From contig JAGRAN010000032.1 in the NCBI GenBank assembly GCA_020434585.1, forward strand, positions 11,013 to 75,012: a stretch of 64,000 nt of DNA, given 5' to 3'. The translations under genes and the position numbers were made by a program. Shown here in pieces: positions 1 to 64,000 of this stretch (the first letter of the stretch is position 1; each line of letters begins with the position of its first letter). The notes beneath the pieces were generated by a model. It worked only from the letters and a program-made list of their open reading frames with translations, had not been told where the DNA came from and made no database searches. This DNA is from Bdellovibrionales bacterium. GTDB lineage: Bacteria > Bdellovibrionota_C > UBA2361 > SZUA-149 > JAGRAN01.

Positions 1-465
1 AATACCTCAAAACCAGGACGGGAGGCTTCTAACCCCAAAGTTCTCCCGTCCATTTCAATTTTTTGTGAAGGTGATTTTGTTTGCTAACGATTTTCCAACG
101 CGAGCGTGCCTCCTGGGCGACGGCTACATGGACAGTAAGCCTGTAATGATAGTGTCAGTCGACCAGGGGGCCTTTTTCCACATTAATTGCACACCTGCTG
201 CTTGACTAATTTCTCTAGTCGCGCAATTGTTGCAGTGCCGCGTTGGAGCTTCGGCTCCTTGAAATTAGTCCTTCGCTGCACATTTTCTTTGCAGCAAATT
301 CCGACAACATATTTTCTGTGTTTCGTGCACGGCTTTGCCGTTTTTTCGGCTAAGCCGTGACGACGAGTCATGGTTTTATTCTCGTTTCTTCACAGCTTTA
401 GAAAGGGCGTCCGCTGCAGTGATGCATAGCATTACTTCGGCGGGCGTACCTTTTGGCAATGGGCT

Positions 466-1257
466 ATGAGGAATCCTGCGCTCTTTAACCCTGACCTGAA
501 CGATTCAGGTCAGACAGCAGAAAGGCTTGCAATGTATCGGATCACGGCAATCTTGGTGCTTCTGGGGGCCATGTTCACCATGGTGCTCAGCGGCTGTGCG
601 TCTCACGAGGTTACGATCGAAGCGGACGGGCCGTTCGGCATCCATCTCCGCTTCACCTTCACCCCGATTCCGACGTGCGGCGAAGGTGCGAGTCCCATCG
701 GCTGGACCAAGCACGAGGGCAAGTGGTACCAGGTGTACGACACCGATGGCGACGGAATCGGCGACTGCGTGGTTGGTCCCGATGGTCAGGCCTACGCGAT
801 CAAGGTGCTCGAGGGGGATCCGGCTTCGCTGCCGATCTACCCGACCAAGCACTACATCAGCGGTCTGATCAACGTCGATACCCGGATGATCGAGCGCGCG
901 CATGAACCCGGCTGGTATGCCGGCCTGATCGCGCAAAACGGCATCGACATCCTCGAGTTCGATCCGTCGAGCACCTTCATCGACATCCAGATCGGTTTCG
1001 CTCCGGGCACGGTTCTGCGCGCGCCGGGCGAGTACGGACTCGATGCCGGCACCGAACTCGTTGCCGTCGGAGGCGACGCTGTTCAGCTCTACCGCTTCCA
1101 GGGTCAGGCCGCTGATGTCTACTGGATGCTGCGTGACAGTCTCGGCTTCGAGGACGTCACGCTCCAGACCGAGCACGGTCCGTTCCACTTCGACGGTGGC
1201 GTGGACGAGGTTGCCTTCTCCTGGCACGAGGCAACCCTCGCCGTGGAACGCCGCTAG
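466..1257 (+). CDS. Hypothetical lipoprotein in a GC-rich island
   Basis: N-terminal signal peptide with a lipobox (LSGC) after a hydrophobic helix. Codon third positions are heavily G/C. No recognisable catalytic motif. Confidence 0.5.
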   Translation: MRNPALFNPDLNDSGQTAERLAMYRITAILVLLGAMFTMVLSGCASHEVTIEADGPFGIHLRFTFTPIPTCGEGASPIGWTKHEGKWYQVYDTDGDGIGDCVVGPDGQAYAIKVLEGDPASLPIYPTKHYISGLINVDTRMIERAHEPGWYAGLIAQNGIDILEFDPSSTFIDIQIGFAPGTVLRAPGEYGLDAGTELVAVGGDAVQLYRFQGQAADVYWMLRDSLGFEDVTLQTEHGPFHFDGGVDEVAFSWHEATLAVERR

Positions 1258-1264
1258 CAGCACC

Positions 1265-2011
1265 ATGCTTCGTCGCATGATGTTGCTGAGCGTGTGGGGG
1301 GTGCTGCTGCTTGCAGCGGCACCCCCCAGCTGTCGCAGCGCTGAGCAACAGGCTCTGCAACAGTTTGATGCAGTCACGTTTGAGCCGCTGTCCGATGAAA
1401 AGTGCCTAGGAATTGAGCGCCTCAAGCGTAGTGTCCTGAGGGTGTGGAAAAGTGACGGCGTATTCAGCGCAGTCTGTCTTGGCGAGTTCGAGCTCCTAGC
1501 CGCAGGCCACTCGCTCCGCGGTTTGGAGGTGCCAACTGAGCTCTACGTTGCACAGGTCATTTCCTATCCCGACGACGTTGCAGCAGGGTCCGTGATGCTT
1601 GACCAGGTGAGAGTTGGTCCCGAGGACGGCGAGCGTTCGTCCGATTGGGGATACGTGCGAACCGCCAAGCCGCTGGACGCACTTCCCGCAAGGATCAACA
1701 CCGAGCTTCATCTTGTTTCAGGTCAAGAAGTGGTGCTAGTAGGCTATCCGATGGCTCACGATGGTCACGCGCTTCACTCTGTGTCTGTTGTTCGGGCGAG
1801 AGTGAGCGATGATCGGGGTTCGGTGCTCACACTAGTCGGCCCCAAAGAGTGGCGGCATCCGTTGTCCGGTTTGTCCGGCGGAGCTGCGGCATTCTGGGAT
1901 GAATCGCTTGGGGATTACGTTGTCTTCGGGGCATTTTCCGCAACCCGCTGCTCAGAAGCACTCGATGACTGCGTGTATCTTGTAGTTCGTCCGCCTGTTC
2001 CGTTTGACTGA
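1265..2011 (+). CDS. Secreted trypsin-like peptidase domain protein (tentative)
   Basis: In-frame ATG at 1265 gives a signal-peptide-like N-terminus (MLRRMMLLSVWGVLLLAAAP). The ORF track's 1043 start overlaps the upstream gene. Motifs AAGHS and GLSGGAA resemble the His and GxSGG blocks of S1 peptidases but are degenerate. GC-rich. Confidence 0.4.
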   Translation: MLRRMMLLSVWGVLLLAAAPPSCRSAEQQALQQFDAVTFEPLSDEKCLGIERLKRSVLRVWKSDGVFSAVCLGEFELLAAGHSLRGLEVPTELYVAQVISYPDDVAAGSVMLDQVRVGPEDGERSSDWGYVRTAKPLDALPARINTELHLVSGQEVVLVGYPMAHDGHALHSVSVVRARVSDDRGSVLTLVGPKEWRHPLSGLSGGAAAFWDESLGDYVVFGAFSATRCSEALDDCVYLVVRPPVPFD

Positions 2012-2063
2012 AGCTGCAGGCACAACTCTCTCCCCTCCGAGTCCTGGAGTAATCCAGGGCGGC

Positions 2064-2103
2064 CCCCTCCTTCCGCAAGGAAGGAGGGGTGCTTATTTTC
2101 TTA
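2064..2103 (+). terminator. Rho-independent terminator after the 1265..2011 CDS
   Basis: Perfect 11-bp stem (CCCCTCCTTCC / GGAAGGAGGGG), loop GCAA, then a T-rich run (TGCTTATTTTCTT). Confidence 0.7.
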
Positions 2104-2205
2104 GCGTTTGTTCTCGTCGTCACGGACTTAATCATCTATGGCCCGTATTTGTTTCCTCGCTGATTCAGATTATAACCTTAGCGACTGAAGAACGGAGATA
2201 CTTAT

Positions 2206-2604
2206 ATGAATAAAGAATTAAAGATTGAAGCTGTGATGCACCCGTTCCCGCACACTGTCGGTGCCGATCAATCATTGCAGATTGCAAGAGATTTAATGAG
2301 TGAGCATGAAGTGCGACACTTGCCGGTTCAGAAGGCCGGTAAACTAATCGGAGTAATTAGCGATCGCGACATCAACTTTGCGCTCGCCGTCGATAAGACG
2401 GAGGCCGAGGATGAACACGTAGAAGATGCGTTTACCGAGGAGCCATATGTGGTTGAGCCAACGGAGCCGGTATATCGTGTCGCACGTCGAATGGCAGCAG
2501 ATCATATTGGCTGCGCGTTGGTAGCGAAGGGTGAGAGCCTAGTTGGAATCTTCACTACAGTTGATGCTTGCAGAACTCTGGCGGATCAATTGTCTGGAGA
2601 GTAG
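2206..2604 (+). CDS. CBS-domain protein
   Basis: 132 aa with tandem CBS-like segments (HLPVQKAGKLIGVISDRDI ... GCALVAKGESLVGIFTTVD). RBS-like GAAGAACGGAG upstream. Confidence 0.7.
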   Translation: MNKELKIEAVMHPFPHTVGADQSLQIARDLMSEHEVRHLPVQKAGKLIGVISDRDINFALAVDKTEAEDEHVEDAFTEEPYVVEPTEPVYRVARRMAADHIGCALVAKGESLVGIFTTVDACRTLADQLSGE

Positions 2605-2637
2605 GCAGTAAGATAGCACTGGTCGGTCGTCGAAAAG

Positions 2638-4356
2638 CTATGACAACAGACCTCGCAATAAAGCGTTTGCGCCGACTCTAAGGTTCCGGAGTGAGTATCC
2701 GCCTTCCTGCACAATAAGCAGCGGTACGCCAACGGACGAGAACATTTGGCCTATGCTGCGCATTCCGTCACGGCTAATGTCGAAAGTGCCGGTCGGGTCG
2801 CCGCTCATGATGTCGTAGCCGAGCGACAAAACAAAATACTTAGGCTTAAATTTAGCGATGGAACGCAGCGCAGCCTGGAGCGTTTTTAAATAAAGCGCGT
2901 CGTCCACGGGAGGAAACAACGGGTAGTTCCGGTTGTATCCTTGACCTGGGCCTTTTCCAGTTTCGTCCTCAAAGCCGCAAAAATAAGGATAGGCTTGCCT
3001 CGGGTTTCCATGAATCGAAACTACGTAAACATCTTTGCGTTCGTAGAAAATATTTTGAGAGCCGTTGCCGTGATGGTAGTCGATATCAAGCAGTGCAACC
3101 TTGGCGTCCTTAGACAGATACTCTGCAGCTACTGCGGCGTTGTTGAAGTAGCAAAATCCACCAAATGCGCTCTTTTCTGCATGGTGACCTGGTGGTCGGC
3201 ATAATACATAGCAGCGCTGTGAGCCGTTCTTGATTAAGGATGCTCCAGTTAGTGCAGCGTCTACTGCGAGTCGCGCAGCTTTGTAGGCATTTCGAGTTAC
3301 AGGCGTAAAGGTGTCCAGACAGAAATATCCAGCTCGCATTTCCCAAGTGCGCGGAAGCCGGCGCTGCTGACGCAGAGGAAATACATTTGGGTAAACGAGT
3401 CGATCCGGAGAGAGTTCGTCCTGCGCTTCTCGAAGGAAGTGCACCAGCTTTTTATCGTGAATCGCAGTTATGTATTTTTCGCCAAAGTGACGCAGCGGAT
3501 GCTCCTTGTACGAGATATCGTGCAGCCCGCGCAAGATGGCACTAACTCTTGCAGGCCTCTCAACATACCCGCGCTCTTTTAAGTGATGTATCTGATGAGA
3601 ATCACCGGAGCAAACGATGTCAATTGAGAGCCGAGTGGGGGCTTTTGCCTTCCGATTTTTTAACCCGGAATATAGCGGGGGCCGAAGCTGAATAGGGTCG
3701 TCTTTCACAGACTTGACGATCGCTCGAAGTGTTGGGTCGCTGCTGGGCATCTGTGCCTTTGCGCCAAGTATGCAAGAGATCGTCGCCTGCACTTCCGCCC
3801 GAGACGGGTTTTTACCTTGGTCGAGCGAATCGTAAACCAAAAACGTAACGTAGCCTTGGTTTCCCTTATGCGCTTTTTTTTCGTAAGCGGTGTTAACTAT
3901 CGGACGCGCGCCAAAGCGTTCATAAAATTCCAGCCGCCGCTTGTTCATGGCGAGACGCTCGGGTTCTTTTAATAGCTCCGGAGCGTCAGGTGGCACGTCC
4001 ATGAAGATGCCGATACAAGGTTTGCGCCGAAAGTGTTCGCGAGTGGCTTCGTAAACCGCCGCGCCGTAACCCCGCTTCTTCCTAGCAGGGTCAGCAGCAA
4101 GGTAATCGAGGTAGGCGGCTTTGGCCTCCGGAAAGTAAAACGATAGACTGAATCCTAGTATTCGTTCTTTTGGCCCTTCTGCTACGAGCAGTACTGGTTC
4201 GAAGGTCTTAGAGTCCGGTTCTCGAAACAAGTCGGCAATCTTGGCGGCGTACTCGGGATAGTAGGAAAACGCACGACGGTAAATGCGAAGAACCGCTGCG
4301 AACAGCTTTTGTTCTTCGCGACGAATTGGGCTGTAAATTTGGCGAATTCTAAACAT
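2638..4356 (-). CDS. Fusion protein: N-terminal GNAT-like acetyltransferase + C-terminal histone-deacetylase/acetoin-utilization (HDAC/AcuC/AphA) family deacetylase
   Basis: The C-terminal half carries canonical HDAC-family motifs (GFCYFNNAAVAA, DIDYHHGNGSQ, SLGYD). The N-terminal ~170 aa contain a GNAT motif-A-like RGYGAAVY / acetyl-CoA-binding pattern. Confidence 0.7.
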   Translation of the reverse strand: MFRIRQIYSPIRREEQKLFAAVLRIYRRAFSYYPEYAAKIADLFREPDSKTFEPVLLVAEGPKERILGFSLSFYFPEAKAAYLDYLAADPARKKRGYGAAVYEATREHFRRKPCIGIFMDVPPDAPELLKEPERLAMNKRRLEFYERFGARPIVNTAYEKKAHKGNQGYVTFLVYDSLDQGKNPSRAEVQATISCILGAKAQMPSSDPTLRAIVKSVKDDPIQLRPPLYSGLKNRKAKAPTRLSIDIVCSGDSHQIHHLKERGYVERPARVSAILRGLHDISYKEHPLRHFGEKYITAIHDKKLVHFLREAQDELSPDRLVYPNVFPLRQQRRLPRTWEMRAGYFCLDTFTPVTRNAYKAARLAVDAALTGASLIKNGSQRCYVLCRPPGHHAEKSAFGGFCYFNNAAVAAEYLSKDAKVALLDIDYHHGNGSQNIFYERKDVYVVSIHGNPRQAYPYFCGFEDETGKGPGQGYNRNYPLFPPVDDALYLKTLQAALRSIAKFKPKYFVLSLGYDIMSGDPTGTFDISRDGMRSIGQMFSSVGVPLLIVQEGGYSLRNLRVGANALLRGLLS

Positions 4357-4557
4357 GAATGTCAGCCGCGGCTAAACACGGTTTTACGATTACAACAGTT
4401 GTATAAAGTTCCAAGCTTCGGTGCAAGGAGATCGACTGAAAGGAGTCCAAATGGTTGGCGGACCGGGAGAGTGTTTTTGCTAATCTAACCTCACTTGGTT
4501 TGTCCGCCATAAAGCGCTGCAGTCCGGTTTCCCGAACTGCAGCGGCTTCATTCTGAC

Positions 4558-5067
4558 TTACTTATCCGGCTTCTCTCCGACCTCGGGAACTTCGGCGTCG
4601 AAGCGGCTGCGCGCAGCTTCATTCTCGGCCTGGTTCTCGAGCTGCATGCGCCGCGCCTTCTCCTCGAGGGATTCGGTCTCGACGCTGCGATGCTCGATCG
4701 AATCGGCGTTCTCGATCAGACTGCGAAGTCGCTGTTCGCGCTCTTCGACGATCGGGCTCGAGATGTCCGTCTGCCGACGAGTGACGATCTCCCACTGGGT
4801 GAGCATGATGGCGCCCAGCCACAGCAGCAGCATCGCTACGACGCTGACGATCGGGAACCCAGGTACCTTTACCGCCGCTTTCGCGCCGGAGTCGTCATCG
4901 GCCAAGCGCTCCTGGGCACGCAGCGCGTCGTAGCGCCGCTTGAAGTACCCGAAGATGCGTACCTTGACGAAGTACCAAGTGACGATCACCAGGACTGCGA
5001 ACAGTCCGATCTTGATCCAGGAGTAGGTGAGGAACTCCAGGATCGACGAATCGTTCATCATGTTCAT
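4558..5067 (-). CDS. Hypothetical membrane protein (single or double TM, acidic coiled tail), co-oriented downstream of the SPFH gene
   Basis: Two hydrophobic helices (IGLFAVLVIVTWYF; IVSVVAMLLLWLGAIML) followed by a charged Glu/Arg-rich C-terminus. GC-rich island. Confidence 0.4.
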   Translation of the reverse strand: MNMMNDSSILEFLTYSWIKIGLFAVLVIVTWYFVKVRIFGYFKRRYDALRAQERLADDDSGAKAAVKVPGFPIVSVVAMLLLWLGAIMLTQWEIVTRRQTDISSPIVEEREQRLRSLIENADSIEHRSVETESLEEKARRMQLENQAENEAARSRFDAEVPEVGEKPDK

Positions 5068-5103
5068 GATGCTCCCTTCTGATGTTGCGAAGACAGGCGG
5101 GCC

Positions 5104-6063
5104 TTACTTGCCCTCCTGCTGCTGGGTGGCGGCGGGCTCCGGCTGGAACGCGTTGTTCGTGATGCCCATCAGCATCGCCGGGTTCTTAAGCGCTTCGTCG
5201 TCGATGATGAACACCTTGTTCGGCGAGGCCGCGAGGGTCTCCATCACCTTGATCATGCGCTGCGTGACGAACGCGGGAGTGACTCCCTCAGCCAGCTTCT
5301 GGTTGACCAGAACCTGGGTTTCGGCCTCGACGAGGTCGACCTCCTGCTGCTTACGCGCGACCTCTAGGGCGGCGTCGGCCTCCGTCAGCTTCACGAGCTT
5401 GTCGGCCTCGGCTTCCTTGATCTCGATCTCGCGCTTCTTCGCCGCCTCCTGGGCATCGATGATGACCTGGGGCGGGTCGACATTCGCCAGAGCGAGCACG
5501 GTCGCATCGATCGGCGTCTCGGCGAGCTTCGCCTGTACCGCTGCGTGAATCTCTTGCGAGACCGCGTCGAGGTTCGAAAGCACGTGCTCGATCGTGTAGT
5601 GCGTGATCACGTGTCGCGCCGTGGTCCGCACGATCTGCTGGGCGTAGGTCTCGTACACCTTCTCGAACGAGATCTGGTGAATGCGGGCGTCGTTGGTCGA
5701 AGCCGCCTCCAGTCGATCGAAGATGATGTTGACCCGTTCCTCCGCCCCCGAGATGGAGAACGTTCCGCGCACGTCGAAGGCCAGCTTGAGCTGATCCTCC
5801 GGCATGAACACGGTCATCGGCTCTTCCACCATGTTGTCAGACACGGCGGTGAGAACGAGGTGCGCCGGCGCCATCGGGTTGACCGGCAGACGGAAGGTGG
5901 ACGGCTGTTTAAGCTCGTCCTGAAAACCTTGAGAGGTTTTCACCTTGCCGACGTGCGCGGTCGGGACCTCGACCTGCTTGCCGCAGCCGGTCAGGGCGAT
6001 CGCACCTACCAGGGCACACAGGACGGCGCTGCCACGAACGAATGAAGAACGCTTGTTTCGCAT
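5104..6063 (-). CDS. SPFH/band-7 (stomatin/prohibitin/HflK-like) lipoprotein
   Basis: Start refined to the in-frame ATG at 6063 (MRNKRSS..), giving a signal peptide plus lipobox LTGCG. The central SPFH-like region is followed by an Ala/Glu-rich coiled coil (EIEIKEAEADKLVKLTEADAALEVARKQQE). GC-rich. Confidence 0.65.
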   Translation of the reverse strand: MRNKRSSFVRGSAVLCALVGAIALTGCGKQVEVPTAHVGKVKTSQGFQDELKQPSTFRLPVNPMAPAHLVLTAVSDNMVEEPMTVFMPEDQLKLAFDVRGTFSISGAEERVNIIFDRLEAASTNDARIHQISFEKVYETYAQQIVRTTARHVITHYTIEHVLSNLDAVSQEIHAAVQAKLAETPIDATVLALANVDPPQVIIDAQEAAKKREIEIKEAEADKLVKLTEADAALEVARKQQEVDLVEAETQVLVNQKLAEGVTPAFVTQRMIKVMETLAASPNKVFIIDDEALKNPAMLMGITNNAFQPEPAATQQQEGK

Positions 6064-6561
6064 CGATTGCTCCTTGTTTGGACTTGCGAAAAACGAACGC
6101 ACCAAGAGGATACGCACCTCCAGGCACGGGAACCTTCAGGGACTAGAATGTCCACAAGTACACTCTCCCGGTTCCGTAAGTGTGCTTACGCGAACGGGTA
6201 CCGTTTCCCGTTAAGAGAAAGAACAAAATGCAAAATGTGAGTACGCAACGACCGGCAGGTGCGAGCCCGGTGGTTAACAAGCATTCATTTGCCGTTGCTA
6301 GGTGCGTCGGGAGGAACGGCTGACACAGTTGAGCGGAGTTTGTTCGCGCCCAGCTGAAAGGGATGTGTTGAGTTTAAGTATCGGAAATAGGCAATTCTTA
6401 ATCAAGGGGCTTGGTAAAATAATTTTAACAACCAAGCTTTGAAGATAGTGTTCAATAAGATAACGACAAAACTATAGTTTCGTTTGAGTCGTAGACATTG
6501 TATGGGATAGAAGCGACTACATAAGCGTTGCGGCGCAGCATAGCAGCTTAGAGTTAATTTT

Positions 6562-7323
6562 ATGATCAACGGTAAAACCATCGCGGTGGTTCTGCCCGCA
6601 TACAACGCGGAACAGAGCCTAAAACAGACCTTCGATGAGATCCCCAAAGATGTCATTGATATCGTTCTTTTGGTTGACGATTGCAGCAGTGATCAGACTG
6701 TCGAAGTTGCGAAATCCCTTGGAATAGCAACAATTCGTCACGAGCAGAATAAAGGCTACGGTGGTAATCAGAAAACGTGCTATCGAGAAGCAATCCGGCG
6801 TGGAGCCGATATAGTTGTCATGCTTCACCCGGACTACCAGTATTCGCCGAAACTACTAACGCCAATATCCGCTATGCTTGCCTACGGGGAATACGATGTG
6901 GCTCTGGGGTCTCGCATCTTGGCTCAAAGTGCAACGAAGCGAGGCATGCCTTACTACAAATATTTCTCAAATCGTGTGCTTACATTTCTTCAAAACATTG
7001 CGCTTGAAAGCAAACTCTCGGAATTTCATACAGGCTACAGGGCGTTCACCAGGCAAGTTCTTGAAACTCTTCCTCTTGAGGAAAATTCGGACGATTTCGT
7101 TTTCGATAACGAAATGCTGGCGCAAATCATTTGGTTCAATTTTCGGATCGGAGAAGTAAGTTGTCCTACCAGATACGCCGCGGAAAGCTCTTCAATCAGT
7201 TTTAAACGTAGCGTTGTGTACGGACTAGGGGTGCTTCGCGTAAGCGCTAGCTATCTGCTTCAAAAATACTGCTCAATGCAGTTCTCAATCTTTAGTGCGG
7301 AAGGAAAAAAACTCACTAAGTGA
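6562..7323 (+). CDS. Family-2 glycosyltransferase (dolichyl-phosphate sugar synthase-like)
   Basis: N-terminal GT-A signature (IAVVLPAYNAEQSL ... VDDCSSDQT ... NKGYGGN ... HPDYQY). 253 aa. Confidence 0.8.
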   Translation: MINGKTIAVVLPAYNAEQSLKQTFDEIPKDVIDIVLLVDDCSSDQTVEVAKSLGIATIRHEQNKGYGGNQKTCYREAIRRGADIVVMLHPDYQYSPKLLTPISAMLAYGEYDVALGSRILAQSATKRGMPYYKYFSNRVLTFLQNIALESKLSEFHTGYRAFTRQVLETLPLEENSDDFVFDNEMLAQIIWFNFRIGEVSCPTRYAAESSSISFKRSVVYGLGVLRVSASYLLQKYCSMQFSIFSAEGKKLTK

Positions 7324-7331
7324 TCTGGCTG

Positions 7332-8420
7332 TTATTGGGGAGAATTGTCGTTTGTGGCGACCTGTGTACTTCCTGGGGTTGATGAAAGCGGATCGTTTGA
7401 GCCAGGTCTGATATCTACTCTACTTTTAAATAGCTCGCGAATTCTCAGTTCCCCCGGAATAAGCTGCTCGCGTGCTAGCCAATAGTAAATTTCTTCAGCC
7501 GCAATCCGATGTCCGATTTCGTTAGGATGAAAATCGGTACCGACAATCGTCTGCATTCGGTCCAGGGGGAGTCCGAAGTACGCGGAGAGCAAGTCCAGCG
7601 TAAGAATATTTAGCTGTCTTAAAACTTGCTGCACCTTTGTATGAAGTTCGGTGAAGGGATAATTCTTGTCGAGCGGCATTCCGAAGAGGGGAAATATAAC
7701 TGCCACAACTTTGGCGCCATTGGTGGAGCCAATATCCGCGATAGATTTGAGTGCTCCGGTAAATTCGGCCCAATTCTTCTGATCGTCGAACAGTTTGTAG
7801 TAGTAATCGACGTAGGCTTGTCTTGTTTGATGATTGTGAATTCTCGTGGCGACGAAGTTTGCGAGTTTTGAATGTGACAATAGTCCTGTGCCTGTATCGC
7901 CAGAGCCCAGCTTAAAAGGATTAGTTCCACCTTTCCAAAGTCCGTGGGGTCTGAAAGGTTTGCGCTCTGGATCGTTTAAAGTAATTTCGACGATAATTAA
8001 ATCGGCACCGTCACGTTCGGCCGCGAACTTTGCACTTCTTATTTCGTGCATAGTTGAGTATCCGGGGACTCCGTAATTAAAAACTTCAGCGCGAATCGGG
8101 CTAACATTCAAATTAAGCATGCGTTCGAGTCTTTTGGGGAATGCGTCGTCGAATTGCATGTTTGGAGCGAAGGTAAACGAATCGCCGAGCACAGCTATGC
8201 GAAAAACACTGCCATCAGTATTCTTCGGTTCGATCGGATAGTCTTGGAAGAACTTCGACGCTTCGGGTTTGTAATATGCCTGCGGCCGGTCGTTTTTTAA
8301 GGTAGGAGTTCCGTCGTCGAAGGACCAAAAAGCGGCTTCGACAAGGCCGAGCACGACAAAAATAGACGCTGTGCACAAACTGATTGCGACAAGGCCGGAT
8401 TTTAAGGCTGAGTAAATCAC
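7332..8420 (-). CDS. Membrane-anchored SGNH/GDSL hydrolase family protein (paralog 1 of 4)
   Basis: N-terminal TM helix. Block I is RIAVLGDSFTF, block II Gly is NYGVPGYS, and the C-terminal DxxH catalytic block is DFHPNEIGH. Confidence 0.7.
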   Translation of the reverse strand: MIYSALKSGLVAISLCTASIFVVLGLVEAAFWSFDDGTPTLKNDRPQAYYKPEASKFFQDYPIEPKNTDGSVFRIAVLGDSFTFAPNMQFDDAFPKRLERMLNLNVSPIRAEVFNYGVPGYSTMHEIRSAKFAAERDGADLIIVEITLNDPERKPFRPHGLWKGGTNPFKLGSGDTGTGLLSHSKLANFVATRIHNHQTRQAYVDYYYKLFDDQKNWAEFTGALKSIADIGSTNGAKVVAVIFPLFGMPLDKNYPFTELHTKVQQVLRQLNILTLDLLSAYFGLPLDRMQTIVGTDFHPNEIGHRIAAEEIYYWLAREQLIPGELRIRELFKSRVDIRPGSNDPLSSTPGSTQVATNDNSPQ

Positions 8421-8621
8421 TAAACTAACACTGGTTTTTGGATGATTCCGCGCCGGTTGTTAGCCCCGGCTACCAGCGCGCGATTATATGATGAAGGGCG
8501 AATGTTTTCCAGGCCAATCCAAATTACGTCGCACAGGCAAGTTTATTGTGAATCCTGTAGCTACAGTCTGTCTATGCGCGTATAAGATACGAGAGCTTGA
8601 ACTTAGTATTGGACTGGAGCG

Positions 8622-9692
8622 ATGATCTGGAACTGGCTCGAATTTGGCTGTGTATGGATCGCTTGGTTCGGGCTTACCGGCTTTTGCGTGATTGCCGGCC
8701 GGAGCGATCTTATCTATTCAAGGCGCGTTCGCGAGTCAGTCGGCAACCTACTTTTGGTCATTTTCTCGTTTACGTTCGTGCTGTTCGCTGTGGAGAGCTG
8801 GTTTTTTATTTATCCGATTGCGGATGCCAGGATTTATAGCAAGACCGCCAGCAGATGGGGATATAAGTACTGGGGCGAGAAGAATTCGTTTGGATATAGG
8901 GACAGAGAATACACTAGAGATCGTTGTGGATCTGTTCCTTTACTCGCAGTAATCGGAGATTCGTTTGCAGCCGGATGGGGAGTCAAGGATCGCCGTGAAC
9001 GATTTGTGAATCTGATCAGAGACGCTCTTGAGCCGCAGATGGAGACGGTGCTGATCGGGGACTTAGCATGGGATTCTAAGAAAGAACTGGACGGGCTCAA
9101 GGCGTATCCGTGCAAGCCTGACGTAGTGATTCTCAGTTACTATTTTAACGATATTTTCAATGAGGCAGTGAGCCAAGGTGTGGTTGCAGCTCCTCAGCCG
9201 ACCCCGGCCCCAAAACTGCTTCGGCCCTTAGTCGATCATTTTTACCTATTTGATTTCGCGTGGACCATCTACGATCGCCGATTCGGAGGTCATAGCGGCG
9301 TAGTTGAGCTAATTGAAGCAGCGTTTAATTCGAAGGAAGTGTGGGCTGCTCACAAGCAACAACTGAAAGATATTGTGAAGTATACAAGAGACAACGAAAT
9401 AAAATTGATTACAGTAATATTTCCTGTGCTATCTGCGGTCGATGTGACAAGAAAGTTTGCGCATCAGGTAGCAGAAGTATTTGTGGAAGAGGGCATAAAG
9501 ACAATCGACTTGTCGTCTGAGCTATCGATGTATTCCCCTCGCCAGTTAGTTGTCAACGCGTTTGATAGTCATCCAAATGAATTTACCAATCGCTTAGTCT
9601 TTGAAAGCTTGAGTGAAGAACTTTTAAAATTAAAAGAAGAGAGCGCTTCTCGAGCTAGCGAGCCTCCCGCGCGATTTGTCGGTGAAATGTAG
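8622..9692 (+). CDS. Membrane-anchored SGNH/GDSL hydrolase family protein (paralog 2 of 4)
   Basis: Two N-terminal TM helices. Block I is LLAVIGDSFAAGWGV. The DxxH block is FDSHPNEFTN. Divergent from paralog 1. Confidence 0.7.
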   Translation: MIWNWLEFGCVWIAWFGLTGFCVIAGRSDLIYSRRVRESVGNLLLVIFSFTFVLFAVESWFFIYPIADARIYSKTASRWGYKYWGEKNSFGYRDREYTRDRCGSVPLLAVIGDSFAAGWGVKDRRERFVNLIRDALEPQMETVLIGDLAWDSKKELDGLKAYPCKPDVVILSYYFNDIFNEAVSQGVVAAPQPTPAPKLLRPLVDHFYLFDFAWTIYDRRFGGHSGVVELIEAAFNSKEVWAAHKQQLKDIVKYTRDNEIKLITVIFPVLSAVDVTRKFAHQVAEVFVEEGIKTIDLSSELSMYSPRQLVVNAFDSHPNEFTNRLVFESLSEELLKLKEESASRASEPPARFVGEM

Positions 9693-9700
9693 TCTTTGGT

Positions 9701-18501: not shown

Positions 18502-20083
18502 GAGTTTGTTTCTACTGCAGGCAGTGCTGCTGATTGGTGCAGCGACATACTGCTACGGGCAGCTTAATCCTGATGCAATTGCATACCTCCGTGTTGCCGA
18601 GCACATAATTTCCGGTGAGTTTGGCTTAGCCCTTAACGGCTATTGGTCTCCGTTGTTCAGTTGGCTGCTAGTGCCGCTGCTGCTTCTTGACGCAGACCCA
18701 ATATTCGCAGTTAGAGCGTTGATGGTCATTTCTGCATTAGCCTTCAGCGGAGGTGCATACCTCCTGTTTTGCGAGCTGCGGCTGAGCAGTAAAGTCCTGC
18801 ATGCATCCTTGCTCGGCACGATGCTATTGAGTGTTGCCTTGTCTTATTTTGCCGTTGCCCCGGATCTTTTGATGGCCGGTGGCTTTTTTGTTCTGCTGAG
18901 CCGCCTTATTCGGTCAGACTGGCTGCTCAATCGCAGTGTTGCGATGCAGTGCGGATTCGCAGCAGGGTTCTTGTATCTATGCAAGGCTGCCGCTTTACCG
19001 CTCACATTGGCCGTGCTTGTCGGTGTTTTGCTAATGCACTTCTGGCAGCAGAATGCGTCGAGCAAGCAGCTCCTTAAGTCAGCGCTATTTTTCGTAGCTG
19101 GAACTTCATGTGTCGCCGGGCCGTGGATTTTAATTCTGTCCGTTCACTACGGGTATCCTACTATCTCCACGGTTGCGTCAATTGCACATGCGATTGAGGG
19201 GCCGTGGGACTACAGTCCGCACGGAGAAGTGATTCCAGGGTTCTCTGGAATTTTGATTCCCGAAGCCGGGCGATTGACGACGTGGGAAGAACCAAGTCTT
19301 CAGGACTTTCCTTATTGGTCGCCTTTTCACAGTTCAGCTCTTTTCAAGCATCAAATCTCTTCAATCGCAGTTAATGTGCGGCTTAATTTTGTTTACCTGC
19401 TTTTTTTAATTTGCGCCTTATGTGTCCATCTTCGTATTTATCGCCGAACCGGAAAAGTAGACTCGACTGCTTGGACAAGCATTGTCGTGGTGGGAGCGAA
19501 CGTTTTGGTTTTTCTCCCGACTCATTCAGCTTCGATAAGATATTTTCTTCCAGCAATTCCTTTGCTACTTGCAGCAGTTCTGAAGGCGTTATTCTATGTC
19601 ACTCGCCAAAGTGCTCCTACTTTTAAAATTAGCACGATGTATGCGGCGGCGATTTTGAGCACGGTACTGCTGCTCAAGCCGATTTACGGGATGACGCTGC
19701 GACCGTTTAACGGAGGAGTAGACTACTACCCCATCGGACTGAGGGCCCGAGGTTTGGCAGAGGAGCTGAGAGCGAAGGGTTTAGTTGGACCCATCGTAGG
19801 CGGGAACCCGCTAGGACTTTACTTGTCCTATTTTCTTCGACAGCCGTGGTATGGCGGAGCAGAAGGCTCGTCGATCGGAGACGTGGAAGCGGTTAATGCG
19901 TTGATTGTCATAGTTAACGAAACTACATGGAATAATCGATTACGGCGTTCTTTAAACAGGTCGGATTTTTTTTCGAAGTTTGAGACGAGCCAGACAAACC
20001 ATATGGATGATATTGGACTGCCTGAAGCTGCAATTTACATTGCGAAAAACGCAGATCGGGTCTTAATGGAGAGCCGTAGATGA
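18482..20083 (+). CDS. GT-C-fold membrane glycosyltransferase-like protein (PMT_2/ArnT-like; paralog A)
   Basis: 11-13 TM helices in the N-terminal two thirds plus a C-terminal soluble domain. The first extracytoplasmic loop, PDAIAYLRVAEHIISGEF, resembles the DExxY loop of GT39/GT83 enzymes and is shared with the 26666..28099 paralog. The stop overlaps the rhodanese start (ATGA). Confidence 0.5.
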   Translation: MTAPVAKSLFLLQAVLLIGAATYCYGQLNPDAIAYLRVAEHIISGEFGLALNGYWSPLFSWLLVPLLLLDADPIFAVRALMVISALAFSGGAYLLFCELRLSSKVLHASLLGTMLLSVALSYFAVAPDLLMAGGFFVLLSRLIRSDWLLNRSVAMQCGFAAGFLYLCKAAALPLTLAVLVGVLLMHFWQQNASSKQLLKSALFFVAGTSCVAGPWILILSVHYGYPTISTVASIAHAIEGPWDYSPHGEVIPGFSGILIPEAGRLTTWEEPSLQDFPYWSPFHSSALFKHQISSIAVNVRLNFVYLLFLICALCVHLRIYRRTGKVDSTAWTSIVVVGANVLVFLPTHSASIRYFLPAIPLLLAAVLKALFYVTRQSAPTFKISTMYAAAILSTVLLLKPIYGMTLRPFNGGVDYYPIGLRARGLAEELRAKGLVGPIVGGNPLGLYLSYFLRQPWYGGAEGSSIGDVEAVNALIVIVNETTWNNRLRRSLNRSDFFSKFETSQTNHMDDIGLPEAAIYIAKNADRVLMESRR

Positions 20084-20454
20084 ATTGGCCTTTAGTGTTG
20101 ATTTTGGCCAGCTTGGGGGCCTTTTTTCTGGTTTATTATTTGCGCCATCGGGGCGAGCGAAGCGACGAGCAGCTTAACGAACACTGGCAGCGTATCCAGC
20201 AGGGAGCGTTGATTCTTGACGTTCGCACAGCCCAAGAATTTTCTCAGGGGCATATTGAGGGAGCATTAAACATTCCGCATAACGAGATCGAGCAGCGGAT
20301 TGCGGAGCTCGGCCCTGACAAGTCGAGGATTGTCGTGGCCTACTGCGCGGTTGGCGGGCGTTCCGAAAAGGCGAAGCAGCAGCTGCTGGCCCACGGCTTT
20401 AAGCAGGTCTACAATGCTGGAGGATATATCGATTTGCTTAACAGCAAGAGCTAG
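20080..20454 (+). CDS. Rhodanese-domain sulfurtransferase with an N-terminal TM anchor
   Basis: Single rhodanese domain with active-site Cys loop (ILDVRTAQEFSQGHIEGALNIP ... VVAYCAVGGRS). N-terminal hydrophobic helix. Confidence 0.8.
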   Translation: MNWPLVLILASLGAFFLVYYLRHRGERSDEQLNEHWQRIQQGALILDVRTAQEFSQGHIEGALNIPHNEIEQRIAELGPDKSRIVVAYCAVGGRSEKAKQQLLAHGFKQVYNAGGYIDLLNSKS

Positions 20455-21259
20455 GTGGCGCAGCTTGTCGTACGAATTTATAGAAGATTACAGTCACTGG
20501 ATTTCGGCAGCGGCACTGATACTTCTGCTGTTTTGGGAAACCGCTGTACCTTTCTTTGCCAGCTTTTTTGCAAGTAAATCGGAGAGAGCGATCCACTGCG
20601 GAAGGAATGTTTTGTTGGGGCTGCTAAATGCCTTGATGATTTCCGGATTGTTTGTCGGCAGTTGGGTTTGGGCGGCTGAAACTTCAGAGAACATACACCT
20701 AGGCTTTTTCTATTTGCTCGGCCTCGATGGATGGATTCATGCCTGCTGCAGCATCCTGCTCATGGATTTCTGGACTTATTGGTGGCACCGGATGAACCAT
20801 CGTGTTGCCTTTTTCTGGCGCTTCCATCAGGTGCATCATTCCGACAGGAAAATGGACGTCACTACTTCGTATCGCTTTCATCTGGGAGAAATATTTCTCT
20901 CTTCGCTGTTTCGAACTGGGCTTATTTTACTTTTTGGAATTAAGTTGTGGCACTTAGCGGCCTACGAGGCATTTATGTTTCCGATTGTTATGTTTCACCA
21001 TGCCAACGTCGGTGTGCCCAAGGAAATTGATCGCCTGCTGCGGCTCGTTATCGTTACTCCGGAAATGCACAAGGTGCATCATTCAAACTTTCAGCCGGAA
21101 ACTGATTCAAACTATACTTCGATGCTCTCTATTTGGGATAGGTTGTTTCGCTCCTTTAAGCTGTCTTCCGACTCCCATGGAATTGCATTCGGACTGGAAG
21201 GGCCGGAGCGAGAACACAAAGCGCTCAACGAAATGCTAAAAGCGCCGTTCGGGTCTTAG
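20414..21259 (+). CDS. Fatty-acid hydroxylase / sterol-desaturase superfamily membrane protein
   Basis: Histidine boxes HRMNH, HQVHH, HHANV and HKVHH in a polytopic membrane protein. Start uncertain: ATG at 20414 overlaps the rhodanese gene by 41 bp; TTG at 20465 is an alternative. Confidence 0.7.
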   Translation: MLEDISICLTARARWRSLSYEFIEDYSHWISAAALILLLFWETAVPFFASFFASKSERAIHCGRNVLLGLLNALMISGLFVGSWVWAAETSENIHLGFFYLLGLDGWIHACCSILLMDFWTYWWHRMNHRVAFFWRFHQVHHSDRKMDVTTSYRFHLGEIFLSSLFRTGLILLFGIKLWHLAAYEAFMFPIVMFHHANVGVPKEIDRLLRLVIVTPEMHKVHHSNFQPETDSNYTSMLSIWDRLFRSFKLSSDSHGIAFGLEGPEREHKALNEMLKAPFGS

Positions 21260-22965
21260 TAAACCTGTTCGAAACTATTTAGTACCTGAAGGCCGAGTTC
21301 TCTGTTGTCTAAAGTATTGCTGTGAAGGCTGGGTTTCCAACTCCTCGAAGTTTCAATCCAGTAGCGTACTTTTGGAGCAGAGCCGCAGGTAAGAACGACT
21401 TTGTTAATCTCAGGGCTCGTAAGTTTCAGCTCAACTCCTTGGGACGGGCCGTGAATAGTGACCCTGAGGGGTCTCCTGGATAAATCTGGATTTGCTGCTC
21501 GCAGCAGTAGCTCTGCGTGATGGGTCTCTGGGCTGCAGTCGAGTGAGCCCGTTGACTGCTGCGTGCTCCAGCGAAAGAATTCACCATTGCTGCTTTTCTC
21601 CCAAGTGTAAAAGCCATACTCACCCGATGAGGCTTGCCATGCCGCACCGGCAGCTGCTGCAATCGAGAGAATGATTGTAGAGCTAAGTCGAATGCGGCTG
21701 TGTTCAACATTTAAGCAAGCAGCCATGACAATTGCAGTTAGAATGCTAACTTCATCAAATACCAAATGGGGACCGAAAAAAAGTAATATGACTAAACAGC
21801 TTAACGAGAAAATCGCTGGACTGAGGTAGTTTTGTTCATGGTCTTCGGGGCTGCTAGGACGGACATGGAGTGCAGCCAGCGCGAGAAGAAACAAACCAAG
21901 TCCGATAATTCCTGTTTCGGCCAGCAGGCCAATGTAAAAATTATTCGAATTGTCCGTCCAGGCACCAAGGTTATGGTTTAACTGTAAGCTGTAGAAGGGA
22001 GCCCACTCTGCGAAACGGTCGAAGCCAACACCAAAAAGAGGATTATCCTGCCAAATTTCAATACCGATTTTCCAGAAAACCAATCGAGTGTGGAATGTTT
22101 GTGCAATATTTAGAAAGCTAATCGCGTCCAGACCACGTCGGGCGGCTTCAGGCAGCATTAGAAGGGTGCTTTGATATGAATCGATTTGATACATACGAAG
22201 GTAATCGAGCAGCCCAACGGAACAGAAACCTATTAAAGTTAGCAGCAGCGTTGCTTTGCGCGAATGCGAATAGCAAAACAAGAATAAATAGAGTGCTGCG
22301 CCAAGGATGAAGCTGCGGGAGCCGGTAAGTGAAGCCGAATAGAGCAGGCAGCAGAGCGCAAGCAAGTACAGAATAGTTCCAAACCGATTCTGGGATGTAA
22401 AACCGTTCACGATGAACGGGAGCAGGAGTATCAAGAATATTCCTGCCGCATTCGGATCACTGAAAGTGCTTGTGTAACGTCCGAGTGAGTCCCAGTAGTA
22501 AGTTTGATTTGGAAGCATCAAACTGGTCAGGGTTCCGTTCTTCTGCAGATATCCGACCAATGCTGCGACGGGCAAAGCAGCAGCCATACCTTTCAGCGCA
22601 GACTCTCTGGCAGAAGCACTGTCAGAAAAGATTTTGAACAATATCGGGACAAGGGCGAAGCGAAGCAGATTCTCAAGACCTACCCAGTCGAACGTGCCGA
22701 AGTTTGGCAAAAATGCCAATTTCTCAAAAAAAACTTCGGCGCAGTAGGAAGCAGCGAGAAGGCTAAGCAGCGGTGCCGCCCATATGAGGTCTCCAAGTGT
22801 CCATCGCCGCTTTTCGGACAGCGCGAACACAATCGCAAGGATCAGCGCGGTTCCCGGGCCGAAAATCGTGAGCAGGGGGACTAGAAACCCGAAGAGTAGC
22901 GCTTTTAAGCTGCCAGCTCCTGAATCACCACCGTCTTCTGTCATTCCCAGGCTGTCCTCCCGCAT
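21256..22965 (-). CDS. Wzy_C-domain membrane protein (O-antigen ligase / PglL-type O-oligosaccharyltransferase family)
   Basis: About 12 TM helices. A characteristic Wzy_C block (YSASLTGSRSFILGAALYLFLF) is followed by a large periplasmic loop, then a C-terminal soluble domain. Its stop overlaps the convergent fatty-acid hydroxylase stop. Confidence 0.7.
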   Translation of the reverse strand: MREDSLGMTEDGGDSGAGSLKALLFGFLVPLLTIFGPGTALILAIVFALSEKRRWTLGDLIWAAPLLSLLAASYCAEVFFEKLAFLPNFGTFDWVGLENLLRFALVPILFKIFSDSASARESALKGMAAALPVAALVGYLQKNGTLTSLMLPNQTYYWDSLGRYTSTFSDPNAAGIFLILLLPFIVNGFTSQNRFGTILYLLALCCLLYSASLTGSRSFILGAALYLFLFCYSHSRKATLLLTLIGFCSVGLLDYLRMYQIDSYQSTLLMLPEAARRGLDAISFLNIAQTFHTRLVFWKIGIEIWQDNPLFGVGFDRFAEWAPFYSLQLNHNLGAWTDNSNNFYIGLLAETGIIGLGLFLLALAALHVRPSSPEDHEQNYLSPAIFSLSCLVILLFFGPHLVFDEVSILTAIVMAACLNVEHSRIRLSSTIILSIAAAAGAAWQASSGEYGFYTWEKSSNGEFFRWSTQQSTGSLDCSPETHHAELLLRAANPDLSRRPLRVTIHGPSQGVELKLTSPEINKVVLTCGSAPKVRYWIETSRSWKPSLHSNTLDNRELGLQVLNSFEQVY

Positions 22966-23142
22966 ACAAAGATATACACGAGCGTCGGTAAGCTCGTCTC
23001 CAATTCTTTCCGTGAACTTGGCTTAAGAAAATCTCAATTGTCTCGGCAAATTTGTCAGGTTTGCTTACTATAGCTTGATTTTTCCGGACAGTCGGTATTG
23101 CATAGGTCGGTCTGAGGTGCGCGGCTTAATTGGAGATTTCAA

Positions 23143-23949
23143 ATGCGACAGCTAGTCATCGGCATTTTGTCTATTTGTTTTGGGGTAGTCTTATTCGGAG
23201 CGAGCAGTGCTCAAGCTCAACAGAGTGTTGTTGAAGCGCGGCGCGGATCGTCTGCCGCAGTTGGGGAGGAGGAAGAGGACAGCAGGCCTTGGGGATTTCA
23301 GGTTAGCGCCGGCGTTTACTCAGACTACATGTTTCGCGGAAAAACCGTTTATCCGGGAACTTCAATCCAGCCTTCCGTAACTGGCTGGTATGATTTCGGG
23401 TCAATCGGTTCGTTGAGCTTTAACGTTTGGTCGCACCTGTCCGGGGAGACAGTCGAGCCACCCGAGAAATTTACCGAACTAGACACGACCTTTTCTTATG
23501 ATGTGACCGTTCTCGATTACGTTAACTTCGCAGCGGGATTCATCATGTATCGTTTTCCAGGTAAGTCGGGCAGGATTGCCGATACCAACGAATACTACCT
23601 TGGCCTCGGTGCTAATATTTGGGGTAATCCTACTGTCACTTTTTACAACGACTTCGATATCGGTCGATACCAGTATGCGACTCTCAGCTTCAAACAGCCG
23701 TTTGAGATTGAAGAGGTTGCTCCGGGTTTCGCGCTGATTCCTTACACAGCGTTTGGTTTCGCGTTTAACGCAAACGACGGACCAGTATTTTACGTTGATA
23801 ACGGCTTGGTTACCGTTGACGTCGGTCTGTTGGCTGATATTCCAGTTTGGGAGTTTACGTTGACTCCGAGCATCAACTACACGTTTGAAGCTGACGAAGC
23901 CAATAACAACGAATTCTGGTTCGGATTAGAGTTGAGCTACGCGATTTAG
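23143..23949 (+). CDS. Secreted protein, possibly an outer-membrane beta-barrel
   Basis: Signal peptide (ILSICFGVVLFGASSAQAQQS). Alternating hydrophobic/aromatic beta-strand-like pattern. Ends ELSYAI. Confidence 0.4.
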   Translation: MRQLVIGILSICFGVVLFGASSAQAQQSVVEARRGSSAAVGEEEEDSRPWGFQVSAGVYSDYMFRGKTVYPGTSIQPSVTGWYDFGSIGSLSFNVWSHLSGETVEPPEKFTELDTTFSYDVTVLDYVNFAAGFIMYRFPGKSGRIADTNEYYLGLGANIWGNPTVTFYNDFDIGRYQYATLSFKQPFEIEEVAPGFALIPYTAFGFAFNANDGPVFYVDNGLVTVDVGLLADIPVWEFTLTPSINYTFEADEANNNEFWFGLELSYAI

Positions 23950-25913
23950 AAGCGGCGTTTTCCCTGGCGAGGCATGCGGCGGCGTTTATCTCTGTCGTCA
24001 TGCTCCGCTTCTTCCTCTGCCTGTTTGGCTTCTTCAGCGGCTTGGGCTTTGCGTGCAGCTTCTTCTTGAGCTGCTCGTAGTGCCTTGAGCCGCTTGGCTT
24101 CTTGTTCGCGTTTTAGTTTCAGCTGTTCGAGTTTCTGACGCTCTGCTTCAAGCGCCGCCTTTTGAGCATCGAGTTTGCGCTGCTCTTCAATTAGCTTCTG
24201 CGACTTAGTATCTGAAGAGGTGTTAGCTGGCGCCATTTTTGCCGTTTGCTTCTTTAGCTCCTCGGCTCTCTGCTCGGCGCTCGCAGCGCGCTGCTCATTT
24301 TGAGCGGCTCTTTCCGCAGCCTTTTTAGCTTCTAGCTGCTTCTCTGCGGCAAGCTTCTCTGCCAGCTCGGCTTCTTTTCTTAACTGCTCCGCCTTGCGTT
24401 CTTCTTCTTCACGAAGCCCTCTTAAGTTGTCGACCTCGCTTTTCGCGAGCATCGCCTCTTGCTCAAGCTGCTTTCGGCGGGATTCGGCTTGCTTCAGTGC
24501 CGCCATTGCTTCCAGACGCTTTTGCTCGGCAAGGGTGTTGGCTCGCTCCGCTTGAGCAGAGTACTCTTCGGCTTTCTTTTCTTCTGCCTGACGAACTGCT
24601 CTGAAGGCATCGGCCTCTTGTGCAGCCAGCACTGCGGCCTGCTCAGCAGCGGTCTTCTCGCTTTCGGCGCGTGTTGCGGCCTCTAGTGCTTCTTGACGCT
24701 TCTCTTCTGCAAGTGCTGCTGCGGCCTCTACTTCTTTTCTGATTTCAATTAACTGTTCGAGCTCGATCTGTTCGAGCTGGCGGCGTTTTTCCGCATCGAG
24801 CGCCGCAGCAAATGCTTCCTTCTTTCGTTCTTCAGCGAGTTTCGCAACTTTTGCCAGCTCTTCTTCTTTTTCGCGCCTCAGCTGCTCAAGCTCTTTGAGG
24901 TAAGCTTGCTCCTCTACTACTCGCGGGCTTCGATCCTCGCGAGATGTCAGGTAGAGCGCAGAGCCAGCAAGCAGGAAGGAGGTTGCAGCAAGTGCAATTC
25001 CAATCGGCCGAGTGAAAAAAGTCGACGGTTTAGTCTTGCCGGTTACTGCGTAATAAGCCTTTTCAAAATCTTCAAAAAAGTCCTCGACTTTCTGATAGCG
25101 CTTATCGGCGTCTCTCTCGAGCAGCCGCATGATCGGCTGACTGATTCGATCGTCGATAAACACATCAGGGTTAGCTTCCTTGATCGGGATCGGATCCTCG
25201 TGCACGACTTTAACGAGGGTTTCCATCATTGTGTTGGCCTCAATCGGATACTTTTTCGTGAGCATCTCGTAAGTCATAACCCCGAGCGAATAAAGATCCG
25301 CTCGTGTGTCGATTGACTTTTCGAGACCCTGCTCCGGGGCCATATATCTCGGTGATCCGAAGATCGTGCCTGCTTGCGTAAGTTCAGTGCTTGGTTCTGC
25401 TTGCAGAACTTTTGATATGCCGAAATCTAGAACCTGAGCCCAAGCAGTGCCGTCTCTCCGCTCGGTGATCATAATATTGTCAGGCTTCAGATCGCGGTGA
25501 ATAATATTGTTGCCGTGGGCTTCGGCAAGTGCGCTGCATATTTGGGAAACTATGTTGAACACTCGGTCAAGCGAAAGAGTCCCTTCGTCTTTTAAGATTT
25601 GCTTGAGGGTCTGGCCCTCGATAAATTCCATCGCAAGATAGGGATGCCCCTCTTCAATGCCGTAGTCGTGAAGAGTGATGACATTGGGGTGGCGAATTTT
25701 ACACGCGGTGCGGGCTTCGCGCTGGAAGCGCTTCAAATACTCCTCATCTTTAGCTAGATGGGAATGCAGCAGCTTGAGGGCGATGACGCGGTCAAGGTGA
25801 GTATGCTCTGCTTTATAAACGGCACCCATGCCGCCCCTGCCTAGTTTAGCAAGGATTTTGAACTTACCGGCGATGGTTTTCCCGACCATTGAGTCGGAAG
25901 TTGCCTGGCCCAT
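23946..25913 (-). CDS. Hanks-type Ser/Thr protein kinase with a TM segment and a long Ala/Glu/Lys-rich coiled-coil C-terminal tail
   Basis: Kinase motifs GRGGMGAVY, ALKLL, HRDLKPDNIM, DFGISK, SPRYMAPE. TM helix PIGIALAATSFLLAGSALYL. Then ~330 aa of KAEE/QLE low-complexity repeats. Confidence 0.9.
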   Translation of the reverse strand: MGQATSDSMVGKTIAGKFKILAKLGRGGMGAVYKAEHTHLDRVIALKLLHSHLAKDEEYLKRFQREARTACKIRHPNVITLHDYGIEEGHPYLAMEFIEGQTLKQILKDEGTLSLDRVFNIVSQICSALAEAHGNNIIHRDLKPDNIMITERRDGTAWAQVLDFGISKVLQAEPSTELTQAGTIFGSPRYMAPEQGLEKSIDTRADLYSLGVMTYEMLTKKYPIEANTMMETLVKVVHEDPIPIKEANPDVFIDDRISQPIMRLLERDADKRYQKVEDFFEDFEKAYYAVTGKTKPSTFFTRPIGIALAATSFLLAGSALYLTSREDRSPRVVEEQAYLKELEQLRREKEEELAKVAKLAEERKKEAFAAALDAEKRRQLEQIELEQLIEIRKEVEAAAALAEEKRQEALEAATRAESEKTAAEQAAVLAAQEADAFRAVRQAEEKKAEEYSAQAERANTLAEQKRLEAMAALKQAESRRKQLEQEAMLAKSEVDNLRGLREEEERKAEQLRKEAELAEKLAAEKQLEAKKAAERAAQNEQRAASAEQRAEELKKQTAKMAPANTSSDTKSQKLIEEQRKLDAQKAALEAERQKLEQLKLKREQEAKRLKALRAAQEEAARKAQAAEEAKQAEEEAEHDDRDKRRRMPRQGKRRF

Positions 25914-26074
25914 TTTTCTCTCACAGCATGGGGGGAGCTATCCAGCTAAGAATAGACATTATATCCCTCGGCTTTCAAGGTGTCCTTTTATAAAAATAAG
26001 CCCTGAGTTACTTGAGCTTGTGAGAGATTTGATCAAGGATCAAGCGGCAATTCCGAAGGGAGGAGATTTGATAC

Positions 26075-26656
26075 ATGCTGAGGACACGTTCTAGTAAGTT
26101 TGCCGCACTTATTCTTGGTCTTATTGCAATCGCAGCGTGTATCGGCTGTCAGAGCGACAAGCTGACGACGATAGTTTTGTCGGGCAGGGCACTTTTCCCG
26201 CCGGAGTTTACCGGCTTGGGTGAGCAGGTTCCCGTAGCCAATACCGACTTTGCGGTGCTCGATCTAAGTCTCCCCGGTGACTCAAACGTGGTTGCGGTTG
26301 GCGTGACAGACATCGCCGGAAATTACTTCACACGAATCAACGCTACTCCATCAGTCGCGGTGGTTGTCCTGGGCGCCGTCCGGGTCTCTGGATTAATTGA
26401 TACTACCAGTTCATTTGTCGAGAAGGCCTTTGACGGGATCACTGACGTTGCTTGTGAGGCTGGAGTGACGGCGATAGGTGAGGGCAAAATCTTTCCATTC
26501 GAAATGGATGCCGAGCGAATTTCCAACCTTGAAGCTGGTGCCTTTATGGCTGTTCAGCAGATCGCAGTAGATTATACTGACAGTGATGGTTCGCGAACTG
26601 CCGCTGTTAACCTAACTAGGCAGCTGACCGATGACGGCGCTCATCCGCCGCTATAA
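26075..26656 (+). CDS. Hypothetical lipoprotein
   Basis: Signal peptide plus lipobox (IAIAACIGCQSD). 193 aa, no known motif. Confidence 0.4.
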   Translation: MLRTRSSKFAALILGLIAIAACIGCQSDKLTTIVLSGRALFPPEFTGLGEQVPVANTDFAVLDLSLPGDSNVVAVGVTDIAGNYFTRINATPSVAVVVLGAVRVSGLIDTTSSFVEKAFDGITDVACEAGVTAIGEGKIFPFEMDAERISNLEAGAFMAVQQIAVDYTDSDGSRTAAVNLTRQLTDDGAHPPL

Positions 26657-26665
26657 GTTAGGCAG

Positions 26666-28099
26666 TTAACTTTGTTCTGATTTGCGCTGGACCCAATATC
26701 GTATAAACAGCGCACACTGTATGTAAAGAATTGGATTCAGCACCAAGGTGTATCTGTCGTCGGTGTGAAGCAGATAGGCGTAAGCTGCTGCCTGCGTAAA
26801 AAATATCAGCAACGCCAGAGTGTCGAGTAGGCAAATAGTTCGTCTGACCGCTTGAGATGCGATCGTAATTATGCAAAATCCAGTGAAGATTATCCCGCCT
26901 AAAGGCATGTAGCTGCTGAGATAAATTAGGACATTGGCCCAGAGGGTGCTTAGAGCATTAAGTTTCTTGGGCTGATAAAGCAGTTCGAACTCATCATTAG
27001 TTGCGGTTATCGATCTCACTTGCTGCAATAGAGGCACTTCGCCGAGAAGATACCTATGGGCCGGATTTAGGCTGCTCGGATAATCGTTTTTTAAGTGCAG
27101 CAAATTTAGCAATGTATTTAGTGCCTGGGTGAAGTACTCGCGCGCATGAGATTTCATGTAGTGTTCAAGATAGTCATTGTAGAAATCGTCAATTTGCCGC
27201 TCAGAAAGAGATTGCTGCAGATGTTCTCTGAACACAAAAGCAAATCCCCTGCGAAAATGTTTCTGCTCGGTAGTGTGCTTTTCCCGTTCCTGTTTCAGTT
27301 CGAAGTAGTAGCTGCGCAGCTCTTCGTCTTCTAGCAGGTTAGGGTCAAACATCATTTGGTGCTGAAGCATCTGGACTCGCAGGAAAGCCGTTTCGCTCTT
27401 CGCAAGGCCGATTTCTCCGCTAATAGCTAATCTGTGAATACACCATGGGATAGTCGCTACAAGCAGTCCAGCTGAGAATGCTGCGAGCGCTTTGACGTAG
27501 GCTTTTCGAGAAGGTTTTGCGAGAGTGCAAATCAAGACAAGCAAACCCGCAGTACAAGCAGCCGCGACCAGACCATTTGGACGGATAAGGGCAGCAGCTC
27601 CAAAAAGCAAGCCACTGAACCCCCAAGCGCGAGGGCGAGTCTCGGCGTTAAGGGCGGCAAGCAGTGCTGCGGTGAGGGCAAAGCAAAATGGCGTTTCGGA
27701 GATTATCCATTGAGCATACAGACCCAGAAACGGATCGAGGCATATCAACAAGCCGCAGCCGGCTGAAAGTGTAGCGCCAAATCGACGCTGAAAAGTGCCG
27801 CACACCAGTCCCGCGAGCATCGCCAGAAGCAAATGCTGCGCCAGTGCGACGGCGGCAATTGACTTTCCGGAGAGGCAAAAGATCGCAGCGATAAAAATCG
27901 GGTATCCCGGAGTTCTTACTGCTTCCAAGTCGGAAAACGATCCGCTTTCAATTAAGCCTAGAGCGGCTCGGATATAGCCTACACTATCATTGCTAACTAT
28001 TACCGGTGCGCAGAGAAAGTAGATGACCTGGGCGACTGCTCCCACGGCGGCGACGAGTAGAGCAAGACGAAAGGGAGAGGGTGGTTTAGCATCTGTCAC
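26666..28099 (-). CDS. GT-C-fold membrane glycosyltransferase-like protein (PMT_2/ArnT-like; paralog B)
   Basis: Polytopic membrane protein. The first loop, NDSVGYIRAALGLIESGSF, is alignable to PDAIAYLRVAEHIISGEF of 18482..20083. Soluble C-terminal domain. Confidence 0.5.
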   Translation of the reverse strand: MTDAKPPSPFRLALLVAAVGAVAQVIYFLCAPVIVSNDSVGYIRAALGLIESGSFSDLEAVRTPGYPIFIAAIFCLSGKSIAAVALAQHLLLAMLAGLVCGTFQRRFGATLSAGCGLLICLDPFLGLYAQWIISETPFCFALTAALLAALNAETRPRAWGFSGLLFGAAALIRPNGLVAAACTAGLLVLICTLAKPSRKAYVKALAAFSAGLLVATIPWCIHRLAISGEIGLAKSETAFLRVQMLQHQMMFDPNLLEDEELRSYYFELKQEREKHTTEQKHFRRGFAFVFREHLQQSLSERQIDDFYNDYLEHYMKSHAREYFTQALNTLLNLLHLKNDYPSSLNPAHRYLLGEVPLLQQVRSITATNDEFELLYQPKKLNALSTLWANVLIYLSSYMPLGGIIFTGFCIITIASQAVRRTICLLDTLALLIFFTQAAAYAYLLHTDDRYTLVLNPILYIQCALFIRYWVQRKSEQS

Positions 28100-28142
28100 A
28101 CCGCCATGAAATCAAACTTCTGACGTTATGTCTCGTCTAAGT

Positions 28143-37556: not shown

Positions 37557-38421
37557 GGCCTAGTACCTTCGCTTTGATCGAGGAGAAAACTTTAATTGTT
37601 TCAGCGACTCGCGGCCCAGGAAAGGACGAGAGATCTCTGCGCAGCAAATAGACGTGATTATTGCGTACTGCCTTTAAAAAAGACAATTTGCTCCAGGCGG
37701 ATGCTAACTGTTCGCGATGACCCGTATCGGCTGATAGAGAGATGTCAATGATAACGTCCGGATTTAAAGCTGCAAGACCCTCAGCTGATAGGGAACTGTA
37801 GCCTCTTACCGCGGCTGCGGCGTTGCTTAGCCGAAGCTTGTGCAGCACATCGTCGTAGAAAGTTTCTGTTCCGGCCGCATATGCAGACGAAACAGCCGGA
37901 CCCGCATTTGAGTCTACTACGACCAGAGCTTTGTAGTCTTCTGCATTCAGTTGATTTTGCAGTAAGTCAGAAATCTCAGATTCAATTCTTTGAACGAGTA
38001 ATCTCGCTCGGTCTGAGCGGTCTATGCTTTTGCCGATAGCGGCAATAGAGTGAAAAATCTCGTCGATCGACTCGTTAGCGACGGAGAGAGTTCGGATATT
38101 CAGAGCGTCGAGTTTGCTTTTTAACCCCGCGTGACTATCAAGCATGATTACCAAATCTGGTTTGAGCGATAGTAGCTTTTCAAGGCTCGTATCAAATAGG
38201 CCGCCTAGGTGAGGCAGCTTGGACGCCTCGGGCGGATATTTGCAGTAGGTAGTTACGGCGATCAGTTTAGATTCTGCGCCAAGAGCGAACACCGTTTCAG
38301 TTATGGTTGGCGCGAGGGAAATAATTCGTTGCGGCACCGTGTCCGCTGGGAGGGCCTCGGCGCTGCCCCATGAGCTTAGGGTCAGCACCGCGGCGGTAAC
38401 TAACTTTAAGAGCATTCTCAA
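37540..38421 (-). CDS. btuF: Periplasmic cobalamin/siderophore-binding protein (BtuF-like)
   Basis: Signal peptide, then RIISLAPTITETVFALGAESKLIAVTTYCKYP, typical of BtuF / class III substrate-binding proteins. Confidence 0.75.
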   Translation of the reverse strand: MRMLLKLVTAAVLTLSSWGSAEALPADTVPQRIISLAPTITETVFALGAESKLIAVTTYCKYPPEASKLPHLGGLFDTSLEKLLSLKPDLVIMLDSHAGLKSKLDALNIRTLSVANESIDEIFHSIAAIGKSIDRSDRARLLVQRIESEISDLLQNQLNAEDYKALVVVDSNAGPAVSSAYAAGTETFYDDVLHKLRLSNAAAAVRGYSSLSAEGLAALNPDVIIDISLSADTGHREQLASAWSKLSFLKAVRNNHVYLLRRDLSSFPGPRVAETIKVFSSIKAKVLGHAVNN

Positions 38422-40253
38422 AGCGCAACCTCTACGCCTCCAAATATTTCAAATCCCGGCGTGCTGTAGCCGTTAATCTCCTCGTAATCTTCGTCGAACA
38501 AATTCTCGACCCTAAGAAACGGGGTGACCTTCTCAAGCAGCGTGTACTGAAGAGACGCGTCGACACGCGTATAGTCATCCATATCAGAACCGTCAGAGTC
38601 GATGCGATCCCTAACGACAAGCAAGGTTATGGAGCCGGTTAGGTTCTCGACAGGCTCGAAAAACAAGTCGAGCGACCCTCTGTGTTTTGGTCTCCTGGCT
38701 AGCTGGGTTCCGGTTTCATCATTTTCAGCATCCGTATACGTGTATTGGGCCGAACCGCTGAGTTGTTCGCAAAGCTTTGCATTCAGCGTAAATTCCACTC
38801 CATGTATGCTCGCGCTGTCGATGTTTTCAGCCAAAAAGGTTATAGAATCAAAGGTGATTAAATCGTCAATCTCACTGCGGAAGTAAGTCACATCCGCCGT
38901 AATATCCTCAAACAAAGTAACGCCTAAGCCAACATCCCAGCCGAGACTGGTTTCCGGATCAAGATCCGGATTGCCAAAATTTGGAAAATACAATTCGTTA
39001 AACGACGGCGCCTTAAAACCACTGCCAACGCTGCCGTGCATCCTCATTCCCGTGTCTGGCGGGCGAACTGACATTGTCGCGCGGTAGGTTGTCTCGCTGC
39101 CGAAATCGGAATCATCGTCGTAGCGTACGCCCCCGGTAAAGGTTGCCCATGGTGTCCAGCGCAATTGGTCTTCAAGGAAAAACGAATTCACTTGCCGTGA
39201 TTTGTTGAAGTTGCCGATATTTTCTCCCTTACGGTGTTCGTTGGTGTAGCCGAGAGTAATCGTATTCTCTTCTATCGGTTCTATATCAACGGCCGCCGTA
39301 GCACTGGTTGTTGTCTGTTTGATGTCGAAATTGTTGAATTCGGAGTCGGGGTCTCGGCCTTCAAGGTCCTCGTCGTAAATACCGAGTTCGACTCGAGGTA
39401 CGATATACTCTCCTAAAGACTTCGATGCAGTAAGTGAGCCGGTAAGCACTTCGCGTTTTTGGGTGTAGTTAAGTGCATCTACAGGGCCTACGCCGAATTC
39501 GAAATCATCGAGTTCAGTATCGCCTTTAATAAATCGAAAAGTTGCATCGGCGCGACCGTCTCCTAAAAAGTTTAAGCCGGTTCTAGTCGAGGCGGTAATG
39601 TTCTCATACTCGTCTCGTTCAGTATTGCCGTTTCTTTCGCTTGCTGCGGAAACGCCGTCTGTGTCGAAGTAGGTTATGCTATTGGCAGTATCAAAAAGCT
39701 CGTTGCCGTATCCAGCGTGCGCCCGATATTCATAGGTGGAGTGATTACCTGCTCCGGCTGATACAGCGGCGCTGGGTCCCTCGGCTGCCTTTCGAGTGAT
39801 TATGTTGATCACTCCGCCAATCGCATCGGAGCCATAAAGTACGCTTTGCGGACCACGTACAACTTCGATACGTTCAATGTTCGCGGTGTTAAGGTCAGCA
39901 AAATCGTAGCCGCCAACGTTCGCGTCGTTAGCTTTGACCCCGTCAATTAATACCAACGTCTGGTCGGTGTCAGCTCCGCGAATATAAACTCCGCTGACTC
40001 TACCTCTGCCACCGGACTGCGTAACGTCGACTCCGGGGAGCGAACGCAGCATTTCTATTACGCTGGTGCGGCGTGTAGCTTCAATTTGTTCGCGCGTAAT
40101 TAAACTTACACTGCTGCCGGTTTCTTCCAGTGTGCTGGGTGTAAGGTTCGCCGAAACTACAATCTCAGGTGTTTCTTCAGCAGCTGCACAAGTTGGCAGA
40201 GCGATTGCAATGCAGCAAGCAGCTGCACAAAAAGTATTTTTATATTGTTTCAT
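38418..40253 (-). CDS. btuB: TonB-dependent outer-membrane receptor (BtuB-like)
   Basis: Signal peptide, TonB box (ETPEIVVSAN) and plug domain (RSLPGVDVTQSGGRGRVSGVYIRGADTDQTLVLIDGV...IERIEVVRGPQSVLYGSDAIGGVINIIT). It sits directly downstream of a cobalamin riboswitch. Confidence 0.85.
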   Translation of the reverse strand: MKQYKNTFCAAACCIAIALPTCAAAEETPEIVVSANLTPSTLEETGSSVSLITREQIEATRRTSVIEMLRSLPGVDVTQSGGRGRVSGVYIRGADTDQTLVLIDGVKANDANVGGYDFADLNTANIERIEVVRGPQSVLYGSDAIGGVINIITRKAAEGPSAAVSAGAGNHSTYEYRAHAGYGNELFDTANSITYFDTDGVSAASERNGNTERDEYENITASTRTGLNFLGDGRADATFRFIKGDTELDDFEFGVGPVDALNYTQKREVLTGSLTASKSLGEYIVPRVELGIYDEDLEGRDPDSEFNNFDIKQTTTSATAAVDIEPIEENTITLGYTNEHRKGENIGNFNKSRQVNSFFLEDQLRWTPWATFTGGVRYDDDSDFGSETTYRATMSVRPPDTGMRMHGSVGSGFKAPSFNELYFPNFGNPDLDPETSLGWDVGLGVTLFEDITADVTYFRSEIDDLITFDSITFLAENIDSASIHGVEFTLNAKLCEQLSGSAQYTYTDAENDETGTQLARRPKHRGSLDLFFEPVENLTGSITLLVVRDRIDSDGSDMDDYTRVDASLQYTLLEKVTPFLRVENLFDEDYEEINGYSTPGFEIFGGVEVAL

Positions 40254-40264
40254 GAGTGCCTCGA

Positions 40265-40450
40265 TCCCTTCCCGCGAAGAGAGTTAGCGTTCGGTGCTGA
40301 TTGGCTCAGGTCTCCTGGCTTCTCGTCATCCTCGCACCCGCCTTCCCGAGCAGAAGCTCAGTGGCATGATTAGGCGCTCGTCAGAGTTACAGTTGCGCGG
40401 CAGCGTGGGATTTGCACCCAACTTCCCTTGTTCCAACGCAGTTCTCGCCG
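40265..40450 (-). ncRNA. Cobalamin (B12) riboswitch in the btuB 5' leader
   Basis: The reverse complement reads ...AAGGGAAGUUGGGUGCAAAUCCCACGCUGCCGCGCAACUGUAA...AUGCCACUGAGCUUCUGCUCGGGAAGGCGGGUG...AAGCCAGGAGACCUGAGCC, ending at the btuB AUG. It contains the conserved GGGAA-GGUG-AAUCC-CCGC-ACUGU core, GCCACUG...GGGAAGGC and the B12 box. Confidence 0.8.
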
Positions 40451-40539
40451 AACTTGGTTAGTATTGGTTCGAGAATTACCGCGACTTCAGCCAATATTCA
40501 AGAGAATAGCTAATATGGCTGAAAAACGGTCCAGAGAAC

Positions 40540-41022
40540 TTAAAAAACCAGGTTGTTGGCGATGGCGGCTTCGCTTTTTAGACCATCAGGTGAATGCTTT
40601 GGGTGCTCGTGGTGATGATGGCCTGAACATGCTTTAGATTTGCAGCAAGTCATGCTGTGTAAATTCTTAATGTGTCCGATTATCAATAATGCCCCGCCAA
40701 AAGTAGTTAGCACTGCCTCCATTGAAAAGAGGTTATCGTCATGTCGTCCGGGAGCGAGCAGCGCGCCAACGACAAGCATTAGTCCTAAGCCAGCATAAAT
40801 AACAACGTCTTTTCTTCGATGCTGTTGGTAGCCTCGAGCAAACGCCAGTATTGTTACGAAGAGGAGCAGAACAGCGAATGCAATATGCACGGGAGTTTCC
40901 CCGGCGGTTACGGGGTCTAGTATTGGAAAAAACAACACCGCAATTGGCAGCAGCGCGCAATGCACTGCGCATAATGCCGAGAGAGCAATTCCCAGTTTGT
41001 CGATAATATGTGTATGGACCAT
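40540..41022 (-). CDS. MerC-like membrane protein with a His/Cys-rich metal-binding C-terminus
   Basis: Four TM helices. The first has LCAVHCALLP (MerC-type Cys pair). C-terminal tail is CCKSKACSGHHHHEHPKH. Confidence 0.45.
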   Translation of the reverse strand: MVHTHIIDKLGIALSALCAVHCALLPIAVLFFPILDPVTAGETPVHIAFAVLLLFVTILAFARGYQQHRRKDVVIYAGLGLMLVVGALLAPGRHDDNLFSMEAVLTTFGGALLIIGHIKNLHSMTCCKSKACSGHHHHEHPKHSPDGLKSEAAIANNLVF

Positions 41023-41115
41023 CCGCGGCCTGATCGTTAATGATAATCTAGTTGCATTATCCTTTAACTGAGGAATAAAGTCAAATTTGCAGATGGCCAG
41101 AATTAAAAGAAGTTT

Positions 41116-42132
41116 TTAGGCTTTCCAGTCGGGATAGCGCTCGCAGCCGAAATAATATTCTGGATAAGCTTTGCGCTGAACAAATTCTGGAAGCAGACCC
41201 CACAGCCAATGTTCCTTAAGCTTAGCGTCTATCTCCTGTTCCATCGCGCTGCGGTCATAACTGAAGTCAATCTGCACATTGGTATCGACTCGGATAATGT
41301 TTAGTCGATCAGTGCCGCCAGTGCCCTTGCCGTCGGCGCAGCACACTACGAAATTGCCTTCAGGTGACCAGGAGACAAATCGATCGCACCCACTGTTTTT
41401 CGTAATGCGTTTTTCGCTCATTCCGTCACGGCTCATAACCCATACATCGGCATCGGCGCTTCCGTCGGAGCTCGAATTCTCGTCGGCTTCAGTTACAAAA
41501 GCGATTTGCGTCCCGTCGGGCGAATAGGCTGGATGAAAATCTCGAGCGGGGTGGCTTGTCACACGACGCTCTTTCCCCGTGCTTAAATCCAACTCATAAA
41601 TATCTTCGTTGCCTTCACGTGTAGAAGAGTAAAGCATATATCCGCCGCAGGGAGACCACGAAGGTCCAGCTTCCACGCCCGTATTCGAAGTCACGCGCTC
41701 AGGGCTTCCGCTGCCGTCAGCATTAACTACATATATGTCGATGTTTTCACCGTTATCGTAGTTAGCAGCGCACGCAATTTGCTTCCCATCCGGAGACCAG
41801 CAAGGTTCAGCATGAAACTTGCTTGAGTTGGTTAGTTGGCGTTGATTGCTGCCGTCTGCTCCCATCGTCCAGAGTTCGGGGATCCCGCTGCGATTAGAAA
41901 CGAAGACAATTTTGCTGCCGTCAGGTGACCATTTCGGAGCATCGTTCCAAGCGCCTCCGGTAGTAAGCTGGTGAAGTTCTTTTGACTCAATATTCAGGGT
42001 CCAAATATCGAAGTCTGTCTGCTTGCCCGATGCAAATACCAGCGTGCCCTTTGGTCTCATGTGTCCTCCCAGAACGTAAACGGTCCATCCAACTATCGGA
42101 AGCGATGACTTGGTACTTAAGTATTCTCCCAC
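41116..42132 (-). CDS. TolB-like PD40 beta-propeller repeat protein
   Basis: Repeated PD40/WD40-like units (WSPDGSKIVFVSNRSG, WSPDGKQIACAAN, YSPDGTQIAFVTE, WSPEGNFVVCCADG). Probable true start at an internal Met near 42060. Confidence 0.7.
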   Translation of the reverse strand: MGEYLSTKSSLPIVGWTVYVLGGHMRPKGTLVFASGKQTDFDIWTLNIESKELHQLTTGGAWNDAPKWSPDGSKIVFVSNRSGIPELWTMGADGSNQRQLTNSSKFHAEPCWSPDGKQIACAANYDNGENIDIYVVNADGSGSPERVTSNTGVEAGPSWSPCGGYMLYSSTREGNEDIYELDLSTGKERRVTSHPARDFHPAYSPDGTQIAFVTEADENSSSDGSADADVWVMSRDGMSEKRITKNSGCDRFVSWSPEGNFVVCCADGKGTGGTDRLNIIRVDTNVQIDFSYDRSAMEQEIDAKLKEHWLWGLLPEFVQRKAYPEYYFGCERYPDWKA

Positions 42133-42179
42133 AAAAGCTAATTCGCAAGAGCTTAAGCGGTTTTCGAATAAACCTGAAG

Positions 42180-43229
42180 CTATTCCTGTTTCTTTTTGGG
42201 TTTGCCAGCAGAGGGTTCGCCAATCGAACCGAGGTGGCAGAACCGAGTGCCAGGAATCGCAACCGGATAAGCGGCTTTGCCGATCACAATACCCTCCTCT
42301 GGTACGTAGTATTCCTGAAGTTTACGGTCAAATGCGTCTCGGGTGATAGCGACGAGGTGCTTCTTCTGAAGCTTTTCGCCCAATTTGAAAGTCGTTTCGA
42401 GGATGCCGCCGCCAGTTGTGCGAAGCCATTTGGAGCTGTGGCAAACCACGGGTTTGGAGCTGCTCTCAATCTTTCCCTTAACCATTCCCAACAGAATCAT
42501 AATGTTTTGAATCGCTGCTTCTCCCTCGATTACCATTTTCCCTTGGAAAACGCTGGGATTGCCGGCCTCGATTGTTATCGCCGGAATTCCGCGGCGCCGT
42601 GCGGCGTTCCTTAAAGTGCCGCCTCCGTGTTTCGGGGAATGTAAGATGATGGCCGGGTTTGCACAGACAGCCAGCTCGCGCGTTTTGTCGTTCAGCCAGT
42701 CCGTGCGGACGTAAAAGGTATTCAAACGGCCTTCGCTGGCTGTGTGCAGATCAATTAGGTAGTCACAGGCGGGCAAAAAGGAAGAGGTAAATGCTCTAGC
42801 ATACTGCTCGGCGGGTTGGCCGTCCGGCTTGCCCGGGAAGACGGTATTCAGGTCAAGGCCGTCAGTGAAGTACCTCGATCCAGCATTAAAACCAGGGATG
42901 TTGACAATCGGGACGCAGAGTAGAGTTCCGCTCATGCTACTCAAGTCAACATTACGCAAGACGTGATGAATAATTCGAATACCGTTTAACTCGTTCCCAT
43001 GAACTGCCGCCGTAATGCCGAGTACGGGTCCGTCCTTGTGCCCCCGGGCGACGATGAACGGGACGCTCATACGGTTACCGGTTGCTCGCTCGTACATTGG
43101 TACATAAACGTCTGAACGTTCGCCTTTTGGAAACTTGGCAACGTTGATCGTTTGGTGGCGGCCCGTGCGCGGGCGAATTTCACAAATGTCTATTGTGGGT
43201 AGTTCTGTGGGTAGATCTTGGCTACTCAA
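42180..43229 (-). CDS. Succinylglutamate desuccinylase / aspartoacylase (AstE-AspA) family zinc deacylase
   Basis: Motifs ITAAVHGNELNGI and DLHTASEG (Zn ligands His/Glu...His), typical of the AstE/AspA M14-like family. Its start overlaps the upstream gene by 8 bp. Confidence 0.7.
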   Translation of the reverse strand: MSSQDLPTELPTIDICEIRPRTGRHQTINVAKFPKGERSDVYVPMYERATGNRMSVPFIVARGHKDGPVLGITAAVHGNELNGIRIIHHVLRNVDLSSMSGTLLCVPIVNIPGFNAGSRYFTDGLDLNTVFPGKPDGQPAEQYARAFTSSFLPACDYLIDLHTASEGRLNTFYVRTDWLNDKTRELAVCANPAIILHSPKHGGGTLRNAARRRGIPAITIEAGNPSVFQGKMVIEGEAAIQNIMILLGMVKGKIESSSKPVVCHSSKWLRTTGGGILETTFKLGEKLQKKHLVAITRDAFDRKLQEYYVPEEGIVIGKAAYPVAIPGTRFCHLGSIGEPSAGKPKKKQE

Positions 43230-44658
43230 CTCTCAGCTCCTCAAGCAGCGGGGGGTCATCGTTCAGCGACATAAATGCTTTGGTCCTAAATTTTCCTTTA
43301 GATGTGAAAAGGGAGCAAGCCATCTTATCAACGGCACAAACGGCCATGACCGTCTGAACGTAGCCCATAATTAAGTCGTCGAGTCCGATCCCCAGGGAGT
43401 TAAAGTCCTTGCGATCCATCATAATCAAACGGCTGCTTTCAGTGTCCCAAGAGTCTGTGCCGGTCTTTATCGAAAGGTTAGTGCCCAGCATGTCCCAAGG
43501 AGCGGTGTCGCCGTTCAGATCGTTTCTTAACGGCGTTCTAGCTCGACGGCCGTAAACTGCAATTGGCCGAAAGCTTTGTTCTCCTCGATAAACCATCATT
43601 CTTAAATCAGCGACGTACAGCTCGTTGCGCTTATTGGGGACCGTGCCGACGTGATAGAATTTTCCAACGGTACCGTCAGAACTCCATTCGTAGTTGCCAA
43701 TTAAGCTCTGAACGATAAAGCAGTTATAGGGATAATCCCGTGCCATGAACTCTTCCAGCTGATTTGAGTCAGTGACGATGAAGACCCCTTGGCCTGCGTT
43801 GCTGTATGGTATCTTAATGACAGCGTGTCCGCCGAACTTTTGCACAACGAATGGAATTTCTTCCTTTTGGACGTCGCGCACGGTTTCGGGAATATGGATC
43901 GTAAGACCGCTTCCGCCGTACTGCGCGTTAAAGATTTCATAAGCCATGGCTGCGACCATCTTATTGCGCCCACCAGCTATGCAGGCGACAACCGGATTGA
44001 GTAGGGCAGTTTTGCTGTAAATCGGTATCCGGTTCCAAGGTTTCTGAGTGACGTAGCGAAAAGCAGCTTTAATCGGTGTCCATTCACCTGAGGGCTTTCT
44101 TACATACATCACTCCGTCGTCGTATTTAACTGGAGGGTCGTTATCTGAGTTGTAAAATGGGGCCAGCAAGACATCGCATTGGAAATGGTCGGCCATTGCT
44201 GCAGCGTAGCCGGAGTTCTCCATGTAGTTCTTATCGTAAACCACGGCCAGTTCGCCGTCTTTAATCTTGCTTGCTCTGAGCAGCGGAGCAAATGCTTCGG
44301 AAATTAATGTTCCGTAGCCGCCGTCTTCCTCATGATCGGAAAACAGCGGCATAGATTTTTGTCCTGATGGACAGGAGTTTGTTTCGATAACAACCATGCG
44401 TCTCAAACCGGCGGCAGTCGTTACCGAAAATAAATCCGCTCCAGCCCAGCGGAGGAATTTTGGCTCGTAATAGAGAATCTCCTCCAGTGCGTCCCGGTCG
44501 ACTCTGGGATTAAGGTGACAGAAACGCGTGGCTAGTCGGTCTGGACCCAAGCTCAGAAAAGACTTAACCATGGGGTGAATCGTGGCGTTTAGGACGCGGG
44601 TGTAATAATGGCGAACTGGTTCAAACGAACCAGGGGCAATTACTTCAACATCCTTCAT
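43222..44658 (-). CDS. ATP-grasp-like amidoligase, apparently circularly permuted
   Basis: MVVIETNSCPSG resembles the ATP-grasp Mg-binding ExN motif (LEVNSSPG), but it sits near the N-terminus (~residue 90) rather than the C-terminus. A Gly-rich HAVIKIPYSNAGQGVFIV block sits mid-protein. 478 aa. Confidence 0.4.
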   Translation of the reverse strand: MKDVEVIAPGSFEPVRHYYTRVLNATIHPMVKSFLSLGPDRLATRFCHLNPRVDRDALEEILYYEPKFLRWAGADLFSVTTAAGLRRMVVIETNSCPSGQKSMPLFSDHEEDGGYGTLISEAFAPLLRASKIKDGELAVVYDKNYMENSGYAAAMADHFQCDVLLAPFYNSDNDPPVKYDDGVMYVRKPSGEWTPIKAAFRYVTQKPWNRIPIYSKTALLNPVVACIAGGRNKMVAAMAYEIFNAQYGGSGLTIHIPETVRDVQKEEIPFVVQKFGGHAVIKIPYSNAGQGVFIVTDSNQLEEFMARDYPYNCFIVQSLIGNYEWSSDGTVGKFYHVGTVPNKRNELYVADLRMMVYRGEQSFRPIAVYGRRARTPLRNDLNGDTAPWDMLGTNLSIKTGTDSWDTESSRLIMMDRKDFNSLGIGLDDLIMGYVQTVMAVCAVDKMACSLFTSKGKFRTKAFMSLNDDPPLLEELRVE

Positions 44659-44793
44659 GGTAGACGCTCTGCTCCGGCAGTTAAAGTCAGGACCTAGTCT
44701 ATTTGTCCCTCGAAAGCAGATTTGAAATCAAGACAAAACCTTGCAAACGGCGCGGAATAACCTGAAGCAGCAAAATAGAATGTGTATTGGGAA

Positions 44794-45069
44794 TTATCTG
44801 TTTTCGTAATTGTAGACAATCCAGGCACAATCGTGCTGTAAACCGGTGTTATCGACGACTCCGGCAGGGATTACCAACTCTTCCCAGGTGCCCCCTTCGT
44901 CCCCCTCAGAGCCACCCGCGATGATGCAAGAACTGTAAGCGTAGCTCCAACCAGTAGCAAATTTGAATTCGCTAATCGCAACCAACGCAATTAGCGCCAT
45001 GTTAGCGGTCACGACGTACTCAAGCATCGTTGCGCCTTTTTCAGATAGTAATTTGTTAAAACGAACCAT
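44794..45069 (-). CDS. Flp-family class-III prepilin-like protein
   Basis: N-terminus LLSEKGATMLEYVVTANMALIALVAI matches the Flp motif (KG followed by ATxxEY and a hydrophobic helix). 91 aa. Confidence 0.5.
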   Translation of the reverse strand: MVRFNKLLSEKGATMLEYVVTANMALIALVAISEFKFATGWSYAYSSCIIAGGSEGDEGGTWEELVIPAGVVDNTGLQHDCAWIVYNYENR

Positions 45070-45205
45070 TTGCTGTCCCTCATACCTGGGCCGGTGCCCC
45101 CCGGCCTCCCAACAACCTCTTATCCGCTCAGATTTATTATTGCTTCCGACTGGGACTGGGGTATCCCCAGATTCGATCTGATTCGGACAACCTCTTACAA
45201 ATACT

Positions 45206-46018
45206 TTACTGATCGGAATCAGTCTCGGGCTCGTCTATCCAGCTAAATGCTGTGAGAACAACTCTAGTGCCTGCAGCCTTTCCGGGGACCTCGTGAACGT
45301 CCTTATCGAATTTTGAGATAAAGTCACGCGCCTCCCGGTGCAGCTTTTTCCCTCGCTCCAGAAGCCATTTGCGGATCTTCGGCACGTCTTCCTTGAAAAC
45401 ATTGTCGTATTCAGTTCGAATGTGCAGATTGACAGCCTCACCGGGAGATTCGATATTCTCCTGAGAGCAAGTTGCCAAAGTTTCGATGTTGCGCGCCAGC
45501 AAATCGTGGGCTCTAGAGGAGTCTTTGCTATAAGACTGATAGTCGCTTACCAACCGAACTCCGCGCGGTGTGCGCTCCACAGCTCCTAATCTTTCAAGTT
45601 CAAATAATATAGTACCGGGCTTAAGCGTAGAATTCACCGTGGAAACTAGCTTTGCAAACTCGTTGTTCTCTTTCGAAATTGAGAGGACTCTCGGTTTGCC
45701 GTCTTGAGTAGTAAACTGCTCCGACTGCTCCCACTGTCCCATCACTTGCATGGATACGTTCGAAGTGGGGCGTTCTTCAGTTCTTTCCGGGTCGAGCAAT
45801 CGCGCGACATCCTTTCTATGAACGCCAGTCATCACGTTAATGCGCGCGATGGTTGCACGTTTGCCTGCTTTGGCAATTTCGGTTTGAGCTTCTTCTACAA
45901 GCAGCTGTTTCAAGACTTCCACCATTGATTTAAGTGTGACTCCTCGTCGCAGCCAATAGCGAGCGATCGGGCGCAGCACCTTACTTAAGTTATGGATGGA
46001 TTTCTCGTCAGCTTGCAT
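45206..46018 (-). CDS. Hypothetical HTH-like protein, paralog A of a 270-aa family
   Basis: Clear paralog of 51731..52546: ARYWLRRGV/ARFCLRHGI, IARINVMTGVHRKDVARLL/VSRISIMTGIHRKEVRSLM, ELERLGAVERTP/ELERAGIVEREN, LHIRTEYDNVFKEDVPKIRKWLLERG/LHLRTEYDNIAVERIPEIKTWLLREG. The MTG[VI]HRK segment looks like a helix-turn-helix. Confidence 0.5.
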   Translation of the reverse strand: MQADEKSIHNLSKVLRPIARYWLRRGVTLKSMVEVLKQLLVEEAQTEIAKAGKRATIARINVMTGVHRKDVARLLDPERTEERPTSNVSMQVMGQWEQSEQFTTQDGKPRVLSISKENNEFAKLVSTVNSTLKPGTILFELERLGAVERTPRGVRLVSDYQSYSKDSSRAHDLLARNIETLATCSQENIESPGEAVNLHIRTEYDNVFKEDVPKIRKWLLERGKKLHREARDFISKFDKDVHEVPGKAAGTRVVLTAFSWIDEPETDSDQ

Positions 46019-46234
46019 AAAAGATGAAAAAATTCGCTCTTATCCTACTAGCATCGTCCGATCCCTAAACAAAGTCGAGTAAAAACACAGGGATCCTCAT
46101 AAGTAGCTGTAAGAACACCGGAAATTCAGACGGCTTAGATTGCGAGATCTTGTGTCCCGTGGCGTTTGAGCACAAGTTTCGCACATGCAGAATTAATCCA
46201 GAGGCTATTTGTTCTCGTGCGGGTGGGGGCTGAC

Positions 46235-47113
46235 CTAGGCGTAAGCTTCGGCAGCAGCCAGCTGGCTCAGGCTGATTCTGCCCTGGGTAAATGTGCAGAA
46301 TTCAACGCAGCGGTTCATCAAGGCGGCTTTTAATGCTGTCTGCAGAGAGCCAAGAGATTGTTTGTGGTCCGAAGCTTCGACGCGTTTAGACAGTACGTCT
46401 AGGTCCTGGATCACACCCATCAGTGTTTGAAGCTGAGTGCGCTGTGCGCTGTCGAAGGCAGGAGTGTATGGCAAGGCATTCTCGAAAGCGGAGCATAGGT
46501 AGCGATAGTGCTTAAATGCGATTCGGGCTTTGTGAATTGTCGCCGTGTCCGACGCTTCACATTCTGACAGAGCTTGTTTAGCTTCGTGTTCAGCAATTCG
46601 AACGAAGTCACACAAAATTGACGATAAGAAAGCGTCATCGATACTGGCTAGCTGCTCGGCCTGCTGCTCAAGCCGCCTTTGATATCTTTTTGTTTCTTTG
46701 AGGGTGTGTGTTCTTAAGTGCTTTTTCGCCTTCTTACTTAGCTTGTTTTCTTTTGACTCAAGCTCTTCATAAAATGCTGTCTCTCTGGCCGCTTCGCCCA
46801 TCAATAAACCAACCGTGCTTTGCATCACGTGAATATCTCGCAAGGAGCTCAGGCATTTCAGGCGTTCGCGAACGATATTCTCAACCCGCGCAGCCGACTT
46901 TTTGTCGCGACAAATTCGCTCGAGAATGCTGCAGAGTGCCAGCAATTTTCGGCTGCTGATGCGGAGCTTGTGGACGGAGTTTTCTGTTAGATTCTTTTTG
47001 CAGCGATTGAAGGCACGGTTGTGTTGCTTGAACGACTTCTTGAGTTCTTCAAGCAGGTAGGAAGCGATATCAGTTTTGACTGGCTGCCCCAAAATGATGC
47101 ACCTCAGATTCAA
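46235..47113 (-). CDS. CHAD-domain protein (tentative)
   Basis: Two helical segments with conserved His followed by a basic periodic pattern (VHKLRISSRKLLALCSIL; IHKARIAFKHYRYLCSAFEN), typical of CHAD domains. Confidence 0.45.
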   Translation of the reverse strand: MNLRCIILGQPVKTDIASYLLEELKKSFKQHNRAFNRCKKNLTENSVHKLRISSRKLLALCSILERICRDKKSAARVENIVRERLKCLSSLRDIHVMQSTVGLLMGEAARETAFYEELESKENKLSKKAKKHLRTHTLKETKRYQRRLEQQAEQLASIDDAFLSSILCDFVRIAEHEAKQALSECEASDTATIHKARIAFKHYRYLCSAFENALPYTPAFDSAQRTQLQTLMGVIQDLDVLSKRVEASDHKQSLGSLQTALKAALMNRCVEFCTFTQGRISLSQLAAAEAYA

Positions 47114-47343
47114 ATCCTCAGAAGCTTATCATGGGCTTCGCAGCTAATCGAGTTTGCAGGCTAAAGATAAAATTAGCTGCCGGATTAACAAGGTTTATTA
47201 AGATATCACTGCGATGCATAATTGCTGGGTGCAGAAGTCGAGAACCTTGAATGGTTCTAACCTACAGCCCCCAGTAAACGCGGCGATGCGCGCAGACAAT
47301 CGGGCGAGTGGAAAGCACGGAGAAACGCGTCCAGAGCGTCGCG

Positions 47344-48627
47344 TTAGCTGATCTGCTCGATGAGGACCATCGTCAGTAGCACCAGGCTCACGGCAGCCGC
47401 GATCCAGTCGGCGGCGCGAGGACGTTCTTCGCCTCCTTTCCTCCAGAGAAACAGCGGATACGCGGCGATGCACCCGAAGAGCGCAACGGCGATGCTCGAG
47501 CAGAGGATGCCAGCCAGGGCAACGAGCTCGAGGTACCGCGTGATGCGGTCGCGTTCCAGATCGCAGTACGGGTACTTGGCGATGTTGTATCCGACGAACG
47601 CCAATGCAACCGCGGAGGCGAACGCTGGGACTGCTGAAGTCACGGGGGCAGTGAACACCATGATGACGAACAGCAACCCCGTGACGAGCGTGCAAACCCG
47701 AGTGCGTCCACCCGCCAGGATGCCGGTGATGCCCTCGAAAGCGACGATGATGGTTCCAGTGCCGAAGACGGGACCGATAGCACCAATCGCGCCGCTGGCC
47801 GTGAGGCCGCGAGTGAGATGCACCGGAGAGCCGTCGGCTTCCTGCAGATCGGGCGCAGGCGAGACTTTCGCCTCGAAGGTCGAAACGACGTCTGCGATCA
47901 AGACCGCCAACAGGGTCAACATCTCGTCGAGGTACTCGAACCGGAGTGCTGATGAAATGTCGGGCGAGATCCAGCGCAGCTCTGGCGCGGCGAAGATCTT
48001 GTCCGGCAGCTCGGCGTCGCCAAGCAGCAGTCCACCGACCATCGCGACGCTGATGCCGATCAGAATGGCGATTGGCCGACTGCGCTTGAACTCCCAGACC
48101 GCGAACAGCACAGCGGTTCCGAGGAGGAACAGAGCGCTTTGCGAGGTCAGCTTGAGGCCGAGCAGCACCGACCCTCCGCCGAGTAGACCGGCGGTGCGCG
48201 CTGCAGCCGCTATCAGGTAGTACCCAATCGCGAGCTTCACGACGCACTTCAGTCGAAACGGGGTGGCGGCAGCAGCGCGCGTGACCAGTCCGGAGACTGA
48301 CATCAGGGCGAACACTGCAGACGAGCAGACCGCGATTCCGAGGATGTGAGTCCACGGGATGTGGTTCGCAGCAAAGGCTCCGAAGAGCGAGAGCGGAACG
48401 ATTCCGGGAATCATCACTCCGGGCGGCTTCGGGACGAGCAGCGCGTAGAGCAGCGTGCTCACAGCGCAGAGCAGCGCGGCGAGCGTACTCGACTCCTGAG
48501 CGGTAAACCCGGAGCCCTGCATGAATGCAGGAGTAAGCGGAACGATGTACATGACCGAAACCGCGGTAACGGTGCCGGCGATGACCTGCGAGAGCAGGCT
48601 GCGATGAACGTGTGTCTCGAACTGCAA
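47344..48627 (-). CDS. Nucleobase (xanthine/uracil/adenine-guanine) permease, NCS2/AzgA family
   Basis: 12-14 TM helices with AzgA-like blocks (AFMQGSGFTA..., VFGTGTIIVAFEGITG). Very GC-rich island. The overlapping 531-aa ORF at 47198..48793 and the + strand ORFs are artifacts. Confidence 0.75.
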   Translation of the reverse strand: MQFETHVHRSLLSQVIAGTVTAVSVMYIVPLTPAFMQGSGFTAQESSTLAALLCAVSTLLYALLVPKPPGVMIPGIVPLSLFGAFAANHIPWTHILGIAVCSSAVFALMSVSGLVTRAAAATPFRLKCVVKLAIGYYLIAAAARTAGLLGGGSVLLGLKLTSQSALFLLGTAVLFAVWEFKRSRPIAILIGISVAMVGGLLLGDAELPDKIFAAPELRWISPDISSALRFEYLDEMLTLLAVLIADVVSTFEAKVSPAPDLQEADGSPVHLTRGLTASGAIGAIGPVFGTGTIIVAFEGITGILAGGRTRVCTLVTGLLFVIMVFTAPVTSAVPAFASAVALAFVGYNIAKYPYCDLERDRITRYLELVALAGILCSSIAVALFGCIAAYPLFLWRKGGEERPRAADWIAAAVSLVLLTMVLIEQIS

Positions 48628-49200
48628 CTGAATACTCCGTGACGGTTTGGGGTGGAATAGTGAAGAGGTGTTGTTCGATCACTCGCCAACGAACGACACC
48701 AGACCCGGATGCAGCACAAGGTGCAGATTCCGGGTCCAGTGCCGATCGATTTGTTCCAATCACGGAGAAAAGAACCACAATGACTTCATACACACCGCCT
48801 GAGGTTCACGCTCAGCAGGTGTGTTGAACTAATGCTTCTACTCACGACCAAATTTGCGATTCAGCAGCGTATGGTAGTGCATCAATTACGTCAAGAATCT
48901 GGGCGGCTTAGATTGTTTGTTTCTTGTTAATAATGCGTTGCAGCTGCGCAAGGGACACGCAGGCAAGAATTTAAGCAGACAAATCGAGCCGCGACTGGAT
49001 AAAAATATACATTGTTACAAATTATCATAATGAGCGATTAACCACTTTAGTGCGTAAAAAAAGAGGTTCAGCTAGAAACTACGAATTCAACGTTACAATG
49101 TTACGATACTTTGCTTAGAGAAGTTGCTTGCCCGGAGTATGCTGGACCTATAACCCATTCGAGTATTTCCTGTGTTTGTATATAGTTAAGGAGCTTTACG

Positions 49201-49929
49201 ATGTTCTCCGGCAAAAAATCAACGCTAATCTGCAGTTCTCTAGTTGCGCTGACTACACTTAGCGGCTGCTTGTCTCGTTCAATTTCTGGCGGAGCCGGCG
49301 GCCGCGGCTTGCACCAACAGCAGGCTGTTATCTACGGAGGAGAGCTTTCAGAGAACGATGTCCTCGGCTTGTCGTCCGCTGCTTTGGTGAGCGACGAGCA
49401 GATTCAAAACGCACTGGATTCAGCGGCAAAGATACAGATTACGAAGGGAGCTAAGATAATGCTCGTGCAGTCGGGAGCGAGAGTGCCCGATCATTCGATG
49501 ATTAAGTCGTTCGAATCGAACTACGGAGTTAGTGTTTTTTCGGGGATTGCAGAAAACTCGTCCCCCCAATCATCTTATGCGAAGGCGCTGCGGTTGGCCG
49601 CTGCAAGAAGCGGAAGCGAGAAAATTGTTTGCTATTGGGGGAAGGTTGAATCAGCATCGCGCGAGCTTGAAACAAAAGTTGTTTCGTGGGTGCCGATTGT
49701 CGGCCAGATTGTCCCGGACAAAGCGCAGCGAATGCGCATCCAGCTGAAGATCGCTGTGATCGATGTTAGAACCGGCTCGTGGGACATTTACTCTTCCAAA
49801 ACCTTTGACGATCTTTCAGTAAGTGCAAAGATTAGCCGCGAGTCGTCTGATCAAGGGCAAATTGATGAGTTGAAATCCAAAGCGTACAAAGCCGCAGCCG
49901 AGGAGTTTATCCAAAGGTACTCTGTGTGA
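49201..49929 (+). CDS. Hypothetical lipoprotein
   Basis: Signal peptide plus lipobox (LVALTTLSGCLS). RBS AAGGAG 8 bp upstream. 242 aa. Confidence 0.45.
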   Translation: MFSGKKSTLICSSLVALTTLSGCLSRSISGGAGGRGLHQQQAVIYGGELSENDVLGLSSAALVSDEQIQNALDSAAKIQITKGAKIMLVQSGARVPDHSMIKSFESNYGVSVFSGIAENSSPQSSYAKALRLAAARSGSEKIVCYWGKVESASRELETKVVSWVPIVGQIVPDKAQRMRIQLKIAVIDVRTGSWDIYSSKTFDDLSVSAKISRESSDQGQIDELKSKAYKAAAEEFIQRYSV

Positions 49930-50067
49930 GGTTTAGTGAAACTCTGCCTCTTCCATATGCCGACTGAGGAGAGAGTCGGGCTGTATTGATGGCTTTTGTT
50001 GCCCCGCAGTGGCCCAGAGTGCTACGTTCAGTGCTGCTAATGTTCGGATTGACCGGGGGAAGCGGCA

Positions 50068-50412
50068 ATGAAACTAAACTACTTAGCATTGACTTCACTG
50101 GCAGTGTGCTTAGCTGCACCAAGCGTCTCGGCTCAGCCGATTCGGGCGCCGTATTACAGTGCGTATCGCTCAAACGGATATTCGACTAAGAACGTGACCG
50201 TTCGAAAGAAAGGAGAGAATCCGTTCGAGTTTCGTAACGACCACAAAGGTGTAAACATGGATGCGTGGGAAGCGAATCGGGTAGCAAACCCATCTCAACG
50301 CGCTCCCATTAACCAGCCAGAAGCCAGAACTCCGCAAACGCAGAGCGCCCCCGTTCCTGAAGGTCGTGCGCTCGATCCGGATTACGACCCGATGCATCGA
50401 TCGGGGAAATAG
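50068..50412 (+). CDS. Small secreted protein
   Basis: Signal peptide MKLNYLALTSLAVCLAAPSVSAQ. 114 aa, Pro/Arg-rich C-terminus. Confidence 0.4.
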   Translation: MKLNYLALTSLAVCLAAPSVSAQPIRAPYYSAYRSNGYSTKNVTVRKKGENPFEFRNDHKGVNMDAWEANRVANPSQRAPINQPEARTPQTQSAPVPEGRALDPDYDPMHRSGK

Positions 50413-50418
50413 CAGTAA

Positions 50419-51222
50419 CTAGTCTGCCGGCAGATATTTAAGGAACGAGCCGGGCTTTCGATACAGCTCTTGAGGAATTTTTCCTTCAAGAGACTTCTCA
50501 TGATACTCGGGAAGCTTGGACCAATGTAGTCCCTGTTTCATGTGATGAGCAGTGTGATACCCAAGATTACCCGTTAGAATATTATACCAGCGGTGCATAA
50601 TATTATACGAAGCTTCGTGATGGTCGTCTGAATCAAGGCCCGCATGATGAAAGAATGTATGCAGGCAGGTGATGACGTAGCTTCCGGTCATCGGAATGAT
50701 GAAAACAAAAAGCGCCGCAACCCAGTTGTAGTAAATCATCGCACTCAGGATAACTAAACAAAGTGCGGTCATCGCGAGCATGGGCCGCAGAATTTTCGGG
50801 TGACGCATGCCGACTTGAATCGCGCGCGGGTAGCCTGTGAGCGCAGTCGCCAGAGTGTATTCGATCACACCCATAGTTGTTCCATCGCGGCGCATCCAGC
50901 GTGATTCGTCCTTTGATTGATCGAGGTAGTTCAGGTGATGGCCGAGGACATGATGTAAGGTCCAGGTGTTTGTTGCCATCGCTGTCTGGAAGAAAAAGAC
51001 AATCTCCAGCAGACGATTCATGAATACATTTCTAAACATTGGTACATGCTGATGATGGTGGTTCCAGGCGCAAATCAGGCCCTTGGGGATTATAGTTAGG
51101 GCACCGTAAAGTGCGAGAAGCCAAGTATTTGAAATAGTGAAGAAAACGAGCAAATCGAGCGCGAAGAAGGAGAAGAACACGATGACCGGGAGCTGGTCTT
51201 CTTTATACCGGGTAAATGCCAT
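50419..51222 (-). CDS. Membrane fatty-acid desaturase / hydroxylase family protein
   Basis: Three His boxes (HHHQH, HHVLGHH, HTAHH) in a polytopic membrane protein. Confidence 0.7.
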   Translation of the reverse strand: MAFTRYKEDQLPVIVFFSFFALDLLVFFTISNTWLLALYGALTIIPKGLICAWNHHHQHVPMFRNVFMNRLLEIVFFFQTAMATNTWTLHHVLGHHLNYLDQSKDESRWMRRDGTTMGVIEYTLATALTGYPRAIQVGMRHPKILRPMLAMTALCLVILSAMIYYNWVAALFVFIIPMTGSYVITCLHTFFHHAGLDSDDHHEASYNIMHRWYNILTGNLGYHTAHHMKQGLHWSKLPEYHEKSLEGKIPQELYRKPGSFLKYLPAD

Positions 51223-51341
51223 TTATGACTCGAATTATCGGGCTGGACAGGCAATCTGCTACAGCGGAAGTTTACACGCACTAGCCAGACTGTCTACGAG
51301 AAAAATCACCGCTAATCAAGCGGCAGGAGTCTCGCGTAACA

Positions 51342-51734
51342 TCAGCGGGCAGTTCGCGGGCGTCGATCAGTTCTTTCGTCGATCATTCTGGCGTCAATTC
51401 TACGCTGCTGCGAATCGTATTCGAAGATGATTTGCACGAGGACAGTATTGTTGCCCAAGCGCATTAATGTGTAAGTAGCGTCAATATCTGCTCGGCGAAA
51501 CCGTAGCAATATATCGTTAAGCAGTCTGACAGGAACCCTAATTGAAAAGCTTCCGGCTTCGTCGCTCACGTCGCTGTCACCAGTTTCTTCAACGATGACC
51601 TCTACACCTTCGAGTGGTTCACCGTTCTTGCTTGCGATGCTGCCCTCGATGGTGATGCCGCCAGTTCCTTCCGAGCCTCCGCCACAGGCACATAGTACCA
51701 TGATGCAAAACAAAGACGTTACTAATGCTTTCAT
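51342..51734 (-). CDS. Small lipoprotein with a carboxypeptidase-regulatory-like (CarbopepD_reg / transthyretin-like) beta-sandwich
   Basis: Lipobox LCACGGG, then IEGSIASKNGEPLEGVEVIVEETGDS. Its start overlaps the upstream paralog-B gene by 4 bp. Confidence 0.4.
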   Translation of the reverse strand: MKALVTSLFCIMVLCACGGGSEGTGGITIEGSIASKNGEPLEGVEVIVEETGDSDVSDEAGSFSIRVPVRLLNDILLRFRRADIDATYTLMRLGNNTVLVQIIFEYDSQQRRIDARMIDERTDRRPRTAR

Positions 51735-52546
51735 TTTGTTTCAGCCTTATCCTGTGGTTCGCATACGAAACTAAACGCAGTTGCGGCGACTTTACCGCCG
51801 CCCTTAAGGTCCTTTAGCTCCCGGTTAATGTCTTTATCGTGGGACGCGAGGTATTCCCTCAGTCGTTTCTGAAAGACTGAACCCTCTCGGAGCAGCCAGG
51901 TTTTTATTTCGGGAATTCGTTCTACGGCGATATTGTCGTATTCCGTTCTGAGGTGGAGGTGGGGAACTGACTCTGAGCCGAAAATGTTTTCCTCTACTGC
52001 GCGAGTAATATTCTCAGTATCGCTGGCCAGCATGCGAAAACCTTCGTGGTAGTCGCTGCGTGGGATGTACATCTTCTCTTTAAGAGAAACATTTTCATTT
52101 TCGCGTTCGACTATTCCGGCTCGTTCAAGCTCGGCGAGAACTGTGTATGGATTCACATCTTTACTTACTTGAAAAACGAGCGAATGAAATTCACTGTCTT
52201 CCCCGGTGCAGTTTAAAGGGCGAGGGCCGCGTTTTTGGTCCTGGTATTTCGGGTCTTCAAGCCATTGGCCGATAACGCGAGTGAGTAAGCTGCTCTTTGA
52301 GTCCGGCTGATGTTCCTGCATTAAGCTTCGCACTTCTTTGCGGTGAATTCCGGTCATAATTGAAATTCTGCTGACACTGGGTTTTGCGTCGGCTTGGTGC
52401 AGCTCGTCCTCGGCGAGCTTCACAAGTGCTTGCTTCAGTGCGCCAACCACGCGTTGAATCCCAATGCCGTGGCGCAGACAAAAGCGGGCCACTGGCCTCA
52501 CGAGGAGCGACAGACAGTCATTTAGAATTTCTTCGGAGCGCGCCAT
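51731..52546 (-). CDS. Hypothetical HTH-like protein, paralog B of the 270-aa family
   Basis: See 45206..46018; alignable along the whole length. Confidence 0.5.
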   Translation of the reverse strand: MARSEEILNDCLSLLVRPVARFCLRHGIGIQRVVGALKQALVKLAEDELHQADAKPSVSRISIMTGIHRKEVRSLMQEHQPDSKSSLLTRVIGQWLEDPKYQDQKRGPRPLNCTGEDSEFHSLVFQVSKDVNPYTVLAELERAGIVERENENVSLKEKMYIPRSDYHEGFRMLASDTENITRAVEENIFGSESVPHLHLRTEYDNIAVERIPEIKTWLLREGSVFQKRLREYLASHDKDINRELKDLKGGGKVAATAFSFVCEPQDKAETK

Positions 52547-52769
52547 TCAAGTAATGTATTCTTTTCCCACTGCTAGATTAGCCTCGATTAGGCCACAGGT
52601 CAATTCCGTTCTGCTCTCCAGCAATTTTTAAATTAGAAATAACAGGAACTTAATGCATTAAATCTTTAAATCCGGGATCTCGCCACTTGCGATACTCTTG
52701 CGTCTTTGCCATAGCGTAGTGGGGAAAATACCCACTATTTATAACATAGAGTTTAGGAGACGCAACAGT

Positions 52770-53537
52770 ATGGGCAATCGACGGTTAACAGCATTCTTTT
52801 TTCTGCTGCTCGGCTGGAGCTTCGTTCCGGCGACGGCTACGGCAGCAGATTATCTGGCATCAATTGGAGATACCGTGTCAGTTTCGGGCGGAGTTGTGAT
52901 GGTAGAAGCCGGCGACGGATTTCTTTTAGATACGCATCACGATCGCAGCTATTCGTGCGAGGGAGTTCCATCGGACAGCCAATCGGAGTTCGGCTTCAAT
53001 ACTGAGCTTGTTGGAACTATCGACAATTCTAATACGATCACCGCTGTGCCAAATGCTGACATGGCGCCGCATGTGACAGGACCACTCGGAGGGGGAGGAA
53101 CAGCGAGACTGTCTTTCGTCGCAGTGAATCCAGATCGATATCGGCTCTCTGTTGCTACGGCCAGAACCGGAGGAGAAGATGTTGCGGTAAGATGCTTTGA
53201 AACTACTCTTTTTGGTGGGTTTAATACCTATCTGAACCAGTACAATTATTTGGAGCTTGTAAATTACAGCGACCGTCCGATCAGCGGTGCGTTCGTCCTG
53301 ACAGATAACGATCACAAGGAGCGAGCGAGGCTACCGTTTAGCGTGCCTGGTGGGTCTCGGGTGGACTTCGATCTACACGGACGGGTTGGCCGCGACTTAT
53401 ATGGACTGGTGAAGGTAATCCATAATGGCCCGGTACGAGCACTTGGCGGTTCGGTCGCCTTTTACAGTAAGCGCGCTCCGGAGTCGACCGACATAGTTCT
53501 GCGCGGACGTTTTAGGCTGCGAAGCGCGCTTAACTAG
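52770..53537 (+). CDS. Secreted hypothetical protein
   Basis: Start refined to the ATG at 52770, with AGGAGA RBS upstream and signal peptide MGNRRLTAFFFLLLGWSFVPATATAADY. Confidence 0.4.
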   Translation: MGNRRLTAFFFLLLGWSFVPATATAADYLASIGDTVSVSGGVVMVEAGDGFLLDTHHDRSYSCEGVPSDSQSEFGFNTELVGTIDNSNTITAVPNADMAPHVTGPLGGGGTARLSFVAVNPDRYRLSVATARTGGEDVAVRCFETTLFGGFNTYLNQYNYLELVNYSDRPISGAFVLTDNDHKERARLPFSVPGGSRVDFDLHGRVGRDLYGLVKVIHNGPVRALGGSVAFYSKRAPESTDIVLRGRFRLRSALN

Positions 53538-53554
53538 TTTTTTAAGGCCCCGCC

Positions 53555-54532
53555 GTGGATCAGTATTCGCGGCGGGCCGTTTTTTGTTGGTTTGAGGCGG
53601 CGGCGCCTGCTAGCCTAGCTTGGCGAACGGGTAGTATCAGCGAACTCTTGTTGCGTTCGCCTAGGAGAATCGCCATGGAGCTGCCGCGCTACTGGGCTAA
53701 GTCTAGCCAGCCGTATTCCGACCAACGCATGGGGGACATCCTTGTTTGCTGTTGGCGCTGGTCGGCCTCAAGTTTAAGCGATGCGAGACGGGACGCGGAG
53801 CACGCAGTCCGTGCAATGGTCGATCGGCTGCAGGCCGGCGAGTGGTTTCCCAGCGCATACGATTATGGGGCAAAGCCGCTTCGCGAAGAGCTACTCCAGG
53901 AGCTGCGGGACCGCAGAGGAGAGGTTGTTTCCGCGGTCACACGAAATTACTACGGCGCCAAAGTTCTAAATACAGCCGAGGTAATGTTCGCCGATATCGA
54001 TAAGAAGTCGTCCGGACTCGGCTCAATTCTTGGATCGGCCTTTAGGGCATTGTTTGGAGGCAAGGCCCAGAAGAGCGAACATCAGCAGCTGGACAGCGTA
54101 AAGGAGTGGGCGGCTCAAGATAGCCGTCGTTCGATGCGAATCTACCAGACCCACAGCGGCTATCGTCTGCTGCTGACACACGAGAAATTTGACCCGAGCT
54201 CCGAAGGCGCAGTGGAGATGCTGAACAGTTTTGGCAGCGACCCACTTTACGTTCGCCTTTGTCGCAGTCAGTCCTGTTTTAGGGCTCGACTAAGTCCAAA
54301 GCACTGGCGAATTAGAGTTAGCGCCCCGCCGAATAGATTTCCCTGGGAGAATGCACAGGAAGAGGCGCGCTATCGAGAATGGTTGTATCGCTACGAGCAG
54401 GAGGCACAGCAGTTTGCTGTTTGCAGATTTCTAGAATCTATCGGTCATTCAGTGCGCGATGATGCGATCGCCCAAGTTGTCGATTTGCATGACAGAGATT
54501 GCCAGGTCCACGCCGAGAAGCAATTGGCGTAG
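53555..54532 (+). CDS. Hypothetical protein (start possibly at the ATG at 53675)
   Basis: Long ORF, no recognised motif. Trp/Arg-rich. Confidence 0.3.
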   Translation: MDQYSRRAVFCWFEAAAPASLAWRTGSISELLLRSPRRIAMELPRYWAKSSQPYSDQRMGDILVCCWRWSASSLSDARRDAEHAVRAMVDRLQAGEWFPSAYDYGAKPLREELLQELRDRRGEVVSAVTRNYYGAKVLNTAEVMFADIDKKSSGLGSILGSAFRALFGGKAQKSEHQQLDSVKEWAAQDSRRSMRIYQTHSGYRLLLTHEKFDPSSEGAVEMLNSFGSDPLYVRLCRSQSCFRARLSPKHWRIRVSAPPNRFPWENAQEEARYREWLYRYEQEAQQFAVCRFLESIGHSVRDDAIAQVVDLHDRDCQVHAEKQLA

Positions 54533-54546
54533 TTGAAATTAGTCGT

Positions 54547-55386
54547 CTAGTTTGTAAGTGCTTCTGGTGCGGCTTCTGCAAGGAAGCTTAGCACGGCGGG
54601 ATGCTGGATATTAGTGTAGAGCACGATGTCGCCTTTGCGGCATATTGATTCAACGCCTGTGCTGGGGTCGCTCTGAGCGACCACTCCGGCGATACTCATA
54701 ATACCTTCGTTTTCTACAAACAACGCACCGCCAGAATCGCCCCTACATGGAGTTGCCAATCCATCCCGATTTACGGTGAATAAGTGATTGATGGTTTGAT
54801 CTTCGATGAACGTGCTGCCAGCTCGAATCACCGGCTCGATGCTGTTTTCGCTTTCACCGACACCCGCGACCACAGCCGGCTCACCAGTTTCGACTGCTCT
54901 AGAAATCAGAATTGGACTGGGAGTGACTGTGAGTTGATCGGCAGTTTCGACGACAGCTACATCGTTAAACACCAATCCCATCTTTTCATCGACCGTGAAA
55001 AACTCGTTTACGTATATTTGCTTTGCGGCATGTGAGCCGAACAATGTATCAACTCTGACAGCGGTTACTCCGCCGATGAAGCAATGCGTGGCTGTTAAGA
55101 CCTTGGTCGGCGCGATGACTGTGCCAGTGCAAAGGTGAAGTTCATTAGTGGCTGTTAGAATGAAAATCCTTGCTACCGAGCTGCCGCTTACTGTGGCTTC
55201 AGGCGCTTCGCATGCTTGCCCGTTTGCAATTTTAAGTCCGATGGCGCTGCAGGCGTCTTTTGCCCCGGTGCCTGAAAGCGAGACGGGGGAAAGACTTTCG
55301 CTGGAGTCGCCGGATCCCCCCGAACCACCGGAGCACGCGCTTAGGCAAAACGAGCAGGCTATCAGGCAGCTTAAAAGTAAACGCAT
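54547..55386 (-). CDS. Trypsin-like (S1) serine protease lipoprotein
   Basis: Lipobox LSACSGG. Catalytic His block LTATHCF and Ser block CRGDSGGALF. Confidence 0.8.
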   Translation of the reverse strand: MRLLLSCLIACSFCLSACSGGSGGSGDSSESLSPVSLSGTGAKDACSAIGLKIANGQACEAPEATVSGSSVARIFILTATNELHLCTGTVIAPTKVLTATHCFIGGVTAVRVDTLFGSHAAKQIYVNEFFTVDEKMGLVFNDVAVVETADQLTVTPSPILISRAVETGEPAVVAGVGESENSIEPVIRAGSTFIEDQTINHLFTVNRDGLATPCRGDSGGALFVENEGIMSIAGVVAQSDPSTGVESICRKGDIVLYTNIQHPAVLSFLAEAAPEALTN

Positions 55387-55550
55387 AAAAACGAAGCTCT
55401 ATTTAGTTACTCTAGTTAGATCGGTCATGCCTGAGTTGCACTTAAGCGTGAGTAGTTCCATGTATCTATGATGTCGCTTCGGCCCACAGGTCTTCTTCGT
55501 CCCAATGCCTGGTCGCAAAGTGTGGACAATCACAATTTTCTTGGGCACTT

Positions 55551-56198
55551 ATGCCTGTTAGACTGGATGAGGGCCGTAAGGGTTTACAGGAGGGCTTGAT
55601 GGGGAAGCAAAATGCTAAACGACGCTGTGAATGGGTTCCCCAGGACGACCCACTCTATCAGCGCTACCATGACCGTGAATGGGGCGTTCCTTTGAAAAGC
55701 CGAGCCAAGTTGTTTGAGATGCTGCTGCTTGAAGGTGCTCAGGCCGGGCTTAGCTGGCGAACCGTTCTTCACAAACGTGAAAACTATCGAAGGCTCTTTG
55801 CCGACTTCGATCCGGAAAAGGTCGCGCGCTTCACTGATGCAAAACTTGAAAAGATTTTGCTCGACCCGGGAATCATTCGCAATCGCCTCAAGGTGTATGG
55901 GTTTCGCAAAAACGCACGTGCTTTTCTTAGGCTTGAAGAGGAGAGCGGAGATTTTTCGAAGTTCATCTGGTCTTATGTTGGCGGAAAACCGATTCAGAAC
56001 AAATGGAAAAACTTAAAAGAAGTTCCTAGTGAGACAGAGTATGCCCGCTCTATGAGCAAGGACTTGAAACGGCGCGGATTTACCTTCGTCGGACCTTCGA
56101 TTTGCTACGCGTTTATGCAAGCCTGTGGGATGGTGAACGACCACGCAGTATACTGTTTTTGTTATAAGCAAACCGCAGCCAAAGCGGAACGATTCTAA
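55551..56198 (+). CDS. tag: DNA-3-methyladenine glycosylase I
   Basis: Tag-family motifs (YHDREWGVP, FEMLLLEGAQAGLSWRTVLHKRENYRRLF, C-terminal Zn-binding Cys/His). True start probably the internal Met near 55599. Confidence 0.85.
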   Translation: MPVRLDEGRKGLQEGLMGKQNAKRRCEWVPQDDPLYQRYHDREWGVPLKSRAKLFEMLLLEGAQAGLSWRTVLHKRENYRRLFADFDPEKVARFTDAKLEKILLDPGIIRNRLKVYGFRKNARAFLRLEEESGDFSKFIWSYVGGKPIQNKWKNLKEVPSETEYARSMSKDLKRRGFTFVGPSICYAFMQACGMVNDHAVYCFCYKQTAAKAERF

Positions 56199-56449
56199 AC
56201 TTCCCTGAGCTCCGGCTAAAATTCCTGTCTGGTTAGGACTAACAAAAGCTGCTACACATTTTTACCTATGGAGCCGGAAATTGAACAGGATGAGGACTTT
56301 GACTACACCGCAGTCGCGGCCTGCAATTACTACCAAATGCTCGAATCAAGCACTGTCGGCGGTGACCTTGATGAAGAAATGCTAATCGAAAATATTCTAA
56401 ACCTTTCTGCCCCTAAGCCTAGGCTTAAACTGGCCGGCACAGATTAGAC

Positions 56450-57088
56450 TTACTTCTTGCCCCAGAGCTGCTCTAGTCGTTGATCCCTGCCGCAGCTATA
56501 GCGGTAGTACTTGTAGCGAATCGGATTTCGCTGGTAGTAGTTTTGGTGATAATCCTCGGCCGGATAGAATGTGGAGGCCGCGGTAATTTCTGTCACTATG
56601 CCAATTTTGTATTTCTGTTCTACCGCCGCTTTTGTTTTTTCCGCCAACTGCTTTTGCTCGTCTGAATCGTAAAAGATAGCCGTGCGATACTGCTCGCCGC
56701 GGTCGCAGAACTGACCGCCGCCGTCAGTCGGGTCGACGTTCTTCCAAAAAACTTCCAACAGTTGTTCATAACTGACTTTCTTCGGGTCGTACTTTACTTG
56801 AAGCGCCTCAGCATGGCCTGTAGTGCCGCTTGAGACCTGCTTGTATGTCGGATTGGCGACTCGTCCACCGGTATAGCCCGAGGTGGTAGAAATTACGCCG
56901 TCAATCTTGTCGAACGGAGGCTCCATGCACCAAAAGCAACCGCCGGCGAACGTGGCCGTGCCTAAATTCTGGTGATGTGCCGGCTCAGTTTCAGCTACGG
57001 CATCTGAGGATGGATGTGCGCCAAAAAAGCTCCAGCAAATAATCAAGAACAAAAGCGCACAAATAATAGATAAATTTTTCGGCCCCAC
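56450..57088 (-). CDS. msrA: Peptide-methionine (S)-S-oxide reductase, exported
   Basis: Active-site GCFWC within ATFAGGCFWCMEPPF. N-terminal signal/anchor helix. Confidence 0.85.
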   Translation of the reverse strand: MGPKNLSIICALLFLIICWSFFGAHPSSDAVAETEPAHHQNLGTATFAGGCFWCMEPPFDKIDGVISTTSGYTGGRVANPTYKQVSSGTTGHAEALQVKYDPKKVSYEQLLEVFWKNVDPTDGGGQFCDRGEQYRTAIFYDSDEQKQLAEKTKAAVEQKYKIGIVTEITAASTFYPAEDYHQNYYQRNPIRYKYYRYSCGRDQRLEQLWGKK

Positions 57089-57170
57089 GGCAAAATCTCC
57101 GGTTTAAGAACGTATTCGCCCGTAACGACCAAACGTTACAAAAAAGCCGGAGGTTGAGGAAGGGCAGAAG

Positions 57171-59393
57171 CTACCTCACATAGGTCGGCATCGCGAAGTC
57201 CGGGTCTGTCGGTGAGCCCCATGGCGGCGTCAGGTTTCTCAGACGCAGCATTTCAGTGAAAACTGCTCCATCTGTGGGGGTCTCAATCTCGAGCGGCCCG
57301 TAGGCATTAAGCTGGGTGCCGTAATTATAGGTTTCGTGCAAACCGAGATCGATGCCGCTTCGCGGAGCTAAGGTGTAGTTTTTCACGGTCATTCCGCCGA
57401 ACTGATTCGGGATTCGCAGAGTAACCGGAGTTGCGACATTGCGAATATTAAAGATGCGCAGCCAGTTGCTCATATTGAGATATAGGTTCCAGCTGCCCTG
57501 AATTTTGTTAGTGTAGCTGGACCTGAGCGGCGAACCATACATCGAAGCGATGCGTCCATTAGATTTGATAAAGTAGTACATGCTCTGACCAAGCAGTGCT
57601 CCTCCGTTGGCAGCTTCGACTCGGACGAGCCCTGAGCCACCGGGCGGCAGCACCGAGCTCGCGTCGTAGTGCTTTTGAGCGTGAGGCTGAAGTGTATCAG
57701 GAATCGTTGCGAGCAGTACGCCGTTATTACCGAACATCTTTACTGTTACCGGCAAGGGCTGCGAACTGCCGTTGGCGAGTTCGACGTAGTTCAGAGCATT
57801 AGAGCCGCGTGAAATTGGCGCGTGGATTACCTTTGCGCTCGGAGATACGCCGAGGAGTGGAAAGCCAAAACTATAACCCTCGGTCGGATTGCCGTCCGGG
57901 TTGTTGGCTCCATAACGCATGTTGGCCAGGATAAACGGCGTGTCCGGATCTTGTGCGACTACTTCGTTCATACCAAGTTCGTCGCCTCCAGGAATAAATC
58001 CCGGCAGATCGATGCGTTCAAATGGTTCTAAGTCACCGGTGATCACATTGCTCAGAACCCCGTTACGGTCGTACTGGTTGAGCGTGAAAATCTTGGCTTG
58101 AGTTGGATGCAGATTTACTACCGAAACCCAGTTGAGGACGCCGCCGTACAGGAATCCTGGAGGATTGATCTTGTTGTAGGTGACGTATGCTGTGCCCTTA
58201 AGCCGATTAGCGAACGGCACCAAGAAGGCAAAGTCATAAAACGGCAGAGCGCTGGACTGTTGGCGGTAATAAGCGATGCCGCCATCAAAGTTGTGGTGTG
58301 AGAAATCTATCTCCAGCATCCCGTATGTATACTCTGCAAAACCCTGCATTTCGTTGACAGCGAGATCCAGCTTGTCGAGCGGGCTAATCGCGACCTGGAT
58401 CGGCGGATACGCGTTTCCTTCAATGTCGCGCAGCGTAATTGTTGCTGTCAGTGACTCGGTGGAGCTGGTGTTAATCAGCTCGAGATAACTGTAGATGTTT
58501 ATGAAGCCGTTCCACAGCACGAATTGCTTGGTATCTAGTACTGGTTCGGCATCAACCTCGACATCAGTGATATCTACGCCTTCGACGTGCAGGGGATTGG
58601 GTTCGAACAGCTCCCGAAAAACATGCAGCTCTTTTGTGACTTCAACTTCATAATCGCCGTTTCGCACTTGAGTGATTTCGAATTCACCATTGGTGTCGGT
58701 TACGGCCTGCTTGTTAAACGCGGGGTTGCTATCGTGCGTGAAATCTAGCACTGCACCAATCAATGGTGACTGGTCGTGATCGCGCATATAAATTCTGCCG
58801 CTGACAGTTGCGACTTGGTAGCCGGCGGAGTTTACAACCTTGTTCTGGCAGCTCATGGACACGGAAGTGCTCGAAGGATTAAGCACGTAGTTGCTTTTGC
58901 TGAACGTGAGCGAATAGCTGAGGTGTCCGTCTAGACCGGATAACGTGAAATTACCTGAGGCGTTTGTAGTTGTGCTGCCTGCAGATCCGCCAACGCTGAC
59001 TCCAGCGACGCCCGATGCAGTTTCTGAGTTAGTAACAGTTCCTGAAATTGAGTAGGTCAGTTCCGTCGCGTTTGCTCCCAGCACGACATCGCCGGTGCCA
59101 ACCGTGCCGGCTGCTCCAGACGGAGAAATCGAATAGCACGGTTTAGAAAAGCCTATATTGTAAGGAGTGCCTTCGTCGTGGAGGCCATAAGAGAATTCAC
59201 CGGCGCTGTTGGTAGTTCGATTACCAAGGACTGGGTCGCTTACCGTGACACCGGACAGACCTGCAGGACCTCCAGCGAGTGTGATTTTGCCGCGAATTTC
59301 GTGCTGAGGGACTGGAGGGTCTTCGGCAAAAACTTCTGTCACAGGAATAAGCGCTGCGGTGAAAACCGCGAGCAGAGCGAAGAGACGCTTCAT
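57171..59393 (-). CDS. Large secreted protein with N-terminal CarbopepD_reg-like repeats and an uncharacterised C-terminal domain
   Basis: Start refined to the ATG at 59393 (MKRLFALLAVFTAALIPVTEVFA signal peptide). Repeated TNSAGEFSY / TNASGNFTLSGL / TDTNGEFEITQV motifs. Confidence 0.5.
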   Translation of the reverse strand: MKRLFALLAVFTAALIPVTEVFAEDPPVPQHEIRGKITLAGGPAGLSGVTVSDPVLGNRTTNSAGEFSYGLHDEGTPYNIGFSKPCYSISPSGAAGTVGTGDVVLGANATELTYSISGTVTNSETASGVAGVSVGGSAGSTTTNASGNFTLSGLDGHLSYSLTFSKSNYVLNPSSTSVSMSCQNKVVNSAGYQVATVSGRIYMRDHDQSPLIGAVLDFTHDSNPAFNKQAVTDTNGEFEITQVRNGDYEVEVTKELHVFRELFEPNPLHVEGVDITDVEVDAEPVLDTKQFVLWNGFINIYSYLELINTSSTESLTATITLRDIEGNAYPPIQVAISPLDKLDLAVNEMQGFAEYTYGMLEIDFSHHNFDGGIAYYRQQSSALPFYDFAFLVPFANRLKGTAYVTYNKINPPGFLYGGVLNWVSVVNLHPTQAKIFTLNQYDRNGVLSNVITGDLEPFERIDLPGFIPGGDELGMNEVVAQDPDTPFILANMRYGANNPDGNPTEGYSFGFPLLGVSPSAKVIHAPISRGSNALNYVELANGSSQPLPVTVKMFGNNGVLLATIPDTLQPHAQKHYDASSVLPPGGSGLVRVEAANGGALLGQSMYYFIKSNGRIASMYGSPLRSSYTNKIQGSWNLYLNMSNWLRIFNIRNVATPVTLRIPNQFGGMTVKNYTLAPRSGIDLGLHETYNYGTQLNAYGPLEIETPTDGAVFTEMLRLRNLTPPWGSPTDPDFAMPTYVR

Positions 59394-59560
59394 TGTGGAA
59401 CCCTCCAACAACATAACCCGATTTAAAACTCTCTCTCCGCTTAAAGCCCCGGGATAAGCGGTGATATTTCTCCTACCTACGCTCCACAGTTGTTATGCGC
59501 AAAAGCAGTACTGACGTGCGGCAATCTTTGGGTGTAAGGCTAAGTGACTGTGATCGCTCA

Positions 59561-60019
59561 CTAACTATGGGGCGCTTCGAACCGAGGGCGATTTGCCTTT
59601 GCCCTCAGCCAGTTGGCGGCATGCAAAACCTTGGGCAGGCGCATCACGAAACGTTCCAGGCGATACTTGCCGGGGAAATTCATCATCATCAAGCCGACTA
59701 AGATTGAAAGCAGGCCCTGGCCAGGCAGGACAAGCATTGCGAGTCCTGCTAGCACCAGCAGCAATCCAGCTGCATTCTTTAAAGCTAGACCTAGAATTCG
59801 GGCCACAGGATGCGCATCGGCAGCGGGCAAGTGGCTACGCTTCTCCCTGGTAAAATAATCCGCCGGGAGACGGATCAAAATCAGGGGCACGGCAATTAAA
59901 CTCACAAAAAAGAAGATGATCGATATGCCGCCGGCCCATAGGAGCAGGCGTTCGTTGGAACGCAGAGCAGCCCAGAATTGATTGATTAAAGCCATTACGG
60001 GAGTATATGTAGCATACAC
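59561..60019 (-). CDS. Small membrane protein, PGPGW-like
   Basis: Two TM pairs. MLVLPGQGLLSILVGL resembles the PGPGW transmembrane family motif. Confidence 0.35.
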   Translation of the reverse strand: MYATYTPVMALINQFWAALRSNERLLLWAGGISIIFFFVSLIAVPLILIRLPADYFTREKRSHLPAADAHPVARILGLALKNAAGLLLVLAGLAMLVLPGQGLLSILVGLMMMNFPGKYRLERFVMRLPKVLHAANWLRAKANRPRFEAPHS

Positions 60020-60077
60020 GCGGTAGGGGAGGGAGAGCCTTAACTGCTTAACGTAAAACCGAAATGGCGGAACACTG

Positions 60078-61181
60078 ATGAAAGTCGATGGTAAGCATTA
60101 CTACACCATTTGGAAGCATCCCGAAGATATTTCCAAGATACAAATTATAGATCAGCGACATTTGCCGCATCGCTTTGTGATTGAAGATATCACCACTGTC
60201 GATCAAATGGTTGCCGCGATTCGGGACATGCATCTACGGGGTGCGATCATCATCGGGGCCGCTGCAGGCTACGGTGTTTACCTGGCCGCTCGGGAAGCTG
60301 CGGAAACTGGAAATTTCGACCAGGCATTTAAAGATCGCTGCGACGCGCTCAAAGCCGCTCGACCGACCGCCGTTAACTTAGAGTGGGGTGTTAATCGAAC
60401 CGCTGCTGTTGTGAATGCCGCAATAGATATTAATGAGAAAATACACGCTGCGCTCCAGGAAGCGGACGATATTGCACTGGAGGAAATTGATCGGTCACAG
60501 CGAATCGGAGCTCACGGTTTGTCGATTATCAAAAAGCTGAGTCAGGCCAAAGGCGGCGAACCGGTCAATATTCTAACTCACTGCAATGCTGGTTGGCTTG
60601 CCTGCATCGACCACGGGACAGCCACGGCTCCGATTTATGCCGCCTATGATGCTGGCATCGATGTGCATGTTTGGGTCGATGAAACTAGGCCGAGAAATCA
60701 AGGGGCTCGACTGACCGCTTGGGAGCTTGGTCAGCACGGCGTGAAGCACACAGTAATAGTAGACAACACCGGCGGTCATTTAATGCAGAACGGAATGGTT
60801 GACTTGGTGATCGTCGGAACGGACAGAACTACCAGCAACGGCGATGTCGTTAATAAGATTGGCACCTATCTTAAGGCGCTTGCAGCGCACGACAATGGAG
60901 TGCCGTTTTACGTAGCGCTGCCTTCCTCAAGTATCGATTGGGAACTGCAAAGTGGAAGCGACGTGCCCATCGAGCTGAGGGGCGAGGAAGAAGTGACCTC
61001 GATCTGGGGAGAATCTGACGGTGAGCTTCTGTGCGTGCGCTTAACTCCAAAAAACAGTCCTGCCGCAAATTATGCTTTCGATGTGACCCCAGCGCATTTA
61101 GTCACGGGACTTATTACGGAGCTCGGTGTTTCCAGCGCAAGTGCTGAGGGTCTGCGCGAGCACTTCAACAATGCACGATGA
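60078..61181 (+). CDS. mtnA: S-methyl-5-thioribose-1-phosphate isomerase (eIF-2B alpha/beta/delta family)
   Basis: Family motifs (TIWKHPEDISKIQIIDQRHLP, LRGAIIIGAAAGYGVYLAA, VGTDRTTSNGDVVNKIGTY). Confidence 0.85.
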   Translation: MKVDGKHYYTIWKHPEDISKIQIIDQRHLPHRFVIEDITTVDQMVAAIRDMHLRGAIIIGAAAGYGVYLAAREAAETGNFDQAFKDRCDALKAARPTAVNLEWGVNRTAAVVNAAIDINEKIHAALQEADDIALEEIDRSQRIGAHGLSIIKKLSQAKGGEPVNILTHCNAGWLACIDHGTATAPIYAAYDAGIDVHVWVDETRPRNQGARLTAWELGQHGVKHTVIVDNTGGHLMQNGMVDLVIVGTDRTTSNGDVVNKIGTYLKALAAHDNGVPFYVALPSSSIDWELQSGSDVPIELRGEEEVTSIWGESDGELLCVRLTPKNSPAANYAFDVTPAHLVTGLITELGVSSASAEGLREHFNNAR

Positions 61182-61782
61182 GGGTTATGTTAAGTACCGG
61201 GCAGAGCTGGTCGAAGCGCCGCCGCCTGATTCTGAGCTCGCTGCGAAGCTGAATTATTCTCGATCGATTCTACGCAGCCGCGGCATGATCGGCGTTTATC
61301 CGGATGGGGTAGGTTTTGGCAATATCAGTGCGAGGCTTGCAGGATCAATTTCTTTCGTAATTTCCGGCACAGCTACTGGCGGCATCGAAACGCTTGAGGC
61401 AGAGCACTTCACCACAGTGACTGCGTTCGACATCGAGCGAAATTGGCTGCGCTGCGAAGGTCCGATAGCAGCCTCCTCTGAAGCGATGACGCACGGAGCA
61501 GTTTACCTAGCTGATGCGTCCGCAGCCGCGGTGATTCACGTTCACAGCGAGGCATTGTGGACTGAGCTGCTTGAACAGAGCCCGGCCACGAGTGCTAAAG
61601 TTGAATACGGAACGCCAGAGATGGCTCGGGAGGTTGTTCGGCTGCTGCGAGAAACGGCTGCTGGGCGCTTAAGGATATTTGCGATGGCAGGTCATCGCGA
61701 GGGGGTAATCGCTTTCGGTGGCAGTTTGGATGAGGCACGCGAAACGATTATTTCTGCCTACAATAAAGTTCTAGAGCGTTAG
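61171..61782 (+). CDS. mtnB: Class II aldolase/adducin-family protein (methylthioribulose-1-phosphate dehydratase-like)
   Basis: The ATG at 61171 overlaps the mtnA stop by 11 bp. His-containing blocks (AVIHVHSE, AMAGHREGV) fit the class II aldolase fold. The gene symbol rests on synteny with mtnA. Confidence 0.6.
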   Translation: MHDEGYVKYRAELVEAPPPDSELAAKLNYSRSILRSRGMIGVYPDGVGFGNISARLAGSISFVISGTATGGIETLEAEHFTTVTAFDIERNWLRCEGPIAASSEAMTHGAVYLADASAAAVIHVHSEALWTELLEQSPATSAKVEYGTPEMAREVVRLLRETAAGRLRIFAMAGHREGVIAFGGSLDEARETIISAYNKVLER

Positions 61783-61783
61783 G

Positions 61784-62443
61784 CTAAGCGGCGTTAACTA
61801 CGCGCTGACCAGACTGCGTGGGTGCATGAATACCGCGAGTGTCATCTGTCTGATATTTACCGGTAAAAACTTCTCCGCGGCGGAGTTTGCTTTCCTCGAT
61901 CTCTTTGCTGACATGCGCGAGGACGCTGCTCAGCCGAGGCTGCCACTCTTCCCACGGAAGTTCCGGAATCTCAACATCAAGCTGGACGGTTTCTAAAGGC
62001 GAGGCACTAATCACTAAGGGACTGTGGCGAAGAGCTTGGGCATGAAGCAGATGGTGCTCGGTGTTTGAGCGCAACAGCGTAGCCATCTCACCCAGAACTT
62101 CGCGCATCGATGAGCAGATGCGCTTAGCAAGTTCCATTGCCCGCATGCACTCCGCGCTAATTGGTGGGAGGTATGTCGCGATATAAAGCTCTGTATTTTT
62201 TATTTCCAAATTCTTGGCAGAGACGAATTTCGCCATTTCTTCAAAGTCAGCTTCGAGACGGTGCCTGATTAGGAACCGATCGACTGCGGACCAGATTCGC
62301 ATCGCCATCAACAGGAGAACTGGAATGAAAAGGGCGATAATTAGGACAAGATTGGTCGCGCCAAAGCGAGGAACTAAATCACTCAGCGCGACAAATACAT
62401 CTTGAAGGATGCCAGCAATATTGTTTACGAAATTCTCAACCAT
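61784..62443 (-). CDS. Hypothetical membrane-anchored protein
   Basis: N-terminal TM helix (LVLIIALFIPVLLLMAM). No motif. Confidence 0.3.
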   Translation of the reverse strand: MVENFVNNIAGILQDVFVALSDLVPRFGATNLVLIIALFIPVLLLMAMRIWSAVDRFLIRHRLEADFEEMAKFVSAKNLEIKNTELYIATYLPPISAECMRAMELAKRICSSMREVLGEMATLLRSNTEHHLLHAQALRHSPLVISASPLETVQLDVEIPELPWEEWQPRLSSVLAHVSKEIEESKLRRGEVFTGKYQTDDTRGIHAPTQSGQRVVNAA

Positions 62444-62633
62444 GGCCCAACTTCCCGCCTAGGTTCTGCACACCAACTGGATGAAACAATGCCTAAAACC
62501 TAGGAAATTTGCAAACCTCATCAGTCAACTCGCATATTTACGCACCAGACTTGACGGCAATAGCCGATTCTGGTTGATTACGTAGCCAATTGCCGTGTGT
62601 TTGTCATTGCAGGTGGTGGTTTATAGGAGCGAG

Positions 62634-62816
62634 ATGAAATTGCTGCAAAGATTTAGCAAGACTGCGGAAAACCAAAAGGGAGCGGTGATGTATGAATGGA
62701 GCCTGATTGCGCTGATTATCGCAGTCGGACTTATTCTCGTGATTATCAACCTTGCGGCCGGCACTGAAAAAAGTTTTAGCGACCCAGATCTTTCGAAGGC
62801 GCTAACGCAGGAATAA
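62634..62816 (+). CDS. flp: Flp-family type IVb pilin
   Basis: MKLLQRFSKTAENQKGAVMYEWSLIALIIAVGLILVI matches the Flp prepilin signature (KG followed by AxxxE[YW] and a hydrophobic helix). 60 aa, upstream of the TadE/TadG-like genes. Confidence 0.6.
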   Translation: MKLLQRFSKTAENQKGAVMYEWSLIALIIAVGLILVIINLAAGTEKSFSDPDLSKALTQE

Positions 62817-63115
62817 TTGTCGAGCAGCGTTAGCTGTTCCTCAGAAGTCAGTGCATTCCCTAGTGCAGATTGCCTTTTATTAGGTTTGGTGTATTTTTTT
62901 GTCGTAGTTTAGGGAATTTTTTTCATTAAGCCACTCACGCAGTTTGGTTTTTCGAAACATGTTTTTTTGTCCTCGATTGCGGTTTCGGTGGAGCTCATAG
63001 AAAGCGGGAGCTTCTGCGTAAACGCGGCCGGGGATGGACAGCGAAGGCAAGACCATACGGTAGTGTCGTCAAAGTCCGATTTAGAAGATGTCCTCTCGCC
63101 TGCTACAGGAGCAGT

Positions 63116-63550
63116 TTGTCTGTGTTAGGCACAAATAAAATCATTAAATCTCGATGCAGTCTCGACGAACGCGGTGTGGCTATGGTGGAGACTGCAATTA
63201 CACTCCCGCTTTTTGTCCTTATTTTGTTTGGACTAATACAGTGGGGGATGATCTTGGCAGGTGAGCTTACACTGCGCAACGCCGCTGCAGTCGCCGCTCG
63301 TTCGATGATTGTTGGCAGCACGCCTCCGACTTCGACCCAAGTTGAAGCAACCGCTAAAGCCGCCATGCGCCCACTGCTAGACCCCGACAATAACACTACC
63401 TCAGTCGTGAGCGATCCTGACTACACTTCTGGCGGACTCAGCGGGGCAAAGCGTGTTCAGATTTCTCACTCGTATCCTTTATTGTTTTCGTTTGTAGTTC
63501 CTGGTTCTGCCGGCACGTTTACGATGAATGCTGAAGCTGTAATGAAGTAG
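63116..63550 (+). CDS. tadE: TadE-like pilus assembly protein
   Basis: N-terminal TadE motif ERGVAMVETAITLPLFVLILFGLIQWG. 144 aa. Confidence 0.65.
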   Translation: MSVLGTNKIIKSRCSLDERGVAMVETAITLPLFVLILFGLIQWGMILAGELTLRNAAAVAARSMIVGSTPPTSTQVEATAKAAMRPLLDPDNNTTSVVSDPDYTSGGLSGAKRVQISHSYPLLFSFVVPGSAGTFTMNAEAVMK

Positions 63551-63561
63551 GAGTAAAAGCC

Positions 63562-64000
63562 ATGATACCGAATTTTAAACGTGCTGGTGAGTCCGAGAAA
63601 GGCGGGATGGCGGTCATTGCTTCGGTTGTTATTGGGAGCATGCTGATATTTGCTTCATTGGTGGTTGATGTCGGGATGGTCCGAGTTCAGCATCGTCAAA
63701 TTAATGTTGCGGCAGACGCGGGCGCGATGGCTGGAGTGCTTAAAGTCATTGAGCCAGGTGTAAGTAAGTCTGACGTAATTGCTGAGGCCCAAAATGCGGC
63801 TCTAGCCAACGGACTTACGGCGGCAGAGATTGCTAGTCGTGGAGCGATAGAAGTCGGCAATTGGAACGGAACCAGCTTCGCTGCTGACGTTACACCGTGG
63901 AATGCGGTTCGCGTGCCCGGAGAACGCTCGGTGCTTTTTTCGCTCGGCCGTCTGATCTGGACACAGATGGATCCAGCAGTCGATTCAATTGCGACCCTTG
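63562..64000 (+). CDS. tadG: TadG/TadE-like pilus assembly protein (3' partial, runs off the window)
   Basis: ATG at 63562 with AGGAG RBS. N-terminus ...SEKGGMAVIASVVIGSMLIFASLVVDVGMV is a class-III prepilin-like leader typical of TadG. No stop before the window ends. Confidence 0.5.
   Translation, partial: MIPNFKRAGESEKGGMAVIASVVIGSMLIFASLVVDVGMVRVQHRQINVAADAGAMAGVLKVIEPGVSKSDVIAEAQNAALANGLTAAEIASRGAIEVGNWNGTSFAADVTPWNAVRVPGERSVLFSLGRLIWTQMDPAVDSIATL

Follow-up and report, generated by a model that had tools for sequence, protein, structure and literature searches.

A pepA-like gene among gene-sized GC-rich islands of a Bdellovibrionales genome has long kept a foreign-looking composition

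Four gene-sized GC-rich islands are embedded in the metagenome-assembled genome (MAG) of a predatory Bdellovibrionales bacterium (51% GC), and at least one of their genes, the pepA-like gene of island 3, has kept a foreign-looking composition in place since before related species split. The islands lie within a stretch of 64,000 nucleotides, which was analysed as a whole and is referred to as the window (Table 1). With moderate confidence we regard them as genuine single transcription units of differing age, that is, as foreign-type cassettes whose G/C-ending codons are held by a fixation bias limited to the coding sequences (CDS), probably by selection. To judge by the compositional signature, the codon set would probably have its ultimate origin in an old import from high-GC donors; a simple donor signature explains the composition pattern itself, but not its persistence.

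Table 1. Features of the four islands in the window.
Feature	Position	Strand	Description
Island 1 inverted repeat, left arm	351..367		TAAG-CCGTGACGACGAG
Island 1, gene 1a	466..1257	+	GC 0.62, GC3 0.78
Island 1, gene 1b	1268..2011	+	GC 0.60, GC3 0.59; outside the GC3-rich class
Terminator-like hairpin after gene 1b	2064..2103	+	CCCCTCCTTCC gcaa GGAAGGAGGGG, then T-rich run; read from sequence
Island 1 inverted repeat, right arm	2113..2130		CTCGTCGTCACGGACTTA; 13 nt exact, 1-nt bulge, then 4 nt
Island 2 cassette (leader, SPFH lipoprotein, membrane partner, hairpin)	4456..6425	-	homology block with sister species
Island 2 inverted repeat, left arm	4459..4474		CGGA-CCGGGAGAGTGT; coincides with downstream end of cassette homology
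Island 2, gene 2a	4558..5067	-	GC3 0.82-0.83
Island 2, gene 2b, longer ORF	5104..6117	-	GC3 0.84
Island 2, gene 2b, SPFH/Band_7 lipoprotein, 319 aa from ATG at 6063	5104..6063	-	Band_7, E 3e-12
Island 2 inverted repeat, right arm	6160..6176		ACACTCTCCCGGTTCCG; in conserved leader
Island 3, pepA-like	30558..32072	-	GC 0.655, GC3 0.85
Antisense ORF, 499 codons	30663..32162	+	in-register reverse-complement frame of pepA; compositional by-product
Island 4, permease-like	47344..48627	-	GC 0.63, GC3 0.77-0.78

The four GC-rich places reported in a preliminary description of this DNA are real: the GC content of 1-kb windows peaks at 0.61-0.66 at each of them versus about 0.50 elsewhere (0.512 for the whole window). 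The proposed check of sliding-window GC and GC3 showed that composition is not uniform at the gene level either, since GC3 is bimodal, with five CDS at about 0.77-0.85 against 0.46-0.65 in about 50 other ORFs, and the interval from 0.65 to 0.77 is empty, with no gradient. The statement that third positions are almost all G/C applies to these five CDS but is wrong for gene 1b, in which the GC excess arises from codon positions 1 and 2. The sharp borders described earlier were also observed: GC3 is high over the full CDS and the GC excess ends at the start and stop codons, so that the flanks are back to 0.40-0.60 within 50-100 nt, and flanks and cassette leaders have 0.45-0.61 GC. Such sharp borders in a MAG are compatible with the suggested assembly chimera, in which reads of a high-GC organism were joined into the contig; however, identical pepA junctions recur in four independent assemblies (one from NCBI, two from Logan and one from ENA), both permease junctions are seen again in L040, a Logan contig of a different sample with 99.3% identity over 3.9 kb, five assemblies contain island 2 with its internal structure unchanged, and all islands have their borders in intergenic DNA, the genes to either side being intact. 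A chimera is excluded where tested, and its overall probability is negligible; the junctions of island 1 and those between island 2 and its flanks are known from this contig alone.

The composition of the islands is of a foreign type. Their dinucleotide signature lies at a distance of 177 from the backbone, compared with 35 +/- 12 for size-matched backbone samples, and at a smaller distance (78-88) from real high-GC loci; it resembles that of native Planctomycetota and Acidobacteria loci, including the depletion of A/T runs. Atypical GC content is routinely read as recent transfer, with amelioration serving as a clock, and the preliminary description had likewise suggested recent horizontal acquisition from high-GC donors, that is, fresh imports too young to have drifted to host composition. 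The foreign signature and the orphan or divergent nature of the island proteins are in keeping with that proposal, but the best-hit comparison of the island proteins pointed to no donor lineage: among 5.8 billion proteins nothing outside the clade exceeds about 50% identity to the pepA product, non-self matches of the permease do not exceed 65%, and the best SPFH match outside the clade reaches 51% and comes from a contig of 50% GC. In addition, no tRNA gene was found in the window, no integrase, transposase or recombinase domain among the window proteins scanned, and no flanking direct repeats of at least 11 nt at the islands.

The pepA-like gene is the only island gene with orthologues deep enough to reveal long-term maintenance. 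Its product is a predicted member of the M17 aminopeptidase family (PF00883 catalytic domain, E 1.8e-96) and a putative housekeeping PepA; the N-terminal domain scores 20.9 bits, under the cut-off of 23.4, and the best NCBIfam equivalog scores 384.6, below the cut-off of 432. The M17 aminopeptidase label is sound at the family level; the boundary at 32162 given in the preliminary description is the end of the antisense ORF and not of the CDS. The position of the gene next to Dus is conserved in four other contigs representing three further lineages (L001/L028, L029 and L030), in all of which its GC3 is 0.85-0.88 versus 0.47-0.57 for the backbone, the backbone of L029 being higher at 0.60-0.73. 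GC3 is ordinary in the pepA genes of outgroups (36-40% identity). The amino-acid distances of pepA order the three genome pairs as the backbone does, and nine neighbouring genes have reached saturation at their four-fold sites between the lineages, with an excess identity of about 0-0.2 (mostly below 0.1) and of about 0-0.15 at the codon level. For pepA, the excess identity at four-fold sites and at the codon level is 0.43 and 0.43 in the first genome pair, 0.26 and 0.21 in the second, and 0.29 and 0.22 in the third. Recent acquisition is refuted for pepA, a syntenic gene that has diverged in parallel with neighbours whose synonymous sites are saturated and is equally GC3-rich in three further lineages; of the horizontal acquisition proposed earlier, the foreign dinucleotide signature and the movement of island 2 between species stand.

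The composition of pepA has not been kept by a standstill of its third positions. Between orthologues 36-46% of the four-fold sites differ, and swaps between C and G make up 41/89, 52/94 and 56/95 of these differences; because the differences are mostly of this kind, we read the high GC3 as a maintained equilibrium. Our data suggest a model whereby pepA was already at its present locus and GC3-rich in the clade ancestor, the synonymous sites of the clade having been randomised since, and whereby its third positions still change, almost solely between G and C, under an AT-ward mutation input. Turnover almost restricted to G and C against such an input would imply that a fixation bias for G/C-ending codons holds GC3 near 0.85. 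This bias would be limited to the CDS and vary in strength by codon box, and we infer that purifying selection, acting on the coding sequence or the mRNA, is its likeliest cause.

All five island genes share one box-specific pattern with the pepA orthologues. In the TTY, ATH, AAY and AAR boxes, a fraction of 0.87-1.0 of the codons ends in G or C, whereas in the glycine GGN box this share is 0.54-0.69, which is about the backbone level and lower than the 0.73-0.84 of native high-GC loci; the cysteine box is also hardly shifted, CGT and GGT are undepleted, and C-ending NNY codons are favoured. These observations bear on GC-biased gene conversion at recombination hot spots, by which frequent homologous exchange would drive W>S fixation without selection. 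Such a process would supply the G/C-ward fixation bias that is needed, acting as in the islands at synonymous sites against AT-biased mutation, and the exchange of island 2 between species, together with the reported tendency of recombining bacterial genes toward higher GC3 (a finding said to be that of Lassalle and colleagues in 2015), would speak for it. However, the island effect halts at start and stop codons, and its box specificity argues against a blind W>S bias; moreover, to our knowledge a shift from 0.5 to 0.85 far exceeds the effects reported for gene conversion in bacteria. We therefore consider gene conversion quite unlikely.

Codon optimisation linked to expression, or a relic of a GC-rich ancestor, would keep optimal or ancestral codons in highly expressed genes. 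A preference for C-ending NNY codons with retention of CGT and GGT, as found in the islands, resembles optimal-codon sets, the ribosome-binding site of pepA is strong (AAGGAGG), and backbone GC varies within the clade (GC3 about 0.65 in L029). This explanation is nevertheless very unlikely: ribosomal protein genes of the sister species L036 (rpsI, 0.49; rplM, 0.58) and the flagellin gene of the window (0.53) have ordinary GC3, which shows that the codon usage of the islands is not linked to expression, and the empty gap in the GC3 distribution, the accessory or orphan types of the island proteins, and the 37-54% GC of other Bdellovibrionota and Oligoflexia loci, which lack islands, all argue against it as well.

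The long antisense ORFs were rightly called spurious in the preliminary description, as they are by-products of codon usage. Were they functional overlapping genes, their translation would constrain the third positions of the sense genes; in line with that idea, three lineages have 501-505 codons free of stops in the in-register antisense frame of pepA, and synonymous change is slower in pepA than in the genes around it. Yet the frame is open because pepA has no TTA, CTA or TCA codons, and nothing more is required; most of its boxes beyond these three lack A-ending codons as well, those of Pro, Thr, Arg, Ile, Lys and Gln to the same extent. Each of the predominant C<->G differences at four-fold sites would alter the first position of an antisense codon, a radical change for the protein encoded there, and the other islands have 1-6 stops in the corresponding frame. 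Functional antisense genes are exceedingly improbable, and selection on the sense coding sequence or mRNA is the cause that we continue to favour.

Island 2 has a different history. It forms a cassette of about 2 kb running from promoter to terminator, and its similarity to the sister species stops sharply at both ends. The cassette shares 89% nucleotide identity with L036, L038 and L041 over 1866-1870 nt, plus 97 nt at 76%, and its neighbours there are an M3 peptidase gene on one side and a TrpR-family gene on the other, a different locus than in the window. This other locus, together with the 89% identity, shows movement after the species split; island 2 is mobile and has moved horizontally between species of the clade. 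The SPFH label given earlier to gene 2b is borne out by the Band_7 match; the form on record at NCBI is that of 319 aa, and the product of gene 2a is a membrane partner of 169 aa. Gene 2b has 96% amino-acid identity to the sister copy, versus 53-82% in end-to-end alignments of backbone genes, and transitions account for half of the four-fold differences between the gene 2b/cassette sequence and that copy. A distant SPFH-plus-partner module with normal GC3 is present in L035. Young third-position variants in the cassette, polarised with the window copy in a comparison of L036 with L041, number 10 S>W to 2 W>S, which speaks for the G/C-ward fixation bias; the count is small (binomial p about 0.04) and could also signal decay in progress.

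The presence of island 2 at different loci in two species would fit recent import, as would the relative L031, which carries the 85% identical deacetylase gene and lacks island 2 beside it, and the inverted repeats that flank islands 1 and 2. On the other side, the non-coding parts of the cassette have about 50% GC, unlike the intergenic DNA of a 65% GC donor, and its known partner is a sister species and no high-GC donor. Taken together with the evidence from pepA, recent import from high-GC donors is an unlikely explanation of the islands. In our reading, island 2 is a self-contained 2-kb cassette, with no recognisable mobility gene, that moved between species of the clade after their split.

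The inverted repeats around islands 1 and 2 are 17-nt imperfect repeats, of one kind per island, and may mark the ends of cassettes, although this role is uncertain. Among 162 gene units scored for flanking inverted repeats, island 1 ranks first and island 2 joint second, and none of 300 shuffles matched their scores. The repeats are private to each island, with only a CCGnGA core in common, and each is present once as a pair within the window; no target-site duplication is visible at island 1 or island 2, and flanking inverted repeats sought at pepA and the permease are absent. At its upstream end, the cassette homology extends about 250 nt beyond the right arm of island 2, and the terminator-like hairpin of gene 1b sits inward of the right arm of island 1. 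Mobile insertion cassettes and other non-autonomous elements carry passenger genes and no transposase, and short inverted repeats form their bounds. Islands 1 and 2 are similar in their bracketing repeats and lack of a transposase, and island 2 in its location at another locus elsewhere; they differ in their private repeats, the lack of a target-site duplication, a single copy per window, an unseen cognate transposase and the position of one island 2 arm within the moved block.

Acquired genes of atypical composition are reportedly described by an amelioration model put forward by Lawrence and Ochman in 1997. The islands resemble such acquired islets in being gene-sized, in their foreign GC3, codon usage and dinucleotides, in their sharp intergenic borders, in their accessory or orphan gene content and in the occurrence of at least one of them at different loci in related genomes. 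They are unlike them in that pepA has remained unameliorated over a span that randomised neighbouring synonymous sites, in the host-like GC of their non-coding parts and in the lack of tRNA gene, integrase and direct repeats. In Bdellovibrio, ancient transfers are ameliorated and recent ones are AT-rich (PMC3539863), the opposite of the GC-rich, unameliorated islands described here. With pepA, a GC3 near 0.85 persists amid genes of about 0.5-0.65 while its own third positions go on exchanging G for C and C for G. Should this hold more widely, transfer dating and detection based on composition can be badly wrong for some genes, and synonymous sites would be subject to a gene-specific, coding-limited force distinct both from expression-linked codon bias and from simple mutation pressure. 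Furthermore, the occurrence of a 2-kb cassette in two species with no mobility gene suggests a route of exchange that element-based annotation would miss.

In codon-biased translational regulons, such as that of hypoxic mycobacteria, transcripts can be tuned by tRNA modification. By analogy, the islands would be a discrete gene class with codon usage unlike that of the genome, kept by selection; the likeness is pure analogy, as the islands, unlike such regulons, show neither signs of co-regulation nor a tRNA or modification switch to match, nor a promoter motif in common. We speculate, as a rather doubtful possibility, that the clade keeps a second, selectively enforced codon set for accessory units (aminopeptidase, SPFH module, permease and lipoprotein), some of which move between species as promoter-to-terminator cassettes, and that this class could be co-regulated translationally or post-transcriptionally, for example via a tRNA-pool, tRNA-modification or mRNA-stability switch in the two-phase predatory life cycle. 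An enforced second codon set, if true, would explain the lack of amelioration.

The products of island 1 are orphans, with a lipoprotein-type signal (LSGC) in that of gene 1a and a signal-like N-terminal segment in that of gene 1b. Neither matched a family in Pfam or NCBIfam, which leaves the trypsin-like label once attached to gene 1b unsupported there; all relatives of island 1 are near-identical to it, and the exact gene 1a protein is also recorded from ENA contigs. Island 4 encodes a 427-aa membrane protein with a TTG start that is distantly similar to AzgA/AZG-type nucleobase permeases, and we take it to be a putative nucleobase permease, a label based solely on a weak AZG1 match (E 2e-8). 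The gene is GC-rich as described before, but the coordinates then assigned to it (47198-48800) do not coincide with the CDS; the ORF at 47198-48793, which lies on the same strand, follows another reading frame and has a GC3 of 0.48. The permease family is rare, with 65% identity for the best non-self match, and a homologue in L042 (64% identity) has other surroundings, from which it stands out less in GC3 (0.76 versus 0.62).

The GC-rich islands of the preliminary description are genuine, as both 1-kb windows and per-gene GC3 (GC at codon third positions) show: GC peaks at 0.61-0.66 at the four named places against ~0.50 elsewhere (overall GC of the 64-kb window, 51.2%; pooled intergenic DNA, 0.48), and per-gene GC3 is bimodal within the window (see the table). 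The window belongs to a Bdellovibrionales MAG, its PepA and deacetylase proteins being 100% identical to NCBI MAG proteins from a 94-kb contig. The island coding sequences are GC3-rich from end to end, and their flanks are down to 0.40-0.60 within 50-100 nt; nevertheless, the contrast was slightly overstated, as for the second gene of island 1, with a GC3 of just 0.59. The view that the long antisense ORFs are spurious was borne out for pepA, which encodes an M17-family leucyl aminopeptidase: ORF 30663-32162 is the reverse complement of pepA, in register, and stays open because pepA has no TTA, CTA or TCA codons. A-ending codons are absent from most pepA boxes, and the antisense ORF is thus a by-product of codon usage; we therefore reject such ORFs as genes. 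ORF 47198-48793 reads the permease gene in an alternative frame. Relative to synonymous shuffles, the island genes are genuinely depleted in A/T runs and TA dinucleotides, but this was dropped as a discriminator because two native high-GC loci (L007 and L008) show the same depletion. Amino-acid composition (GARP versus FYMINK) was uninformative: the islands deviate from the backbone (ordinary non-island genes) by no more than about one SD, and PepA lies mid-range for the M17 family.

Coordinates and GC3 of the islands and other features in the window
Feature	Position	Strand	GC3
Island 1, inverted repeat arms	351-367 and 2113-2130		
Island 1, first gene	466-1257	+	0.78
Island 1, second gene	1268-2011		0.59
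GNAT-deacetylase fusion gene	2638-4356	-	0.53
Island 2 cassette (leader, SPFH lipoprotein, membrane partner, hairpin)	4456-6425		
Island 2, inverted repeat arms	4459-4474 and 6160-6176		
Gene 2a (membrane partner)	4558-5067	-	0.82
Gene 2b (SPFH lipoprotein)	5104-6117	-	0.84
Flagellin gene	13729-15666	+	
Conserved pepA flank, downstream	30486-30557	-	
pepA (island 3)	30558-32072	-	0.85
Conserved pepA flank, upstream	32073-32185	-	
Flagellin gene	33424-34881	-	
17-nt inverted repeat arms	35595-35611 and 38362-38378		
TonB-dependent receptor gene	38418-40253		
Cobalamin riboswitch	40308-40428	-	
DUF6502 paralogue	45206-46018	-	
Permease (island 4)	47344-48627	-	0.78
DUF6502 paralogue	51731-52546	-	
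About 50 remaining ORFs			0.46-0.65

A metagenome-assembly chimera, one of the two origins first suggested, is rejected wherever it was testable. The pepA island and both of its junctions were seen again in the NCBI MAG Co_bin.267 (L001), in the Logan contigs L028 and L029 and in the ENA assembly L030; Logan contig L040, derived from a different sample, has the permease and both neighbours at 99.3% identity; and the island 2 block was found again in five assemblies. In the L030 contig, labelled 2x coverage, pepA (9760-11270) is broken over three frames, which probably reflects sequencing error rather than a pseudogene.

The other suggested origin, recent acquisition from high-GC donors, is rejected for pepA. 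Gene order around Dus-pepA is conserved over ~20 kb in relatives, identity to the orthologues being 81%, 66% and 67-74% for pepA and 45-87% for the neighbouring genes. The GC3 of pepA is 0.85-0.88 in every lineage compared, against backbone values of 0.47-0.57 (L028, L030) and 0.60-0.73 (L029). In comparisons of the window, L028 and L029, four-fold-site identity in nine neighbour genes is near the expectation from base composition (excess ~0-0.2, mostly <0.1), indicating that their synonymous sites are saturated. For pepA the excess is 0.43 (window versus L028), 0.26 (window versus L029) and 0.29 (L028 versus L029), and calculating the expectation separately for each codon family does not remove it. 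The four-fold differences in pepA are mainly exchanges between C and G (41/89, 52/94 and 56/95), so that its third positions have seen extensive turnover, within G/C-ending codons. By calculation, had GC3 been decaying neutrally toward 0.5 as fast as in the backbone, pepA would have had to start from an ancestral GC3 >1, and in the L029 comparisons the same holds even at pepA's own apparent rate. Outgroup pepA genes with ordinary GC3 occur in an Oligoflexia MAG (36% identity) and on another contig (40%). Thus, pepA, syntenic and GC3-rich across lineages with saturated neighbouring synonymous sites, is old, and its high GC3 is maintained; what is unusual is its long-standing resistance to amelioration (drift to host composition) via a CDS-limited, codon-box-specific bias to G/C-ending codons. 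Our literature search yielded no account of Bdellovibrio-like organisms having conserved classes of GC3-rich genes.

One box-specific codon pattern runs through the island genes and the pepA orthologues without exception: the TTY, ATH, AAY and AAR boxes are 87-100% G- or C-ending, and the glycine GGN box is just 54-69% G/C-ending, much as in the backbone; the island genes show no depletion of CGT or GGT. At nine native high-GC loci, the glycine box reaches 73-84% and the weak boxes are often lower than in the islands. Blind GC-biased gene conversion or local mutation bias is argued against both by this codon-box specificity and by the confinement of the GC excess to coding sequence, the non-coding parts of the island 2 cassette being ~50% GC. 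Expression-linked codon optimisation is contradicted by the GC3 of rpsI (0.49) and rplM (0.58) in a sister species and of flagellin in the window (0.53). Among young third-position variants inside the cassette (two near-identical strains, polarised with the window copy), ten are G/C to A/T and two the reverse; the input of mutations is thus AT-ward, and GC3 can stay stable only if G/C to A/T changes are preferentially lost. We infer purifying selection on coding sequence or mRNA, which would hold island GC3 high.

For island 2, the idea of a recent import gives way to cassette exchange within the clade. The Co_bin.267 species has a copy of the cassette that is 89% identical at the nucleotide level over 1866-1870 nt and 76% identical over a further 97 nt, and the homology stops sharply at both ends; there it lies between M3 peptidase and TrpR-family genes, and in the window between deacetylase and glycosyltransferase genes. 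For the same genome pair, backbone genes show 53-82% protein identity in end-to-end alignments, with saturated synonymous sites, and gene 2b has 96% protein identity and a four-fold identity of 0.80, transitions making up half of the differences, a spectrum that is the signature of a younger split than that of pepA. Similarity far above the backbone at a different locus indicates that the cassette moved between or into species after their divergence, and, from these sequence comparisons, island 2 is a mobile cassette. Islands 1 and 2 are each flanked by an inverted repeat whose arms match exactly over 13 nt and, past a one-base bulge in the right arm, over 4 more nt; the repeat sequences differ from one island to the other. 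Their flanking-repeat scores rank first and joint second among 162 one-to-three-gene units and were attained in 0 of 300 shuffles. One of the island 2 arms falls at the end of the mobile block, the other 250 nt within it. Neither island shows a visible target-site duplication, and neither pepA nor the permease has a flanking inverted repeat. A metagenome scan with the SPFH protein yielded one distant SPFH-plus-partner module (51% and 29% identity), with normal GC3 on a 50% GC contig. The island 2 leader had no Rfam match at E<=1 and was dropped as a known or structured RNA (fold z-score -0.97). Near the cassette copy of the sister species (L036) lie further GC-rich genes, for an acetyltransferase (6614-7153, GC3 0.77) and a CBS-domain protein (8850-9734, GC3 0.70), and GC-rich genes may cluster in variable regions. 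The GNAT-deacetylase fusion gene between islands 1 and 2, with host-like GC3, has a single close relative (85% identical, on a 3.2-kb contig), its other matches, at 58-59%, being from gammaproteobacteria (among them Halioglobus); the gene may have come in by an older transfer and been ameliorated since. It was of no use as an anchor for the two islands, since synteny breaks right at the gene in the 3.2-kb relative.

Islands 1 and 4 may be recent imports. Island 1 encodes orphan proteins, known from near-identical copies only. The permease family is rare, with seven cluster representatives below E 1e-30 (best 65% identity), and a metagenome scan with the permease found no relative. The best homologue adjoins a SurE gene on a ~58% GC contig and has a GC3 of 0.76 versus 0.62 for its neighbour, which is compatible with maintenance, although this evidence is weaker than that for pepA. 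The pooled islands lie at a dinucleotide distance of 177 from the backbone (null 35 +/- 12) and nearer to Planctomycetota and Solibacteraceae loci (78-88), a composition that would fit an old import of the island genes from high-GC donors.

The window, L028 and L029 share conserved non-coding flanks on both sides of pepA (~110 nt upstream, ~75 nt downstream); the terminator stem has one compensatory pair change (GCTCGG/CCGAGC to GCCCGG/CCGGGC), and a whole-window scan gave no Rfam family at gathering score for these flanks. Their conservation was rejected as a neutral clock for pepA because backbone intergenic regions are conserved too: 25904-26084 and 22956-23152 are 62-85% identical to their L028 and L029 counterparts despite saturated synonymous sites. 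One of these regions holds a perfectly conserved TTGAAA-17-TATAAT promoter and the palindrome TTGATCCTTGATCAA. An inverted repeat around the Dus-pepA unit (30081-30101 / 33378-33398) is not conserved in relatives and was treated as chance.

Elsewhere in the window lies an ordinary B12 uptake operon: a cobalamin riboswitch (RF00174 in Rfam, 84 bits) precedes a TonB-dependent receptor gene, and periplasmic-binding, ABC and FecCD transporter genes follow. An exact 17-nt inverted repeat, TAAGCTCATGGGGCAGC, brackets the three B12-transport genes, one arm falling within the 5' end of the gene for the binding protein; ~0.02 repeats of such length are expected by chance per window. Of the two flagellins, the first has FG-GAP repeats in its central variable region (seven stretches, Pfam), and the second has just a faint FG-GAP_3 match, from its L030 orthologue. 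The DUF6502 paralogues lie ~6 kb apart, and in L028 and L030 a DUF6502 gene lies near Dus, where the window has a flagellin gene.

Follow-up and report, generated by a model that had tools for sequence, protein, structure and literature searches.

The minus-strand open reading frame at positions 2638..4356 of the window (the whole 64,000-nucleotide stretch of DNA analysed here) encodes a single polypeptide of 572 amino acids, running from an ATG start to a TAG stop, in which a GNAT acetyltransferase is joined to a polyamine-deacetylase-type enzyme, and this is confirmed as a real fusion. It represents a widespread, conserved bacterial family whose domains are labelled in databases, both of them already in the JGI annotation, and for which no publication was found. 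Both folds are present, as are the complete catalytic and cofactor motifs of each domain, and all are nearly invariant across many phyla. We infer that both domains are active and that their substrates are small cationic amines, not histones. The protein is accordingly read, with moderate confidence, as a bifunctional small-amine N-acetyltransferase/N-acetyl-amine amidohydrolase, whose substrate would be a polyamine, a diamine or a beta-lysine-type compound, and not as a chromatin enzyme.

The encoded protein is 100% identical to an NCBI protein from a metagenome-assembled genome, 'histone deacetylase family protein [Bdellovibrionales bacterium]', and its start codon is taken to be right because the N-terminus MFRIRQ is kept among homologues. 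A preliminary description of this DNA had proposed a GNAT-like and an HDAC-family domain on one chain, suggesting a Pfam scan and an architecture search as checks, and the motif strings on which it drew all lie within the reading frame (RKKRGYGAA at residues 92-100, DIDYHHGNG at residues 424-432 and FNNAAV inside CYFNNAAVAAEY). The proposal is borne out by Pfam, by the folds and by homologues. Pfam Hist_deacetyl matches residues 265-569 (238.8 bits, E=1.1e-70), and Acetyltransf_1 (CL0257) matches residues 22-121 with 24.1 bits in the whole protein and 27.2-27.6 bits in the N-terminal part alone, both scores exceeding the curated cut-off of 20.7 bits; the same model matched 26 of the 28 family members tested (best E=3.5e-11). 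More than 100 full-length homologues have the same two domains at 47-85% identity, and the two-domain layout is therefore far beyond chance. As the window derives from a metagenome-assembled genome, a merger of two neighbouring genes by an assembly or frameshift error was considered. This explanation is refuted, its probability being close to nil, by the unbroken reading frame of 570-580 amino acids in those independent homologues and by the same frame in 75 species copies, which include complete genomes of cultured Singulisphaera, Tundrisphaera, Maricaulis, Hyphomicrobium and Enhygromyxa strains.

The GNAT core (residues 1-176; 3829..4356, minus strand) has the GNAT alpha/beta fold, where a purely regulatory or oligomerisation domain would have counted against the preliminary description. 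Motif A, the acetyl-CoA pyrophosphate loop, is formed by RKKRGYGAA (4057..4083, minus strand), assigned from conservation among homologues; it matches the pattern Q/R-x-x-G-x-G/A as K93-K-R-G96-Y-G98, in which both glycines are invariant among 44 homologues and 75 species copies. Motif B, NKRRLEFYERFGA (residues 138-150; 3907..3945, minus strand), reads N138-x6-Y145-E-R-x-G-A, with Y145 invariant and F144, N138 and E146 at least 90% conserved; Tyr145 is presumably the general acid, a putative role taken from general knowledge of GNAT enzymes. The acidic and aromatic residues of the acceptor cleft (Y82, Y102 and D124) are invariant across all clades. A search of NCBIfam for AblB, SpeG and other named GNAT equivalogs gave nothing significant.

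The core is followed by a helical extension of the GNAT module (residues 177-225; 3682..3828, minus strand), which forms two helices with pLDDT >90 in the predicted model and ends in S216..DDP..LR225, where S216, P221 and R225 are invariant. This extension is also kept in stand-alone GNAT genes of 236-239 amino acids. The module is also encoded by true stand-alone genes, one of which lies close to KamA and Ddl-like genes, and the Rosetta-stone fusions found include GNAT-HDAC-GNAT and ATP-grasp-GNAT proteins; the stand-alone copies and the ATP-grasp-GNAT fusions show that the GNAT module is an autonomous functional unit. The interdomain linker (residues 226-243; 3628..3681, minus strand) is variable and probably disordered, with pLDDT <50 at residues 231-242. 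Mean identity to the window copy is 39% in the GNAT core, 52% in the acetylpolyamine amidohydrolase (APAH)-like domain and 18% in the linker. The full-length AF2 model has a pTM of only 0.62 and a disordered linker, and its interdomain geometry was set aside on both counts.

The C-terminal domain (residues 244-572; 2641..3627, minus strand; assigned by Pfam Hist_deacetyl, PDB and Foldseek) belongs to the acetylpolyamine-amidohydrolase lineage and is not of the histone or AcuC type. The preliminary description, which had called it an unmistakable histone-deacetylase/acetylpolyamine-amidohydrolase domain, is partly supported and needs correction as far as the histone type is concerned. The best PDB sequence matches were the APAH entries 3q9b, 6phr, 9gkz and 3men (E=1e-62 to 1e-65), at about 215-223 bits across residues 266-570. 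Single HDAC6 domains reached E of about 1e-33, and single HDAC6, HDAH and HDAC4 domains gave about 110-118 bits in alignments beginning only at residues 342-359. In Foldseek the top 16 matches were all APAH, with TM 0.85-0.90.

The complete deacetylase catalytic set is present, comprising the His-His dyad, the Asp/His/Asp zinc ligands and the catalytic Tyr, and essentially no variation is seen at H391, H392, D424, D426, H428, D515 and Y554 among 44 homologues and 75 species copies. The dyad lies in the invariant RPPGHH motif (residues 387-392; 3181..3198, minus strand). In the likewise invariant DIDYHHGNG (3061..3087, minus strand), D426 and H428 are presumably zinc ligands and D424 a monovalent-cation ligand, roles which we assign by homology to HDAC8 and APAH. 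The third zinc ligand, D515, lies in GYDIMSGDPTG (residues 513-523; 2788..2820, minus strand), in which D515, P521 and G523 are invariant, and the catalytic Tyr554 lies in the invariant QEGGY (residues 550-554; 2695..2709, minus strand), equivalent to the APAH EGGY motif. According to Graf et al. (2024), RPPGHH is typical of robust deacetylases and APAH, and polyamine deacetylase activity was found only in the APAH cluster (cluster 4).

The counterpart of the L2 'polyamine-specificity' loop (residues 326-346; 3319..3381, minus strand) was located by alignment to APAH. Residues 320-346 align to APAH residues of about 86-113 with a length difference of one residue, and this region is nearly gap-free against APAH only. 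By sequence alignment, not superposition, R329 corresponds to R95 and E339 (codon at 3340-3342) to E106 of the Mycoplana ramosa enzyme (MrAPAH); the roles of these L2-loop residues are taken from Graf et al. (2024), according to which Glu106 binds the distal ammonium of acetylpolyamine. R329 is invariant in the family. Other hallmarks of APAH differ, and are counted against the bifunctional small-amine reading. At the gatekeeper site, where the alignment and Graf et al. (2024) place the 'PIS' of APAH and the 'PEG' of HDAC10, the family has P521-T-G523 in place of PIS, with T522 at least 90% conserved family-wide. MrAPAH D163, Y168 and E117 are S396, F401 and F350 in the window copy, the D163-equivalent position being mostly R among homologues, and the L1 loop counterpart (pLDDT <50) is about seven residues shorter than in APAH. 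The family also has an invariant C-x-D-T-F-T-P motif peculiar to it.

A relative is carried by at least 579 species genomes, the family is spread over many phyla, and the arrangement, which the preliminary description had regarded as unusual, is in fact common. Neither a full-text literature search nor a targeted reading of Graf et al. (2024) yielded a description of a GNAT-HDAC fusion. The family divides into two clades, a stand-alone clade containing the window copy and a sister clade associated with an operon. In the window's clade, 18 of 22 copies have an acidic residue 339, which is replaced by P, A, S or T in the operon clade, E/D339 being mainly limited to the former. Same-strand ATP-grasp neighbours accompany 28 of the 53 sister-clade copies, and KamA is present as well in 21 of these 28. 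The partners found beside about half of the sister-clade copies are a lysine-2,3-aminomutase-like protein, two Ddl-type ATP-grasp ligases and a small GNAT, with a TetR regulator also among the neighbours. The operon's gene order differs from one locus to another, an argument that the partners are functionally linked. Against the lysine 2,3-aminomutase structure 2A5H the KamA-like protein gives 456 bits, with D293 and D330 retained; in NCBIfam it is closest to the AblA lysine 2,3-aminomutase, at 493 bits, below the equivalog cut-off of 525. This partnership points to a beta-lysine-derived product. In the full-text literature search, no description was found of a KamA/ATP-grasp/GNAT/HDAC operon or of a beta-lysine-derived metabolite or pathway of this form.

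The surroundings of the window copy are different. Its convergent neighbour, a CBS-pair gene (2206..2604, plus strand; Pfam CBS, E=2e-19) whose stop codon lies 33 bp from that of the fusion, had been thought to suggest metabolite sensing. An adjacent CBS gene occurs in 0 of 80 other family loci, with three weak matches only, 3.8-6.6 kb off. This gene is not part of the system, and the sensing idea is left unsupported; with no conserved adjacency and a deacetylase that is not of the AcuC type, both the functional partnership and the analogy to AcuABC were rejected. The upstream SPFH/Band-7 gene and 169-aa membrane-protein gene were likewise rejected as operon partners, being absent from all other loci, differing in GC content and lying beyond a strong hairpin just past the stop of the membrane-protein gene (4506..4557, minus strand; RNA fold, -33.4 kcal/mol, z=-7.2). 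The hairpin, which has no clear U-tract, may act as a terminator and probably sets the fusion gene apart as a separate transcription unit. A sigma-70 promoter scan gave no site near the fusion gene. By tblastn, no KamA, ATP-grasp or TetR partner was found in the whole 64 kb; a Pfam scan of 20 large open reading frames, out to about 40 kb, revealed no polyamine or lysine metabolism genes, and no conserved neighbours were found within the window's own clade.

In the proposed mechanism, the N-terminal module (the core with its helical extension to residue 225) would act as an acetyl-CoA-dependent GNAT N-acetyltransferase, tied by the flexible linker to a zinc-dependent amidohydrolase of the APAH lineage. 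The GNAT would acetylate a polyamine, a diamine or a diamino acid such as beta-lysine at one of its amino groups, and the APAH-like domain would strip an N-acetyl group from the same metabolite family. The two reactions may involve different nitrogens or separate steps of a pathway, protecting and then deprotecting the amine, or they may be reciprocally controlled, buffering the free-amine pool. If both domains worked on the same nitrogen, the net result would be futile hydrolysis of acetyl-CoA, a point against the reading. In the sister clade, the enzyme would work with the lysine-2,3-aminomutase-like enzyme, the two Ddl-type ligases and the extra GNAT. For the window copy, polyamines or diamines would most likely be the substrates, because its clade keeps the acidic E339 at the Glu106 site of MrAPAH; as this clade lacks conserved neighbours and polyamine or lysine metabolism genes are absent within about 37 kb, the assignment rests on homology and on one residue.

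Other functions are compatible with the same two domains. The protein could be a writer-eraser of protein-lysine or N-terminal acetylation, in which the GNAT acetylates a target and the deacetylase reverses this, the balance being set via acetyl-CoA/CoA or another signal, analogous to the separate AcuA/AcuC and to GlnE, GlnD, AceK and HprK/P. The Pseudomonas enzyme PsApaH also deacetylates peptides and AcsA (Graf et al. 2024), so the APAH lineage leaves room for protein substrates. The grouping of the deacetylase with APAHs, and not with AcuC or class I, nevertheless argues against this function, as do the retained access-restricting L2 loop, the lack nearby of a conserved partner protein or of a gene for a target (acs, for example) and the position of the sister clade among metabolite-building enzymes (the aminomutase and the Ddl-type ligases) and a TetR regulator, and the writer-eraser is considered rather unlikely. 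That only the deacetylase is catalytic, with the GNAT serving as a sensor of acetyl-CoA/CoA or an acetyl-amine that gates the amidohydrolase allosterically, appears improbable, given that Y145 and the cleft residues Y82, Y102 and D124 are invariant across all clades. The GNAT module moreover occurs alone and on ATP-grasp ligases without a deacetylase, which a purely regulatory role towards the deacetylase would not easily explain.

A bolder reading is a self-contained acetylation rheostat, in which a single amino group, belonging to a polyamine or a protein lysine, would be the target of both domains under reciprocal control, for example by the acetyl-CoA/CoA ratio. This is considered rather unlikely. 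If true, it would be the first single-chain acetyl writer-eraser, an acetylation counterpart of GlnE, GlnD, AceK and HprK/P, and in the sister clade such a module would begin and end a beta-lysine-based pathway, so far undescribed, built by two Ddl-type ligases. Reversible N-acetylation of proteins and polyamines in bacteria is normally carried out by separate enzymes. In the present family a GNAT and an APAH-type deacetylase, each with an intact active site, are built into one chain, which offers a test case for how opposing acetylation activities are balanced; it could be either a reciprocally regulated switch or buffer of free amines or a protect-deprotect module bracketing a biosynthesis. 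The family can be studied directly in cultured bacteria, namely Maricaulis salignorans DSM 16077 and Hyphomicrobium, with strains of the stand-alone clade, Singulisphaera, with the operon, Enhygromyxa salina and Tundrisphaera.

Opposite group transfers are combined in one pathway or polypeptide in several known systems, including the acetyl protection and deprotection of arginine synthesis (ArgA/ArgE and ArgJ) and the bifunctional modifying and demodifying enzymes GlnE, GlnD, AceK and HprK/P. ArgJ is of the Ntn type and ArgE is an M20 peptidase, folds unrelated to those of the fusion, and to our knowledge none of these systems joins a GNAT with an HDAC-fold amidohydrolase. The control of acetyl-CoA synthetase by AcuA, AcuC and AcuB in B. 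subtilis also pairs a GNAT with a zinc-dependent deacetylase of the HDAC superfamily and includes a CBS gene. These are separate proteins, however, whereas the window has a fusion, a convergent CBS gene that is not conserved and no acs nearby; AcuC belongs to the class-I-like cluster 2c, and the fusion deacetylase is of the APAH type.

The operon of the sister clade resembles AblA/AblB, which make the compatible solute N-epsilon-acetyl-beta-lysine, in having a KamA-family enzyme with the lysine-binding Asp kept, and a GNAT acting on beta-lysine would mirror AblB. Unlike Abl, its KamA-like protein stays below the AblA cut-off, neither the fusion nor the small GNAT is matched by an AblB model, and two ATP-grasp ligases and a deacetylase, which the Abl pathway does not have, are present in addition. 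The window copy is without such an operon and, with neither a KamA homologue in the 64 kb nor an AblB match, was rejected as an AblA/AblB system.

The nearest relatives of the C-terminal domain are the APAHs of M. ramosa (3Q9B/3Q9C), Marinobacter (6PHR), Pseudomonas (PsApaH, 9GKZ) and Burkholderia (3MEN), cluster 4 of Graf et al. (2024), with E of about 1e-65 over residues 266-570 and 34-35% identity at the TM values given above. They share with the fusion the zinc and catalytic residues, RPPGHH, EGGY and the L2 region, including R329/R95 and, in the window copy, E339/E106. APAHs are single-domain proteins of about 340 amino acids, whereas the fusion adds the 225-aa GNAT module and the linker upstream, has PTG for PIS and its own C-x-D-T-F-T-P, does not conserve D163, Y168 and E117 and has a shorter L1. 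The head-to-head dimer of APAH involves an L1 hairpin and an R95-D163 salt bridge, of which the fusion has R329 and, at the D163 site, S396. In its chemistry, the activity proposed for the fusion is the same as that of SpeG or SSAT, which are GNAT enzymes, together with APAH or HDAC10, namely N-acetylation of a polyamine from acetyl-CoA and zinc-dependent deacetylation.

The fusion gene (2638..4356, minus strand) is an uninterrupted ORF of 572 aa, whose product is 100% identical to the NCBI MAG entry 'histone deacetylase family protein [Bdellovibrionales bacterium]' and has two folds and two complete catalytic sets. Pfam places Acetyltransf_1 at aa 22-121 (24.1 bits for the whole protein and 27.6 bits for the N-terminal part, cut-off 20.7) and Hist_deacetyl at aa 265-569 (E=1.1e-70), and the strings quoted in the preliminary description were all found: RKKRGYGAA (aa 92-100), FNNAAV and DIDYHHGNG (aa 424-432). 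Mean identity to the window copy is 39% and 52% for the two domains versus 18% for the linker, and both domains are, as judged from sequence, under strong purifying conservation.

Joining a GNAT to a histone deacetylase-type domain on one chain had been described as unusual; it is instead very common, with more than 100 full-length homologues (570-580 aa, 47-85% identity) in a protein search and a relative in at least 579 genomes when a single genome was scanned for each species. These relatives are present in Proteobacteria, Planctomycetota, Chloroflexota (Dehalococcoidia), Bacteroidota, Myxococcota, Gemmatimonadota, Nitrospirota, Spirochaetota and other phyla. An assembly artefact as the source of the fusion is excluded. 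A search of 1.84 billion representatives with the N-terminal profile alone retrieved 466 clusters (50% identity) with E<=1e-10. Both Pfam domains are precomputed for many homologues, with the JGI name 'AcuC-like enzyme/GNAT superfamily N-acetyltransferase'; the single domains are ordinary, and database annotations already show them combined. The fusion is undescribed in the full-text literature searched, including a targeted reading of the main bacterial-deacylase survey. The family is best described as uncharacterised bifunctional enzymes of GNAT/acetylpolyamine amidohydrolase (APAH) type, of which cultured carriers (Maricaulis salignorans DSM 16077, Hyphomicrobium sp., Enhygromyxa salina, Singulisphaera and Tundrisphaera) make a decisive test possible.

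The acetyltransferase fold proposed for the N-terminal domain is borne out by profile and Pfam matches and by an AlphaFold model, against the preliminary description's own caveat that this domain might match no such fold. When a profile built from 28 N-terminal sequences was run against PDB sequences, all significant matches (E <= 0.03) were GNATs, including aminoglycoside AAC (4e-6), GCN5 (4e-4) and RimI (6e-4), and a few non-GNAT chains came up only near E = 0.3-0.8. Acetyltransf_1 was matched by 26 of these 28 sequences (best E=3.5e-11), and aa 1-228 were modelled confidently (pLDDT 92, pTM 0.90). Residues invariant among 44 full-length homologues, and likewise among 75 species copies, are G96 and G98 of the pyrophosphate loop, Y82, Y102, D124 and the motif B tyrosine Y145 (within N-x6-Y-E-R-x-G-A), the putative general acid. 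In the GNAT comparison the module shows no particular closeness to SpeG, SSAT or Dpa; its best-scoring neighbours of known function are RimI, Naa and GCN5, all of them protein acetyltransferases. The module is autonomous, and stand-alone genes encoding it (236-239 aa; L083:4001-4720 and L084:4001-4711) lie internal to contigs, one of them near KamA (LAM_C) and Ddl-like (Dala_Dala_lig_C) genes without a deacetylase.

The deacetylase domain is of the APAH lineage. Its best PDB sequence matches are the APAHs 3Q9B, 6PHR, 9GKZ and 3MEN (E=1e-62 to 1e-65, aligning aa 266-570), whereas single HDAC6, HDAH and HDAC4 domains reach about half the APAH score in alignments that begin only at aa 342-359. 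With the full model, the top 16 Foldseek matches are APAHs only (TM 0.85-0.90 on target, 34-35% identity). The His-His dyad H391/H392, zinc ligands D426/H428/D515, D424 and catalytic Y554 are invariant in the homologue and species-copy alignments. Graf et al. 2024 (PMC11532494) assign APAHs to 'cluster 4' and found polyamine deacetylase activity in no other bacterial cluster; the hallmarks they give are the motifs RPPGHH, EGGY and PIS, an L1 lid and a lengthened L2 'polyamine-specificity' loop, together with Glu106 of the M. ramosa enzyme (MrAPAH), which binds the distal ammonium. The fusion protein resembles APAHs in its RPPGHH and EGGY motifs, its L2 region (one residue different in length, with R329 equivalent to R95) and the alignment of E339 with Glu106, but differs in having PTG in place of PIS, S396, F401 and F350 in place of MrAPAH D163, Y168 and E117, and a shorter, poorly modelled L1 counterpart. 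Given this mixture of kept and changed hallmarks, we class the domain as an enzyme of the APAH lineage whose substrate entrance has been remodelled, short of a proven APAH.

Average-linkage clustering separated 22 copies, including that of the window, from 53 others. Position 339 is Glu or Asp in 18/22 copies of the window clade, none of which has the operon; in the sister clade it is acidic in 5/53, and 28/53 have one or two Ddl-family ATP-grasp ligases on the same strand. The association of residue 339 with the operon (Fisher p=1e-4, for loci flanked by at least 4 kb on both sides) is descriptive only, as it ignores shared ancestry. A KamA-family radical-SAM aminomutase is also present in 21 of the 28 ligase-linked loci, usually with a GNAT of ~160 aa and sometimes a TetR regulator, which may precede the operon. 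Complete examples (L070:6185-11740, L062:6262-11761 and L027:8558-14346) comprise the KamA-like enzyme, two Ddl-type ligases, the small GNAT and the fusion, and carriers include Dehalococcoidia, Planctomycetota, Bacteroidales and Desulfobacterota, among others. The order varies by phylum (KamA-fusion-ligase-ligase-GNAT or KamA-ligase-ligase-GNAT-fusion), and this variation favours a functional connection between the fusion and its operon partners. These partners are tied together by further fusions, GNAT-HDAC-GNAT (P0156, P0187) and ATP-grasp with this GNAT subtype (P0174, P0225). The aminomutase scores 456 bits against the lysine 2,3-aminomutase structure 2A5H and keeps D293 and D330, presumably the aspartates that hold the lysine epsilon-ammonium; its best NCBIfam model is AblA (493 bits, just below the cut-off of 525). 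A description of this beta-lysine-type operon was not found in the literature searched. In Maricaulis and Haliea (L015, L016, L038), a conserved protein of ~230-260 aa (cluster c22) lies divergent upstream of the fusion, and a ~550-aa protein (c6) lies nearby; both are clade-specific.

In the window, the fusion gene is convergent with a CBS-pair protein gene (2206..2604, plus strand; Pfam) and also neighbours genes for a 169-aa membrane protein and an SPFH/Band-7 protein. Across 81 loci, compared by clustering ORFs from crude calling (longest ORFs with an overlap filter), these three genes do not recur beside any other family member, leaving the earlier suggestion of metabolite sensing through the CBS neighbour without comparative support. 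Directly 3' of the membrane-protein gene's stop codon is a hairpin (4506..4557, minus strand; -33.4 kcal/mol, z=-7.2) with a perfect 12-bp GC-rich stem, a GAAA loop and additional pairs beyond; it has no clear U-tract and was not flagged by the terminator scan. Because its neighbours do not recur and this very stable hairpin follows the upstream gene, the fusion gene looks monocistronic. The whole 64-kb window contains no KamA or ATP-grasp homologue, and no polyamine or lysine metabolism gene was found among 20 large ORFs scanned, out to ~40 kb.

GC content over 1..10500 is mosaic, at ~0.61 in 500-2000 and 4500-6000, ~0.51 in 2000-4500, where the fusion and CBS genes lie, and 0.46-0.48 in 6000-10500; the high-GC stretch 466..1425 has long overlapping ORFs on its two strands, and neither plus-strand ORF scanned there has a Pfam match. 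A surface-glycan-type cluster (6562..29327), interleaved with ORFs lacking Pfam matches, includes GT2 (6562..7323), GDSL/SGNH hydrolases (7332..8420 and 28143..29327), a fatty-acid hydroxylase (20300..21259), a Wzy_C O-antigen ligase-like protein (21256..22965) and PMT_2 (26666..28099), with a eukaryote-type Ser/Thr kinase (23946..25913) in the same region. A 645-aa flagellin (13729..15666, plus strand) carries five FG-GAP-like repeats (E=2e-43) between conserved N- and C-terminal flagellin helices, and a second, of ordinary size, lies at 33424..34881 (minus strand).

We infer that both domains are active and handle small cationic amines belonging to one metabolite family, to which the GNAT would add acetyl groups and from which the APAH-like domain would remove them, a model whose chances we consider evenly balanced. 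Its weaker step is that the window copy would act on a polyamine or diamine, as suggested by E339 and homology. Protein-lysine acetylation and deacetylation by the two domains is an unlikely alternative in our judgement, even with RimI, Naa and GCN5 as top GNAT neighbours of known function and with the Pseudomonas enzyme PsApaH deacetylating peptides and AcsA too, according to Graf et al. 2024 (PMC11532494). Somewhat less probable again is a non-catalytic, acetyl-CoA-sensing GNAT, against which stand the invariance of Y145 and the existence of stand-alone and ligase-fused forms.

Under the small-amine model, two domains working on one and the same nitrogen would achieve nothing but acetyl-CoA consumption, so different nitrogens or steps, or reciprocal regulation, are expected. 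In the window's stand-alone clade, reciprocal regulation could buffer the pool of free polyamine or diamine. In the operon clade, the two activities may address different nitrogens or pathway steps, acetyl protection preceding the ATP-grasp ligations and removal following them, a protect-deprotect logic like that of acetyl protection in arginine synthesis.

Follow-up and report, generated by a model that had tools for sequence, protein, structure and literature searches.

Eukaryotic glutathione synthetase (GS), a small-peptide ligase, is regarded as the classic circularly permuted ATP-grasp enzyme (Polekhina 1999, as referred to in PMC2213659). The CP_ATPgrasp_1/2 proteins (3n6x, Mfla_0391) belong to Alpha-E/transglutaminase peptide-modification systems, and the association of these domains with Alpha-E and transglutaminase-like genes has been reported (PMC3597751). 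Another structure, 3k1t, stems from structural genomics and is labelled 'putative gamma-glutamylcysteine synthetase GshA' from Methylobacillus flagellatus; the models for GshA of the Acidithiobacillus ferrooxidans type, the 3k1t family, are presumably TIGR02049 and PF08886. The coupling of synthesis to hydrolysis has precedents as well. In NAA/NAAG metabolism, an N-acyl amino acid or dipeptide is made and then hydrolysed, the same logic as is proposed below, and the GspS amidase is a fused CHAP domain.

The protein examined here, called X, is encoded in a 64-kb window (the whole stretch of DNA analysed) and differs from all of these. With eukaryotic GS (2hgs, 1m0w, 5oes, 3kal) the Foldseek alignments were near full length (E values of 1e-8 to 1e-6), 408–455 columns being aligned with GS and 3n6x versus about 260–286 with RimK and LysX, but identity was 10–14%, TM was only about 0.4, there was no Pfam match and the partner genes were different. 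X and 3k1t share 11% identity without a sequence or profile link, and 3k1t fell outside the Foldseek top 50. Unlike CP_ATPgrasp proteins, X is accompanied by an AstE/AspA hydrolase and by GshB/RimK ligases, and no Alpha-E or transglutaminase-like gene was found among the Pfam-annotated genes of loci L001–L007 and L088–L090. The enzyme classes of the mammalian RIMKLA-RIMKLB plus aspartoacylase system stand side by side at X loci too (ATP-grasp ligases with a hydrolase of the AstE/AspA family, joined at some loci by a GNAT), but X lies outside the RimK family and the X-linked hydrolase scored 27 bits against the aspartoacylase cut-off of 180, missing also the NCBIfam equivalog cut-offs for DoeB (81 vs 402.7 bits) and AstE (24 vs 306 bits). 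Compared with glutathionylspermidine synthetase/amidase (2io7) and the acid-amine ligase YgiC (7uka), X gave no GSP_synth match, its polyamine link is by neighbourhood only, and the amidase of its loci is a separate Zn hydrolase, unlike that of GspS. The ATP-grasp fold and the logic of an amide ligase beside an amidohydrolase are known, but the X family failed all curated models against which it was run. No paper was found on the X family, on 3k1t, or on bacterial ATP-grasp/AstE or ATP-grasp/MATCAP clusters.

Locus layout and the X family

The three open reading frames of the original prediction, a ligase, a deacylase and a propeller listed at 41116–42132, were all found on the minus strand (Table 1), and the genes are real, X having more than 3,700 homologues. 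The claimed overlap between the stop of X and the start of the hydrolase was seen as well (GTTGAGTAG), with a GAGGAG Shine-Dalgarno sequence upstream of the TTG start; its 8 nt imply translational coupling. At other loci the junction is a 4-nt ATGA/GTGA overlap or a gap of 1–2 nt (L005, L008, L011, L042, L043, L078, L088, L089, L090).

Table 1. Features of the X locus in window coordinates.
Feature	Position	Strand	Description
X	43222–44658	minus	478 aa; unnamed family of predicted circularly permuted ATP-grasp carboxylate-amine ligases
N-terminal beta-hairpin WAGADLFSVTTAAGLRRMVVIETNSCPSG, X residues 71–99	44362–44448	minus	Predicted Mg2+ ligands D75, E92, N94
GRNK, X residues 230–233	43960–43971	minus	Start of the ATP-grasp proper; equals sRDK of RimK (hhalign columns)
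KIPYSNAGQGV, X residues 282–292	43783–43815	minus	Predicted ATP-binding Lys and glycine-rich loop, central domain
C-terminal-domain motifs in canonical order: Q317-S-L hinge, D351-L-R353, R371, G392-T-N394-L-S	43471–43710	minus	
X stop (TAG)/AstE-like start (TTG) overlap	43222–43229	minus	8 nt, read from the sequence
AstE/AspA-family (DoeB-like) Zn2+ amidohydrolase, X-linked subfamily	42180–43229	minus	349 aa
PD40 beta-propeller, stand-alone, without signal peptide	41116–42060	minus	314 aa; clade-specific neighbour
MerC-family membrane protein	40540–41022	minus	Pfam MerC 1e-23; context only

X is deposited as 'hypothetical protein' (KDD66_04160), the name given in all source annotations inspected for the family bar one 'ATP-grasp domain-containing protein'. 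Its members come from 591 or more species genomes and fall into 923 or more clusters at 50% identity. They are present in bacteria and in some fungi, trichinellid nematodes and red algae, the eukaryotic genes containing introns. Conservation is high, with about 57% identity across phyla and 53% to a fungus. Among long family members, the only domain fusion was a merged CTF18 gene model in nematodes. Pfam and NCBIfam searches with X and 40 family members returned nothing usable up to an E value of 10; the CP_ATPgrasp_1/2 HMMs (PF04174, PF14403) gave no match up to E 10 for 30 members or up to E 1 for 10 divergent ones. The matches to CP_ATPgrasp_1/2, RimK or GSP_synth HMMs that had been suggested as a check were, for X, absent throughout: PF08443 was touched by four of 30 members (E 0.018 or worse) and not by X, which did not reach the curated cut-off of the RimK family (PF08443/TIGR00768).

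A defence-system, phage or plasmid origin of the locus was considered and rejected; PADLOC anti-phage defence models gave no match for X, AstE, PD40 or MerC. One locus lies on a chromid-like replicon, the sole exception of this kind.

Circular permutation and predicted active site

On the structure model, X belongs to the ATP-grasp superfamily and has a three-domain fold, in keeping with the original prediction; no other fold was matched with confidence. Structurally it comes closest to small-molecule ligases of the peptide or acid-amine kind, namely 3k1t ('GshA'), LysX/ArgX, YgiC, GspS and eukaryotic GS. PDB searches with X by sequence and by profile gave only noise.

The ExN motif VVIETNSCPSG, from which the permutation had been proposed, was found near the N-terminus at residues 89–99 (44362–44394), and E92, N94, S95, P97, S98 and G99 are invariant across 30 homologues. 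The D...ExN hairpin precedes both the pre-ATP-grasp domain and the central domain, and the permutation is visible in the inverted order of the hhalign matches, X 146–432 aligning to RimK 13–251 (E 3.2e-5) and X 24–130 to RimK 156–288 (E 9.4e-4). With the X profile un-permuted, its score against RimK rose from 45.1 to 58.3 and E fell from 1.9e-5 to 2.2e-7, whereas three controls stayed flat at 45. Against this, the un-permuted profile gave no gain with a GshB-like profile. Single-sequence un-permuted constructs gave no Pfam matches, the sequence being too divergent.

The hairpin at residues 71–99, modelled as beta strands 71–81 and 86–94, is the segment that closes a canonical ATP-grasp, and it aligns to residues 236–265 of RimK-like proteins (vAGVDl...lVvEVNsSPG; hhalign), with D75 and E92 at least 94% conserved among members of 26–47% identity. 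The same level of conservation holds for G229 and K233 around the GRNK motif, and for K282 and G289 within residues 282–292, which align to vKL..tkG.GV of RimK-like proteins. Similarly, the C-terminal-domain motifs align to QEFI, DiRvfV and RSNi..GG, and Q317, D351, R353, R371, T393 and N394 are at least 94% conserved, eukaryotic members included. Across 32 diverse members, the ATP/Mg2+ set as a whole (K282/G289, Q317, D351/R353, N394 and D75/E92(/N94)) shows conservation of at least 94%, and it aligns to the RimK-like motifs. The catalytic residues are kept in eukaryotes and in members with as little as 26% identity.

The hydrolase partner and the variable neighbourhood

The assignment of the second gene to the AstE/AspA family held firmly, with a Pfam AstE_AspA_cat match of 2.6e-36 (125.4 bits vs a gathering threshold of 25; positions 2–190 of 192). 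The Zn ligands and catalytic Glu (H77, E80, H162, E221) are invariant in all 58 X-linked orthologues. DoeB (N-alpha-acetyl-L-2,4-diaminobutyrate deacetylase) is the closest characterised homologue and best PDB relative (6twl, E 2.5e-20, residues 54–318), and the two agree in their Zn motifs (HGxE, DxH) and in the catalytic Glu. They differ in the Arg of the D-L-N-R (N-R-x-FPG) motif, which is retained in DoeB and in RimK-linked paralogues of the enzyme but replaced by Thr129 in the window and by His in 46 of the 58 orthologues (Arg in 9/58, Asn in 2/58); nor are there ectoine genes nearby. An AstE-like gene lies within 3 kb of X in 41 of 55 loci with full flanks, and a GshB-like gene in 32 of 55. 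The ligase/hydrolase pairing is conserved far beyond the lineage of the window, occurring in Bacteroidota, Myxococcota, Bdellovibrionota, Vulcanimicrobiota, Burkholderiales and Rhodothermales.

Other neighbours are more variable. Genes of the route from Arg to putrescine recur near X through non-orthologous enzymes, as ADC plus agmatinase in Saprospiraceae, as aguA-aguB-speA-DHS-like in Rhodothermales (L078) and, at L089, as a PAD-SET fusion. MscS genes lie within 6 kb of X in 18 of 87 loci, the gene order in Chondrinema is GNAT-AstE-X, and SET-domain neighbours were found at 11 loci of three lineages. The accessory genes occupy a minority of X loci, and since many of these belong to related Saprospiraceae, their signal may partly be inherited synteny.

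Proposed function and alternatives

At about even chances, the X/AstE pair builds and cleaves a small amide metabolite. X would bind MgATP in the space between its central sheet and its C-terminal one through K282, the glycine-rich loop and Q317, with Mg2+ held by D75, E92 and N94 of the transplanted hairpin. By analogy with the chemistry of the ATP-grasp family, it would phosphorylate the carboxylate of a substrate to an acyl-phosphate, which R371 and N394 would stabilise, and attack by an amine would then yield an amide. The coupled AstE/AspA-type Zn hydrolase (H77, E80, H162; general base E221) would cleave this amide or an N-acyl bond closely akin to it. Most other lineages have one or two ligases of the canonical ATP-grasp type (GshB-like, RimK-like), which may extend the product. 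The most likely product would be a peptide-like small metabolite of the Glu/Asp type, perhaps carrying an N-acyl group or joined to agmatine or putrescine, and built and broken down on demand in the manner of NAA/NAAG and NAGGN or of glutathionylspermidine with its amidase. The data show the fold, its permutation, the conservation of the residues and that of the pairing, while the chemistry, the class of product and the role in the cell are inferred.

The lean towards a small molecule comes from the nearest structures of X, which are small-molecule ligases, from the kinship of the hydrolase to DoeB, whose substrate is a free N-acetyl amino acid, and from the polyamine, MscS and GNAT neighbours. 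Counted against it are the restriction of accessory genes to a minority of loci, the SET and MATCAP neighbours, which are typical protein-modifying enzymes, and the very high conservation of X, which would also fit recognition of a conserved macromolecule. The window also counts against it, as no second ligase was found besides X in its 64 kb, GshB-like or otherwise. Synthesis and hydrolysis in one operon would also require regulation, and none was found; the X cluster showed no riboswitch or other RNA in the window or at seven diverse loci. The only RNA match of this search was a cobalamin riboswitch that is part of the next operon.

Protein or peptide tagging, the reading that the original prediction had put forward as an inference, is considered unlikely. 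X, with RimK-like and GshB-like ligases, would add amino acids to the C-terminal tail or an acidic side chain of some conserved protein, and metallopeptidases of the AstE-like carboxypeptidase type and the MATCAP-like type would remove them, a writer/eraser pair comparable to RimK on S6 or to TTL/TTLL with CCP/MATCAP on tubulin. The SET and MATCAP genes keep protein modification in view, but MATCAP occurs in just two of 87 loci, and neither a conserved short ORF that might encode a carrier or precursor nor a candidate target lies beside X, the recurrent short clusters being antisense shadow ORFs. Moreover, the best structural matches of X are not TTL or RimK, the hydrolase is closer to DoeB than to protein carboxypeptidases, and tagging would leave the polyamine, MscS and GNAT neighbours unexplained.

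An alternative route to glutathione or an analogue is quite improbable. Here X would be a non-canonical gamma-glutamyl-cysteine-type ligase (an Acidithiobacillus ferrooxidans-type 'GshA', cf. 3k1t), and the GshB-like enzyme would add the third residue. X matched no NCBIfam or Pfam model, hence none of the GshA models if these are included there, and the function of 3k1t is itself 'putative'. The GshB-like neighbours reached about 190 bits against equivalog cut-offs of 272–299 (96–186 vs 299 for TIGR01380, 107–195 vs 272 for NF003573, and only 96–107 in Portibacter), their nearest model being the provisional subfamily NF009110 (385, 266 and 87 bits vs 408). Glutathione synthesis has no need of a deacylase, yet this is the most conserved partner of X, and the window pairs X with AstE but without a GshB-like gene. 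Additionally, the eukaryotic hosts of X already possess canonical GCL and GS, so that a glutathione-type X would be redundant there.

The propeller carries PD40 repeats in four stretches (Pfam PD40 3.7e-38, 129 bits). Its true start is the ATG at 42060, where a GGGAGGA Shine-Dalgarno sequence is found and codon-like conservation begins in relatives; in L001 and L088 the gene is likewise called at 314 aa. The description as 'periplasmic-type' did not stand, as no signal peptide, hydrophobic N-terminus or TolB N-domain was found, and the score was below the TolB equivalog cut-off (TIGR02800, 196 vs 343 bits), the match being limited to propeller positions 248–386; the best PDB match was the stand-alone Atu1656 (2ojh). 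PD40 occurs near X only in L001–L003 and L088, a single clade (3/87 loci; relatives of at least 77% identity), and RimK-like genes take its place in other Bdellovibrionota. An operon of three genes, with a TolB-like propeller cooperating in the periplasm with the ligase/deacylase pair as in the heading of the original prediction, is hardly credible: strand and order are as predicted, no terminator is predicted between AstE and propeller and their order is retained in relatives of 77–84% identity, but the 119-nt gap between them holds a conserved, possibly promoter-like motif and the propeller is clade-limited. It is a clade-specific neighbour outside the conserved X/AstE module. MerC is co-inherited with it in the same clade, in the same order in L001 and L088, with a promoter-like site (41084–41056) in front of its gene.

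Being so conserved and widespread, X offers a concrete starting point in the search for a new metabolite (an osmolyte, a thiol or polyamine conjugate, or a NAAG-like peptide) or a new protein modification; Portibacter, Chondrinema and Podila are cultured hosts for genetics. The family would also join eukaryotic GS and CP_ATPgrasp as a further lineage of permuted ATP-grasp enzymes, bearing on the origin of the permutation. Tentatively, and as a possibility rather than an expectation, X may be a new, ancient ligase family leading to an undescribed amide compound or protein tag at the junction of glutamate/aspartate with agmatine/putrescine, with a dedicated Zn amidase as eraser and with conservation at about 50–60% identity from predatory and marine bacteria to fungi, trichinellid nematodes and red algae. 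If true, X would point to a widely distributed metabolite or modification that has so far been missed, and not to a secondary product confined to one lineage.

A circularly permuted ATP-grasp fold

Four lines of evidence agreed on a permuted ATP-grasp topology for X, the 478-aa ligase of the window whose family has no name, as had been predicted from an ExN motif near its N-terminus; that motif, VVIETNSCPSG, was located at residues 89–99. First, D75, E92, K233, K282, G289, Q317, D351, R353, R371 and N394, among others, were conserved at 94% or more in a diverse alignment (26–47% identity to X) and make up the catalytic set of ATP-grasp enzymes, with the D...ExN pair placed first; residues 71–94 are predicted by homology to form a hairpin at the Mg site. 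Second, profile-profile alignment with canonical RimK-like ligases encoded beside X homologues gave two matches in inverted order. X 146–432 matched RimK 13–251 (E 3.2e-5), pairing GRNK with sRDK, KIPYSNAGQGV with vKL..G.GV, IVQSLI with lQEFI, DLRMMV with DiRvfV and GTNLS with RSNi..GG, and X 24–130 matched RimK 156–288 (E 9.4e-4), pairing WAGADL...VVIETNSCPSG with vAGVDl...lVvEVNsSPG. Third, when columns 55–130 of the X alignment were relocated behind columns 131–415, a single collinear alignment with RimK was obtained, the score rising from 45.1 to 58.3 (E from 1.9e-5 to 2.2e-7) and RimK coverage growing to 13–271, while the score remained at 45 in shuffled, reversed and wrong-segment controls; against a GshB-like profile the un-permuted profile showed no gain. 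Fourth, the top Foldseek matches, near full length (408–455 columns), were 3n6x (Mfla_0391), which we take to represent the Pfam CP_ATPgrasp family, and eukaryotic glutathione synthetases (GS), with RimK and LysX covering about 260–286 columns.

The permuted topology is shared with CP_ATPgrasp and with eukaryotic GS, the latter being a textbook permuted ATP-grasp enzyme (Polekhina 1999, as cited in PMC2213659), and the structure 3k1t is probably permuted in the same way. A match to curated ligase HMMs, suggested as a check in the original prediction, did not materialise, membership failing for every family tried, and the searchable literature held no description of the X family. By mode of action, X is predicted to be an ATP-grasp amidoligase.

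The partner hydrolase and the conserved neighbourhood

The second gene, correctly anticipated, encodes a bona fide AstE/AspA-family zinc hydrolase that lies outside all named equivalogs, scoring far under every cut-off; its closest characterised relative was the N-acetyl-diaminobutyrate deacetylase DoeB (6twl, 2.5e-20). The predicted overlap was also found, the X stop codon sharing 8 nt with the TTG start of the hydrolase, which is preceded by a GAGGAG Shine-Dalgarno. All 58 X-linked orthologues kept the zinc ligands (H77, E80, H162) and the catalytic glutamate E221 unchanged. The arginine of the D-L-N-R motif is replaced in the X-linked hydrolases (by Thr in the window and His in 46 of the 58) and retained in RimK-linked AstE paralogues of the same loci, so the former form their own subfamily. 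Three loci from other genomes carry a separate second RimK-like and AstE-like pair less than 10 kb from the X cluster (L041 15435–17500, L043 12163–14000 and L077 9121–11000), whose AstE paralogues, unlike the X-linked ones, keep this arginine, which suggests that these genomes hold two parallel ligase/deacylase modules.

The pairing held in relatives, as expected: of the 55 non-redundant loci that had 3 kb or more of flank on each side of X, 41 had an AstE-like gene within 3 kb, and a GshB-like ATP-grasp gene was also present in 32, these neighbours scoring under the GshB equivalog cut-offs. Saprospiraceae had the order X-GshB-AstE; in Myxococcota a GshB-AstE pair ran convergently towards X; Bdellovibrionota, Vulcanimicrobiota and Burkholderiales MAGs shared X-AstE-RimK(-GshB); and the cultured Chondrinema litorale had GNAT-AstE/AspA-X. 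Junctions were mostly 4-nt overlaps, and the overlaps imply translational coupling of the conserved pair. No second ligase was found in the whole 64 kb of the window.

An unbiased census within 6 kb of X in 87 loci recovered the MscS channel (18 loci), SpeA-like arginine decarboxylase (12), SET domain (11, plus two matches to a PAD-SET query), GNAT-CN-hydrolase (10), agmatinase (9), 2OG-Fe(II) oxygenase (6) and MATCAP (2). The arginine-to-putrescine link recurred via non-orthologous enzymes in several arrangements: in Saprospiraceae and one Flavobacteriales MAG, the genes for arginine decarboxylase and agmatinase lay downstream, were inserted or ran divergently; Rhodothermales L078 carried, divergent from its X-AstE-GshB genes, a complete aguA-aguB-speA-deoxyhypusine-synthase-like operon; and another Bdellovibrionales MAG had a PAD_porph-SET fusion behind X-AstE-RimK. 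No riboswitch was found for the X cluster in the window and seven diverse loci, PADLOC gave no matches for X, the hydrolase, the propeller or the membrane-protein gene MerC beyond it, and no phage copies were found.

The propeller and other features of the window

Features of the window
Feature	Position	Strand	Remarks
X	43222-44658	minus	478 aa; deposited as 'hypothetical protein KDD66_04160' in a Bdellovibrionales MAG
AstE/AspA-like gene	42180-43229	minus	349 aa; Pfam AstE_AspA_cat 2.6e-36
PD40-repeat (propeller) gene	listed as 41116-42132	minus	Pfam PD40 3.7e-38
Cobalamin riboswitch	40308-40428	minus	RF00174, 84 bits, E 3e-19; begins next unit
TonB-dependent receptor	38418-40253		directly downstream of riboswitch
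Periplasmic binding protein	37540-38421		riboswitch-headed unit
ABC ATPase	36786-37556		riboswitch-headed unit
FecCD permease	35795-36784		riboswitch-headed unit
Pilin-like ORF	44794-45069	minus	91 aa; Flp/Fap-pilin-like N-terminus (KG/ATMLEYVV...); 136 nt upstream of X
DUF6502 paralogue	45206-46018	minus	
CHAD gene	46235-47113		
Arg-rich ORF	47198-48793	minus	531 aa
Membrane-protein ORF	47344-48627		427 aa, multi-pass; overlaps Arg-rich ORF in other frame
DUF6502 paralogue	51731-52546	minus	

A PD40 propeller does follow on the same strand; its proposed periplasmic type did not stand. A GGGAGGA Shine-Dalgarno precedes the ATG at 42060, relatives show codon-like conservation from exactly that point, and the gene calls in the relatives L001 and L088 give 314 aa, so the protein begins MRPKGTLVF... 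and lacks a signal peptide. The TolB N-domain is also missing from the protein (196 bits, cut-off 343, the match confined to the propeller part), whose best solved relative was the stand-alone propeller Atu1656. The 119-nt gap after the hydrolase (42061–42179, minus strand) contains, some 70 nt ahead of the start of the propeller gene, a GAGAATACTYAAG motif common to L001 and L088 in otherwise non-conserved sequence, which may be a promoter or operator of the propeller gene. The only loci in which PD40 and MerC genes accompanied X were L001–L003 and L088, from relatives sharing at least 77% identity; Bdellovibrionota relatives at 61–62% had RimK-like genes at that place. The propeller is a clade-specific neighbour.

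The riboswitch-headed unit resembles a btuB/btuFCD-like uptake operon under B12 control. In L001 (84% identity) a Memo/radical-SAM/AMMECR1 trio lies between MerC and the TonB receptor (14057–16628), which the window lacks at 40253–40540. The pilin-like ORF (Pfam Flp_Fap E 0.013, under threshold) is missing at that position in L001, where a CHAD gene abuts X; by this comparison, it and the adjacent DUF6502 gene (phmmer 2e-52 between the two paralogues) look like an insertion between CHAD and X. The Arg-rich ORF is probably spurious, since the membrane protein is the version called in relatives (L001 7504–8787, no Pfam). G+C was 57–61% at 1–2000, 4001–6000 and 30001–32000 against about 50% elsewhere, and neither rRNA nor tRNA turned up along the whole window.

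Family spread and the proposed product

A word-indexed search yielded over 3,700 X homologues, the named ones all 'hypothetical' bar one 'ATP-grasp domain-containing protein' (Portibacter lacus); a scan of species-representative genomes confirmed at least 591 loci, and an exhaustive search (E up to 1e-3) gave 923 clusters at 50% identity. Members from Bacteroidota, Myxococcota, Dadabacteria and other groups were about 57–60% identical to X, and some 120 columns were invariant in 30 sequences. Eukaryotic members, at 40–53% identity with all catalytic residues kept, occurred in Podila verticillata, Trichinella, Trichuris and Cyanidium caldarium. The Podila gene, found in three assemblies and flanked by eukaryotic genes on a 1.27-Mb contig, has introns, as its 611 codons span 3,062 bp; both nematode models are merged with upstream CTF18. 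At the Podila locus (L091 13399–17290), X adjoins two acidic ribosomal stalk protein genes (Ribosomal_60s), probably by coincidence, though this could matter if protein tails were the target of tagging.

The fold, its permutation, the intact active sites of ligase and hydrolase and their conserved pairing are established. X would form an acyl-phosphate on a carboxylate and couple it to an amine, and the zinc hydrolase would cleave the resulting amide or a related N-acyl bond. A small-molecule product is the favoured reading, held at about an even chance, because the structures closest to X belong to small-peptide or acid-amine ligases, the hydrolase resembles enzymes acting on free N-acyl amino acids, the additional ligases suggest a short peptide assembled stepwise, and the GNAT, MscS and polyamine genes suit an osmolyte-, NAAG-, NAGGN- or glutathionylspermidine-like compound. 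Tagging of proteins, to which the SET, MATCAP and 2OG-oxygenase neighbours and the extreme conservation of X would point, appears rather unlikely. A glutathione-type pathway, suggested by the likeness to 3k1t and the GshB-like neighbour, is still less probable, as the deacylase has no role there, X and the hydrolase stand alone in the window, and the eukaryotic hosts of X would already possess GCL and GS. A periplasmic operon of three genes is essentially excluded.

Following Iyer et al. 2009, ligase-plus-peptidase modules are said to be a known theme, and a system of this kind is unsurprising. What makes the X family worth experiments is that it is large, well conserved and represented in eukaryotes.
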